Part shown: positions 1 through 64,000 of the stretch, piece after piece
Layout: the number at the start of each line of letters is the position of its first letter
Numbering within the stretch: position 1 is the stretch's first letter
DNA from: Rhizaria sp. SCN 62-66
Lineage: Eukaryota
NCBI GenBank assembly: GCA_001724265.1
Contig: MEDY01000127.1
Location: 1-64,000 of the forward strand
Length of the DNA: 64,000 bases
Reading direction: 5' to 3'
Program-made: the position numbers and the translations under genes
The notes under the pieces: generated by a model
Told to the model about the DNA's origin: nothing
The model's input: the letters and a program-made list of their open reading frames with translations, nothing else
The model's database searches: none

Positions 1-171
1 GGACGCGGCAGCGAGGTCACCCTGGGCAGCAGCCTCGACCATGTTGCGGACCTGGAACTTCTTCACAGCCTTGTCCTTGGGGACGCAGCGGCGGCAGTTA
101 GAGCAACGAACGAACTTGGCAGCACCACGACCGTAGCGATCCTTGCCACCATTACGGCGCTTCTTGGGCAT
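1..171 (-). CDS. RPS26: 40S ribosomal protein S26 (eS26), 5' part; runs off the window start
   Basis: Manual translation from ATG at 171: [57 protein letters not shown], the characteristic eS26 N-terminus ([15 protein letters not shown]). Missed by the ORF track. Confidence 0.96.
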
Positions 172-928
172 CTTCTGCTAAACAAATAATAAAATGCAAC
201 AGTAGATCTTCGTGAGAACTGGCTATTGAAATCACCTAGATTGTGAAGGCGCGGATTTATAAAGGCGAAAAATGACGTCAAAATCGGTGGCACTTCACGA
301 TCGAAGCTCTCTCAGAGTGCTTATCTCTGAACCGACCGACGGACTGATCTGCATGTCTGTCACCCCCAAAGTTAGGCCGCGTGAGCATTTTTAAGGATAT
401 ATCGACAAAGTATGCAAATAAACATGCGATTCGTACGTATAGTGCATGACCTTACGGTGCACATATTATATTCTAGTTTTTGACGGATTTGACATAGTTA
501 TGTGTGTGTATGCGTTGAAAGTGTTGTTTGACCACAAACGCGGTCTCGTAGTGAAATTTGTGACCACGTCCCGAGTCAGCAAAATTCGTACTTCATTACC
601 GCAATCAGTCATTTTGCAAGACGCCCAATGGCTGTCGAAATGTGTACAATCCTTAGTTAACTATATTTTGTCGAAATCTAGACTTTATAAATGCAACTAA
701 CCGCGTTCTACACCCCTTTTCCACTTGGCTTGCCGCTTAACCTTCGACGAAGGAGCCATTCTCCGTCGCGTGCTCGCTAGGACCAGTTCGTTCACTGCTC
801 CTGCCATCTCTTGCATCGCAGCTGTAACACCTATCGCGCTTTCCCGCCCGGTTGTTGCTTTCTCGCCTCGTTACACCCGCAACCCCGCGTGCAATCCCCT
901 GCTTCTCACGCTGATACCCTCGCGGCAT

Positions 929-1839
929 ATGTCTGGAACTCGCAAGGCCGATGGCGCTGTCGCCAAGGTCGTCAAGACCGACGCTGAGTGGGCCAAGGAG
1001 CTCAACGACAAGGAATACCACGTGCTGCGTAAGCAGTACACCGAGGAACGCAATGTTGGCTATACCAAGACCAAGGACGAAGGTACGCAACACCGCAAAC
1101 TGCGTCACACTCGCACATGAATATTCTTTCAAGTTGGCATGTACTGCTAACTCTTTTTTGAAGCCACTCAAACTTATCACGAACTATGGCTAACCATATA
1201 TTCTACTAACTTAATATGTTTTGGTTAGGTGTCTACTGCTGCAAGGCGTGCAAGGAGCCTCTCTTTACCTCTGACCAGAAGTTCGACTCAGGCTGTGGGT
1301 ACGTCAATAGTCAACATCATCAGAACCTACGAACATCGTCGGATTTACTTTAAATTTTAAACGCAACATGACATAAATATATGCCATAATATACTTACTT
1401 TTCCTCTTGGACTACTTGCGTACTTGTCTTCATCTGTTGTGTTTTTGTAGCTGGCCCGCGTTCGAGGACTGCATCCCCGGCGCTGTCTTGACCCGCCCCG
1501 ACGACGATGGACGCCGCGTTGAGATTATCTGTGCTGGCTGCCACAGGTACGCGTGAGATCTCTTTCATAGTCCACTCAATTTAACTCTATATACGCTTGA
1601 ACGACGCCGCTTTATACCACTCTCAACCTCACAACTCTCGCTCAATCAATACTTTCTGTGCTTGTCTGTTTTGCATATTTAGCCACCTGGGCCACGTGTT
1701 CCATGGCGAGAAGTTCACCGACACCAACACACGCCACTGCGTCAACTCTATTTGCCTGCGTCTGCTGCCTAAGTCCGAGGTCAAGGTTGCACCTGCCGCT
1801 GCCGCCGCTCCGGCTGCTCCTGCTGCTGAGGACAAGTAA
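929..1839 (+). CDS. msrB: Peptide methionine-R-sulfoxide reductase MsrB (Zn-binding, Cys type), 4 exons: 929-1082, 1229-1298, 1451-1546, 1683-1839 (158 aa)
   Basis: Spliced product contains EYHVLRKQYTE, GVYCCKAC, KFDSGCGWPAF, RVEIICAGC, HLGHVF, RHCVNS. Three GTACG...AG introns keep the frame; TACTAAC branch point at 1204-1210; ends TAA. Confidence 0.95.
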
Positions 1840-2078
1840 GCGTTTCTGCGTATATCGAGCCCGAACTAGCATGTGAGGGAAATTATCTTTGGAATAGAAG
1901 CACAAGTGATCTAAAATGTGCGAATTAGTAATCAATATTTTAAAACATTGCAATACAGCTGTGAACGTGTCCGTTTTCAAAGTCGTATACCCCGTCAAGT
2001 GACCAAATCATTATTTTTCAAGTTGCAGGGCGCCCACCATGTTCAAATGGTCAGTGCGAAAACCCGAAATTCGTCACT

Positions 2079-4142
2079 ATGCCACCTGGCAATCGCGCTC
2101 TTGCTGTTAGAACAAAGCGTGTTTCGTCGCAAGATCAGCGAATATATCTCCCCCCGATGCGCGGCTCTCTCGCTACTATGGCGTTCCAGTCCCCTGGCGG
2201 GTTCACGTCCCCTCCCGCGGCTACGCGCCAGCCCGCCGCTTCATCCGTCTGTACCGCGGGCCCCGCCAGCGAGCTTGATGCCGCATACCTGCTCACCCGC
2301 GTGCGCAACCGCATGCAGGAGGTTTGCACCGAACTCTCCGCCACAAAGCGCGCTGAAGTGTCACTGCGCGGTGACGTCCGCAAGCTCCAAGAGCAAATCG
2401 CCTCTCTCGAGCACGATTTGGCCACAGAGCGCGCCTCTGCCGCCGCCAGCGCCACCAAGACGGCCGCGCTTGAGGCCGCGCTGCAGCGCTACCAGTACAC
2501 TCTTGCCCCGCAGCAACAAGCTGGCGGTGATGCTTCGGCTGCAAGCACAGCAAACACCAGCACTTGTGCCTCTACACCCTCTGCTGCTGAGCTCGAACGC
2601 CTGCGTACATTCTCGGCTTCGCTGCAGTCCGACGTGATTGCCCTGCGCGCGGCGTCGCTGGAGCACGCCAACGCGGCCTCTGAGTGGCACCGCGAGCGCG
2701 AGCAGCTGCAGAACAAGCTTCAGTCCCAGTCCCGCCTCTTGGACGACCTGCAGGAGACGTGCCGCGCCGCGCAGTCGGCGTTCGAGCGCGCCAAACTTCA
2801 GTCCGCGGCCTTCACCGCCGCCGTCGCCGAGGCACGCGCCGCCGCCACAGCCTCGGCCGCGCGGGCCGTGGAGCGCGACGACCGCGTCACGCAGCTCAGG
2901 CAGGACGCCGAGCGACTTAACTTGGCGCTGCAGGCGGCCAGACTTAAGTGCGCGGACGAGCAGCGGCGCGCGGAGGCGGCCGAGGCGGCGCGGGCGGCGG
3001 CGGAGGCCGCGGCGACCGTGGCGGGAACGCGCGCCGAGGCGGCCGAGGCGGCGGCGGGCGAGGCCAGCGGCAATCGCGCGCAGATGGCGGCCGCACTGGC
3101 GCGGGCGGCGCGGCTGGGTCGGGAAAGGACCGTGGTAGCCGCGGTCGGTGAGTTGGCGAAGGAGCAGCAGCGGAGCAACGGGGCTGTGACGGAGTCTGCT
3201 GCAGCTGTGAGCGCCACCGCCACTGACACTGCCACCGCGGTGGCCACTACTGCTGCGGAAGCCTCTCCCACTGCGACTGGCACTGCGACTGCATCTCGTG
3301 TGACGACGCATGTCACGGTGAGTGAGCCTCTCGTCACTGCAGCTGCAACCACAACTGCAACTAAGAGCACAACTACAACTTTGAGTGCGAGTGCGAGTGC
3401 AAGCGAGTCCGCCGAGACTGAGACCGAGGCTGAGGCTGAGGTGGGCCCGGCTGTCAAGCGCGCACGCACGGCGAGCATGGCGAGCGCAAGTGCGAGTAAC
3501 ACCGCGGACGCACTGGTAGCTGCGTCCACTCACACTTCTGGCGTCCCTGCGGACACTTACTCGATCGCCAGCACTAGTGGCGACGGCGCTGCCACTGACG
3601 CCGCCGCTGTCGATCGCGCAAATGCCAACACCAACAACGACGCTGGCGCGACCGGCGTCGCTGACGCTGTCACTGGCAGCAACGTGGCTAACGCTGACAG
3701 CGCCTCTTTCACTGCCGCAGAGGCTCGCACTGCGGGCGCGACTGACGGCGGCGGCGCCCGTGACAGTGCGGGCAGCGCGAGCAGCAGTGCCAACACTGTG
3801 GGCAGCGGTCCAAACACAGCACGCGGCAGTGTGGACACTGGAAGTGGCAGTGTGGACAGTGCAATTGGCAGTGCGGACAAAGCAAGTGACACTGTGAGTG
3901 ACAGTGTGGGTGTCACTGCGAGTGGCAGTGAGAGTAGCAGTGTGTTGGAGGGCGACGACCTGCCCCCTGCTCTGGAACCCATCCCGACCGCGGACACTGA
4001 CGGCAACGCGAGCACGAGCAGTGATACTGTGTGCGACGGTGTCAACAACAGCAGCAAGAGTAGCAGTGCCACGAGTAAGAGCGCCAAGGGCAAGGGCAGC
4101 AAGCGAGGCTGTAGCAGCGGCAGCAACGAAGAGGCAGAATAA
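2079..4142 (+). CDS. Uncharacterised protein with N-terminal coiled coil and Ala/Thr/Ser-rich low-complexity tail (true start may be ATG 2157 or 2178)
   Basis: 687-codon ORF with heptad-like L/E/Q/R/A segment (LRGDVRKLQEQIASLEHDLATER...), coding-like composition, flanked by AT-rich intergenic DNA; ends TAA. Confidence 0.75.
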   Translation: MPPGNRALAVRTKRVSSQDQRIYLPPMRGSLATMAFQSPGGFTSPPAATRQPAASSVCTAGPASELDAAYLLTRVRNRMQEVCTELSATKRAEVSLRGDVRKLQEQIASLEHDLATERASAAASATKTAALEAALQRYQYTLAPQQQAGGDASAASTANTSTCASTPSAAELERLRTFSASLQSDVIALRAASLEHANAASEWHREREQLQNKLQSQSRLLDDLQETCRAAQSAFERAKLQSAAFTAAVAEARAAATASAARAVERDDRVTQLRQDAERLNLALQAARLKCADEQRRAEAAEAARAAAEAAATVAGTRAEAAEAAAGEASGNRAQMAAALARAARLGRERTVVAAVGELAKEQQRSNGAVTESAAAVSATATDTATAVATTAAEASPTATGTATASRVTTHVTVSEPLVTAAATTTATKSTTTTLSASASASESAETETEAEAEVGPAVKRARTASMASASASNTADALVAASTHTSGVPADTYSIASTSGDGAATDAAAVDRANANTNNDAGATGVADAVTGSNVANADSASFTAAEARTAGATDGGGARDSAGSASSSANTVGSGPNTARGSVDTGSGSVDSAIGSADKASDTVSDSVGVTASGSESSSVLEGDDLPPALEPIPTADTDGNASTSSDTVCDGVNNSSKSSSATSKSAKGKGSKRGCSSGSNEEAE

Positions 4143-4296
4143 GCGTCGCAGATCGCAAGTGTACATAATCGATATAAATCTGGAATCAATGTAAATGAAG
4201 AGTAGGTTCTGTATTGTACAAACCAAACTAAGTAAACGGAATCACGTTTTAAATAATAAAAACTAGATATAAGATAAGATAATATGAATAGTGTCA

Positions 4297-7200
4297 TTAC
4301 GAATCGTTATTGTTGTTGTAAAGATATGGAGAGGCTCCGAGGCGTTGCGTCGCCGCCTCCGTGAGTAAATCAAGCTTAACTTGTGCCGTCCGCTCCACCA
4401 AAGCCAACACACTGCGTTTGTACCAATTCTCGCAGTCAGCATTGACGCAAGCGGCACCGACACCGGCACTCCCACCACTACTGTTCGGGAACAGTGTCTC
4501 CGCAGTAGTTGTTGTCGCCGTCGTGTCAGTCGATGAAGGGTAAAGGAAGCCGTGACCACCAACTGAAGTGAAACCGTTGCGAGCCATGCCCATGGCGCTT
4601 AAATTATCGCATGTTGAGCTAAATGTGCATGTGTTGCATTTGCGTAACGTGGCCTCTAACTCAAGCTGCGCCGAGTTCAATGCAGACGTGACTTCAGTGA
4701 TCACAACGAAGTTACCGCCGCTCCCACAGCTCTCACAAACGTGCGCAACAACAGCAGAACTGTCTCCGCGTTTGGATGTTGCACGGCCACTCGTAAGCAT
4801 GAGACCCCTAGCGCGGGAAGTCTTAAAGACGCCCTAGCTATTGCCGGCAGTGCTGAGACGGACCACGTGAGTTGCGGCGTTGTGCGCAAAAGTTACACCG
4901 CATGTGTAACACTGACGCGGCTTCACCAAGAAACTCAGCGAACCCTGCTGCTCAGTCCCATTCGCAGTACTGCTCAAACCGGTATTGTCCTCAATCGCAG
5001 CAGCGTCTGTCGCGCGAGCATACGCGGCGGCAGCAGCGGCGGCCGCGCCGGTCAACACAGGGGGCGGCGGGCGCGTGCTGTCGGGCGCGGTCCCCAAACT
5101 GCCGTCGCAGCGAGCGGACTGCGGCAGCGGCGACGGCAGCTTCGTGGCCATGACGGCGTCGCACCAGCCCTCAACGTCGGCGGCGGGCAGAAAGCCTTCG
5201 AGGGTGCCGAACGTGCGGTACAGAGGGTCGAGGTGTAACGAGTGGGAGCGCGTGTGGATGTCGCCGAAAGAGCACGGGAAACGACCGAACGCTCCAGGAA
5301 ATGAGCTTGCGATGACACCAACATTAACAGTGTCACTCGTGCTGATGTTACCAGCTTTATTGTTCTCGGTGCTCTTGGAGAATGTATGCTGCGGTAGAAT
5401 CTGAAGACTCGCAGTGACAGGCAAGTTCGAGCCGTGTGAAGGCCCGATCAAGTCAAACACGCGCTTCAATGATGGCACGAGGACTTTGGTGAGATAGTAC
5501 TGTGCGCAGAGTGGCGGCGCCGTGCCAGCTGCAAGCAGCTGCAAGTACCTCTTCGGGGTCATCACTTTATCAACCAGCTTGGCCGCAGACGCGGAACTAA
5601 CGCCACTCAAGCCCGCATCAAACGGTGATTGCACGACGATGTAAGGCACGCGTTGACCGTACAAGGGCAGCGATTGCGGATCCTTACGCGCCTCTCGATA
5701 TGCAACCATGACAGCGGCCGGGGGAGTCGAGCCCGGCTTATACGTGCCCACAGTCACTTCCTTGTTGAACACAAAATCGCCGAGAGGAAGTAAATTAAGA
5801 CGCACGTTGTAAAACACGCTGGAAAGATAGTTGCGGACTGTGGAAAGATTGTTTGTGGTAAACAGTAGTGACACCGCCTCGGACATGGTTTTCTGCAATA
5901 AGGGACACGAGTCGCGGCGAATGATCTCCATGCCTTTACAGTCAATCACACCCTTGGTCTCCGTAGCAGACTCAAACTTGTAGCCGACGTAGCGCTTCTT
6001 TGCAGCGAGAAAACAAGGGTGATACACCTTCTCGTACTCCAAGTGAACCGGAAACGGGCAGTGTGCCGTGACAGTCTCGGACACCTCTTTCGCGAGCCGG
6101 TGCGCCTCCGCGCGGCTGCGGCCCTCAAAAAGCACAAACACCGAGTCGGTGTCGCCGTACACAACGCGGGCGCGCCACGTAGGGTGGCTGTTGACGGTGG
6201 CGATAGCGCGCTCGACTGTGTCGCGTGCGGTCTGCACGATCGCGTCAGCCAACTCCTACACACAAGATTGAAAATTAACACATGAAAGCAAATGTGTCAA
6301 TGCAAGGGGAAAACCGAATAATAAGGTAAAGCCACGACGAGTCATGTGAATATTGTAGAAGTGTGTTTTGTTTTACGTACCTGACAGGGCATACGGCCCG
6401 AGTACCCTGCGGATGTGTACCCATATGTAACGTTGGCAACCAGTTTCAGAGCCGACTGTAGCGCATTATACAGCCGATACCGTTCACGCTGCTGTGGCGT
6501 CGCTGACGGCTTGCTGGAAACGTGAGGTGCCTTCATCGCCGCTTTGACCTCAAACCGTGTCTCCAAGATCTCAGCGAGCATGCGTGGGAGTACGCCTTCG
6601 CGCACTGTAGGCTTGACAAACAGCGCGCCCGTGGACGAAATCCAGAGTGCGCTTTGAGCGTGAAGGGCGCGGATCTCGGCCCAGTTTCGGTCAAGCTCAA
6701 ACCCACCCAGGGGAACGCGGAACGACTGCGGCGGTGTCTCTGGCAGCGATGCGTCGTCTTCAGTGCTCGTGTTTGATTTGTTGCTGCTGGTAGACGTAAA
6801 CATGGCTAAGTCAGCGCCAGATAGCCGACCAAGGCATGTTGAGTAGCACATGTTGTACGCAATCACAATGCTCGGATACAGTGAACGGAAGTCCAACACC
6901 GCAACGGGTGAGGAATAGAATGAAAACGGTTCTGGCTCGAGCGTTAAAGCCTGCGCCTCCATGCCCGGCTGGTCTGCAATCTGCTTCTGCGACATACCCA
7001 CACAGAGGAACTGCAGCGGCCGCGCGACACGCGTAAGCATGGTCTCAACGCGGATCTGACTGCCGCGGTACAAGACATCGTAGAACCGCATTCCGTAGAC
7101 TTTCGCCATCTGCGCGGTGCGGTCGATGAACTCGAGCTTGCTGATAATGTCGAGAGTAACGCGACATTGCTGTGAAAGCCAACGGGCAGCAGCGACAGCG

Positions 7201-10200
7201 CCGCCGCTGATACTCGCAGGGGAGTCTGCAGCTGCACTCGCACTGGAGATGAAGTGACTAGCGGAGCTGCTGCTGTTGCGCGGACAGGAGCTGCCAGTCA
7301 GAGCGAGATTGATCCACCTGGCTAGTTCATGGTGCTCGTGCGTCGGCACAGTAATGCCGAGCACATCGCGCGCAGACGCAGAAAGCGTTGACGAGCTCAT
7401 CTTGATCTCGATGCGCAACAGGCGCCACATGTTGAGGATGATGCGGCCGTCGCAGGAGAGGTCCATGCCCTTCTGAGCCTGGTAACGCTGCCACCCCGCC
7501 ACTGTTGCAGCAGAGGCACGCCCCTGGTTGTTGCCGCTCAAGTCGCCACTAGTAGGAGTGTAGCTGTGAAGCTTCCGTGAGATCACAAGCGCAAATGGAG
7601 GATATTCGGGCACAGCGACGGCAAAGCGGGCACACAGGTAGCCCCAAGAAGCCCGCTGCAGCTCATATCCGATCAGCACATCAGGATCCGTGGTGAGAAT
7701 AAAGTGGCGTAACTCGTGATACAGCGCATCTTCATTTGCAACAACACGAGTCAGTGCGTTGATCTCAGTTGCCCGTGTGTTATTTTTCGCGAATGCGGTG
7801 GTCGACACGGAGCTGTTGCAGTGTTCTGCACTCGTCGTTGCCCCTAAGCCTGTGCCTCTTCGTGTTGATGCTTGCAGCAACGCGTGCGCTGGCGGCGGTG
7901 TGAGGGGAAACCCGAGTCGGCGGAGCGTTGCCTCCTCTGCAGCAGCGCTCAGCGCCGCTGCGCCGGAACCGCCCGCCGCCAATACAGACCGCAAGACATC
8001 GGCTGTGACCGGGCCGGCGCCAGCAACCATCGAGGCAACAGCGTCATGAACGAGGTAGATGACGGTGAGCTCATCAAAACGGTTATCAGCAACATGCGTT
8101 ACCTTAGATGTTGGCGGAGCCTTCGATTTTGATTTGCTCGTTGCCTTAGTAACCTTAGACTCCTTAGTAGCTTTCTCCTTGTTTCCTTGCGTAGTTGATG
8201 GTGCTGCTTCGGGCAACGGCCGCTCACGGCGAATATAAAGGCACACCATCAGCACAGGATCCTTCGCTGGGTCTGCGCATAAGTTAGGCCGTGCCGCAGG
8301 GATAACTTCAAGAGCTAGCAAAGTCATTCCTTGGCCGCCAACAACAGGGCTGCCTTCGCTCGCAGTCGCGATTGAATGATTAGTCGTCTTGACTGGAATG
8401 TTAGAATCTTTGTCATTCGCCTTGCTAGAGACATTATCTGTTACATGCGTGCTCTTTGCGTCTGTTTGATTTTCACGAGCGATTTGCGTTAGCTCATGCT
8501 CACGGTCACGTTGCTCGCAATCGTATTCATCCCACAATAGATCGGACGGTGGCGGCAACTCCACCGGCTCTAGAATGACTGGTAAACCACGGCAAATAGT
8601 CTCGCCCTTCAAGACAGGATGAACAAACTCGTCCCCTGTCGTGGTTGTAAGTGGATATAACGTAAGCGATGCCGCGTCAGCGTCAAGGCGAGCGGCAGTC
8701 GTCGCTGACAAACCCAACGTCGCCGCAGTCACCGGCCGAGAGCGTGTGGTGACACTGCTCAAAGCACCGCCGACTACGTTCGCGAACATCGTTGAGAGGC
8801 TGGGAAAACCGGCGCCGGTGGCGACGGTGAGATCTGATGCAGTCTCCGCTGCGAATGCCATCGTCGACAGCAACACGATATTGTTACCGTCCCTGCTCAT
8901 ACTGCCAGCCGGGGGAGTTGCAATAGCAACGTTAGTCGTCACGGTCGCTGTGGCGGGACGAGGTAACCAGTCAAAATATCGGCGCAACAACGCAGAACTA
9001 TCAAACAATTGCGGTGCTTGTGAAGTGACTGTAAACAGAGGAGGTGAGCGCACAAGAGAAGGTAAACTCAAACTATCAACGGCAAGGACCTCAGAGTACG
9101 GCGTATTCGTCACTTGATGCTCGCTAATAATGTCGGTGTTATTTAACTCTGTGAGTGTGGAAGTACTGAGGGGCGTGTACGCGGGGGCAAAGTACGCTGA
9201 GTGCAACGGCCCCGTAAACCGTAAGCTTAATGTGCGAGCAAACCCGGCTGCAATTGCTGAGGGCGAAGGCGCTAAGACAGGACCGGAACCACCGCCACCG
9301 CGGGCATACGAAAGAGTAGACGCCAAGTCGTGGCCTTGCTCAGAGGTAGTTGATAGGAGAACTGTCGGAGGGGAAAGCAGACTCGTACGAGCAGCAACGG
9401 AGGCGTTTGAATCAGTATAATGAGCAAGAGTATTGAAGCAAGCGCCGGACTTGTCGCTTTGGTTATTGATCTCCATTGTGTGGAGGGTTAAAGGCAACCA
9501 CGAAGCCTGCATGAACGACTGTAACGCAGGGGAAGCAGGTGCGTCATCAGAACTCAAACCAGTAACTAAGCCGGTACCTCGCAGTGCTAAAGCTGTGGCA
9601 GCCGACGTAACATCACTCCCAACTTGACTCTCAATACCAAAGTCGCTTTGACAAGTAACAGTGGGGGCAGCTGCAGCGTCAGCACCAGCTGCGATCGCAA
9701 GATTGATAGTAGCCAACGACAAGTTAAGGCGCCTTCGCGCGCCTGCACTCACTGCACCAGCCGCTGTGGCGGCATTATTTTTCACATTTGCGCTGTTGTG
9801 ATATGAGTGGAACGCAGCGTGAAACGCCGCATCTTGATCGAGTGCTGCAGTCCTCTTCTCAACCCGGTGTGCAACACTTACAGTCGTGTACAGCGGCACA
9901 TGGACTGAGTCAGAGTAGTAGGGTGCTTGAGCAGGGTGCGGCGCCAGCGCAAAGGACAACAGCGACTTCAGGTACATTGAATGCGACGATTTTGCCGAAG
10001 CAGCAGAACCTGAACCAAAGAAGTTGGAAAATGCATGGATAGCGCTTCGTTGCTGCGGCGGAAGCCAGGTTTGCTCGAGGTGAGCAACCGATGGCGCAGG
10101 TGGCAGCATTGCCGTGAGATCGGTAACTGTGATAGGGGAGCCCAACAGAGGTAACGGAAAAGATGACGAAGTGTCTTTCGCAAAGCCATTGTTCTTGTGG

Positions 10201-13200
10201 TGCTTGCGCTTACTCTTGCTCTTCGTTGTGGATTTGCTTCGACTGGCTGTATCGAGTTGCTGGAGTGGAAACCTGCGGTATGGAGATGCAAACATCGCTA
10301 ATGTAGCAGGATAGAGACCGCAAAGAACACCGTCAGGGAGCACACTTAAGGTATCCCTGCGACAGTTTTGATGATTATCGCTGGCATTATCGAAGTCGAG
10401 AAACTGGTTCATGTACATCTGTTCGTCGCGAGTGAGCGATGGAAGACGAAATGATGTGTCAGACTTGCCTTGAAACGCCTCAACTGGAGAAGACGCTACA
10501 ACGGTAGCAACGATACCTGTGTCGTCGGGGGCAGCTGCATGAGTTGCAGCAACAGCGTCCCCGCGCCGATCGTTACCCGTCTTCTCAACTGGTTTGCTGA
10601 CGTCATGTTGTTGAAGTTGAAGTTCGACCTGACGACTGAGAGGCTGCTGCTTTTGTTGTTGGTGTTGCTTGAGTTCAAACTCGGTTATCAAGTGTTCCTT
10701 GCCCTTCAGACGCGACTCTGAAACCCATGCATAGCGAACCTCGGTCGCAGCTGGAAGCGTCAGTGTTTGACGCTCGCAACGAACGCGGAACGTACGCTCG
10801 GTACATGCACCACCTATGTCGTGAATCGTTTGGTTTGCTGATGTGCCCGCAAGATTTAGGTCCGCAAACGTACGCTTCTGTCCTAATCCACCAGAACCAA
10901 TGCTATCACTCTTGTGCTCAACAGTGTCATCGGATGTGGCGGAACGGATGTTCGCCGAAGTCTTCCTAGTGCGCACGTCTACAACCTCAACAACACGAAA
11001 CCGATGTTGTGGTGGTGACCGCGTATACAGCAACTGTTCATGTGACTTTGGAGCGGGTGACTGTGGAGCTGCAGCTTCAATCTCAGCAACATCCTCACTA
11101 CCGCCCCGAGGGCGATTGACAGAGTAGTGGCTCACGTCGAACAAAATGGGCGTAATGGCGGATGTGCGGCGCTCTAAGTAGCCACTCACCTTGTCACTTG
11201 GTGTACGTAGAGTGGTATTGTTATCAGACAACGCTATCGCTGTCGCCGTAGATGGGCTAGCAACTTGACTGCGGGGGAGCTCAGAAGTTTGACTTTGATA
11301 CTCACTATTCTGTGGGGCCGAACTTTGAGAGAGAGCGTTCAACGCCCATGAAATGTGGCGATTGAGCTGATGGGCTTGACGCTGCATACGAGCATCAGTA
11401 CGCGCCTTTTTCGTGCGGCCACGCGACTGCGATAGCTGAGTAAGAAATGTAGAGAAACTGACAGAGTCGTCCGCCTCGTTATCATTGTCACGATCACGGG
11501 TGTTGTTGTCGTTTGCAAAAGTATCGATGCTCGCTTGATCGCTGTCATCATTGTCGCTGCTTATCGTATCATCGCCAATCGTGAGAACTTTGTGTTGCCT
11601 GCATCGATGCTTACCTGTCTTGTTATTGCTGAGAGCAAAGTCACTCTTGGTGAAACCGTTACGTGTGTCAGTATTGTTAGAGTTGCCGCTACTGTCAACC
11701 AATAAGCGATCATCGCCATGAAAGATTTTTTCCTCGCTGTCGACCGCGTGCTCGCTGTCGTGGATGTTCATGTTCTCGCTGTCAGCGTCACAGTCACTCT
11801 GTTCGCGATCGCTCTGGCCACTGTCACTATCATGGGAGGTGCAACTGGTATCACTCTCGGACTCGCTGGAACTCGTCGTGTCGTTACCCGACTCTTTGTG
11901 TGACTGCAGCTCCGACTCCGACTCCGCTTGTGATTGTGATTTCGTGCGATTGACTGTGTGGCAATCATGCATACTAGCTGGCCACTTGTTCTGTTTGGTC
12001 TCTCCGGCGGAAAATGTGACAGCATCTGCTGACGCAGCAGTTGTAATTGCATCGCTATCAATCAACGAACTCGCCAAGACCACCTCTTCGACGAAGTCAA
12101 CCGCACCTTGGCTGCCAGCACCGCTGTCACCAATACCTCGGTTTGGAGTCAATTCAACGGTGCGCGCCTCAGACGCTTGAGAACTCAGCTGGTGTTGTGG
12201 CACTGGAAAGTGGCGAACACGTTTCGTCACAAAGTTCACGTCAGATAACTCGGATTGTTGGGGTTGTGCAAGCGACTGAGCGAGCTGTAACCCTGCTCGT
12301 GACTGCGATTGGGAGACTGACTGAGATGATTGAAGTTGGGGCGTCTGGGCAAAGCGCGGCCGCAGTACGGAGAGAGCGCGCACGAGTAATGGCGTCGCCG
12401 CACTTGTCACCGTCCCTGGTGTTGCGGGTGTGAGAGGCGACCGGGTTGCTGATGCGGCAGCGTCTTTCAGCGGTGTTGCTATCGAAGCTGAAGTTGTTGT
12501 GCGGTGGAGTCGGGTTGGAACTAACGCAGCAAGTTGTGACAACGTCGAAACAGCTGACGGCCATGATTGTTGGCTTAACGAAAAAGTGTCGTCTTTGGGT
12601 TGAGTTGACACAGCACCACTTTCGTGATTCAACACAGCATTATCAGCGGGTTGCCCAACGTTGCGAGTGTTACTCTCATTGCCCAGCAACAGCGGCACCG
12701 GGGGCTTCAAAGTGAAACGGGCCGAGTTCGCTCTCGTGTTGACGTTGCGATTCGCAGTGACCGTGGGTGACCGGAAAATGCTACCGCGGGGGCGAGTCTC
12801 CCCGACAGGACTACGCACACTGCTAACGGCGGTGAAATTCACAATCACGGGGCTTGCATTTGACAGTTGAGGGGAACGCGGGGGCCGAAGCGTGGTTGGA
12901 GAAGAAGCGAATGCAAAAACTTGCGTCGCAGTTACAGTCGCGAGAGAAGCATTGCGGCTTAACGCTCCACTCTCTCTACGAGTAAACTTATGAGCCGATC
13001 CTTGAGCACGGCCATTGACGGCATGGCTAAAGAGAGGAACTTGTGGGACAGACGGCATAGCCGTGATGTGGTTCTCGACAATGGCAGAGCCAGTGCTGCT
13101 CGTGTGTAGCTAAGTGGCTCGAGGTGTTGCAACGACCGAACTATGACTGCGACGGTTTTGAACATTCGACAGAGTGACATCGCTCATGTTTATATGGGGT

Positions 13201-16200
13201 GCGTTAGTATCCGTGTTTGCGTTGTTCTTGTTAAAGCTTGATCTGGCTGACAGCGATAGTGGCTGCGAAAACGTCGCGCCAAGTGCAGAGCCAACCGTGC
13301 CGGGCCACGGTAACACGTCTAAAACACCAACGGGCGCACTCGGCTCCGAAGGCAACGGCAGTTCACTTCGAGCGTTTGTGACCGGAGCAGGACGACTACT
13401 CAGTGTTGTGGTTGCAGGCTTTGAGTGGAGTTCAGCTACACCTACACTGATGGCATTATAATTGATAGCGTCGTGAGGCGCGTTCTTGTTCTTATGTTTA
13501 GTGTAAACGGAGGTGTACATGTTGTTCGTGTTGATCGTGCGATTATGTGGTGATGCAACGAACGATTGCGACGCGCGCAAGAGCACCGACATTGTCGACA
13601 CTGGATCAAGCTCATCCTCTCGTTCCTGCAAATCCTGTGCGGTACTCCGTTCTTGTTTTTGTTCATCATGAATCGTATCCTCCGCTCCAGTTTGCGACAG
13701 ATCAAAATTTAGCTGCCTCTCAACATCATCCCTCCCACTGCTGGCAGCGTTAGAAGTTGTGCCGTTACGTAAAAATGTCAGTTTCTTTGTCACATATCCA
13801 CGAGATCTCGTTCTTGTCATTTCCCGTGCACGCGCCGCCGAAATGAGTGCCCGTTGCTCCTCCTGCAACGCGAGAGTCATGCACGCCTGGTCCAGCTTCT
13901 CCCGATAGAGCCGTTGCGGCAAAGACTCCGGATCCTGTGTGAACACACGTGCCGGTGATGGTGGTAGTGGCGGCAACAGCCGGGGCCGCGCCCGTGGTTG
14001 CCACGAGGAGCTGCTGCGCGCAGTGCTAGAAGAGCTGTAGGCGCTCGACTGACTGAGATCGTTTGCGTGAGTGCGAGCAAACTGCTGAGTGTGAGCGGAG
14101 CTAAGCCTGCCGACAGGCGCACCAGTCTGCGTCCCATCTTGACTTTGACTCTGAGCGGTAGATGCCACATCGCTATCAATGCGTTGATGCAGTGTGTTTG
14201 CGTTGTTCGATGAACCTGCGTTTCCTTCCAGCTCCTCCAGTGCCAACTCAGCGTCGCGGTACAGCTGATCCTGTACATCTTGTAACGACGTGATCATGCG
14301 ACGATTCGATGATGAGAACATCGACAGCAACGAGTTGCTCGGAACTGAACTGTCCGTCTTCTGCGCCAGTTGCTTCTGAACGCATGCTGCGTTGTTGGAG
14401 CCGCAGCTATCGCTGCGCTGAAAACGAGAACCTGTAACGCTCTTGTCTAAGTGGGGCTGTAATGGTGACAGCGGACCGTGCAGCATATTCGCAGCTGACA
14501 AAGACAAGGTCCTCACTTCCGACAGATGATGCTCCACCGCCAAGTGAGTCTGTGTGGGGGTAGAGACCAAGTGACTATGAGCACCATGGGTAAAAGTAAC
14601 AGTCGTCACGCTGCTGTTGCGAGTCATATTCAGTCCGGTAGCAGAGGATGTTGCCGGTGTACCATGGTCAACTCCAACGGTCTGCACTTCGCTCTGCGAA
14701 CGCGTGTTCGCGCGAGCGCTCGATAGATCTTTGCCATTGCGCTTGCGCTGTTGCAAGGAAGTCTACAACAACTCTGGTTTACTCTGGAACGACTGCTGTT
14801 GTTGTTTCAGGCGTGCGTACGGGTCGCCTTGGCTCGGCCACGGCGAAATCCCCTCTCCATCTCCGCTCGTCACGGAGTCACCGCCTGCCAGTGCAATGTA
14901 CGGAGGCGCAGGCACCGCGTGGCTGTCGAGCAAACAGCTCACATCGGTGTCGAGCTCCAGCTCGCACGTGGTGCGTTTGCGCACAGTGTTCACGTACGTT
15001 CCACCTGGTCCGACGTATGCGCCGCCGCGTTGGCCGCTAGCGCCCTTGGAAGTTGTCGTTTGCGGGTGCATGGCAGTGAGCGGCACATTGTCAGCAAGCC
15101 ATATCATCATCTTATTCCTCTGGTGCTTCGCATACGGAGCAGTCGCATCACAGTTAAGCAAACCATAATCGACGTGATTATTGACGTTATTGATGGTGTT
15201 GCTCTTCGTGTAAATGGTGTTGTTTTTGGTGTGAGATTGTGGATGAAATTGAGGCTGTGGCTCATCGCTCCACGGCGTTGGCTTGGGTATAAGAACTGCT
15301 GACAGCGTCAGCACCTTGATCAACTTTGCCAACTCAACATCAGCCGCATGGCTACGGCTGGAATCAGTCGACAGGGCGTTGTTGCACCTGCTATTCAAGG
15401 TCAATAAAACCATCTTGTTACTTGCCGTTGTGTCAGCATTGTTGCCGTTGCTGTTGGCGTTACTGGCGCTAGTACTAGGCGTATGAGGAGATACTACTTG
15501 CTTATTTTTGTGGCGAGAGTAAATCGAAGGCTTGCTCACAGTCGCCAGGCTCATAGTGACAGAAGTTTCAGATTTAGTGTCATTGTGCAGAGTGACTTTG
15601 CTATCAGCGCCAGCATCGTTGTTGTCGTCGTCATCGTTGATATCGTAGTGATCAGAAACAATACCAACACGCGCATTCACACTCACTGATAAAGCATTGC
15701 TAGCGCGTGCGCTTCTGGAGCTGTGGAGACGGATCGGCAGCGAAAGCCGCTTCAGGCCGGCGACCACTCGCTGCAAAACAGCGTTGACACTCACGCCAAC
15801 GGTCCCGAGCGAAGTTCCCTGCAAGAACCGGGCAGTTAATACAGTCTCCACGTCTGCGCCAGTACTGCTTACGGCCACCGCGCGCGCCGCCTAGACCCAG
15901 GAATCGGTAGTGCCCACGGTCCTGCTGCGGCGACACGGCAGCGGCCAGCGGAACCGGAACCCGCCCGCTCGGACCCTTACATCGCCCATGCCCCTTAAAT
16001 TGTTGTCGACAAGGAAGTGCAGCGAGTAGGGGAAGTTCGACTCGTACGGCTGGTAAACGCGCCCGAACACGCCGCCGCAAAGCAGCACGCTCGCCGCGGC
16101 AGCGACTGTGGCGGGGGCTGTCAGTAGGATTTTTAGGAACCGGCGCGGACGCGAGTGGTAGCCGAAGAACCTGTGAGCACGGATGACTTCAATGTTGTAC

Positions 16201-17231
16201 ACAAAGTCGATCACCTCAAGACCTGTCTGCATAGCGCTTGCGGCGCTCGCTGTAAAACCGGAAGAATTGTACGCCCGACTCGAGTAAGGCTGGTTGCCTT
16301 TGCCTCTGTCTGTCATGTTGTTGTTTTTACCGAGTGTTCCCGCCAGATGATGCAGCGTGGTTGGCGCACTGTCGCGTGCAGTGCCTACGGGTGCTTTAAT
16401 GGTACTAGTCGAGGTCAATGTCGCATTGGAAGTGGTACCAGCGCGATAAACACCACCGCTAGCACCACTGTAATGAGTGGAGCTTGCACCATTGCTGTTA
16501 TGAATACTGCTCACGGTCGAGTGAGTGATGTTATCGTTACTCTTGCTATTGTCGTAAGGGCCTGCGTCGTTATCGCTTTCGTTGTTGTTGTCGTCGTCGT
16601 CATCGTTGTTGTTGTTGTTGTTGTTGTTGTTGTTGCTATCGTTCATTGCGAATTCAGAATGCGCAGAAAGTGGCACCCCAGTTGCTGCTGGATTCGTCAC
16701 CGGTGTTGCTGTTGCTTGTGCAGATAATGGGAAGGTGTGACCTGCTTTAAGCGACGCGTGAAGTGACAACGCAGCCTCCAAAGCAACACCAAAGGCCTTC
16801 ACGTACACTTGCAACGCCAACGCGTCATAGTCAACATCGCACTCCGTCGAGCTCGCATTCGGGCTGTGTTGATGTGCATCGCTCTCTGTCGTCACGGGGC
16901 GAGCTTCTGCCGCGTTGCTGCGGTACCACGCTCGTAGGCCCGCAACTGCGCGCTCGTCTAGCTCGGTGTAGATGTAAGGGAAATAGTTGTGCACGTGCAA
17001 ACATGCGCGTTGTCCAGCGGGAGTGATGCCAAACAGCCGCACGACAGGGACACGGTACAGTGGCTTACCTGCAAACGGGGTGTGTGTCGCGTCAAGTCCC
17101 GGGAGTGGGCGACACTGTTCGTGATCGAACTCGACAAGTTGCATCTCGAAAGATGGCGTGGATTGTGCGGGACATGACCGCAGGAGTGGTGGCGGAGGAG
17201 GTGGGGGACCGAAGAAAGGTGGCCCGTCCAT
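4297..17231 (-). CDS. REV3: DNA polymerase zeta catalytic subunit REV3, exons 17231-6381 and 6255-4297 (~4269 aa) with four in-frame TAG codons
   Basis: N-terminal VPVVRLFGITPAGQRACLHVHNYFPYIY and YQPYESNFPYSLHFLVDNNLRGM; DPDVLIGYELQRASWGYL; RGSQIRVETML; VAVLDFRSLYPSIVIAYNMCYST; LKLVANVTYGYTSAGYSGRMPC|ELADAIVQTAR; VVYGDTDSVFV; KKRYVGY; C-terminal Cys clusters CYTC/CESC and CNTC/CVNADC. The ORF-track pieces join in frame across TAGs at 15891, 14763, 13110 and 4834 and one intron (6380-6256); ends TAA. Confidence 0.93.
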
Positions 17232-17976
17232 TCCGCTGCTACAGATGGGAGCCAGCAATATTAGAAAAAATAATTAAAGGATTATGAGTGAATGTTCTTC
17301 AACAATTGGTGGTGCCATCTGCACTTAGGTTAACGGATATTGTGAGTCCCTGCACTCATCCGAATATAGAAGCATCTTGGCGGGACGTACAGTATACATG
17401 ACTTCTCATCCTTTCAAAGTCAATTAACGCTAATTTGATCGTCAACACGGAAATTAACCCGAGATTCAATATTGAAATGTGTATGTCTCTTTATTTTGCT
17501 TATGGCGTCAGAAATTGACTTTTATTGTGACGACTCAGGCATCAGATCTTGATATTCGTCCAGTAATCGTTCATCCTGATCGCCCCAAAAAGTGAAATTA
17601 ACTGTGTATATAAACTGCGATGTACAAAATAAGCTCAATATCTGACGAAAATAGTTTTCTTTAAGATAGTGTAGACCGGTTATTAGTAAGAAAAACTGAA
17701 AAGACACACTAAAAACGACATGTCTGTTAGTAAAAACAAAAAGGATACAAAAAGCATATCCACTGTTGCTACACTTCACTTCACAACGCTCCTGATAGCT
17801 CTTATCAAACGTAAAAACTGCGTCACACAGACAAATATTAGTGAGTGTACACAGATTATGAATAAGAACAACTGCAACGAAACAAAAACCGCAAAATGCG
17901 TGTTAAAAAGTTCCGTCGCAAACCGACGTCAGAAGCTTCAAATCGGCGCGCCCTCATCTTCATACCTCCATAATCC

Positions 17977-20900
17977 TTAGAGCTTGCAGTAGTGGTTCAC
18001 AAGGAAGTCCATCCACGCCCTGTTGGCGTCGTCGGACCCGGCGTCAACGACGTAGAGCCGCTTTGTGCGGTCACCGACCTTGCGCACGCCGAGCACCTGC
18101 GCATCGCACGGGTAGCGCCGCTGTGTGTATGCCGCGCCCTCGAGCCACGAGACTTCGAGCCCGCTGCCGGCGTCGATCGAGCCCTGGAGCTGGAGCGCGA
18201 CGCGCTCGTCAGGCTTGTAGCTGTAGTAGTCGATCTTAGCACCGTTAATGACGAAGAAGCGCTCGTGCCAGGCGGGCCGCAGGATGAAGCCGCCGAGCTT
18301 GTAGAGCAGGCCTGACTGCAGGGTCGGCGCGAACGATGCTGGTACCACAGCAGGAGAGCCAGCAGCAGCGCCATCAGCGCCACCACTGCTCCCGTTGCCG
18401 CCGTTGCCGTTACTGTTGCCGCTGCTGCCGCCTGCGATGCTCGTGTTGGTATGCAGCGGGCTGGCGTGCATGTTGATGCCGGCGTTCCGCGCCTCGAGCT
18501 CCGCAGTCTTTGGCGGCGCGTATGCGACGCCGATGTTGTCCACGACGCTGTGCCGCGTGCCCGCGACGGAGCCGAGCAGCGTGAAGCCCGCGTGCTCCAT
18601 GAGCGCCGTGAGCGCCGACGCCCAGAGCTCGCCCGGCACGTACTGTGGCGGCTCCGCCAGCCCCGGTGGCAGCACGCTCGGCCGGGGGTTTAGCAGCAGG
18701 TGGAAGCACGCGCCGTCGGTGAAGGTGATCGTCAGGGCGTGGTCAGGGCGCGTCAAGAGCGCCGCCGCCTCGGCCGCGGAGAGACGGGTGAGTCCGGTCA
18801 TGTTGACGCCGCCAGAGCTGGCGCTGTTTGATCCCTTGCCAGCGGCGTTGGAGCAAGACGCGACGCCGCCGCCGCTGCTGTTGTTCTTGGCGTTGCTGCC
18901 ATCACTGTTGCTGTTGATGTTATTGCTCGCAGCTGCGCTCGGACTAGAGCAGCCGAAACCGTTGCTGCCAGAGCTAGAGCTCGACGTGTTATTGCTGGCC
19001 TGTGCGGGCGTCATCGGCAGCGCCGTGGGCAGCGGCGAGGGGAAGATGGCGGGGTGGGGCCCGATGATGATTTCCGCGATCGTCTCGACGGGCCGCAGCA
19101 CCACTGCGCACGGGGGCGGCACGCTCGCACCGTTCGCGCCGGCACTCGTCGCGGCAGAGCTTGCGGCAAAGGAAGCGAAGGGGCGCGTGTGCGAGTTGTT
19201 GATGATGAGCGGCAGTGCGCTGACGCTGCTCGCGTTGGCGGCGCTGTTTCTCGCCTGCTGCTGCTGCTGCTGCTGAGTGTGGAGGCCGAACGCGGAAGTG
19301 ACGGATGCGCGGCGCAGGCTCTCGCAGTCGTCGCCGATGCTCACGCCGGCGCTGCTGCGACCGCTGCTGCTGCTGCTGCTGTGCGCCGCGCCCGCGCTCC
19401 CGCCCGCGCCCGCGCTCGCAGCGGCCGCGCCGCCGTTGCTGGCGTTGACGGCCGTGTTGGCGTTCACGATCGGGTGCACGTAGGTCGCGCACTGCGTGTA
19501 AAACACGTTGGCCTGGCTCACAAAGCCGCCCCGGAAGGCCAGGTAGCCGATCGTCGACCGCGCCCACCCGCTGCCGCTGCCCGCGGCGCTAGAGCCTGCG
19601 GAGGAGCCAGTGCCAATCCCGATGTTGCTGTTGGCGTCGAGCAGCGCGTTTACGTCACTGGCGGGCACCCACGACAGGTGCAGGGGGACGCGTGAGGCCG
19701 CGGGGGCGGACTTCTGGAGCCCCGGCGCGTAGGGCGAGCTGGTCTTGTGCAGGCGCTGCGAAAGGGCGCGCAGCGGGGCGCCGGTGGGGACGCGCAGCAG
19801 CGACGCCAGCAGGGAGCTGGGCGCGATCGTGCTGCTCACGCTGCTCGAGGCCGTGTTGTACACGGTGCCGTTGCTATTGTTGCTGCTAGAGACGTTGTTG
19901 TTGTGACTCTTCGAACTGCTCGAGTTCTGGGTCGCGCTGTTGTTGCTGTTGTTGCCGTTGTTGTTGTTCGTTAAGTAAGGGGAAGGAGTGGCAGGAGACA
20001 AGGGGACGTCGATGGCGCTCTGAGCAGCACCCTGGCTCGGAACACTAGGACTATTTGCGTCGTAAGTCTCGTTGTTGAAGAACGTGAACAGGTCCAAGGT
20101 GTCTTCGTCCCCGTCAGCAGCAGTGCCAGCAGCGCTGTCGCTGTTGTTGCTGCTGAGCGCGCTCGGATACGTCGCCAGCCGCTGAGGAGTACCGCTATTG
20201 TTGTTAGCGCTGGTATTGTTGTTGTTGGTATTGTTGGTGGTGGTGGTGGTGGTGTTGCGGGGACTGACGGCGAGGCCGGTCCGGGGGGGAATGGGCGGTG
20301 GAACGCCACCGCTAGCACCAACATTGACACGCAGACCACTCGCGCTACTGGCGGCAGCGTTCGCGCTTTCGTGAGAACCAGCACTGTGAGCGGCGCTGGT
20401 GGTGTTGGCCGCGGTGTTGTCGTGGATGTTTGACGTCAGCCGGTCGATCAGCGCGCGCACACACTCGCGGTGCGCCGCGCTCAGCAGCGGGTTGATCGTC
20501 CACACGATCGCGCTCGAGGTACTTGCCCCGGCCGCGGCACTGGCACCGCGCGCGCCCGCGGACGGCGACGTCGCGCTTGTGGGCGTGACCCCGGCGGCCG
20601 CGGCCGAGGCGAAAGCGAGGGTGCTCGTGCGGCGCATCTTGGCCGAGTTGACGCTGTGCATATACGATGCGCTGTTGGGCGCGTTGGTGATGTAGCGCAG
20701 GTCGTCGTCCTTCTTGTCGCCCGCGAACGGGTTGCTCTTGCTCGAGTTGCTGTTGGTGGGGGAAGCGGCGCTGCTGGAGCCGGCGCTCGCGCGGCCGCTC
20801 GAGAGGTTGCTCGACTTTGCGTGCGCAGCATGGTTGTTGTTGTTGTTAAAGCTATGGCTGTTGTTATTGTGACCGTTGGCGCCGACGTCGTCGCAGTAGT

Positions 20901-21064
20901 AGTCGTTGCCCACAGTCAATGGCACCGGCTGCAGCAACTGCAGCTGACGCTGCAGTTGCGACGGCGACTGCGATGCGCTGGAGGGCACGTCGACGGAAAC
21001 AATGCGTGACTGCGCGTTGCTGGACCTCGGACTCAGCACCTTGCCGCTGGAGCCAGAGCTGTTG

Positions 21065-21100
<36 letters not shown>

Positions 21101-22549
21101 TTGTTGTTGCTGTTGTTGTTGTTGTTGCTGTTGTGGCTGTTGCTACTGTTGTTGTTCGAGAAGCCCCACGGAAGCGACGGCGCTGCGTACGTGACGTTGC
21201 GCGTGCGCATGCTGATGCCGCCGCCGCTGTTGACGCCACTGCCGCTGCCGTTGCCATCCGGCTCCGCCCCGGGCTCGGCCGCGGCCGCCGCTGCAGCCGC
21301 CGCCGCCGCCGCGACCGCCGCGGCCGTGGGGGTGACTGAGCTAATCGAGGCCGCAAGACGACGCTTGTAGCTCGTGCTGTTGTAACCAGTGCCTGCGCCC
21401 GACTCGGCCCCTGAGGCCGAAGTTAAGCCGCCCTTGCTCGGGCTGCCGTGCACCGACATGTGGCTACTGAGTCCCGTCGCGCTGCCCAGCCCGAACGCGC
21501 CGCCGGCGTTTCTGGCGGCGGACGCCAGCACTCCCTTGGCCCCCGCTGCGTCGGCGCTCTCGTAGCCCGCGACGGCGCGCGCGAGCAGTGCGCGGCCCGA
21601 CTGGCCTGGGAAGAGCGGCTCCTTGGGGAAGTCGAGGTGCGAGAAGACGCAGCCGGCGCGCAGCACGCGCATCCACGGCGTCGCCAGCAGCGCGTCCAGC
21701 ACCGGGTCCGAGCTGGGCGCGGCGACAGCGGCCGAGGGCGGCAGGGCGGAGACGCTGGGGGCGACGGCGAAGGCGACGGCGTTGGCGACAGCGCTGGTGA
21801 CGGAAGCTGTGTCCGTGACTGTGGTGACAGCGGCGGTAGTGACAGCAGCAGTATCGCCGGCGGTGGTCGCAGTGTCGTCCATCGCGCTAGCCGCGGCTTC
21901 AGTAGTTGTTGCTGTTGTTGCCTGCTCAGTGGCAGACGCGTCAGTCGTCGCCGCAGTTGTGTCGTTGTTGTTGTCGTTGTCGAACAGAGACATCAGGTTA
22001 CTGCTGCTACCGCCAGCGGTTTTGCTGCCGCTCCTCGCAGTCTCGATCGGTTCAGCCGTGGTGGCGGGGGGCGCGGGCTGCAGCATCGCCATCCCGCCGC
22101 GGCGGCCGGCCACACTGCCGCTCACGCTGTGGCCGCCGGCGCCGGGGTAGACCGCCGAGCCGCTGCGGCCGAGCGCCGCCTCGGTGCCCGCGCGGCCGCG
22201 GCCCCAGCCAGTCATGCTCACGCTCACGCTCGCCGCGCGGCCGGCCTCCTGCGGGGACGGCTGCTGCTGCTGGGCGTTGAGAGCCGAGAAGACGGAGACG
22301 CCGCTGACACAGCTGTTGATGGAGTTGTAGTTGCTGTAGTCGCCTGCGTGGTACTGCGACGGGGCCAGTGACGGCACGCCCGCGATGCGCTGCCGCTGCC
22401 GCTGTCTAACCGCGCTGGCGCTCGTGCTGGCTGTGTCGTCGGTGTCGTCGCCGTCACTTTGTGGCGGTGGCGGCGGCGCGTCGTTGTCACAATCGCCGCC
22501 AGCGTTGTCGCCGTCGTTGTCCTCATCGATGCTCACGACACCGCTGCCA

Positions 22550-22581
<32 letters not shown>

Positions 22582-25500
22582 GGTCTTGGCCGCGGTGCCA
22601 ACGACGGCGACGCTGTTGCGCTGCGCTGTGGCCTTCTTCTGTTGCTGTGCGGGCGACGCGGCGGGCGCGGGCGGCTTGGTCGTGGTGAGGTAGGATGCCA
22701 CGACGGTGCAGCGGCGGGCGGCCTTGCCGGTTCTAGCGGCTCTAACGCCGGTGAGACCGGCGCCGACACCGCGTGCACTCGGAATAGTGCTCGCACTTGC
22801 AGTCGCCACCGCGCCGCCCGTCTTGGCCCCGGCCTCGCGATTGACGACAACGGTAGGGCTGTCCGGCTTTGCGTTGTTCTCGGCACCGTCGTCAGTATTG
22901 GTCGCAAGGACAGAGAACGCGTCATAGACGGAGCCGCCCGCGGCCCCCGCGGTCGCCGCCACCGCAGCCGCCGCTGCCGCCGCCGCCGCCGGAGTCAGGG
23001 AGTAGTGCCGCGCGAGGGCGTTGGCCGCGCGCCGCTTCTCTTTCGTCTCCTTACTCACAGCCACATCAGCGGCGTCAGCACTCGTCGACGGCGCGCCCTC
23101 ACGGGTGCTGGCGGTCACGCCGTTGAACACGCTGCCGCGGTGGCGCGCGGCCTTGCTGCCCCCGAGAGCGGCGCTGTTGTTCGCGGTTGCGGTGAACGCG
23201 AGGGGCGATGTGTCGAAGTTATCGTAGCCTTCGTCGTCATCGTCGTCGTAGTAGTCGCCGCCAGCGTCACCAGCGTCCTCATCGTCGTCGTCGTCGTCGC
23301 CGTCATCGGTCGCGTTGAAGTTGAAGTTGTCGCTGATGCCATTGACAGTGTCGCCGTAGTCGCCGTTGACAGACGAGCACACAGCGATGGCGTTGCCGGT
23401 GCTCGCGGCGTCGCACTGGTAGCCGAACACGTCGCTTTGGTTGTTCGTTGGGCTCGCCACAGCACCAGTCTGATCGTCATCTTGGCTGGCATTGTTGTAT
23501 ACATACTCATACGCACCTGTGTTCGCAGCAGAATGCGTCGAGAGACGGGCTTGCTTTGCCTTTGCGTTGCTCTTGTCGCTGGTGCGCTTGTTGTGCTGCG
23601 CAAGCTGCGACAAAGCGAGAGTCATCGCCAAGTTGAACGACTTGAACGGCAAATCAACGGCATCGTTGTTTTGGACGGCCGACTTACTAGGGACAACAGG
23701 AGTACTGACATGGGTATAAGTAGGCCTCGGTGGAGGATCCTTCGACAGTTTAGTCGCATACTCAACCTCGCTCTCCGTTTGCACCAAGAACATCGCGATC
23801 GCAGCAGCGCGCTCTTGCGCGCTAAACACACCGTGCTGGGTGCGAATCAGCACGTCGTCACTCTCTAGCACGCGGGGGCCGTCGTCGTCGGCGGCGGTGA
23901 CTTGGGGAGCCACTCTGCCGCTGCGCTCCACGGCGTCGTCGACAGTGTTCGTGGTAACGCCCGTGTTCGCAATAGCAATAGCCTCAGCCTCAGGCTCAGT
24001 TGCGACAGCAATCTCCGCCACAGCGCTGACTTCAGTCTCCGTTGCAACCGCAGCAGCCTCAGCAGTGGCAGAAGTGGCAGCAGGCGCAGATACAGCCACG
24101 GCAACAAACGAGCTCTTGCTAATTGGGCCATCACTGCTGCTTCCACTACTGCTCTGCTGATGCAGCTGCTGCTGTTGTTGTTGCTGTTGTTGCTGTTGCT
24201 GGGCGAGTGCAAGCGCCGCCGTGGTCGCGCTGCCCGCGCGGTAGTAGTAATTGCTCGAGTCCGGCGACTGCGAGCGCGCAACAAACCCGGTCCCCACGAC
24301 CCCCGCGGCCTGACGCACCCGTCCAGGCGACTGTGAGCCCCCACCGCCCACGGTCACGCCGGGAGACTGTGAGCGCGCAAGCTTGCCGGGGGACTGCGAC
24401 CTGCCGCTGCCCCTGCCGCCGCCGCCGCCGCGGCCACTGCCGCCGCCGCTGTTGCTGCTGCTGCTTGTGGTCGCGTTAGCGGCGGCCACGACGGGCGACT
24501 GCGAGCGAGCGACGAACCCGCTGTTGGCCGCGGTCAACAGCACAGCGCCGGTGGCACTGAGATCGACGTCGTGCGCCACCGGGGCCTGCGCCTGTGCCTG
24601 CTGCTGCGGCTGCTGTCCGTCGGGACTATGTTGCCCCTGCTGCTGCTGCTGAAGCAAGAGAGCCAGGGGCAGGGGCGACCGCGCGGGCGTGGGGCGCCGG
24701 ATCGCCAGCGTCGTGAGGCTGTGGGCCGACGCGGACGCGTGCAGGGAGTGGCCGTGCGCGCCGCCGCCGCCGCTGCTGCCGCCGCCGCCGCGCGAGTGAG
24801 CGTGGGCGTTGCTGCGGTGGCCGCGGGGCTTGTAGTACTGGCTGTGCGCGGTCGCCGCGCTGCCGCTGGCGACACTCGAGCCGCTCACGCTATCGTGGCC
24901 GTGGCCGTGGCCGTGGCCGATCGCTTTGCTCTTGCTGTGATCGAGCGCGGTGATGTTGTCGGGCGACGGGGACGGAGACAGGGGAGGCGACCGAGACCAG
25001 TTGGACTCGGCAGGGAGGTTCATGTTGACGAGGTTACCATGTGCGTCATACTGCTGCTGCTGATGTTGCTGCATTTGCAGATGTTGCTGCTGCTGTTGCT
25101 GCTGCTGTTGCTGTTGCAACATCTGCTGTTGTTGCTGCTGCTGCTGCTGCTCTTGCGCTTGTTGCTGCTGCAAATGCTGCTGGATATGGAGCTGCGTCGA
25201 GTAAAAGAGCCAAAACAGCTTCTGCTGCCTCTCATCCAGCGTCTCGAGCGCCACGCCCTGTCCCGCCGCCGCCGCCGCCGCGGCCGCCGGCACAGCGGTC
25301 AGCGGCGACATCGTCAGTGACAGCGCCGTAGGCGTGACGGCCTCGGCGACGGTGTTGGCGCAGCTATTGTTGTTGTTGATGTTGAGCATGGGCAGGTGCG
25401 CGTGCGCGTGCGTGGCGATGGCAGTAGGGTTGTTGTGATTGTTGTTGGTATTGTTGTCGTAGCCGTCATAGCCGGTGGCAACGTTGTCGCTGCTGAGCGC

Positions 25501-26263
25501 CTGCAAGTGGTACTCCAGCCCTGTCACCGCGCCGCCGTGGGGGGGCCCGCCCACGCCGGCGGTGATGACGCCCGCAGTGTTCATGCTCGCGTCGTTGGTG
25601 GCGCCGGACATGTTAAAGTTAGGCTGGTGTAGCGCCCGGGCCGCCGCCGCCACCGCCGCGGGCGCCGCAGCCGCAGCCGCCGCGGCCACGGCGGCCGCGG
25701 CCCGGTTGTTGCCGCCTGCGGGGTCGGCGGTGTCGTCGTCCTCGAGGGGCGGCGGCGGCGGCGGTGGCGATAGGGGCGGCGATGGCAACGCGGGGGAAAA
25801 ACGGACGCGGCCGATCGCCGCGGCCACGGCGGCGGCGGCGGCGGCGCGCACGGTCACAGAGCCGTTGATATGGTGCTGCGGGACGATGGACTCAATCGGG
25901 TCGCCGAAGTTGCCACCGCGGCTGAGCATAGCAGACGCGGCCGCGGTCGCCGTCACGAAGGCGGAGTGGGGGCCCAGCGCCGTGAGAGACTTCGACAGCA
26001 GGTCGAGCTCGTCGCTGCAGCGGGCAAAGGAAAAACACGAAAAGGGGATAATGAAGTGTTAATGGGTGTTTGGTAAGCGGAAACTTCGAATATATGTCGA
26101 TGCATCAGTGCACGTGTTTGTTGTGTGGAGATATAGGTAGTTTTGTGGAGACGTACATGTCAAGGCCTGCGATCGAAGTAATCGCGACACTGGTGCGGTG
26201 GTTACCCCGCATCTTGTGGCGCTCAGAGTGGTAGCCAGGAGCCACCGGTTGCAAACGCGACAT
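17977..26263 (-). CDS. Giant low-complexity protein with C-terminal PH domain and probably a second, split PH domain; exons 26263-26157 and 26014-17977 (~2714 aa)
   Basis: C-terminus QSGLLYKLGG...WHERFFVING..IDYY...LQGSID...YVVDAGSDDANRAWMDFL is a canonical PH pattern. Upstream ATG exon joins in phase 2 via a GTACGT...CAG intron (26156-26015). Poly-Q/N/S/A tracts; ends TAA. Confidence 0.8.
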
Positions 26264-26814
26264 GGCGTAGCAAGCTGGTTGTCACTAAAAACAAACGCGC
26301 GCTCCGTCTCTGTCTCAAAAGGGGTTTTTGCTGCATTTGGGGAAGGGGAAGGAATAAGGCAGGATGAGAGTGCTGGGATAGCAGTTCAAACGCGTTGTCA
26401 AGAGAATTAATAGAAATGCTACATAGAATTTAAAGCTCACTGGTCAATGTGCAGCATGCACCGATATTGACGCTCAGACACGAGAGATATAGAAGCGCGA
26501 AGTTCGGCTCCCAGCACACGCTCCTCCGAGCAACGTCGCTGCTGTCGTGGCTCGTGCCCGTTCGGGGATAGATATGCATCGCCAGCGTACACTCCTCTGA
26601 TCGTCGAGATCGGTTAACGATATTTTTTTAGTGGTATTCGACTCTATACTTCATTATATTTCTTGGATACCTCTCTGACTTTCTCTTGTCGTGTGTTATT
26701 CCCACTTTCTTCCCCTCGCCTCACCAAGCGCACGCCGCGTGCACGCGCAAGCCACCTTAACTGCTTCCTAGCATCTCTGGTATCGACTGTTGTACAGCTC
26801 TCCTGTCTGTCACC

Positions 26815-29800
26815 ATGTCGTCGCAGCACTTTTCAAACGGCGGCGATGACGACGACGACGCCAGTGACTTTGATAACGGCACATCGACGCCCTATTCCCA
26901 AGACGCCCTTGTACGTCCACAGAACAATCTTCCTATTTCCCTTGCATTGTATAGGCCTGTGTGACGGCGTGTGTAGCCTTCTATCTACGATGTGCCCATT
27001 TATTGCAAATTCACTTGGTATACTATCTCCGTGTTTTCTTATCAATTTCTAAACCGCGCAGTATGCACTAATAACACTCACTTTTCCCATCCCTGCCTCC
27101 TTTCGCATTTCTCGCCTCGACCCTCCATCGCTCCAGAACGTCGAGTCGATCGAATCCATCGCCGCCGCGGCCACGGCCGAGCGCCTGCACCGGCGCATTG
27201 CGCAGCTGACGGAGCTGCTGGACCGCCAGCGCTCTCAGTCGCGCTCTCAGGGCGACGAACTGGAGCGGCTCGTCCACCATCTAGACACACTCGTCAACGC
27301 TAACGGGACCCTCGAGGACAACCTCTCCCGCGCGCAACGCGTCTTTTCGGCCTTGAGCTTCGAGATTGAGTGCGCCAACGCCAACCTGCCCCACGGTGCG
27401 AAGATCCCCTGGCCGTCCGACGTGTCCCCCACACAGTTCCAGGCGCGGCTGCTCGAGCTCGAAGCCAAGCTCGCGACGCCCTCCGCCGCAACTGCCGGCT
27501 CAGCGCTGGGGACGCGGCCGCGCGCGCCGACCGACGCGTTGCCCGTGCTGCCGGAGCCGGAGCCGGAGCCGCTGGTGTTGGTCACCGAGGCCACGGGCGC
27601 CGGCGGGCTGGGTGGCATCTACGCGTACCCCGGGGGAACACATGGTGCTCACGGTCATCTGGTGCCGCACGGGTACGCCACCGCGGCGGGCCACAGCCGC
27701 GGCCACAGCATCGTGCACCACGCCTGCGGGCTCGACTCGGTCTCCGTCTCGGCCGGTTCGGTGTCCATCTCGGCGTCGGCGCTGGCGCCGCTCTCCGGCC
27801 CGGCCTCCGCGTCGGCCTCTGCCTCGGCGTCGGCGTCGGGCGTGTACGTGCCCGCCGTGGTGTACCGCGCGCGCATCGCGGAGCTCGGCGCCGAGGTGCT
27901 GGCGCTGTCGGCGCAGTGCAGCGACCTGCGCGCATCGCTCGAGAGCGAGCGAGAGAAGCGCAACGCCGAGAAACAGGAGTGGGCAGCCGCCGAGGGCAAG
28001 TACCAGTCGCTCATCGCAAAGCTGTCATCCTCGCTTAACGAAGAGGAGGTCGTGCGGTCCAGCGCCGAGGCCGAGGCGGTGTCGCTACGGCTCACGCTCG
28101 CGAACCTGCAGCATAACAGCGGCAACGGCGGCTTCAACGGCGCTGGCGTGAGCAACCGTCTCAGTATGAGTGACGGCATCATTGTCAACACCAAGAGTAG
28201 CCGCAGCTTCAACGCACAGCGCATCAGCCCCATCACGGAGCAGGACGCGGACGAGTCTGCGCAAGAGCAGGAGCAAGAGCACCGCGAAACCGCCGCCGCC
28301 GCCGCCGCCGGTGTTGTTGTTGCGCAAGATCAAGAGAACGCTGTATGCGAGAGCGACGACGCGGCTACCGTGACTGCGGAGGAGGAGGCTGAGGCCAATG
28401 CACTGGTCACGCAGATCTCCACACACTGGCTGGAGCGTGTCGTTGCAGCGCCCTTGCTTTCCAACAACACCATTTTCGCCAACAACAAGACTATCAGCAC
28501 CGTCACCGATAAGGCTGAGAATGCGACTGATGGCGATGCGCCTCCGTTTGTCGATGAGCAGTGCGTGTTGGCGCCCTACAGCAAGCCGCAGCGCTGTGCC
28601 GTCTACGCGACGCCTCTCTGCGCAATCCTCAAGTGGGGCAGCAACAACAACAACGACAAGAACAACAACAACACAAACAACACAAATAACAATAACACCA
28701 ACGAGTCTCGCGTTGTGTTTTCGCGTTTCGCGTACGCTGCGCCGATCGTCAAGGCGTACTGCGGCGCCGACGCTGTCTCCGTTATCACCAACGGGAGCTT
28801 GAACAACACCACTGTGAACACTGACGACAGCGCTACAAATGCTGTTGCGGCAGCGCTTTTGTCGTTGGTGCCCGCGAACAAGACGAACTGTCTCGTCATC
28901 TTCACCATCACCATCGACACTAACAACTCCGAGAGCGGCGGCGCTGACCCCACGGGTGCCACCACGGGTACCCACGCTGCGGGGAGTAGCAACTCCACGG
29001 CGAGCGCACTGGTGTCGAGCGCAGTGACCGTGGGCAGCAGCGTGCGCGTCGCCGACCGGGCCTCAGGTTTGCCGACGCCCTTCGCGATGGCGATGGCCGC
29101 CGTGCTGGCCTCGGACCCCGCCGCGGCCGCCGCCGCCGCGCCCTGTCTCCCGTCCTCACACAACAACGGCGACACTGCTGCTGAGGGCGAGAGTGAGAGT
29201 GGGCTTGGGGATGCGATGAAGACCAAGTACCTGCTGTTCGTTGCGCGCAGCCCCGCCGAGGCGGCTGCGGTGGTGGAGGCCGCGGACAAGGCCCGCGAAC
29301 ACTCGCTCACGCTCTTGAACGACAACGGCACCGGCGCCGGCAACGCTGCGAGTGAGAATGAGAGTGTCCCAGAGAACCACGTGACGACGGTCCTGAGTGC
29401 GAGCGCCAGTGCTGGTCACAGTGGGTACCGTCAGCCCTCCGTGGCGCTGCCCGCGGCGCCCGGCGGCGGCGGCTCGAACTACAACACGCCGACCGCGGCC
29501 CCCGCGACGCCCAGCCACAACAATAGCTCTCACAGCGCCAACCTGAGCTCCGTCGCCGTGACGCCGCACAGCAACAGCACGAGCAACAGCGCGAGCTGCG
29601 GCGACACGGTGAACTACACAGGCGCGACTGAGTGCGCCGCGGCCCAGAAGCGTTCCCCGTCCACCGTCGTTCGCAGTAGCGCGGCCGGCGCGGGCGCGCT
29701 CGCCGCCGGCGCGGGCGGGGACCTTACGGGGACGCAGTTCGTTGGCGGCAATGGCGCGGCGATGGCGACGGGAACGGGCTACAGTCCAAGCGTCGTCAGC

Positions 29801-31051
29801 ACGGTCGGCATGGGCAGCCGGCTCGACTCGACGACGGGCCTCCCGCCGATCCCGGTGGACCTGGCGTTGCTGGCGGCCGCGCATGAGGCGCTGTCGCCCG
29901 TGTCGCCCAGCTCGGCCCACATGCAGCAACCGCAGAGCTCGGCCGCCAGCCGCGCGATCGAGAAGGCGCGCGCCAACGGGCTGCTGCCACCGCTGGAGCC
30001 CGCCGCGCACCTCGCGGCTGCGGCGCAGAACAACAAGAGCCACGGCTATAGTCACAACATCAGCGACAGCGCGCGTCACGTGCTGAGCCAGACCGCAAGC
30101 AACGCGACTGCGGGCGCGAACACCGCCGCCTACGTGAGCGCTGGAGTGAGCAGCATGAACAGCAGCAAGGGTGACGACGATGATGATGAGGACGACGATG
30201 ACGACGACGAGGATGTCAACACACCGTACACAGTCGCAACTGCTCTCATCTCTCAGCAGCAACAGCAGTCTCAGCAGCAGCAGAGTCAGTTCTTGACTCC
30301 GAACAAGGCCCCCGCGTCGGCCGCCGCCTACGACTCCCCCTACCCGAGCTACACCTCCGCCAGTGTGACGCCCTCAGTCACTGCAAATGCGGCGCACACG
30401 GCCCCCGCGACGGCGAGCCAGCCCGCCGCGCTGAGCACCGCGACGTACACGGCCCCCGAGCTGCCGCTGCGGTCCACGCTGGTCAAGTTCACCAAGGGTG
30501 GGAAGGACTCGCACCAGAAGCGCTTTTGCCTCTGCGCCAGCGGGCTGATCCAGTGGGGCGACTCGGACGCCAAGTACAAGTACCAGGAGCTCGTACGCAC
30601 CGTGATCCGCGGCTGCGACTCCTCTATCGACCCGAACAAGCTCAAGGGCTGCTCCACCGTCCTCCCAGCCTCGGCCGGATCAGGGAGCGGTCCCGCGGCC
30701 GCGGCGGCGTCTGCCAGTGCGGGTGCGAGTGCCGGCGCGGGCGCGAGTGCAAGCGGGGGCGTGAACCAGTCTCTGCTCTTCACCGTGGGCACGACCGGCA
30801 AGCAGCTTCTGCTGTTGGCGCCCGACGAAGACACGCTCAACACGTGGATCGACGCGCTCGAGACCGTGATCTCGCAGTCCATCGTCAGCCGGGCCTCGAC
30901 CGCGGTGCCCCCAGCCACTGCGGCCGCTGTGCTGTCGACCGCGTCCGCCACCATGAGCGCGTCGGGCGCGCGCGGCAGTCTGCAGGCTATGGCCAAGCGG
31001 TCGTCGATGAGTCTTGCTGATGCGCAGCTCAAGCCCATGTCGCCTGGGTAA
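26815..31051 (+). CDS. Coiled-coil and PH-domain protein, exons 26815-26910 and 27137-31051 (~1336 aa)
   Basis: ATG at 26815, phase-0 GTACGT...CAG intron 26911-27136, N-terminal coiled coils, C-terminal PH pattern (LVKFTKGGKDSHQKRFCL..GLIQWG...FTVGTTGKQLLLLAPDEDTLNTWIDAL); ends TAA. Confidence 0.8.
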
Positions 31052-31681
31052 ATAAGTGAAGCAGCGGGCGCGCAAGGTTCGCGAAAAACAAAAGCGGGGG
31101 ACATTCGCTTAAGATCCAAGTGAGGACTACTTTTTTGAACTTGACTAGATATATTCTGGTTTTTCTGTTGTGATCGTGATATATAATTCTGCATGTATAT
31201 GTAACTACTATTTTTGTATTAAAAATAACCAATATTTTTTTGACTGCGCTTTATTAGGCACTTTTATCCTTCTTGTAATAAAAACCACTATTCTGCCTGC
31301 CCCCACAAATTGTTTGAACGTTGTTTTTTTTAATCGCCAGAAATCAAGAATACATCCTCACATAACTCCATTTGCATACGAGGCTTTTCTATACTGACTG
31401 CACATATATTATCAACACTGATAACATTAATTTTTAAAAAGGGCCACTCTTTTGTGTTGCACGATTCTATGCAAAATCACAACTCCCAACGAACAATTTG
31501 TCACAAGTTGAATAAACATGCAAAACAAGTCAGCATACACAAGACAGAACGATATTACAAACAAATTTTAAATGTTGTGTTGCATTTATAGTTTTGGACT
31601 AGATGTTAAATATACAGATACAGATATCTTAATTGGGCTATTGTAACTATTTCATGTTCATCATGCAGGAGCCAATGTTTC

Positions 31682-34600
31682 TTACTTTGTTTTGGTCTTA
31701 CTGCTACCACCACCAAGCTGAAACCCGAGAATCTCCCTCTTGACAACATCCTTCGGGTGCGGCACCGAGAACAAATCCCTGCCTGTCTCCGTATCCCTCT
31801 TGGTGACCACAAGCCGCTGCTCGATCAACTCGCGCATGTACCGGCGGAACGCGTCCTCGTTGTTGACCACGAGTTCCGCGTACGCGCGCTCCAGCCACAC
31901 CGCGAACGACAGTCCGCGGAAGAGCGCCGTCGTCGATGCGGGCCGCCCGCGGCGCTTCTTCTCCGGCGCGGCCGCAGTGAGCCCGTCGCTCCCGGCCTTG
32001 TCGAGCTCGCCCGCCTCGATCGCGGCCACTTGCGCGCGCGCGAGGATGTTAAGCACGGCCTTGTGGTTTGTCGTCAGCGACGTCAGCGCGATGTCGAGCC
32101 GCGCCTTGACCTGCGCCTTGATCGGAATCGTCAGCACGGGCGCCATCGTCGTCAGCTCCTTCACGTAGGGCTCGAACGTCGGCGTGTGTTCGCACCACCA
32201 CCGGAACAGGTGACCAGTGCGTTCATCCGCCGCCAGCGGCACCGCCGGCCGCTCCGCCGTTGCGATGATGCGCACGGTCGGGACCGCGGCCAGCAGGGCC
32301 AGCACGTCGACCACGTCGCTGGCCAGCCGGTCAATGCTGTGCACGATGACCGTGAGCCGCGGCGGCAACGCGGTCGCCGTAGCGTCGAGGCTCGCGCGCA
32401 CGTCGTCGAACCCGCACGCGCCCTCGACGCGCGCGTGCGCGCCCTGGACCACTACGCGCGGCCGCGCGAGGTCGTACGACAGCGCCGCGACCTGCGTCGC
32501 CGCCGCGGCGCCTGCGGCAAGCGCAGCCGAGATGGAGCACACGCGCTCGGTCAGAGAGTTGCGGATGCGGAGGAGTTGCGAGAGGCGGCGGATCGAGTCC
32601 GCGGTGAACTTGGCGCTCGCGACAGCAGAAGACACAGCCACCGCACCCGCTGCGTCCGGCGCAAGAGAGAAAATAGAGCTCGCGCTTGCGCCAGTGGAGC
32701 TTTGACTAGCACTCGCGCTCGCGCTTGAGCTCGAAATCGCGTTTGCATTGTTGCAGAGAATAAGAGGGTGCGTGTTATGCGCCGCCGTCGGGACCGTTGA
32801 CGCTAGCACTGCCTGCGCTAGAGTGATGTTACCACCGGAGCCAGCGCAGCTGCCGTTGTTACTGCTGTTCTTGGACGATGTGTAAGTGGGGAGAGTGCCG
32901 TGGTGGGAGAGCGTGCCCGTTGTCGGGTCAATCACCACGACAGGAACGCCGGCGGTCACGCCGCCGACATCACTGAACACAACAGTATTCACGTTGCTCT
33001 TCGTTTCTGCGTCAGTATCCGTGCTGAAATTTTGCTCAGGACGCATGTGCACATCGCCGTTGCTCACAGTATCCACAACGCGGCTTAACTTGTCGAACAC
33101 GACATTCGCCTCCGAGCCCCACACGCTCACGCCAGCAGCGCTGCTTTGACCCGCCAATGCAGCGTTATTAGCGGCGTTACTCGCAGCAGCAGCGGCTGCA
33201 GACGCCGTGATATTATTGCCAAGCGCAGAATAGCTATCGAGATTGAGAAGGCTCCCAGAGCTGCTGCTGGCCACACTCGCACCACCGCTGCCAGCGATGC
33301 CGCTGTTGGCGAGCGCGTCACTGCCGCCGGTGAGATCGTCGTTCAGCTCGTAGATGCGCGTTAACGCGGCGGTCTTGGCCCTGCGCTCGCGCGATGCCGC
33401 CGGGGACAGAGAGTCGAAGCTGCTGTTGCTGCCGGCGAAGCTGCTCGCGTTCGAGGCGGCGAGCGCGGCGGCGGCGGGCGACGACGACGCCAGACTGAAC
33501 GGAGACTTGCCCGGGGTGCCGGAAGTGGAGTTTGTTGAGGAGTTGGCGTTCTTGGTCTTTTTGGCGGCAGTCTTCTTCTTGAGGAAGTCGATGCGCGCGT
33601 TGTAAGTGACACAGCTACTATCTAACGGCACCGGAGCAGGTGCGACAATAAGCGCACTGCTACCGACGTCGCTGTAGTTATTTGCAGTGTCGCCGCCAAT
33701 TTCTTGCGAGTCTAAGTTGTCCAGGTCGTTGTCTTCAAAGGGCAAGAGCTCTAAGTACCCATCATGCTCACAGTTACCACTGTTAGCGCAGTCAAAAGCA
33801 AGACCGAGTGCCTTGTCGACGTGTGCACCCACTTGCGCCACTGCTTTATCGCTCAGCGATTGTGAGAGAGACGCCATGAACGGCGGCTGAATGAGAGTCA
33901 CATCGGACTCCACACACAGGGCGCCGCCCCTACCCGCACTGACAGTAGAGCTAGAGCTGTTGTGATTGCTAATGTAAGGGGGCAGTGACTCAGGGGAAGT
34001 AAGCAGCAGGGTATGCGCGGCCTTTGACCCTCCCATCTGAGCCTGGTTCTGACCGCTAATGGCAGCGGTCGTGACGCTCACACCAGAAGTTAAGCCGGGG
34101 AGCGCACGGTCAAACGCCGGCGGGTCATACACATGCATATACGCGAGGTTAGTGGGTCCGGTCACCAGTGCTTCATTCATGATCACATTAAGCAGCTTCT
34201 TGCCGGTCATCTCCTGCGAGTACCCTTTCACGCTGACAACGGGGCCGTCGCGAAGGTACGCCGCCGCAAATTCCTCGACTAAGTGGTACTTGGACCCCAC
34301 GCCGTGCAGCAGCAAGTGCGCGCCGCCGGACTTGAGCGACGCCGCCCACACGGGGTAGCGCTGGCGCAGAGCAGTGCGCAACTGCCGCAGCCCCTGGTGG
34401 CCGAGCGCTTCAGTCGCCGTGCGCGCCTTGGCCTTGAGCATTTCCAGCGGGCCCGCGATAGTTACTCCGTCGAGCAGTGCCTCACCGCCGCCGGTGCTGC
34501 TGTTGAACACGCTGTCGTCGTCGCCGTACATGCTGTTGGCGCCCACGCGCTTGTTGCCGGCGAGCTGCTGTAAGTGCGCGACCGTGGGCAGCACACGCTG

Positions 34601-37600
34601 AGTGCTGCTGCCGCCGCTGGTGTAAGAACCCGGGGTACTTAGACTGCCGCTGCTGCCGCTAACGCCGCGCTTCTTGGACTTCCGCTTGCCAGTCTCACTG
34701 TTAGCAGCGTTGTCATCGTCGTTTTCACCACGACTCTTGCTGCTGCTGCTGCTGCTGCTTGCCTCAGTGGGAACGGGGATCGCACTCTTCAGAGCCCCAT
34801 TGCCTCCAAGCGTCGGGCCATTCGCCGCGTTCGCCGCCGCTGACGAAGTCATGTTGACGTCCGTCTCCGGCGAGAACTGGATGCTGCTCAGAGGCACGGG
34901 CGCGCGCACGGGCAGCGGACCCCTGGGGATGTTGCTGTCAGCGGCGGCAAACGCGCCCGCCAGTGTTGTTGTCGTTGCTGTTGTTGTCGTCGCAACCGGC
35001 GTCTCGCCGTCGTCATCCATAGCCGTTGTTGCCGCCGCTGCTGCTGCGGCGGCGGCAGTCGCTGTTGCAGTGACGGTAGCGGCGAGGTGCGACGGCGGGA
35101 AGCGCGCGAAGGTTTGCGTGTGCGCGTTGGCACCGCCCAGCTGCGCGAACTGAGCCAAGTCACGGCCGGTGCCGACGGCCACGAGCTCCGCCAGCTTGAC
35201 CGCACTGTTGCTGCTTGTGACGGCGCCAGCTCTATCGTACGTGTTACTTTCAGTCTTGAAGGAGATACCATCGTTCTCGATGACGGAGTTGTTGTGGATG
35301 TTGCGATTCTTCGCAAGGGTGAAGCCAGTCGCCGCGACTGCAATTGGCACAGTCGTCGCTGCTGCTTCCAAGCACTTGGCCTGTTCGGGATACTTAGACT
35401 GCTCTAAGTACAGCGCTGTGGTGACGGGCGGAGGATACGCCGCAATCAATGCGCGTGTATCAAAGCTAAGCCGCTCCGCCGCAGCGGCAGAGAGACGCGG
35501 AAGTCTCGCCGCGACCGCGAGCGGGGGACCGTGGGTAGTCACGCGTGCCGCAGTCATCGCGACCACAGGGGGGATGATGCCACTAGTACTGCCTGTGACA
35601 CTGGAACCGGAGCCGGTGCTCGAGCTAGTCAGGGTATTGAGATGGTCCGAGGAGCCGGTGGTCGTGTAAGGGGCGAGCGAGAGGTCTAAGTACGGCTTAT
35701 GCGGCCCGGCGAACACACTGGGGCCAGTGCGCGCCGCCGCCGCCGTGCTGGCAAAGGAAAACCCCGAGCCCGGAGCGTTGCTGGCGCCGCTCATCGAGCG
35801 TGAGGACGGGGACTGCGGCGCGTTCGCGAGATCAGGGTTAGAAGGGTACACGGGGGAAAACGCGCCCTTTTGCTTCGCACTACTCTCTTCGCCACCGTCG
35901 TCATCAACATCGCCAGCGTTGTGGTCGCCCTTGCCGGTGTTGTAGCCAGTAGTCGAGAGCGTGCGCAGTGCGCCCAAAGGCAGCTGCGCCGTTGACAACC
36001 GCAGCCCGCCAACGCCAAGTGGACTGGCCACGATCTTGGCACTGGTCGCGAGCGCCGCATCAGGGTCTTTCTAACCCCTTTCAGTGCGCGCGACACTGTT
36101 CTTGATCTCCGCGCCCCGCTGAACGTTCGCGTTGCCCACTGCAGCGAGGTTGCGGAGACTGTGGCCTTCCGTCTTCACGCTGGAATTGCTCCCAGCGCTG
36201 CTGCTGCTGCTGCTGCTGTTGTGATAAGCCGCGGCGTACTGCTTGGGCAGGTGTTTCTGTGTCGCCTTCTCCAGCACCGTGTTGAACGCACCCGCAAACA
36301 TATCCTCGTGCCCGGCCTCGATCGCGCCCGCGGCGACCGCGACTGACACAGCCGTATTGACCAGCGCCGAGTGATTGACCCCATGACCATGACTGTGAGC
36401 GGCTGACACAGCAGCAACGGCCGAGGGAGCCGGAACCGTAGCCGGGGCAGAGGGCCGGATTGTCGAGGCAAGCGCTCGCGCGTTGGCGTTGAGGTACCGT
36501 TCGACGCGGCCACTGATTGCGCGCTGTGTCATCCGTCCCTTAACGCCGCCCTTGGAGAGACTCGCACTGGACGCGACGCCGCACGCACCGCCGGGGTGGC
36601 AGTCGTCGTCGCCGGCGGCGGCAGCGGTGGCGGCGGCGGCGGTGGACTGGGACAGCAGCAGCGCGGCGGCGGTGATCAGGGTGCCGAAAGGCAGCGGCAG
36701 CGGCACTGCGCTTGACGCAGCGGTACTCGCACTGGTACTGGTATTACTCGCACCGTCACTTGAGGGAGCGCCGGCGTGAGAGGCCCGAGAGCGCTTGACG
36801 TTGGCCGTATTACCACCGCCACTGTCATGGTCGACGTTGTCGAAGTCAGGGCTGTCGTCGCCGTCCGCAATCGCACGGAGAGACGACGGTGACGATGACG
36901 ACGAAGACCGTTTCACTTGTCCCTGAGCAGCTGCCGCCGTGACAGACCGTGCGTCTCCCTCCTGAAAGCCGTCACCGGGCGGCGCAGCAAGGAAGGGGAC
37001 GGGGGGCGGGGGCTTGCGCGCCGAGCTACGACCGCCGCCGCCGCTGCGGTTCGCATCAGCATTCGAACTCGCACTTGGAGTGTTGGTTGAGCTGTTGTGT
37101 GCGTTGGCGGGGCTGTTTGAGTCGAGGATTGGGGTCAGACTGCGGCGCACAGTCGCCGAAAACGGACTGTTCCCCTTCACAATACCACCTTCACCAGCGG
37201 CATTGCCTGTGTTCGCGTTTCTGTTGTTTCTGCCGTTGCTGATGTTATCGCTGTTGATGGAGGAAGAGGAGGCGGGTGCAGAGGAGGCGAGACTGCCGGT
37301 GCGCGTCGAGAGATTGTGGTAGTTAGGAGACAGAGGCATCAGCGCGGGGCCAGCGGCGCGGCGCACGGGGGACAAGCGCGCGAGGAGGTTCTGCCTGCGG
37401 CTTGGGGTGCCAGGGGTCGCGGCAGCAGCTGTTGCATTGACAGGAGCGTTAACAGTAGCGTCTGCTGCGGTTTCAGCATCTGCTGCTGCCGATGTGGGGG
37501 CGGTAGCGCGGGAAGACGCTGGGGTGTTTGGAGCACTAGCCCGTGCGGCAGAAGTGCGCGCGGGGGAGCCGGGGGGCGATTGGCCAGGCGTGCCTGGCAT
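31682..37600 (-). CDS. ORC2: Origin recognition complex subunit 2 (~1972 aa) with one in-frame TAG at 36071-36073
   Basis: ORC2 motifs LLLHGVGSKYHLVEEF..VVSVKGY, VIVHSID, IIATAE, FRWWCEHTPTFEPYVKE, LTSLTTNHKAVLNILARAQ and winged-helix GLSF...VVNNEDAFRRYMRELIEQRLV. The upstream ORF 36071-37600 (many SP/TP sites) is in frame and supplies a likely ATG start; ends TAA. Confidence 0.88.
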
Positions 37601-38055
37601 CGCAGGGCTTCGAAAGAGTGAAAGAGAGTGAAGGCAACGGACGGGTGAGAAAGTGTGGGAAATAGACAGAATATATCACGAGTTAAGAAAATGATAGTTT
37701 GTGTTTATAATGTAACGGGTCAAATGACGCCACAAAATCTTAGTTTAGTTGCTATTGACGATCTAATTACGACATGGTAGACGTGTGTTGAGTGCGGAGT
37801 TGGGCGGCCGAGGAAAGAGCCGTTCGGCCGCTGCGAGCTTCCCGCCCACGACCTCGAAAATGTTTCACTTATATCTAGCGATATGATCGTGCGGTTGCGA
37901 CGCCGGGCAACATCAAATACTAGTTATTTGAATTGTTGTATTATTTCAATTTCTAATCCCACTTGAACCCCTCTGTCTTTCCCAGCTTCCCGTTTCTTTC
38001 TCGTCTCTCGTCCCTATCTCCAGCAGCAACCAACGCTTGCTTCAACGCGCTCGCA
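37601..38055. promoter_or_regulatory. Divergent promoter region shared by ORC2 and RAD1, with E2F-like TTCCCGCC at 37839-37846
   Basis: 455-nt gap between head-to-head start codons; motif read directly, function inferred. Confidence 0.45.
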
Positions 38056-39982
38056 ATGAGTGCCAGCGTTCGTCAACAAGGCACCGCCAGGCCCATGGCC
38101 ATGGGGTCTCCGACTTCAGACACGGTATGTCGCGTTTTATCCTCTTGCCTGTTTGTTTTCGCACTCTACTCTCTGCTTCAAAGCTCACCACCTCGCTTCG
38201 TTCGTGCGCACACTCGCCTCGCTCTTGCACCCCCCATCTCAGCAGCCTCCACTGCCGCTGTTCTCAGCCCGCCTCCCCGCCGTCGGCATCTTACGCGAGA
38301 TCCTTACCGCGATCCCGACGCTTCGCACCACGCGCATTCGCGCCACGGTGCAGCCCAGCGGCTTGACTCTGGAGTCGTTCTTCTCTGAGTCGCTCACTGC
38401 TGGCGCGTTTTTCCCCATCTCCGCCTTTTCGGACTATAAACTGCTCGGAAACGGAGCGACCTTCACAATCAACGCGGCTGATCTCCTTGCCTCACTTAAA
38501 GTACGAGTTTTGCGTTATTATACTTTGCCTATGACCGGTTTACGTTTCTTTGCTTCGTGTTTTCTGACAACCACCACAAATCTCATTATCTTACTCATAC
38601 GTTTTTTACTATGTTACGCTGACATACGTAGGTCGTGATGCCCATCACAATCCCCCAGTCCACCCTATCCCGCAGCTCCCGCGCCTCGAACGCGTACTCT
38701 GACAACAACAACTCCGTTCAGTCAACCTCGTTGATTCCGTTAGAGCTGTCGTACGCTTGCGAAGGGGCGCCCCTCAAGCTCGTCATGGCGCAGTACGCAA
38801 CAGGATATATATCGTTCCCATGTCAACCTTTCAAGTTAAAAACGAACTATAATATGAATTTAGTTTGCTTTCACTCTTAAATTTGTTTTTGTTCTCATCA
38901 TATTTCATCTTTGTCTTCAAACGCTCATTTTTAGCCCTGACTCGCCGCACAAGACGTCTATCACGATCGCCACCCTCTGCCTCACCGACACGGAGCACGG
39001 CAAGGCGAGCGGCCTCTTCGATTCCAACGACGACGAGGACGATCCCAATAGCAACAACAAGAAGGGCGTTGCCAACGCCACCGCTGCCGCTGCCGCCGCC
39101 GCCGCTGAAGGCAAGGACGATGACAACGCAGCATCCACGACCTCATTGCATAACGGCGATCACGACGGCGCTTTCGCCGACTCAGCGACCGCGTTCAAGG
39201 CGAGCATGCGGCTCGACCCCGCGACCTTGCGCGAAGCGTTGCTGGATCTCGAATGTGACGCCACGGGCAAGTTCGCCATGATGGAGATCTCGCCCGCCGC
39301 AGAGGGGAATGTACGTTATTATAAGTATCAGTGAACACATTGATGTGATATACTTTGGGCGAGTTTGCGACCTTGCTACTGTGACACTTTTTTGACTGAT
39401 TTTGTGTTTTCTTCTTTCAACTCGGACACACTGTTTCTCAATCTTTCGCACACACTCACACTCACGCATGCTGCTTTTACGATGATTTTTTCTTGTGTGT
39501 GTGTGTTTATGCCATTATAGTCCGCGCTGTGTTTCTCGCACAGCGACTCTAGCGGCGTGAAGCGCCACATCCAGTACCCTTCCTCTGTGGAACTCGTGGG
39601 TACGCATGGCCGGGCGCGCGTGGGGTGCCGCTTCGCGTGCCAGGAACCCGTGGCGGCCATCTACGCTCTCGGCGACCTCCGTGTGCTTGCGAAGCGCATG
39701 ATTCGCGCCGCCCCCGCACCCTACGCCTCCGCGATCACCACAGCGCGGAGTGCTGGTAATAGCTACAGTGGGATGGTGCGGGTGACCGTGGGCGGCAACG
39801 GCGTACTGCGGGTGCGCACGATGGTCCCCACGCAGGGCCGGTACCGCGGCGGCGGCGGCCAGGGGGGCGCGGACGGTGGTGTCGACTCGACAGCAGCGGC
39901 GGCCATGGGCTTGACTGATATGATCAGGATTGAGTATCTGCTTAAGGCACAGGAGGAGACGGAGGAGCTCTACGGCGTCTAA
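38056..39982 (+). CDS. RAD1: Checkpoint clamp (9-1-1) subunit RAD1-like, 5 exons: 38056-38124, 38243-38500, 38632-38792, 38935-39310, 39521-39982 (~441 aa)
   Basis: LFSARLPAVGILREILTAI...AGAFFPISAFSDYK...TFTINAADLLASLK...LELSYACEGAPLKLVM...LREALLDLE...HIQYP...VRVTVGGNGVLRVRTMV...IEYLLKAQEE parallels the Rad1/Rec1/Rad17 PCNA-like fold. All four introns are GT-AG and frame-consistent; ends TAA. Confidence 0.78.
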
Positions 39983-40803
39983 ACACGTGCAACCACAGCT
40001 TCCTAGCCGTCACAACAACTACAGCGTTCTCGCCAGTGCATGTTTCTCGCGATAGCCACAGCTGCGGCAAGCTGACGCGTAAAGTAACTTGTCGCAACAG
40101 TGTCGCAACAGTACTTTGTTGTGGGATTAAAGTGGTGCATATTGAGGTTCCAAGCGATTTTTAAAGTTATTTAGATTTCAACAACTGTTATATATTTGAT
40201 TCATGAATAAACTACGGAATTAGTTCGGAGATTTTCTTGTTATATCGCTGTGCCGGCTCTCGGTCGCCCGACTTAAACGACTCACTGTCGGCGAAGGGCT
40301 AGAACGCGGGGCACTCGCAGTATGGAGTCAGAAAAACGACAGGCAGCGCTTCACCCGTGCAGAAGCAATCACTACAACTGTTGTTGGCAGCCTATTTTTT
40401 TTTGCAACAGCCGCTGTTGCAACCATGATGAGCAACTTTGTTACGCGTGACGCAACTTTGATGACGTCAAGTTTTCGCCAGATTTAAGTGCGATATATAG
40501 CGATTTCAAGTAATTCTACAAGTGTTTTGAATAATAAAAACAGCTCGATATATGATCTACAAAAATAGGCTTATTATGCTTTTGGTTGAAGGATATAAAC
40601 CTTCAAGTGTAAATCTGACCACATATGACATCTGACACCCTGCCAGCTGCCAGCTAAGCAAGGGACGTAAGGCTTGCAACAAAAGATCTGATGTGCATCA
40701 CAAGCTCCGTTAAATGATTCATGCCCGACGGAAGACATTAATATTTGGCATTAACACGTACATATTTTAACGAAACACCTTCTTTGTTTGATATTATAGC
40801 AGG

Positions 40804-42337
40804 ATGGCAGGTCTTGTTCGAGTCCGTTGGGCTCGCTTGGCGACTGCACCCTTCGTCCTCCTCTGCCTCTGCCTCGCCGTGCTCTCTCTGTCTCTTGCTG
40901 CCACTGCGACTGCGGAGCCCAACACCCATTACGTGCGCGTTAACGGCGACGGCAGCGTGAAGCCCGCCGACCTCAGCGCACGCAACGCTGCCAGAGACGG
41001 CGCGCCTGATACCCCTGAGCGCCCCGCTCATGGTTCCGCCTCCGCTGCCGCTGCCTCCGCCGCCGCCGCTGCGGGCTACTCCGGTCGCGTCCCCTCCTCC
41101 ACCGGCTCCTCCGCAGCGAGCCAGAACAGCAAGAACAGCAACAACAAGCGCGCTGGCACCAGCTACGACAGCTCTATTGGCGGCGATGTAACTGCAACTG
41201 CTTCTGCTGATGACGACGAGTTCGCTGACACCGCGTTTAGCACCAACGTCGGCTGGAACGTCCACCGCCTGACCGACGCCGACTTCGACGTGCGCACCAA
41301 CTGGCGCGGCGACGCCCCTGTAGCCGCGGTGGGGTATGACAGCGACCGTGAGCACCGCCGCAACTGGCTGCTGGCCTTCACGGCGCCCTGGTGCGGGCAC
41401 TGCAAAACGCTCAAGCCTATCCTCAGCGACGTCGCGGATGCGCTCAAACGTACGATATACGCTCTAGAGAACGAGAAAATAGTGTATTGTATACTTCTAT
41501 GCCTTGATTATGTAAATTTAGCTTGTTATTTGTTACTGTTATGATTTAGACACTCATGCAAACTTTGGACACTTTTGCTGTTTGCTTTCTGTCATCATTA
41601 GCGCAAGGCATCAACGTCGCCGAGATCAGCTCCGAGGACTCCCCCGCTCTGCTCTCGCGCTTTTCCGTTGAGGGCTACCCCACTCTCATCTACATCTCGC
41701 AGCCCGCAACCAACAGCCACAACGCCGACACCAGCAATGCTCCGAGCGCCAAGGCCGCTGCGAAGCTCGCAATGATGCACGAGTACCCGGCCAACAAGCA
41801 GCGCAGCTTCCGCGAGTTGACCGCGTTTGCCACGGGCGGCTTCGCTGAGTCAGCGGCCAAGCCCATCCCGGCGCTGCCGTCGTTCCTGACCGTGCTCTTC
41901 GCAGAGGTCAAGCAGGCCACAGACGACATTTCCGTACGTTAGTGTTAATCTTCAGGAAGAAGCCTTGCCAAAATGATCCAACTTGTATTATAGTATATTT
42001 TCATTGTTTTGTATCTGATATCCGAATTTTGCAGTCTATAGTTCTTATATTCGAGCTTTAAACGCGTTTTTCGTCGCTTGCTTAGAGTTTGATGCTTGGT
42101 CGCCCGGACTTGGCTCTGTTCTACCTTTTGACCGGCGTTGTCATCGGTGTCATGCTCTCGACCCTGCTCTTTACGCACTGCATTGCGGGCCACTCTGCCA
42201 AGATGCTTGCTGACTCAGCGGCGGGTGCGCGCGCGATCGCTAAGCTGCCCACAGTCACTGGTGCCGCTACGAACAGTGGTGGCGCTGCGGCTGTGCCAGC
42301 GCCTGTTGCTGTCAAGCCCGCAAAGAAGTCCGATTGA
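40804..42337 (+). CDS. ER thioredoxin-domain transmembrane protein (TMX/PDI-like), exons 40804-41449, 41602-41933, 42086-42337 (~409 aa)
   Basis: N-terminal hydrophobic signal, WLLAFTAPWCGHCK active site, RFSVEGYPTLIYI, C-terminal TM helix (LALFYLLTGVVIGVMLSTLLF) and terminal KKSD di-lysine ER-retrieval motif; ends TGA. Confidence 0.9.
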
Positions 42338-42619
42338 TCGAATCTAATCACGAATCTTCGCAAAAATATGCAGAATTTAGTGCTTGTGTCTGAATTAGTG
42401 TTGGTTTATCTTATTTGTTTTAGTGTCATCAAAGTATGTTGGCCAGGTTTAGAGAGTAGAGATGGCCATAATACATCAAATATTGGTAGGAATAGTTTTT
42501 GTAGATGTATTTCATTAATCTTTTTTACTGGATTGCGAGTTTAATCACACAATGTGCTGTTGACTAATTATTCTTTTCTATGTAAACACGGCGACGCATC
42601 AAACATGGTGTTGAGGCAC

Positions 42620-45600
42620 TTAGCGCAGCAGGTTGATAAGATCAGCTGGCAAGTCTAGCCCCAGCAGCTGCTGCTTCAGCTCTTGCAGCCCTTGCTGCTG
42701 CTGTCCCGGGCTCTGTTGCTGTTGCTGCAGTGATCTCAACGATGACGTTTCGTCACTGGGGACCGTGGGCAGCGGCAGCCCCGGCATGGCTGAGATCGGC
42801 GACGGCACAGTACCTGTGGCACCTGTGGCGCCCACGGTCATCTTGGCATCGGGACTCGTCGCGGAACCCGAGCCAGGCAGAGTCCCCGTGCTGCTCACGG
42901 TCACCCCGCGGGATCCATGCTGCGTGATCCCACTGGGTGTCTTGACCACGTCCCCGTCGTCATTGTTGTTCTTGTTGTGATCGCGGATGTGAAGAGTGTT
43001 ATAGTTCTCCGGACTCGCCACAGGGGGGGCCGTAACTGTAATCACGGCCGCGTCAGCCTTGCCCGCGCCCGCATCGCCGTTGCCCGCGCCCGCATTGCCG
43101 CTGCCGGCGTCGTCGCTGTTGCGCGACCCCGACCCAGGGGACGTGATGCTGTGGGCTGAGGCGAGAGTCGCCGTCGGAACTGGCGGCAGCGGCAGCGGCA
43201 GCGAAGGGGACTGTGACAGCGAAGGCCGCCGCAGTCCGGGCGGCTTAACCGGGGTACTCACATTCGAGCTGCTGCCACCACTTACACTTAACACGCCAGA
43301 TGTGAGTACTCTCGACGGCACTCTCGGCGTCACAACAACATTGCCAGCATTCATGTTAGCGCCCACGTTGCTGTTGACATTGTTGTTGTTGATGCTGTTG
43401 ATGCTGTGAGGCTCGTGTTGTTGTTTCGCGCCACTGATCTCGGCCTGGTACTGCCGCTGCTTCATCCCAAACTCCTTCTCGCGCTTCACCGCGGCCGCCA
43501 CGGCCCTCGCTGCGGCCAATACCTCCGCTTTCGTCCCCAATGACTGCGGAGCACCGGGCACATCGCACACGCTGCCGCGCGACACGGCAAACACGCCCGG
43601 GATAGAAGGATTACTCCCAGCGTCACCGCGGATATCGTTGTCGTTCTTTGACAGGGTCGCGGCGGAGAGCGCGGCCGTGGGGTCAAACGCGGCCGCTGCG
43701 GAAGTTACACCGTCACCAAACATCGAAGTTAAGCCGCGGGACCCGTTGTCAAAGGCACTACTGGTGGCGGATGGTGGTGGCAAGATACCGAGCGAGATCA
43801 ACGCCTCAGTGTTTGCGCAGAGTGTCGCCGACAGACCACTTGGAGCTGGGTTCAAAGAGCTGTTGTAGCTCGAACTCACCGGCGTCTTGATATTGTTTTT
43901 GTTCCCACTGTTTACGTCCATGATCATCATACTTACATTGCTGCCGTTCTTAGGCTTGCGTGGCGTCGAAGTGGCGGATGGCTTCGTCTCTGCGCCAGGA
44001 CCGTCAACAGCATCATCAGCATCAGCAGCCTTTGTATGATCGATTAAACCAACGCCACGCGTCGCGTTGTATCCGCCGCTGCCGCCAGACGGCTGATGCT
44101 GCTGCTGCCGTTGCTTTACAGGCGTGCTCTGCACACTCGCATTCCCCACCGCACTGTTCACGGTACTAGCATTCGCATTGACGTTGGCGTTGTTGATGAC
44201 GGTCGACAGAGACAGGTTATGCGCGGTATTGTTGTTCAACACACGCGCAATGATGTCCTGTGTACTCTCACCTTTTGCATTCACCAGTGCGCTGTCGATG
44301 GCTCTCGCGATCGCAGCTACCGTCCTCGGTGACAGCTGCTGCTGCTGCGTTCCAGAGTGACCGTAAGCAGAGTGAGAGTGACCGTGGGCGTCGGCCGATA
44401 CGTGACCGTGGGTCGCCGTGTAGCTGGGGTCGTTGAGAATGCTGTTTGCGCTGTTGTTGGTGTGCGAGAGCGCTGATGTAATGAACGACAGCAGCGCAGG
44501 GTGACTGCTGTACAGCAGCTGCAACCGTGACGGCAAGAGCGCTTGCGCCTCTGTCTCGGCCTCGGCTCCGGCGGACTCGACCTTCGCTTCAGTCTCAGTC
44601 TCCAGAACAGGGTTATCGAGCGGCTTAGGCGTTCGCGCACTGGTGGTTGAGGTCGACGCTGTCACAATCACGGTGCCGGGGGCCTTCGTCGCAGCGCCAG
44701 CCGCCACACGGGGCGACTGGTGACCGTGAGCATCAGCGGGGTGGCCGGGACTGCTGCTCGCAATAGGGCTCGAGGTGGGTCTGTGCACCACACGCGTCTG
44801 CAACTGCGGCGGCGAGTCCCCGTGACCGTGAGCAGCATGGGTTCCCGCACCCGCACCCATGCCAGCGCCAGTGCCGCCCGCAATGACAGGAGCAGCGGCC
44901 GCATTGAGCGGGCTCGTGCACGGGCTCGGACCGAGGATGGTGGTGTCGCCGCCGTTGCTCAAGTCGCCAGCGAGACTGCTATCGCTGTGCGCATTAGGGT
45001 TCACACCGATGTAGCGATTCGCGTCATTGTTGTTATTGGCGTTGTTGTTGTTGTTGTAGTTGTTATAGTTGGAGTGAAATGGCATGATATGCGTGCCCTT
45101 GTTATCCGTCCACACCGTCGTCGCCCCTCCTACAGTTCCGGCGCCGCCCACGGTCCCAGTGCCGCCGACAGTGGTACTTAGACTCGCAGAGGGATCTAAG
45201 TGGCCGCCGCCATGCTGCTGGTCTAAGTACCTCTGTGCCGCGGGTCTCAGTGGTTCCGCGTGTGTTCCTCCAAGGTACTTACTCACGAGCGCGCGCGGGA
45301 ACGATGTAAGGGGTTCTCCGCCGTTGGCTGAGGAGGATGTAAGTGCCTGGCCCGATGTAAGGGGCGGGAACGAGGCGAGCGAGGGAGGGGACGGGGGACC
45401 GTAGGTGCTTTCGTTGATCGCCGATGATGCTGTCGCATAAGGCGGCCTCTGGTGGTGGCTGTGGGCGTCAGCATAGTGACTGTGGACAGCGGCATCGCGA
45501 CGGTGACCAGGAGCGGGAGGATGACTGTTAGCAGCAACGGGAGCAGGGGCGTAACTCGGCTGCGCAGTGTAGGTGCTCGGGGGGTGGCTGTGGGCAGCGT

Positions 45601-46537
45601 TGTGACTGCGAGACGAATAGTTCGCATAGTTCGAGCGTAGCGGCATTAACGACGGCCCTTTGCTGCTGCTGCTGCTGCTGTTACTCTTATTCTTGCTCTT
45701 GCTACCACTGTCGCGACCGCCACCGCTGCTGCTGCTGCTGCTGTTGTAGTTGATGCTCGGGCTACTGTAGAAGTTGCTGTTGCTGTTACTGCTATAAGGC
45801 TTGCCACTGCTGCTGCCGTTGCTAACCAACGGCATTAGCCTCGGCTGCTGCTGTTGCTGCTGCGGCTGAGGCCGGCTGTGCCCCTGAGCAGGAAAGGGGA
45901 CATACGCAGAGCTAAGACCGGCATTAACGTTCACATAGGAGTTAGCATACGTCGGGCTAGTGCTGCTGCTACTGCTGCTGCTGGTGTTGTAGTTGGTGTT
46001 GCTGCTGTCATTATAAATATAGTTGGTGTTATGGTTGGTGAGTCTCGGCGGGGTGACTTCGCGAGGCCTCAGCCTCTTTTGCAGCTGCTGCTGCTGCGGC
46101 TGCTAGCTCGCATGGATGCTGTTGTTATCGCTGTCGCTGTGGTGATCAGACCCCGCCGCAGCAGCAGCCGCAGCCGTAATAGTCGCAGTTGCAGCGTTGG
46201 TAGTCCTAGCGGTGACAGGTACACTGGGCACAACGACGGAGGCGGGTGTTGCGAGGATGTACCGCTGCGACGGCGACAGCGGCGGTTGCACGGTGTACGC
46301 TGCAAACGGCTGCTGCGCGCTGAACGCGCTGGGAGCGGGGGCAAGAGCTGAGACCGAGGCTGAGACGGAGGCGGGCGCAACAGCAGGGGCAGCAGCGGGC
46401 GCGGGGGCAGCGAAGGCGTGGATGCCGGTGCCGGTGTCCCAGCCGTTCGAGTTCCCGGCTGCAAACCCGTGCGTGCGCGCAGGGGATGCGGCGTGCGCGG
46501 GGTTGTGGGGTGATAACCCGCCCGCGTGTGCCATCAT
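42620..46537 (-). CDS. Uncharacterised low-complexity protein (~1305 aa) with one in-frame TAG at 46103-46105
   Basis: ORFs 46103-46537 and 42620-45934 are in the same frame, separated only by a TAG followed by 56 open codons (QPQQQQLQKRLR...); ends TAA. No recognisable domain. Confidence 0.7.
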
Positions 46538-47044
46538 TGTGAATGCGTGTGCGAGGGAAGGCTAAGAAAGGAAAAGAGCTGTTACAGACGAGAGGGCGCG
46601 TTTGAAATTGACAGAGCACAGGGAAATGCTATGAGCGTCTTTTCAAATAATAAAATAAGAACACGTAATTTACACCAAATAAGTTTCAAATAATCCAGTT
46701 TCGTGCTACATGACGGTCTCCGTGCTGATATTTCCTTGTAAATAAATTGTGGCCACACACCACCTTAACCGCCCGCGCGCCACGTCCCGCCTTGATCAGG
46801 CTTCATTGTTTTATATCCCCAGAACGCATTTCATCGTCTATCTTAGTATATCACACGTTTTTGAGGTTGAAACACGCGTATGCGTTTGATCACTTTATTA
46901 TATTCTCACAACTCTGTATCTTCCCCGTTTATTCACTTAAAGTCACCCCCGCAAGCGTCCCACCCAGCGCACACCCCCCACCACCGACACCAGCAGCGTC
47001 CCGCAACTTAACCTGCGCGCCCCCCCGCGCCCGCCCCGTCCCCC

Positions 47045-48787
47045 ATGCGGCTCAGCTTTACCATCAGCAACGTGCAGCTCTTCCTGCGTTTCTTGCTCGC
47101 CGCGAGTGTGTACACGGACACGGCGCTGCTCGAGGTGGCTCCGCACCGCATGCGCGTGCATGCCGGTGACGACCCCGCCACGAAGCGCAACACACACCTT
47201 TTCCTCGACTTCGCGCTCCCGCCCGCCGCCATCCGCGGCGCCGCGCCGCTGCCGCCCGCCGAGGCCAACCACCCGTCTGTCTTCTCGGCCTTCTCGTGCG
47301 ACCCTGGCGCGGACGCCACGTCGCTGACGATCGAGCTGCCGTCATTGATGCCGCTCATCACCACGCTCGCCGAGGCCGCCAAGTCGGGCGCCGCCGTTGA
47401 CGCCAGCCTCATGCGCGACCCCCGCACGCTGATCATCTGTCTCAGGCTTAACTACTACCCGCCGGACGCAGGCACCGGCTCCCATCCCGCCGCCGGTGCC
47501 GCGTCGATGACTGTGAGCGGCACGGGTTCCGTCCCCGCGCTCATCATTAAGCAGGCCATCATCGAGCGCCGCCACTGGCCGCTCGTCTTGTGCGACTCCC
47601 CGCGTCCACTCATCGTCATCCTAGAGGATTTCCAGGCCGTGCTCAACGCGTTTGACGCCATTGCGAAGTTAGGCCGCACCGTGACGCTGACTGCGGACAC
47701 TGCGACAGGGAACCTCTACGCTAAGGCGAGCCTCACGACTGCAGCTACCGCTGGCAGCGGCGGCGGCGGCGGCGGCAGCGGCAGCTATACCAGCAGTTTC
47801 AATCGCGCCGACCGCAATGATGACGACGACGCCAACGACACGGGCGGCTCGAAACGCCACTTCTCCGGCGCTGCTGCTGCCGGCGATGCTGTTGGTGCGG
47901 AGAGCGGAGAGGTTGTGCTGACGATTGGTAACGCCAACCCTCTGGTGACGGCGCGCTACATGCTCAACTTCATCGATAAGCTGTCGCACTTGTCGGTGGG
48001 CCAGTCTGCTGCGAAGCAGGCAAGGCTCGCGAGGTATTTGCGCGCGAAGCGGCTCCGTAAGCAGCAGCAACAAGAGCAAGAGCAACAACAGCAGCAGCAA
48101 AGCAACGCTGCGAGCGCAAATAGCTCCAGTTCAAGCAGTTCTAGCTCTAGCTCTAGCGCAAGCACAAACGCGAGTGCTAGTGCGAGTGTCGAGGCAGCTC
48201 CTGGTGCTGCGGCAATGAAGACGGACCCTTATGCGGCCAATAGCAACAACAATGTCAATGACAATAGCAGCGCGAATGCGAGTGGGTTGACGCCGACAGG
48301 TACTGCTGCTGCCCCCGCCAACGCCGCCAACAGCAACAACAGCGCTGACACGACGAGTGCGAGTGTGAAGGCGAAACAAAGTGCTGAAAAGGACCGCAGT
48401 GACGGCAAGTCTAACGCCGACGACCACAAGTCAAACACCGGCGCAACTAACCCTCGCGCTGACAACGCGAGTGCGAATACTAGTGCGAGCGCGAATCATG
48501 ACGGCGACAGCGACAGCGAGTGCGCGAGCGACCTCGACGACAATCCCGACGAGGACGAGGACGACCCCGGCGCGCAGTACAAGGACTGCACGCTCATCGT
48601 CCCCCCGCGCACGGCGAGTGTGACGTTAGATAGCGCGATGATGGGCGCTCTATGCGGGTTGCGGCGCACCAAGAGCGATCAGGCGTGGCTTATTCTCGCC
48701 GGGAATGTCGTCGTGTGCTATGTGTCGGCGTCGGACGGTGCAGATCTGCTTGTGTACTTGCCTGCGGTTGCCACTGCGGACATGTGA
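47045..48787 (+). CDS. HUS1: Checkpoint clamp (9-1-1) subunit HUS1-like (580 aa, with large low-complexity insert)
   Basis: MRLSFTI...TALLEVAPHRMRV, IIERRHWP..PRPLIVIL...AIAKLGRTVTLTADTATGNLYAK, and C-terminal ASVTLD...LLVYLPAV match the layout of Hus1/Mec3 proteins; ends TGA. Confidence 0.72.
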   Translation: MRLSFTISNVQLFLRFLLAASVYTDTALLEVAPHRMRVHAGDDPATKRNTHLFLDFALPPAAIRGAAPLPPAEANHPSVFSAFSCDPGADATSLTIELPSLMPLITTLAEAAKSGAAVDASLMRDPRTLIICLRLNYYPPDAGTGSHPAAGAASMTVSGTGSVPALIIKQAIIERRHWPLVLCDSPRPLIVILEDFQAVLNAFDAIAKLGRTVTLTADTATGNLYAKASLTTAATAGSGGGGGGSGSYTSSFNRADRNDDDDANDTGGSKRHFSGAAAAGDAVGAESGEVVLTIGNANPLVTARYMLNFIDKLSHLSVGQSAAKQARLARYLRAKRLRKQQQQEQEQQQQQQSNAASANSSSSSSSSSSSSASTNASASASVEAAPGAAAMKTDPYAANSNNNVNDNSSANASGLTPTGTAAAPANAANSNNSADTTSASVKAKQSAEKDRSDGKSNADDHKSNTGATNPRADNASANTSASANHDGDSDSECASDLDDNPDEDEDDPGAQYKDCTLIVPPRTASVTLDSAMMGALCGLRRTKSDQAWLILAGNVVVCYVSASDGADLLVYLPAVATADM

Positions 48788-49323
48788 GGATGCAAGTACA
48801 TGTACGAACATTCGCCGCGCACTTGTGACGACCTTAGTGCTAAGCGTCATACGCCGGTGTAATTGGGTACGTAGGAGGCTTGTGGATTAATAATAGTGTC
48901 GTTTGGAATATAATGAGGTAATTGATACTATATGCGAATTTTGTTCAGATTGTAGTTCAGTAAGAGCTATTTTTACTTAGTAACATGTGATGCTGCCTCG
49001 ATTGGCCACAAGTGCTTGCCACGCGGCAACGGCCACAGTGTGAAACAAACTGCGAGGCCGATTGAAAAACATACATAACTCTATGGGTAGACCGTCATCA
49101 CAAGTTACATTTGACTATTAAGATTGTAACACTAATTGGTATTTGTTGTCTTGTTTCTTTGCTGCATGAACTTGATATTTGTTCTCTCTGCACATCCGGA
49201 AGCTAACCTCGTTGCTGTGTCTTTTCCATTCGGTATTGCTTCGTTGTCCAGCCTTCTACTACTGGACCCCTCGTTCTGTTCCGACTGGCTGCCGATCACA
49301 AAGCTGCTCTCTGCACCGGAAAG

Positions 49324-52300
49324 ATGGCCACGCATCGGTTGACTCGGGTTTTCGCCCGTATTCAGCGCGCATGCAACGCCGCAGTCCTTCCCTTTTCTCC
49401 TGCGTCTGCTCTTGCTCCTGCACATGCAGTTGCATCGACATCGACTTGTAACACACCGAGTGCTGCTACTTCTTCTTCTCCTCACGCATCACCGGCACCG
49501 AGCGCTGGTGTTGTGTGCGATGTTGCGACTGCGCGCGCAATCTTTCTCGCTGCTCTTCGCACCTCGCTTTCTCGCAGCGAACACGTTTCTCAAGCAACAT
49601 TCAACAGTACAAGCAGTGCTGCTAACGCGGCTGCTGTGATGATTGCTGGCACTAGCGCGGGCGCATTTGCAACATCTATGTTCAAGCCTAGCCATGCTGT
49701 GCTCGCCCAGTCTAAGAAGCACCAGAACAAACACAGCAACAGCAACAGCAACAGCAACAACAATAGCAACGGAAACGACTCTGATAGCAAGTCGACTCTC
49801 AACAGCGCTGCTGATGGCCAGCCGACCGCTGCCGCGAATGCCAGCGCCGCCGAGCCTCCCAGCAAGCGCGCGTCTCTGGCCACTTCTGCCCGGTCGCTCT
49901 TCTCCCGCATCCAGTCCGCCGCCAACACCATGAACGAAGCCAACCCCAAGAACCCTAAGAACAGCAGCAACAACAAGAGCATGGCCAGCGCTAGCTCCTC
50001 CCCTGCCGGCGCGCCTTTCGCCGACCTGCGCGAATATAAGCCGCTGTCCCCGCATCCGAACGCGGGCGCGGGCGCGGGGTCGCGGTCCGCCCACGCCCGC
50101 CACCAGCAGTTCCAGCAACAGCAGCAGGCCAAGGCGGAGGCGGCGAACCCGGTGGTGCCGATGCCCAAGATGGGCTTCCCGGTCATCGGGCTCGTGCTGC
50201 TGGTGCTGGTGCCGGTGTTGCTGGCCGCCGCGCAGAGCCCTCGCGCGCAGGCGCAGTCGCCGGAGAGCTACGACAAGACGTACGGCAGCAAGGACTCGAG
50301 CAGTGAGAATGCTGTTAATGCGAGTGCGAGTGGGGGCAGCGTATATTAGGCGAACCGTCTTCCGAATAACGACGATCACACCGCGAAAGTCCCTTCAGCA
50401 AGCGCCAACAACAGTAAGAGTGTCGTATCCGTTGTCGAGAGCTCAACAACAACAACAACAACGATCACGACGACGACGACAGTGTCCGACACTGCGACGG
50501 GGGAGACCGGTGATCTCAACAGCGGCAGCAGCAGTGACCATGAGCAGCAGCTTAGAGCGCCCCTGCACCGGACTGCCCTCAGCACATAGGCAACTAGACT
50601 CCCATTAAACTCCCACAATAACAACACTGCCAGCGATGAGGTACGTACAGTGAAGGCGCGTGCGCTGTCGCTCGCCTACTTAGCCTGTGTCGCTGCCCCC
50701 ATGAAGCTGTTGGCGGCCACGGCGCGGTCGCTGCGCTTTACGATCCTCTTGATCCGCTTCCTGCCTCTCTTGGCGCTCGTCGCTGTCTGCTACGCGATTC
50801 CGCCCCCTCTTTACGACCAGTCGCACAGCGGCGCTGCGAACGAGGGCGAGCGGCGACCTAACTTTTACGAGCGGCTAACTTTATTCACCAACACGGCGCT
50901 CACGCGCGCGCTGGCCCGCAGCGGCCCCGCGTTCGTGAAGCTCGCGCAGTACGCATCGACGCGGCCCGACGTGTTGCCACACGCGCTGTGCACGCAGCTG
51001 GGCGCGCTGCAGGACGACACGGAGCCGCACTCGTGGGCCGAGAGCGAGAAAGCGCTGGTGAGAGCGCTCGGGGAGGACTGGGAGGATGTGCTTTGTATCA
51101 GCGAGCATGATAAGCTCAAACCGGTCGGATCTGGGTGTATTGCGCAGGTCTATATGGGCAAGATGCGTTCTCCTGACAAGAAAGCGACCAAAAGCAGCAT
51201 TATGACGTACAGTGCTCACCAGAACGCTGCTCACAGTCATACCTGCTCTGCTCACGGTCACTTCGCGTCGGCCGATGCGGATAGGTTTGACTGGGATGAC
51301 GTTGCGATCAAAATCATCCACCCGTCGGCACAATGGGTTCTCTCCCGTGACCTGGCCATTGTGCGCACTATCGCACGTCTTGCATGCTATATCCCGCCGC
51401 TGCGGGATTTTTTTGCACTGATGCCGCCCTTGCAGCTCGTGCACGAGTTCGAGCTGCTGATGTAGTGCCAGCTTGATTTGCGGCACGAGGCCGAGAACAT
51501 CAACATGATGCGGCTTAATTTCGGGCTTGATACCCCGCAGTCACTGCAACTCCGCAGCAAGGGGTACATCACCAGCAACAGTAGTAGTGGTCTCCGCAAT
51601 AGTGTTAATGCTCCTCCTAAGTCCCGCTCCTCGTCGCTGACTGCTTCTGCAGCCTCTACAGCTCACGGTCATCAGAGCGGGCAACAGGCACCTTCGCCCG
51701 AGGCTGGCTATGTGTTCAGCCCCGTGCGCGCCATCGTACAACACCCGTCGTCTCCGTTCAGCATCGAGTTCCCTTCTGTCTACACGGCCACGCCCAGTGT
51801 GTTGGTGGAGCGGTTTCACTGGGGACTGCCGGCGTCGCACCTCATCGCGTCCACGCTGAGTGACCGTGAGCTGGAAGAGCACGCGACGGACTATGAGCAA
51901 CAGAAGCTCGGTTTGAACAGTGGCAGTGGCAATATTAGTGGCAGCGACGCGAATAAGAAGATCGATGCCAGCAGGGCGCAGGAAGTTAAGCCGCCGTCGA
52001 CAACGTCGTTGCAACACCTGCTGTTGCGTAACATGACGGTACAACAGCGCGAGACCGTTGCGAAAGAGGTTGCTGCCACCGGTCTCAACGCGTTTCTGCT
52101 GATGCTATTCCGCCACGGGTATTTCCACGCTGACTTGCACCCCGGCAACATCATCATCGATCTCGGATATGACTGGCCACCACCTTGCACGGTCACTGTG
52201 CGTAACAGCAGCGAAACCCACAGTCAGTGCAGCGAATGCGCCCACAGCAGCCGCCCCGCTGCCACCCGTGGCGCTCACAGGCACTACGACACGGCGACGG

Positions 52301-53508
52301 TGACGTCTGCGACTGAAAGCGACATTAGCAGTTGTCTCGACGCGTTGGCTACGGTGCATGTGTCAGACGACGCAGCTGCTGCCAGCGCAAAGCAAGCGAA
52401 CCAAGAGCAGCTACACTACGTCAACACCATTCTTCACAGCAACAACACGGTCACAGACTTTCGCAGTAGCAACGGCAACAACGATACTGCAATTGATAAC
52501 GTGAGTGTTCGCCCTGTGGCTACTGCAATCAAGGCATCTGTGTCATCTGTGCTGTCATCTCTCTCACAGACAGTTGCTGCGGCACTCTGTGAGAACAGCG
52601 TTTACAGGCAGTTCTACAACAGCATGGCTTGCAACGCGCCGTCGCTCACCCTCAAGCTCGGCCTGCCTACGCCGACCTCGACCTCAAACAACGATGACAC
52701 GCCTGCGGACACCAGCGGCGGCTTAACTTCGACCACGGTTGATGCTCTCGTCTTCGAGCCAGCGTTGCCGTTCGCCCCGTTGACAATGTTCCCATCCACC
52801 GTGTTCCAAGCCTTACACCCAAACGACTCGCGCTTACACGAGGCCTTTGCCGCCGACCACCCCTTAGCGTACCAGGCGTGGTACTTAGCCCACGGTCTCC
52901 CGCTGCCCCCGCGCCAGCCGCGGCTCATTCTCATCGACGCCGGCATGACAACCCCTCTGCTCGACAGCGAAATGGTCAACTTCCGCGACTTGTTCTATGC
53001 TGTTGCGCTGGGCAGGGGCAAGGAGGCCGCGGAGATGATGGTCGACCGCGCCCCCACGCGGCCTAACTTACCGCCACGGAGCCCGGAGTCGCGACAGCAG
53101 TTTGTCGACACGGTCTCGGCGTTGATCGACAAGGCCGCCAGCGCGGGGTTCAAGCTCTCCTCCCTCGGCGTGGTCGAGACGCTGCAGGGCCTTGTCACCG
53201 CTGCCAGGACGCACCTCGTGCCGCTGGATCCGGCGTTTCTCTCTGTCATCGTCGCTGTGACGGTGACCGAAGGCGTCGGCCGCTCGCTCGACCCCAACGT
53301 CGACATCGTGACGCCGGCGATCACTGTCGTGGCCAAAGCGAGGATTGATGAGCTGTTGGCGCAGCAGACGTGCAACTTAAGCCGCCTGAAGAGGCTTGGC
53401 GGCATGGCGGGATATAACACGAGCACTGTCGAGGGCGCTCTTGCAGAGACCGCGGCGGACGCCACTGTGGGGGTTGAATCTCCCGCAGCTGAGAAGAAGA
53501 CTGAGTGA
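49324..53508 (+). CDS. ABC1/UbiB-family atypical kinase (ADCK2-like, ~1394 aa) with three in-frame TAG codons (50347, 50587, 51463)
   Basis: SGPAFVKLAQYASTRPDVLP, LGALQD, PVGSGCIAQVY, VAIKIIHP, EFELLM*CQLDLRHEAEN, FLLMLFRHGYFHADLHPGNI, LILIDAGM, EGVGRSLDP. Presequence-like basic N-terminus; ends TGA. Confidence 0.9.
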
Positions 53509-53652
53509 CGGATTAACGATCAACCGCCTGTAATTTATTCAACGAATCTTCATAATTTATTCTGTAACGTCATATTGTTATGATATCAATATGAATACAC
53601 ACTATATAGCTTATCTTCCTGAAGTAAATCTTTTGTCAAGTACCCAACATGA

Positions 53653-56600
53653 TCAAATCCTCTGCTGCTACTGCTGCTGTACCTTTTGCTGTTGGCGCTT
53701 CTTGTCTTCCTCAACGATTGCAGCCCACTTGGCCAGCCTCGCCGCCTCCGCAGCAGCCTCTGCCGCTTGCTTCGTGCCCTGCCCATGCTTGGTGACTGCT
53801 GCCGCTGCCGCCGCCGCCGCTGTTGCAGCAGCTGTGGCAGCTGGCGCAGTACCGCGTGTTGAAGAAGAGCCTCTGACGCTGGTGCTGCTGCTGATGTTGC
53901 GTCCAACAATTTCATCATCATCGCTCACGTCAATCTGTTGTGTCGGATCAAAGTCAAGCCGCATATTGACATTTACCTTATTTCTCGGCACACGAGTCTG
54001 CGCGTTGTTGTTGTGACTCGACTGGGACTGTGTCAGCGACTGAGTCTGAGACTGCGGCGACTGCCCGTGCGACAGCGCATGCAGCGCCTGCGCCCTGGCC
54101 GCCGCCCCCGCCGCCGCAGCAGCGGCCCCCTTGGCGCTGGCTTCCGTCGCGGCCGCCGCCGAGGGGCGCACGGCGGGCCTCGCGGTGCCGTCATTGCCCG
54201 AACCGACCTTGAACGGTGCCGTCGCGTGGCGGTTGCTCGTCCCGCAGCCGCAGTGCACGCCGAGAGTCGTGTGCGTGAGGTGAGCGGTGCAGTCGCGCGT
54301 ATGAGTCACAGCGTCCGTGCCGTCGTTATGTGGAGACGCATCATCAGGAGTTTGCATCGGACCCTCGGCATCATCACAGGAGTTGTGAACGTGCTTGGCG
54401 TTGTGCGTGGATGTGGGTGAGCTAGGGTTCACATTCGGAACGAAGCCGGCTTGACTTGCGATATACTGCTGCCGCTTCAACCGCGCTTCAGCCTCCGCAA
54501 GCGTTTGCCTCAGCATCACTTGCCTTCCTGTCTCACCAGTGTGCGCACCGACAAACGCACCGCGCGCCCGCGCCCGCGACGGCGACGACAGAGCGAGCGC
54601 GGACGGCGCCGCAGCGGGCGCGGCGGCCTCGGTGGCGGCGGCCGGAAGCGGCACAGGGCCGTTGCTGTTCGTGCAGTTGGTCGCAACGACAACAGTGTTG
54701 CTTTTGTTCTCATTGCTGGTGCTTTGCGTGACGTGGAAAGGCGGCGTTTGAAGCGGAATTGTGCGCGTTGTCGCAAGACGATCGCGCAAAGTTAAACCGC
54801 AATTATTGTTGTTCACGGAAGCAACAAGCGCAGCGGCTTCAGTGGACAAGCCAGCTGATGAGCCATTGTTGCACGAGTTGCGGTGCAGGAGAGATGCCAG
54901 CAAAGCGTCGTCGTCCTCCTTGCTGTATTCATCATGGCTGCCGCTATAACCATCAGAGCTCGGATCATAGTCGTCGACCGCGTCAGCGTCATGCATCCTG
55001 TTGCCCGCGTTCGCATTGTTCGCATTAGCATCACTCTGCGACTGCGACTGTGCGAGCACATGCGAGTGCGATTGTGAGTTTGCACCTTGTTGCTGCTGAT
55101 GCTGTTGCTGTTGCTGTTGCTGGAGCGAAAGTAGCGAATGGGGCGTATGCGTGAAACTGACAATTAACCCACCATGCACCAGCACAGTCCCGACATTGGC
55201 TACACCAGCCACCACAACCCCAGGCGCAGTCTGCTGCCGTTGCCGCTGCTGGTTCTGGTTCAGATTCGACATGATGAGCTTCCTGGTTAGCCTCGCAACT
55301 GTAATCGCTTGGCTCGACTCGACGCTCGGCGTTACTTGCGACGGACCCCGGATCACGCGCACAGGCGCATCGCCGGGCGCGGCTTGACTTAAATCATACT
55401 AGCTGCACTGCTGCTGCTGGTGATGGGGGTTGCGCACGAGAGGAAACTTAGCGCGGGGGTACTTGCACGTGACAGCAGGCGCGGTGTTCACATTCGATGT
55501 CGCGCTTCGAGAGCTCTCACCACCGGGGTTCTGCTGCTGATGATCGAGATCATCGTGATCGCTATCGTGTGCGTTCTCACCTCGGTCAAGCGGCCCACGC
55601 CAGAGCAGGCCCTGTCGGGCATCAGCGCTGGCCTGCGCTAAATCGCCCCACCACTGACCCTCGGTGCTGTTCTCGGTCTTCGCCACCGTCTCGGCGGCGT
55701 ACAAATCCTATCCGCTACTGTTGCCTTGAAGAGGGTTCACAAAGTATCCGCCAGTGCTAGCGCTGCTGTTGCCAACACGGTGTGATTTGGTGCGCTTGAT
55801 CAGCGCGGGCTCCGGCCTCGCCCGCGGCACCTTGGCCGGCATCGGCTTGGCCGTTGCTCCCGCCAGGTCCGGCCCGTACACCGCCGACATCGCAGTCGCG
55901 GGCCCTGGCCCCAGAGACGACTCCGCGAGCGGATGGCTCGCCCAGTCGATCGGGAACACCACCGACGCCGCGGGGACCGTGCCGGCACTCGCGGACACCG
56001 GCGGCATCGCAAGCCCCTCCGCAGACACGTGGGATTGGGAGCCAGGAAACGTGTGAGTCATCGGTACCGGTGCCGTGCGTTCTAGAACAGCCTCGCGCGC
56101 CATGGCGGCGACGCGTGCGCCCGCGATTTGCCTGCGGTTGCGGCCTGTGGCAGCCACCCGCACGCCGAGGCTCAGCGCCTGCGCGCCTTTGCCGGCCGCG
56201 GCCGGGCTGCTGAGGCTGCTGGCCGCGGCGATGAGATGACGCGTGTTGGCGCGCGCCGTCATCGATAGCGACGAGGCGTGGTTGCTGAGCGCGGCGCCGG
56301 AGCAGTCGCTCGCGACGGCCGGGTTGCTGTAGCTGCGGACGTCGTTCGCGCGAGTGCCCGCGCCGCGGCTCGTCTGGGCGCGTGCAATACAGGCGGCCGT
56401 TTTGTGATTGTGATTGTCGTTGTTGTTGATGTTCGAGTTGGGGTTTGCTGCGAGTGCGCCGTGGTTGGGGACAGCGGCGGCAGTGGCGACACCGCATCCT
56501 ACGCCGACGCCGGCAGCGGCGGCCCTGTCCAGCAGCGGAGCAATGTCCCTGCGGAGACGCAGGATGCGGCTCTCTTGCACTTGCCGCAGACCGGCCGCGA

Positions 56601-57225
56601 CCGACTGCGCGGGCATCACGTACGGCGACTGCGACTGAGACGGAGACAGAGCGGAACGAGGCGTTGATTTGATGTGCGAGGCGGGCGAGTGAAAGTACCC
56701 TGAGCCGTCCAAGTACCCTTGCTGGTACGCAGTCGCTGTCGCAGTCATACTGTTGGCGTTGACGTTGGAGTTGGAGTTGGCGTGTTGGGGGACAGGAAGC
56801 GGGATGCCAAGTCGGTCATGAGCCCACTGCGGCATCGCGGCGGCGATGGAGCCGGGCGGCAGCAGGACCATTGACTGCTGGGTGCGGAATAGCGCGTCAT
56901 TGTCGTCAGCGCTATCACCTACGGATAGAGATGATGAAGGGTACTCGTCGTTGATGAAGCGAACGGTCGATGCGTTGGCACTCGAAGTCGGGTAACCGGC
57001 AGAAGCAGCACTGCCAGCGGCCGGGGCGAGGGCAGGACCGTAAGCCCGCGGCCTATAAGGCGATGAAGATACGTTAGACGGTAGAATCATCGACCCCGTA
57101 GAGCGAAGAGCCGATGGCATAGTGACGCTATGCGCGGAGGTGTGGGGAGCTGAGGCCATCGCAGCAGGTCCAGACGCGAAGGCCATGCCGCTCGGTCGCG
57201 AGCGAGCACTGTCGCTAGATGACAT
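53653..57225 (-). CDS. Uncharacterised low-complexity protein (~1190 aa) with three in-frame TAG codons (55708, 55399, 53668)
   Basis: Three consecutive ORF-track pieces are in one frame separated only by TAG; the last TAG lies inside a CAG run and is followed by QQRI and TGA at 53655-53653. Confidence 0.68.
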
Positions 57226-58318
57226 TATGAGGAGCTATTAAAAAAGGAAATAATACAACTATAACAAAAGGATCGGGAAAAGAGCGGGCAGTGAGTTTGA
57301 CGATGCCGTTGATTCAATCCAGAACGGTTTCTTCCCTCCATCGCTCAGGCTTCATCTCCAAGCCACAGTGCAGCAGCGAGGCATAGACAATTAAGAGTAT
57401 TTCTCATAATGGCAAACGACTGGAAAAATGCCGGCAAGATATGGAATTTGGGATGTGTATTTGAAGAAGAATATATTAACTGGATAACGGGCGCGATACT
57501 ATTCCCACGGGGATTCTTTGTCGTAGAGACAGCACGCTTTAGATTGAAACGAAACAAAATGGAGGAAGGTTTGCACGAATGCCAGATCGACACGGACACA
57601 GAGACTAGTTCAGCTTGAATTATCTAGCGCCTGTGGTGAGACTGCCATGCTTGCAAGAAGATGGTGATCGAATCCCCAAACGAAGAGACAACAAAGTGAC
57701 TGAAGCAGACGTCACATCGCACACTTTGCAGACGAAAACGACCCACACAGGAGGCGGTCGCGTTATCGTGCTCAGCTGCGATGTCGCGTCATGCGTGTCT
57801 TTGTGATGGTTGTGTAGAGGGCCAATAAATAACAGTTCAAAGCTCAGATGAGCCTTGGCAGCGAACCCTGTACACAGGCTCAACAAGAGACACACTCGTT
57901 TTGTGACAAACAGCGATCAAAGCAGCGAAAGCAAGCAACGGCTCAAATCAGGGAGTCAGTTTACGATCAGTAATAGTGACATTACTTTGCAACATCACCA
58001 AAGATATATGCAACATGTCAAAGAACAGAATACTGTGGCAGATGTACTGATATCCTGACGGTACGCTTGGTTGCTGGCACTGGCTTGTTGTCACGCAGTC
58101 GCACGGTGGTGGAGCTAGGACTGCTTTAGTAGTATTATTAACGGTGCCACTGGCTTAATTAACTGTAGTAGCAGTGACGTTCGCGCCAGGAGGCAGTGGT
58201 TGCGTTGTTTGTTGTGTGAAGTTACATTAGATCCATTAATGGTTGATAGTGCGTCAGAGCGCATGAGAGGCGAATGGTGGAGGGGAGAGAGATAAATAAG
58301 ACGGTCGGTGTGAATTAT

Positions 58319-59042
58319 CTGCAAAAGGGAAAGTGAAAGCAAACAGTATAGCGCAAGGAAAGGAGTGTGTTGTTGTGACTGGTGAGCTGTGCTGTTCTGT
58401 TGTCATGCCTTGCTGTGTTTGCGATGTGTAGGTTGTGTTTCGTGATAGTTTCATCGTAGTCGCCGTTGTTGTTGTTGTTGTTGCTCCTCCGTTGAGATAT
58501 TGTTGCTGCTTCTCGTGCCACTGGTAATGCTGCTACTGATGCGAAAGCGCGTGTGCAAGTGTTGGTGTTACTTTCCGTTTGTGTGGTGCGTGATCGTCTT
58601 TGTTGCGACTGAGGTTTGGAAAACTGGCATCGTAGTGCTTCTTACTAAACTTGCGTTTGTTCACGTTTTGCGTTGTGCATACTGGTATCGCATAGATTCG
58701 GCTCCACTTTTAATCTCATGAGGAATTGCTACATCAAACACCAATCACCAAGCATTAGGAGCATGACAACATCCGAAGCAGCGTCAGCAGAAACACGAAT
58801 CACGACGAACACAGGAGTACCACAACAATACGGAGACAAACAAACACACACGCACAAAGCTCAGCAACAGAAGCAACACCAGCAGCAGCGACACGAGAAG
58901 AGTTCAACAACAACGAGCCAACAAACACCGAAGCAGACGACGACAAGACTAACACAAAGCACGCACGTACACATCAGGCGACACGAGTACTGACACAACA
59001 GCACCCCTGATAGCTACTGAGAGCGATATCAGGAGCAGCAAT

Positions 59043-59098
<56 letters not shown>

Positions 59099-59381
59099 GT
59101 CACAACAGTGGCGACACCAGCGACGCCAGTGACACATGATAGAAATATAGATAGACAGAGATAGGTAACACGCAGGACCGCACGCGCGCGAATGCGAGTG
59201 CGCAAGTGCAAGTGATGCGGCTATACAGCAGCGACACACCGCGGCAAGTTAACACATCGCATTCATAGCTCATACCAAGCGCTTTATGAAAAGCGGCGTG
59301 AGGCTGAGCCAAGCGCAGCGCGCGAAGAGCTGAGGGAAAGATAGACACAGATATACGCGAGTTGGGTGAAAGGAAACTTAC
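58319..59381 (-). other. Putative 1063-nt intron containing a long imperfect inverted repeat
   Basis: Donor GTAAGT at 59381, polypyrimidine tract and acceptor (ctttcactttcccttttgcAG) ending at 58319; nested complementary blocks 58371-58380/59098-59107, 58423-58430/58968-58975, 58509-58517/58892-58900. Confidence 0.6.
59045..59095. repeat. (CAG)17 microsatellite
   Basis: 17 perfect CAG units read directly; lies in the putative intron rather than in a supported CDS. Confidence 0.95.
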
Positions 59382-59776
59382 GTATCGTCCCCGTCGTACA
59401 CGACGAGAGTGTAGTCGCTGTGGGGGAAAGGCGAGTTGGAGAGCACGGCCTTGACGGCCGAGCTGGCCGCAGTGCGAAGGCCAGTCTCCTGCTTGGCACC
59501 CTCGACGCTGCTGTTGCCGTTCGAGGTGACAAGGGCGTCGACAGCGACGGGACCGACCGACATGACGGCGGAAAAAGCAGCGACGGACGACACGCGGGGG
59601 CCCGCGCGGGAGGCGGCAGCGACAGCGACAACGGAGGAGGCAGAGGAGGCGGCGGCGGCGAGGGCAGCGCGAGAGACGTTGCGGCCGGCGGAAATCATGC
59701 TGGCGAAGTGGCGCGAGGCGTGCGCGGTAGCGACAGCGCGGTGCATAACGCGACCGCAAAGACGAGACGCGTACAT
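59378..59776 (-). CDS. Small Ala/Ser/Arg-rich protein resembling a mitochondrial presequence with an acidic DGDDT C-terminus (start may be ATG 59698); terminal codon probably split by intron 59381-58319
   Basis: MISAGRNVSRAALAAAASS...RAGPRVSS has no acidic residues for ~50 aa; strong GC3 bias; ends GAC GAT AC|G TAA, where GTAAGT is also a splice donor. Loose resemblance to NFD6/NOXY2-type small mitochondrial proteins is from memory only. Confidence 0.6.
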   Translation of the reverse strand: MYASRLCGRVMHRAVATAHASRHFASMISAGRNVSRAALAAAASSASSVVAVAAASRAGPRVSSVAAFSAVMSVGPVAVDALVTSNGNSSVEGAKQETGLRTAASSAVKAVLSNSPFPHSDYTLVVYDGDDT

Positions 59777-60372
59777 TACCTTTGGGCAAAAGGAGTGCAG
59801 TCCCACTGACGGAGAGTTGCAACCAGAAAATTGATTGCAAATTCGTCCTCAGTCCAGTCTCGGTCTGGCTCCCGCTATAGAAAGTTAGGCCGCCCAGGTC
59901 CAGCCACAGTCAAAACTCGGCAGGCCGGTCTGGGACTCGGTGACCAGAAAGAGCAGTGGCTAGGATTAAGTTTGATTCTGGATCGTCGCGCAGTCTCCGT
60001 CTATACGGTTCCACGTGCATTTTCTGGTATTATTGTTTGTATTTAATTCAGCATCCTTAATTCGAGTCCCCCAATAGACTATATCACCTCTGGGGCACCT
60101 CTCGTCTTATCGACTCACCACTCTCTCGGAGCCACCAACAAGTTTCCCACCTACGTACGTCTCTCTTGCACTACAGCCCGCCTTCTTTCGAAGATCGCTT
60201 TCATATACGAATTTAAATATTTTCAATTTATCTTCCTTGCTCACTTACATTCCTTTTAATATTTGTCTTTGCCTCCAATTCACTTCCCTGCGTGACCTTG
60301 ACTTTTACGTATCCGTTGCAGTGCACGACTCAGCTCGCCTGCTCTCGCGCGCGCTATACTCTTTGACTCTTA

Positions 60373-62319
60373 ATGTCGTTCTTCCCCCCGTCTCAGGACG
60401 GCGCTGGCGTGGCCCCTGCTGGCGCACTGGCCTCCACGAGCGACTTTCGCGACTCTCGTGACGGTCGCGACAGCCGTGATAGCCGCAGCCGCGACCCCCG
60501 CGACTCCCGTGAGTCTCGCGACGCTCCCCGCAGCAGCCGCGGTGGCAGCCGCGACCGCGACAGCCGCAGCCGTAGCCGCGACCGCGACGGGAACCGTCGC
60601 AGCTCGGTTGGCTCTGGCTCTAGTAGTTCGCGATACGACCGTGAGCGCTATGACCGCGACCGCTACGACCGTGGGTCGACCGGCCGCTACGACGATCGTG
60701 ACCGATACGTCGTCCCCAGCAGCAGCGACCGTTACTCTTCGAGTAGCGCCGACCGCGACCGTGAGCGTGACCGCGACCGTGACCGTAGTGACCGTGACCG
60801 CGAGCGTGAGCGTGAGCGTGAGCGTGAGCGTGAGCGTGAGCGTGACCGCGGTCGTGGTGGCCGCAGCGACCGCGACCGTGACCGTGACCGTAGTGACCGT
60901 GAGCGCGGTGGCGGTGGCGGTGACCGTGGGCGCGATTCGTACCGCGGTGACCGCGACCGCGACCGCGCGAGTGACCGTGAGCGCGGCAGTGACCGTGAGC
61001 GTGACCGGCCCGCAGCCTTCGACTCTGACGCGGTGGCACGCTCCCTCGCTTCCGGCGACAGCGCCCCTGGCTCTGGCTCGAGTGCGGCTGCTGCGGTGCA
61101 TCCCTCCCGGGCTGGCCTCGTGGGCTCAGCCTCCGCGGCCCCCCGCTTCAGCCACCAAACCGACTCTGCCGCCGCCACTGGCTCCACTGGCCCTGCGGTG
61201 CCCAACTCCGGGCTCAACCCGATCCTCGTCGCGCAAACGCGTCTCTCGCGCCGCATCTTCATCGGCAACCTGCCCGCGCACCCCGCGCTGACTGACCGCA
61301 TCGTGCAGCAGTTCTTCGAGCTGTTCATGTCGCAGCGCGGCTTCACGACCCCCGGTCCGATCATCAACGTCGCGCTCGCCGCTGAACGCACCTACTGCTT
61401 CGCCGAGCTGCGGTCCGTTGCCGACGCCGTGGCGTTGGTGCTGCTGCTTGACGGGCAGGAGATGGGCGGCCGCCGTCTGCGCGTGTCGCGCCCGCGCGAC
61501 TTCACCCCAGCCCCGCCCGCGCTCGCCAATTTCATCGTCGGCCTGCCCCCGGGGTCCTTCCTCCCGCCCGTGTCGACGCCGGTTGAGGCAGCGCTGCTCA
61601 ACGCCACCGTCGCCGCGCAGCTCAACTCGGCCGCGGCGCTTGCCGCGCTCCCCGCACCCGTGCAGAGCGCGCTCACCGCCGAGCTGGGCCAGATGGGGCT
61701 GCTGACCGCGGTCACGGCGGCGGCCAAGATCGCGCCCGTGCCAGTGCCCGTGGACCCCGCGACGGGCCGGGTCACCACCGGCAGCGTCGTCGTGCTCTCG
61801 CACCTGCTCGCGGAACACGTGGCCCCCACCGCGACTACCCCCACGAGTACCGCGGATGCCGTCGAAACTGCGGCGTCTAAGGGGGTACTTAGTCCGCTGA
61901 GCGACTCGCGCGCGTGGTTGGACCTCGTCGACGACATCCGGTCCCAGCTCACCACGACCGTGCTCACGGTCACCGCGGCGGCCGGCGCGCCCCGCACCGC
62001 CAACAGCGACCGTGAGCTGCAACGGCCTGTGCTGCGTGTCATCGTGCCCCGCACCGCGCCGTTCGACCCCGCCGTGCTGTCAGAGGAGGCGGGGCGCGGC
62101 GGCGGCGTGGCGAGCGACGGCAGCGAGGTGGACCTGGCTGCGGACTGTGGTCCCGTCAATGCAGCCCACGCGGGCTCAGTCTGGGTGCTGATGAGCTCGG
62201 AGCAGGGCGCGCGCGCAGTCGTCGAGGCAATGCACGGACGTCTGTACCGCAGGAACAAGGTCGTCGCGACTTTTGGTACGATGGAGGAGTTTGAAAAGCT
62301 TCTTAGGAACTCTGTGTGA
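60373..62319 (+). CDS. Splicing factor U2AF large subunit-like protein (648 aa); 5'-UTR intron 60155-60321
   Basis: N-terminal RS/RD/RE-rich region; RRM1 TRLSRRIFIGNLP...CFAELRSV...LDGQEMGGRRLRVSRPRDF; C-terminal UHM VVVLSHLL...LVDDIRSQ...VIVPR...GSVWV...AMHGRLYRRNKVVATF; ends TGA. Confidence 0.82.
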   Translation: MSFFPPSQDGAGVAPAGALASTSDFRDSRDGRDSRDSRSRDPRDSRESRDAPRSSRGGSRDRDSRSRSRDRDGNRRSSVGSGSSSSRYDRERYDRDRYDRGSTGRYDDRDRYVVPSSSDRYSSSSADRDRERDRDRDRSDRDRERERERERERERERDRGRGGRSDRDRDRDRSDRERGGGGGDRGRDSYRGDRDRDRASDRERGSDRERDRPAAFDSDAVARSLASGDSAPGSGSSAAAAVHPSRAGLVGSASAAPRFSHQTDSAAATGSTGPAVPNSGLNPILVAQTRLSRRIFIGNLPAHPALTDRIVQQFFELFMSQRGFTTPGPIINVALAAERTYCFAELRSVADAVALVLLLDGQEMGGRRLRVSRPRDFTPAPPALANFIVGLPPGSFLPPVSTPVEAALLNATVAAQLNSAAALAALPAPVQSALTAELGQMGLLTAVTAAAKIAPVPVPVDPATGRVTTGSVVVLSHLLAEHVAPTATTPTSTADAVETAASKGVLSPLSDSRAWLDLVDDIRSQLTTTVLTVTAAAGAPRTANSDRELQRPVLRVIVPRTAPFDPAVLSEEAGRGGGVASDGSEVDLAADCGPVNAAHAGSVWVLMSSEQGARAVVEAMHGRLYRRNKVVATFGTMEEFEKLLRNSV

Positions 62320-62550
62320 AGTTTCTAGCGCAAATACGTTTATTAGTGACTTCAGCAAACGATCAGTTCGTGTTTCCGACCCAACGCCAGCCAACGGCTC
62401 TGGGCGCGGAAGAGATGGCTAGATGTGAGCCAGATCAAAGAGGGTCGGTTAAGGATTGTTAGGACCATGAATTTGGTACTAGAGATACAGATTGCTTTAT
62501 TCACGACATTTTCCTTTTTGATTCTTTTTTGTTTTTGAATTGCAGACAGA

Positions 62551-63227
62551 ATGCAGTCTTCCCGCGCTGGCCAGAAGGACGTTGCTCGCGTCTACGAGCG
62601 TCCCGGTCTCTCGAGCGACGAGATCGATGAGCTCTCCGAGGCGTTCAAGCTTTTCGACACCGAGCAGTCCGGTACGTATTGACTACGCTCTCGCGTATCT
62701 CTTTGTCAGTGGTCCACCCTTTTTGCTGATGAAATGCTGTCTGTAATCTTGCCGCGCGCCTCCTTGCTTGCTCGCTCTGACTCCGTCTTGTTACTTTCTG
62801 TCCTTGACCTCACCCACGCTAACACGGCTGGCGCTCTCTGTTCATTCCCTGTGTAGGTTACATTGATGCTAACGAGCTCAAAGCCGCGATGGAGTCCTTG
62901 GGCTACCGCAACAAGAACCGCATGGTGTACAACATGATCGAGTCTCTTCCTTCTGGCATGATCAACTTCGATCGTTTCCTCGACCTCATGACGGCCCGCA
63001 TCTCCGACACGGACTCGCGCGAGGACATTGCCAAGCTCTTCCGCCTCTTTTCCAACGACGGACAGTTTATCACCGTGGATAACCTGCAGATGGTAGCCAA
63101 GGAGCTCGGTGAGCCCATGTCACAGGCGGAGCTGCGCGAGATGATCGAGCGCGCCGACGCCAACGGCGACAATCGCATCGATTTCGAGGAGTTTTACGCC
63201 ATCATGACTAACAAGAGCTTCGATTGA
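62551..63227 (+). CDS. Centrin (EF-hand protein), exons 62551-62671 and 62857-63227 (163 aa)
   Basis: YERPGLSSDEIDELSEAFKLFDTEQSG|YIDANELKAAMESLG, FLDLMTARISDTDSREDIAKLF, VAKELGE, LREMIERADANGDNRIDFEEFYAIMT; phase-1 GTACGT...TAG intron; ends TGA. Confidence 0.93.
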
Positions 63228-64000
63228 ACGCATCTATAGTCAAACGATACTCTGTGATTGCAATCACGCAGGCCAGAGATGATGTCGTATCTGCACTGTG
63301 TTAGTGCTTTGCGGACACCCGCTGTTATAATTAGCTAGTTTTTGTTCTAAAATACAACTCTCTGTCTGCTTTTGCAGATGCCTTTATGCACGCATTTTGT
63401 CAGTGTCTTCTGGTGGTAGCAGAATCATACACTGTTCTCAGAGCCTCGTGCATTCTCAGCAGAACTCTTTTGCAGGTACGTTCTCGAATTGCCACGAGGA
63501 ACACTTTGCGTTGTAAGAAGAGCACATTGCTGTATTACAACAGTGACATAGGAGACATGAATAGAAAAAGAGTATAGTACTCAGCATCTAGGATCTGATA
63601 TAGACACAAGTCGCAATATCGTGTGCAATTTGTCTGGTCATTTAGTACTCACAATCACAACATGCCACCTCATAGTTCGACTCTGACAGCAAGAAAGAGC
63701 ATCATGTAGAAAGCTGTTGCATGATCAGAACCGAAACATCTCAAAGGGGACTCACATATATCACCAATCTCATCACTATCACATAACGTATAAACGAGGA
63801 CAAACAAAGTGGCATAATAATAAAAAAAAGCAGAGGATGCATCAGCATAGACGAAACACATAGTCGTGCTTCATACATGTACACTGAAATTAGTTTACAA
63901 AAATAAACAATGATTGAGTTAAGAGAAAAAAAATAGCTTCACTGACTTCGAGTTGGACTCTTCAGGATCGTCGTCTCTCATGCTTGTAGATTTCCTTCAG

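What the first reader, a model, noticed from the sequence alone, without database searches (positions are those of the whole stretch)
4297..57225. Non-standard nuclear genetic code: UAG is a sense codon (probably Gln) while UAA and UGA remain stops
Seen in sequence: 12 in-frame stops interrupt five genes (REV3 at 15891, 14763, 13110, 4834; ORC2 at 36071; unknown at 46103; ABC1 kinase at 50347, 50587, 51463; unknown at 55708, 55399, 53668). All 12 are TAG, none shifts the frame, and none lies in anything resembling this genome's T-rich GTACG...AG introns. The 15 complete gene models end in TAA (9) or TGA (6). Ten of these genes have no internal TAG, so their ends do not depend on the recoding assumption. 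Established knowledge: UAA and UAG are nearly always reassigned together in nuclear codes; UAG-only reassignment is known from few lineages (UAG=Gln in the fornicate Iotanema, UAG=Leu in an uncultured rhizarian, some ciliates). Inference: this organism may be a further independent case; I cannot identify it from this window.
Basis: partly seen in the sequence, partly recalled or inferred. Interest (0 to 1): 0.95.

Follow-up and report, generated by a model that had tools for sequence, protein, structure and literature searches.

The report
UAG read as sense codon

Summary
In 16,026 codons from 10 large genes there are 12 in-frame TAG, 0 TAA and 0 TGA. A codon model trained only on TAG-free genes shows coding continuing in the same frame on both sides of 11 of the 12. 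At 13 of 14 TAA/TGA gene ends the score turns negative and GC falls. TAGs separate conserved parts of REV3 and cut the ABC1 kinase domain. A 48%-identical environmental relative reads straight through the ABC1 site. Listed contigs from other runs carry 5 of the 8 laid TAGs unchanged, and one poly-A RNA contig carries one TAG unspliced and unedited. No gene ends in TAG, except perhaps at 53668, which lies 4 codons before a TGA. So UAG is a rare sense codon here (0.75 per 1000 codons) and UAA and UGA are stops. The amino acid is not determined: Gln is favoured only by precedent, and four tests were uninformative. The organism is unplaced, with no relative above about 49% identity in REV3. This kind of code is known from Iotanema, a rhizarian and some ciliates, so this looks like a new member, probably an independent one.

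The parts
4297..17231 (-). REV3 (DNA polymerase zeta catalytic subunit). Exon 1 is 17231-6381, the intron is 6380-6256 (GTACGT...TAG, 125 nt), and exon 2 is 6255-4297, ending in TAA. In-frame TAGs at 15891, 14763, 13110 and 4834.
   Evidence: Pfam hits: REV3_N and POL3_N before the first three TAGs, exonuclease and DNA_pol_B after them, and zf-C4pol after TAG 4834. The intron was read. TAGs confirmed.
31682..37600 (-). ORC2, ending in TAA, with an in-frame TAG at 36071.
   Evidence: RecA-like_ORC2 E=4e-32 and WHD_ORC2 lie downstream of the TAG. The coding score is positive on both sides of the TAG.
42620..46537 (-). Low-complexity protein of unknown family, ending in TAA, with an in-frame TAG at 46103 next to a Gln run.
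   Evidence: An X4 contig spanning 45923-47010 keeps the TAG and has one change, at 46102.
49324..53508 (+). ABC1/ADCK atypical kinase, ending in TGA, with in-frame TAGs at 50347, 50587 and 51463. The last one is inside the kinase domain.
   Evidence: Pfam ABC1 E=2.9e-22. Public gene calls split at TAG 51463 into P0181 and P0179. Relative P0180 reads through with Arg. An X6 poly-A RNA contig spanning 50063-50435 carries TAG 50347 with 0 differences.
53653..57225 (-). Protein of unknown family, ending in TGA at 53653. Internal TAGs at 55708 and 55399. TAG 53668 sits in a CAG run 4 codons before the TGA and could be sense or the true terminator.
17977..25929 (-). PH-domain protein of about 2650 aa with no TAG, ending in TAA 7 residues after the PH domain. 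Used as a control gene.
47045..48787 (+). Hus1-like checkpoint clamp with no TAG, ending in TGA.
   Evidence: Atlas feature score 0.92 to Hus1/Rad1 clusters (a lead only).
38258..39982 (+). Rad1-like gene, multi-exon, ending in TAA. Intron 39311-39520 (GTACGT...TATAG) is spliced out in a cDNA contig.
   Evidence: Exons. X8 record 26 joins 39310 to 39521. Splice sites read. The Rad1-like label comes only from reading the translated exons; no search was run on this gene.
62551..63227 (+). Centrin-like EF-hand gene with intron 62672-62856 (GTACGT..CTAAC..TAG), ending in TGA.
60373..62319 (+). RS-rich RRM protein with no TAG, ending in TGA directly after its C-terminal domain.
4..171 (-). 5' part of a ribosomal protein eS26 gene with no in-frame TAG.
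   Evidence: Translation. The family was recognised by eye and not searched.

Best explanation
The window is nuclear DNA of an uncultured, fast-evolving eukaryote that occurs in wastewater and bioreactor metagenomes. Its cytoplasmic translation reads UAG as an amino acid and terminates at UAA and UGA. UAG is a rare codon (12 in 16,026 codons, in 5 of about 15 genes) and sits mostly in poorly conserved, low-complexity stretches.

Shown: the TAGs are real, in frame, flanked by coding sequence, inside genes whose conserved domains lie on both sides, and at least one is present in RNA.

Inferred, not shown: a tRNA with anticodon CUA decodes UAG, and eRF1 has lost UAG recognition while keeping UAA and UGA.

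The amino acid is undetermined. My estimate is Gln about 0.5, Leu about 0.2, others about 0.3, resting mainly on precedent.
For: 1. All 12 TAGs were confirmed. In-frame counts are TAG 12, TAA 0, TGA 0 in 16,026 codons.

2. A codon model trained only on the 5 TAG-free genes finds frame 0 best and positive in the 50 codons before and after 11 of 12 TAGs. The same score is negative after 13 of 14 TAA/TGA terminal stops, and GC falls to 0.29-0.51 there.

3. Domain continuity: REV3_N and POL3_N lie upstream, and the exonuclease, polymerase and C4 zinc finger lie downstream of TAGs in one frame. TAG 51463 lies inside the ABC1 domain.

4. Relative P0180 (48% identity over 873 columns) aligns without a break across TAG 51463, with conserved flanks.

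5. These are not assembly errors. Listed contigs of X4 carry TAGs 46103, 50347, 50587 and 51463, and X2 carries 53668, which is 5 of the 8 TAGs laid. The TAG-split products P0181 and P0179 are recorded on 4 and 6 contigs.

6. RNA: a poly-A metatranscriptome contig from X6 spans TAG 50347 with no difference and no joint. X8 holds a correctly spliced contig of a neighbouring gene, so mRNA of this organism is in these libraries.

7. 0 of 14 gene ends use TAG, although TAG makes up 23% of stop-like triplets in non-coding sequence. TAA is preferred 8:6 despite GC of about 0.58.

8. Under a random-nonsense-mutation null, TAG would be 58-61% of new stops, so P(12 of 12 being TAG) is 1.5-2.9e-3. There are no frameshifts.
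Against: Only 64 kb and 12 codons were available, and no whole genome is held. So no tRNA(CUA), eRF1 or rRNA could be examined; the window has no tRNA.

RNA support covers 1 of the 8 laid sites, comes from assembled contigs rather than raw reads, and the tool warns that DNA can be present in RNA libraries.

Three laid sites (36071, 55399, 55708) were not covered by any listed contig.

TAG 53668 could be a genuine terminator, which would make UAG dual-use.

Most TAGs lie in unconserved regions, where truncation or leaky readthrough is harder to exclude by homology.

The amino acid is unresolved:
- The +-4-neighbour model ranked Q 8th of 20, behind R, H, L and E.
- The hydrophobic-context model ranked Q first, but only 1 lnL above L.
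- The one conserved-domain column is variable, and the nearest relative has Arg there.
Confidence: 0.88

Rival explanations
1. Context-dependent (dual) UAG: read as an amino acid inside genes but still able to terminate near the 3' end, as in ambiguous codes.
For: TAG 53668 lies 4 codons before TGA, with non-coding sequence downstream (score -44.8). UAG is rare, as expected if termination still competes.
Against: Only this one case exists. 14 of 14 other gene ends use TAA or TGA. A sense TAG followed by 4 codons and TGA explains the site equally well.
Confidence: 0.1
2. The TAGs are removed or changed before translation, either by in-frame introns or by U-to-C RNA editing to CAG, so the code is standard.
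For: RNA evidence covers only 1 of 8 laid sites. The three introns whose ends were read finish in TAG. Site 14763 has the weakest upstream coding score (1.2) and GC 0.47.
Against: The X6 RNA contig keeps TAG 50347 unchanged and unspliced. Sequence around the TAGs is exon-like in GC, T content and codon score. No GTA[CA]GT-type donor on the gene's strand pairs with an acceptor around a TAG. At 51463 the flanks align residue for residue with P0180, leaving no room for an intron.
Confidence: 0.03
3. Pseudogenes or a decaying genome region that is accumulating nonsense mutations.
For: C-to-T changes in abundant CAG codons make TAG the commonest new stop, with an expected share of 0.58-0.61.
Against: P(12 of 12 being TAG) is 1.5-2.9e-3. 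There are no frameshifts in 16,026 codons. Codon bias is intact after each TAG. Core replication and repair genes are affected (ORC2, REV3). The sequence is identical in several assemblies.
Confidence: 0.02
4. Sequencing or assembly error in the source assembly.
For: None found.
Against: Contigs from X4 and X2, which are different samples and studies, carry 5 of the 8 laid TAGs unchanged. The TAG-split proteins recur on 4 to 6 contigs.
Confidence: 0.01

Closest known systems
Iotanema spirale (Fornicata): UAG=Gln, with UAA and UGA as stops (PMC5304391, abstract and section 7 read)
   Same: UAG is the only reassigned stop, no gene ends in UAG, UAA is the commonest terminator, and it is not a ciliate.
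   Different: Iotanema has 204 in-frame UAG in 126 genes, many at hyperconserved Gln positions. Here there are 12 in 16,026 codons, almost all in unconserved regions, and the amino acid is unknown. An ABC1/ADCK kinase suggests to me (inference) an aerobic-type organelle, unlike fornicates. Affiliation was not testable.
Rhizarian exLh (Sainouroidea): UAG=Leu (PMC5304391, section 6 read)
   Same: UAG-only reassignment, with UAA (56) and UGA (15) as terminators, in a non-ciliate.
   Different: exLh has 384 UAG in 71 genes, concentrated at conserved Leu. Here UAG is about 1% of what Leu codons would be. The only conserved-domain site has Arg in the nearest relative, and Leu appears in 19 of 139 homologues.
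[quoted passage not shown]
   Same: UAG is decoupled from UAA, and UAA is kept as the preferred stop.
   Different: In those species 78-91% of genes hold internal UAG, and UAG makes up 18.5-31.8% of Gln codons or 6.5-10% of Leu codons. Here about a third of genes hold one, and UAG would be 1.8% of Gln codons. This window has GC 0.58 and is a multi-gene contig with 125-210 nt introns. That does not look ciliate-like to me; ciliate genome features are recalled, not tested.
UAR=Gln codes (NCBI table 6 type), for example Amoeboaphelidium protococcarum (cited in PMC5304391, passage read)
   Same: A stop-to-sense change involving UAG. The best named ABC1 relative is Amoeboaphelidium occidentale, but at only 39% identity.
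   Different: TAA is never in frame here (0 of 16,026) and ends 8 genes.

Membership tests
UAG-only sense-codon nuclear code (UAG sense; UAA and UGA stops; formally NCBI table 15 if Gln) | In-frame UAG inside conserved protein-coding genes, with coding continuing in the same frame | tested here: met
   12 TAGs in 5 genes. Domains lie on both sides. The codon score is positive on both sides at 11 of 12 sites. P0180 aligns across 51463.
UAG-only sense-codon nuclear code (UAG sense; UAA and UGA stops; formally NCBI table 15 if Gln) | UAA and UGA never in frame, and used as terminators | tested here: met
   0 TAA and 0 TGA in 16,026 codons. 14 of 14 ends are TAA or TGA, and coding score and GC collapse after 13 of them.
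UAG-only sense-codon nuclear code (UAG sense; UAA and UGA stops; formally NCBI table 15 if Gln) | UAG not used as a terminator | tested here: inconclusive
   0 of 14 modelled ends use TAG, but TAG 53668 lies 4 codons before TGA and could terminate. Only about 15 genes were available.
UAG-only sense-codon nuclear code (UAG sense; UAA and UGA stops; formally NCBI table 15 if Gln) | UAG present in mature mRNA (not spliced out, not edited) | tested here: inconclusive
   Met for 1 of 8 laid sites: X6 poly-A RNA contig 50063-50435 has 0 differences. The data are contigs, not raw reads.
UAG-only sense-codon nuclear code (UAG sense; UAA and UGA stops; formally NCBI table 15 if Gln) | Cognate tRNA with anticodon CUA, and eRF1 that no longer recognises UAG | not testable with these tools
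   No tRNA in the window, no genome held, and no further loci found.
UAG=Gln specifically | UAG falls at positions conserved as Gln in homologues | tested here: inconclusive
   Only one site is alignable: Arg in P0180, and Q in 9 of 139 homologues. The REV3 sites are not covered by homologue alignments: 1 of 120 and 0 of 120. Context tests were uninformative.
UAG=Leu (rhizarian exLh type) | UAG frequent and at conserved Leu positions | tested here: inconclusive
   The frequency part is not met: 0.75 per 1000 codons, against 384 in 71 genes in exLh (PMC5304391). For the Leu part, L is found in 19 of 139 homologues at the one alignable site, which neither supports nor excludes Leu.
UAR=Gln code (table 6 type) | UAA also read as sense | tested here: not met
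   0 in-frame TAA, and 8 genes end in TAA with non-coding sequence after it.
Ambiguous stop/sense codes (Condylostoma or Blastocrithidia type) | All three stop codons occur in frame and termination is context-dependent | tested here: not met
   Only TAG occurs in frame. Dual use of TAG alone is left open by site 53668.

The most novel reading that the evidence does not exclude
An independent UAG-only reassignment in a eukaryotic lineage with no sequenced close relative, caught at an early stage of codon capture. UAG is already unreadable as a stop but still very rare (0.75 per 1000 codons) and confined to unconstrained protein regions. Its amino-acid meaning is not yet known and need not be Gln or Leu.
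Probability: 0.5. Interest if true: 0.85.

Novelty: new member of a known kind. Interest (0 to 1): 0.75.

Why it matters
UAA and UAG nearly always change meaning together. Per the papers read, only two non-ciliate lineages and a few ciliate lineages are known to split them. A further case would add an independent data point on how eRF1 and a CUA-anticodon tRNA can separate the two codons. This one is GC-rich, not ciliate-like, and uses UAG very sparingly, which may show what the first steps of codon capture look like.

There is also a practical consequence. Public gene callers already cut this organism's proteins at TAG (P0181 and P0179), so its proteome is mis-annotated in the databases.

Tried and rejected
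**Access to more of the organism**
- The whole genome is not held.
- The search for related loci found nothing in four scans: the ABC1 region in metagenome contigs, genome contigs and viral contigs, and P0180 in metagenome contigs. No second locus, tRNA, eRF1 or rRNA of this organism or its relative could be read.
- Rfam found nothing in the window.

**Amino-acid identity**
- The +-4-neighbour likelihood ranked R, H, L and E on top and Q 8th. Its calibration reused training sites, so it is optimistic.
- 2 of 12 TAG sites have an adjacent Gln, against 0.337 of Gln sites and 0.03-0.10 of other residues. That is intermediate and has no power.
- In the hydrophobic-neighbourhood likelihood, Q was best but L was only 1.0 lnL lower.
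- REV3 homologue alignments covered the TAG sites in 1 of 120 and 0 of 120 cases.
- The N-terminal ABC1 TAGs did not align to any of 14 relatives.

**Placing the organism**
- REV3 hits reach 41-49% identity to plants, green algae, fungi, oomycetes and Mastigella alike.
- In a REV3 tree of 43 rows (quick method) the window lies on a branch of about 3 changes per column, outside all named groups, with a long-branch warning.
- Only 3 of 10 looked-up ABC1 neighbours had names: Amoeboaphelidium occidentale, Salpingoeca urceolata, and a JGI function label.
- The atlas search only identified the 47045-48784 gene as Hus1-like.

**Read laying**
- Parts of the laid stretch had no listed cover, at 36071, 55399 and 55708. 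This says nothing either way.
- The many joints and loose ends lie at GCC/CAG-type repeats and short sides, so I did not use them.

**Literature**
- Two searches for a wastewater or MAG eukaryote with reassigned UAG found nothing relevant.
- Supplementary files were not consulted.

**Unused tools**
- One homologous-protein search was left unused, because I judged the chance of an alignable relative at a TAG site to be too low.
Full report
**The observation**

With standard stops the region breaks into adjacent same-frame ORFs. With TAG read as sense they fuse into long frames (translations):
- 6342-17273(-), 3643 aa
- 4297-6372(-), 691 aa
- 31682-37675(-), 1997 aa
- 42620-46642(-), 1340 aa
- 49207-53508(+), 1433 aa
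- 53653-57237(-), 1194 aa

**The genes**

Pfam identifies REV3: REV3_N, POL3_N, exonuclease, DNA_pol_B, and a weak C4 zinc finger. It also identifies ORC2 and an ABC1/ADCK kinase. Other hits are a PH-domain giant protein, an RRM protein, a thioredoxin-domain protein and a centrin-like EF-hand protein. An atlas search points to a Hus1-like clamp at 47045-48784 (a lead only). From reading the translated exons I also see a Rad1-like gene, an MsrB-like gene and the start of eS26. These last three labels rest on recognition by eye, not on a search.

Three introns were delimited:
- 6380-6256 in REV3
- 62672-62856 in the centrin gene
- 39311-39520 in the Rad1-like gene

All three start with GTACGT and end in TAG. 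The third is removed exactly in a cDNA contig of run X8, where record 26 joins 39310 to 39521. So this is eukaryotic nuclear DNA with spliceosomal introns.

**Is it more than chance?**

In 16,026 codons of 11 ORF pieces from 10 large genes, in-frame counts are TAG 12, TAA 0, TGA 0. The two other frames of the same sequence hold 240 TAA, 204 TAG and 673 TGA. After 11 of the TAGs the frame stays free of TAA and TGA for 178 to 3182 codons. At the off-frame rate of 0.0285 per codon, that has chance probabilities of 10^-2.2 to 10^-39.9.

I trained a codon log-odds model only on the five TAG-free genes, so it does not depend on the recoding assumption. It scores frame 0 as positive and best in the 50 codons before and after 11 of 12 TAGs. 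As a control, I applied the same score after 14 TAA/TGA gene ends. It is negative at 13 of them (-12 to -39), and GC falls to 0.29-0.51. The exception is the thioredoxin gene, at +3.7 with GC 0.34. So TAA and TGA mark real ends of coding sequence and TAG does not.

**Site 53668**

This TAG lies in a CAG run, followed by CAG CAG AGG ATT TGA and then non-coding sequence. It may be a sense codon near the end, or that gene's true terminator. I count 11 secure internal TAGs.

**Homology across the TAGs**

Three REV3 TAGs lie between the N-terminal domains and the exonuclease/polymerase domains in one frame. The fourth lies upstream of the C4 zinc finger. TAG 51463 lies inside the ABC1 domain.

An exhaustive HMMER search found that public gene calls for this very sequence stop at that TAG (P0181, query 1-232) and restart after it (P0179, query 247-913). 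It also found one environmental relative, P0180. BLASTP gives 48% identity over 873 columns, and P0180 aligns without a break across the site: EFELLM[TAG]CQLDLRHEA against EFELMMRCQLDLRHEA.

**Are the TAGs real, and are they in RNA?**

The stretch is held by ten runs in six studies, mostly from bioreactor, wastewater and activated-sludge sources. One of them may be the source. I laid 36000-55999, which holds eight of the TAGs, against four runs.
- Listed contigs of X4 cover TAGs 46103, 50347, 50587 and 51463. X2 covers 53668. None shows a change at the codon. X4 has a G-to-C change at 46102, in the neighbouring codon.
- Sites 36071, 55399 and 55708 are not covered by any listed piece.
- A contig of the poly-A metatranscriptome X6 (50063-50435) spans TAG 50347 with 0 differences and no joint.

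These are assembled contigs, and DNA carry-over cannot be excluded. RNA support is therefore real but thin. P0179 and P0181 are on record on 6 and 4 contigs, the longest 172,059 bases.

**Rivals**

- Random nonsense mutation would give TAG in 58-61% of cases with this codon usage. So 12 of 12 being TAG has P of 1.5-2.9e-3. There are no frameshifts, and codon bias persists after each TAG.
- Introns or editing are contradicted at 50347 by RNA and at 51463 by residue-for-residue alignment. The TAG neighbourhoods have exon-like GC (0.44-0.70) and T content (0.11-0.23), against 0.35-0.39 T in the two introns scored.
- Dual use of UAG stays open because of 53668.

**Terminators**

I count TAA 8 and TGA 6 in 14 models. 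TAG is 23% of stop-like triplets in 8,825 non-coding bases. Zero of 14 is therefore mildly improbable (about 0.03 by my arithmetic). The preference for TAA in a GC-rich genome matches what is reported for other UAG-reassigned lineages (PMC5304391 sections 6 and 7; PMC11687900 section 10).

**Which amino acid?**

This is not determined. Only one TAG is in an alignable conserved region. P0180 has Arg there, and 139 homologues give R22 K21 L19 I11 N10 T9 Q9 E8 and others. The REV3 sites fall outside the homologue alignments. Three context statistics had no discriminating power. One of them ranked Gln 8th and another ranked it 1st. Two TAGs touch Gln runs (46103, 53668), which fits a CAG-to-TAG origin but proves nothing. 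Gln remains the favourite only by precedent. If it is Gln, the code equals NCBI table 15.

**Which organism?**

It is unplaced. REV3's most conserved 300 residues reach only 41-49% identity to plants, green algae, fungi, oomycetes and Mastigella alike. In a 43-row REV3 tree the window sits on a branch of about 3 changes per column, outside every named group, with a long-branch warning. Named ABC1 neighbours are an aphelid and a choanoflagellate at about 40% identity. No further locus could be fetched.

**Comparison with what is known**

UAG-only reassignment is documented in:
- Iotanema spirale (Gln) and the rhizarian exLh (Leu) (PMC5304391)
- Phyllopharyngean ciliates (Leu once, Gln twice; PMC11687900)
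- Oligohymenophorea sp. PL0344, which has UAA=Lys and UAG=Glu. I saw only the search listing and abstract start of PMC10553269; the amino acids are recalled.

The present case shares the pattern of UAG as sense, UAA and UGA as stops, and UAA preferred. It differs in how rare UAG is: 0.75 per 1000 codons, about a third of genes, and 1.8% of Gln codons if it is Gln. Iotanema has 204 in 126 genes, exLh has 384 in 71 genes, and the ciliates have 18.5-31.8% of Gln codons. It also differs in that UAG is almost absent from conserved positions. TAA is clearly a stop, so this is not the UAR=Gln code of Amoeboaphelidium.

**Verdict**

It is a new member of a known kind of code variant. It is probably an independent origin, but that needs the rest of the genome.

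Noticed in passing
window 4297-48787: Four DNA replication, repair or checkpoint genes lie within about 45 kb: REV3, ORC2, a Rad1-like clamp subunit and a Hus1-like clamp subunit. This may be chance. The Rad1-like label is by eye and the Hus1-like label comes from the atlas only.
   Followed up: partly
window, all large genes: The proteins are greatly expanded by low-complexity runs of Ala, Ser, Asn, Thr and Gln. REV3 is about 4270 aa over two exons, and ORC2 is about 1970 aa with its domain only in the last 230 residues. Asn runs are encoded by AAC in a GC-rich genome.
   Followed up: partly
6256-6380(-), 39311-39520(+), 62672-62856(+): All three delimited introns begin with GTACGT and end with TAG. 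Two show a CTAAC/CTGAC-like branch motif. Introns are few, and most large genes appear to have none or one.
   Followed up: partly
window 40669-41335, 48006-48672, 45338-46671, 54009-54675: Summed contig depth is very high in all four runs (up to 172). It coincides with GCC/GCT/CAG-type repeats, and many loose ends read CGCCGCC... This looks like cross-mapping from other organisms rather than copy number.
   Followed up: no
window 46102: A G-to-C difference in run X4, directly beside TAG 46103. It changes the following CAG (Gln) codon to GAG (Glu) on the coding strand, and the TAG itself is unchanged.
   Followed up: partly
ABC1 relatives P0004, P0182, P0183 and their cluster members: Environmental ABC1 proteins of 1068-1562 aa at 36-44% identity, also with long insertions, come from JGI, Logan and ENA metagenomes on contigs up to 186 kb and 333 kb. 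This suggests a wider, unsampled group around this organism.
   Followed up: no
window 27053-28165: The 1332-aa ORF at 27053-31051 has its first ATG only at codon 371, yet looks coding from its start. A short exon with an ATG at about 26770-26910, followed by GTACGT at 26911, is the probable first exon.
   Followed up: no
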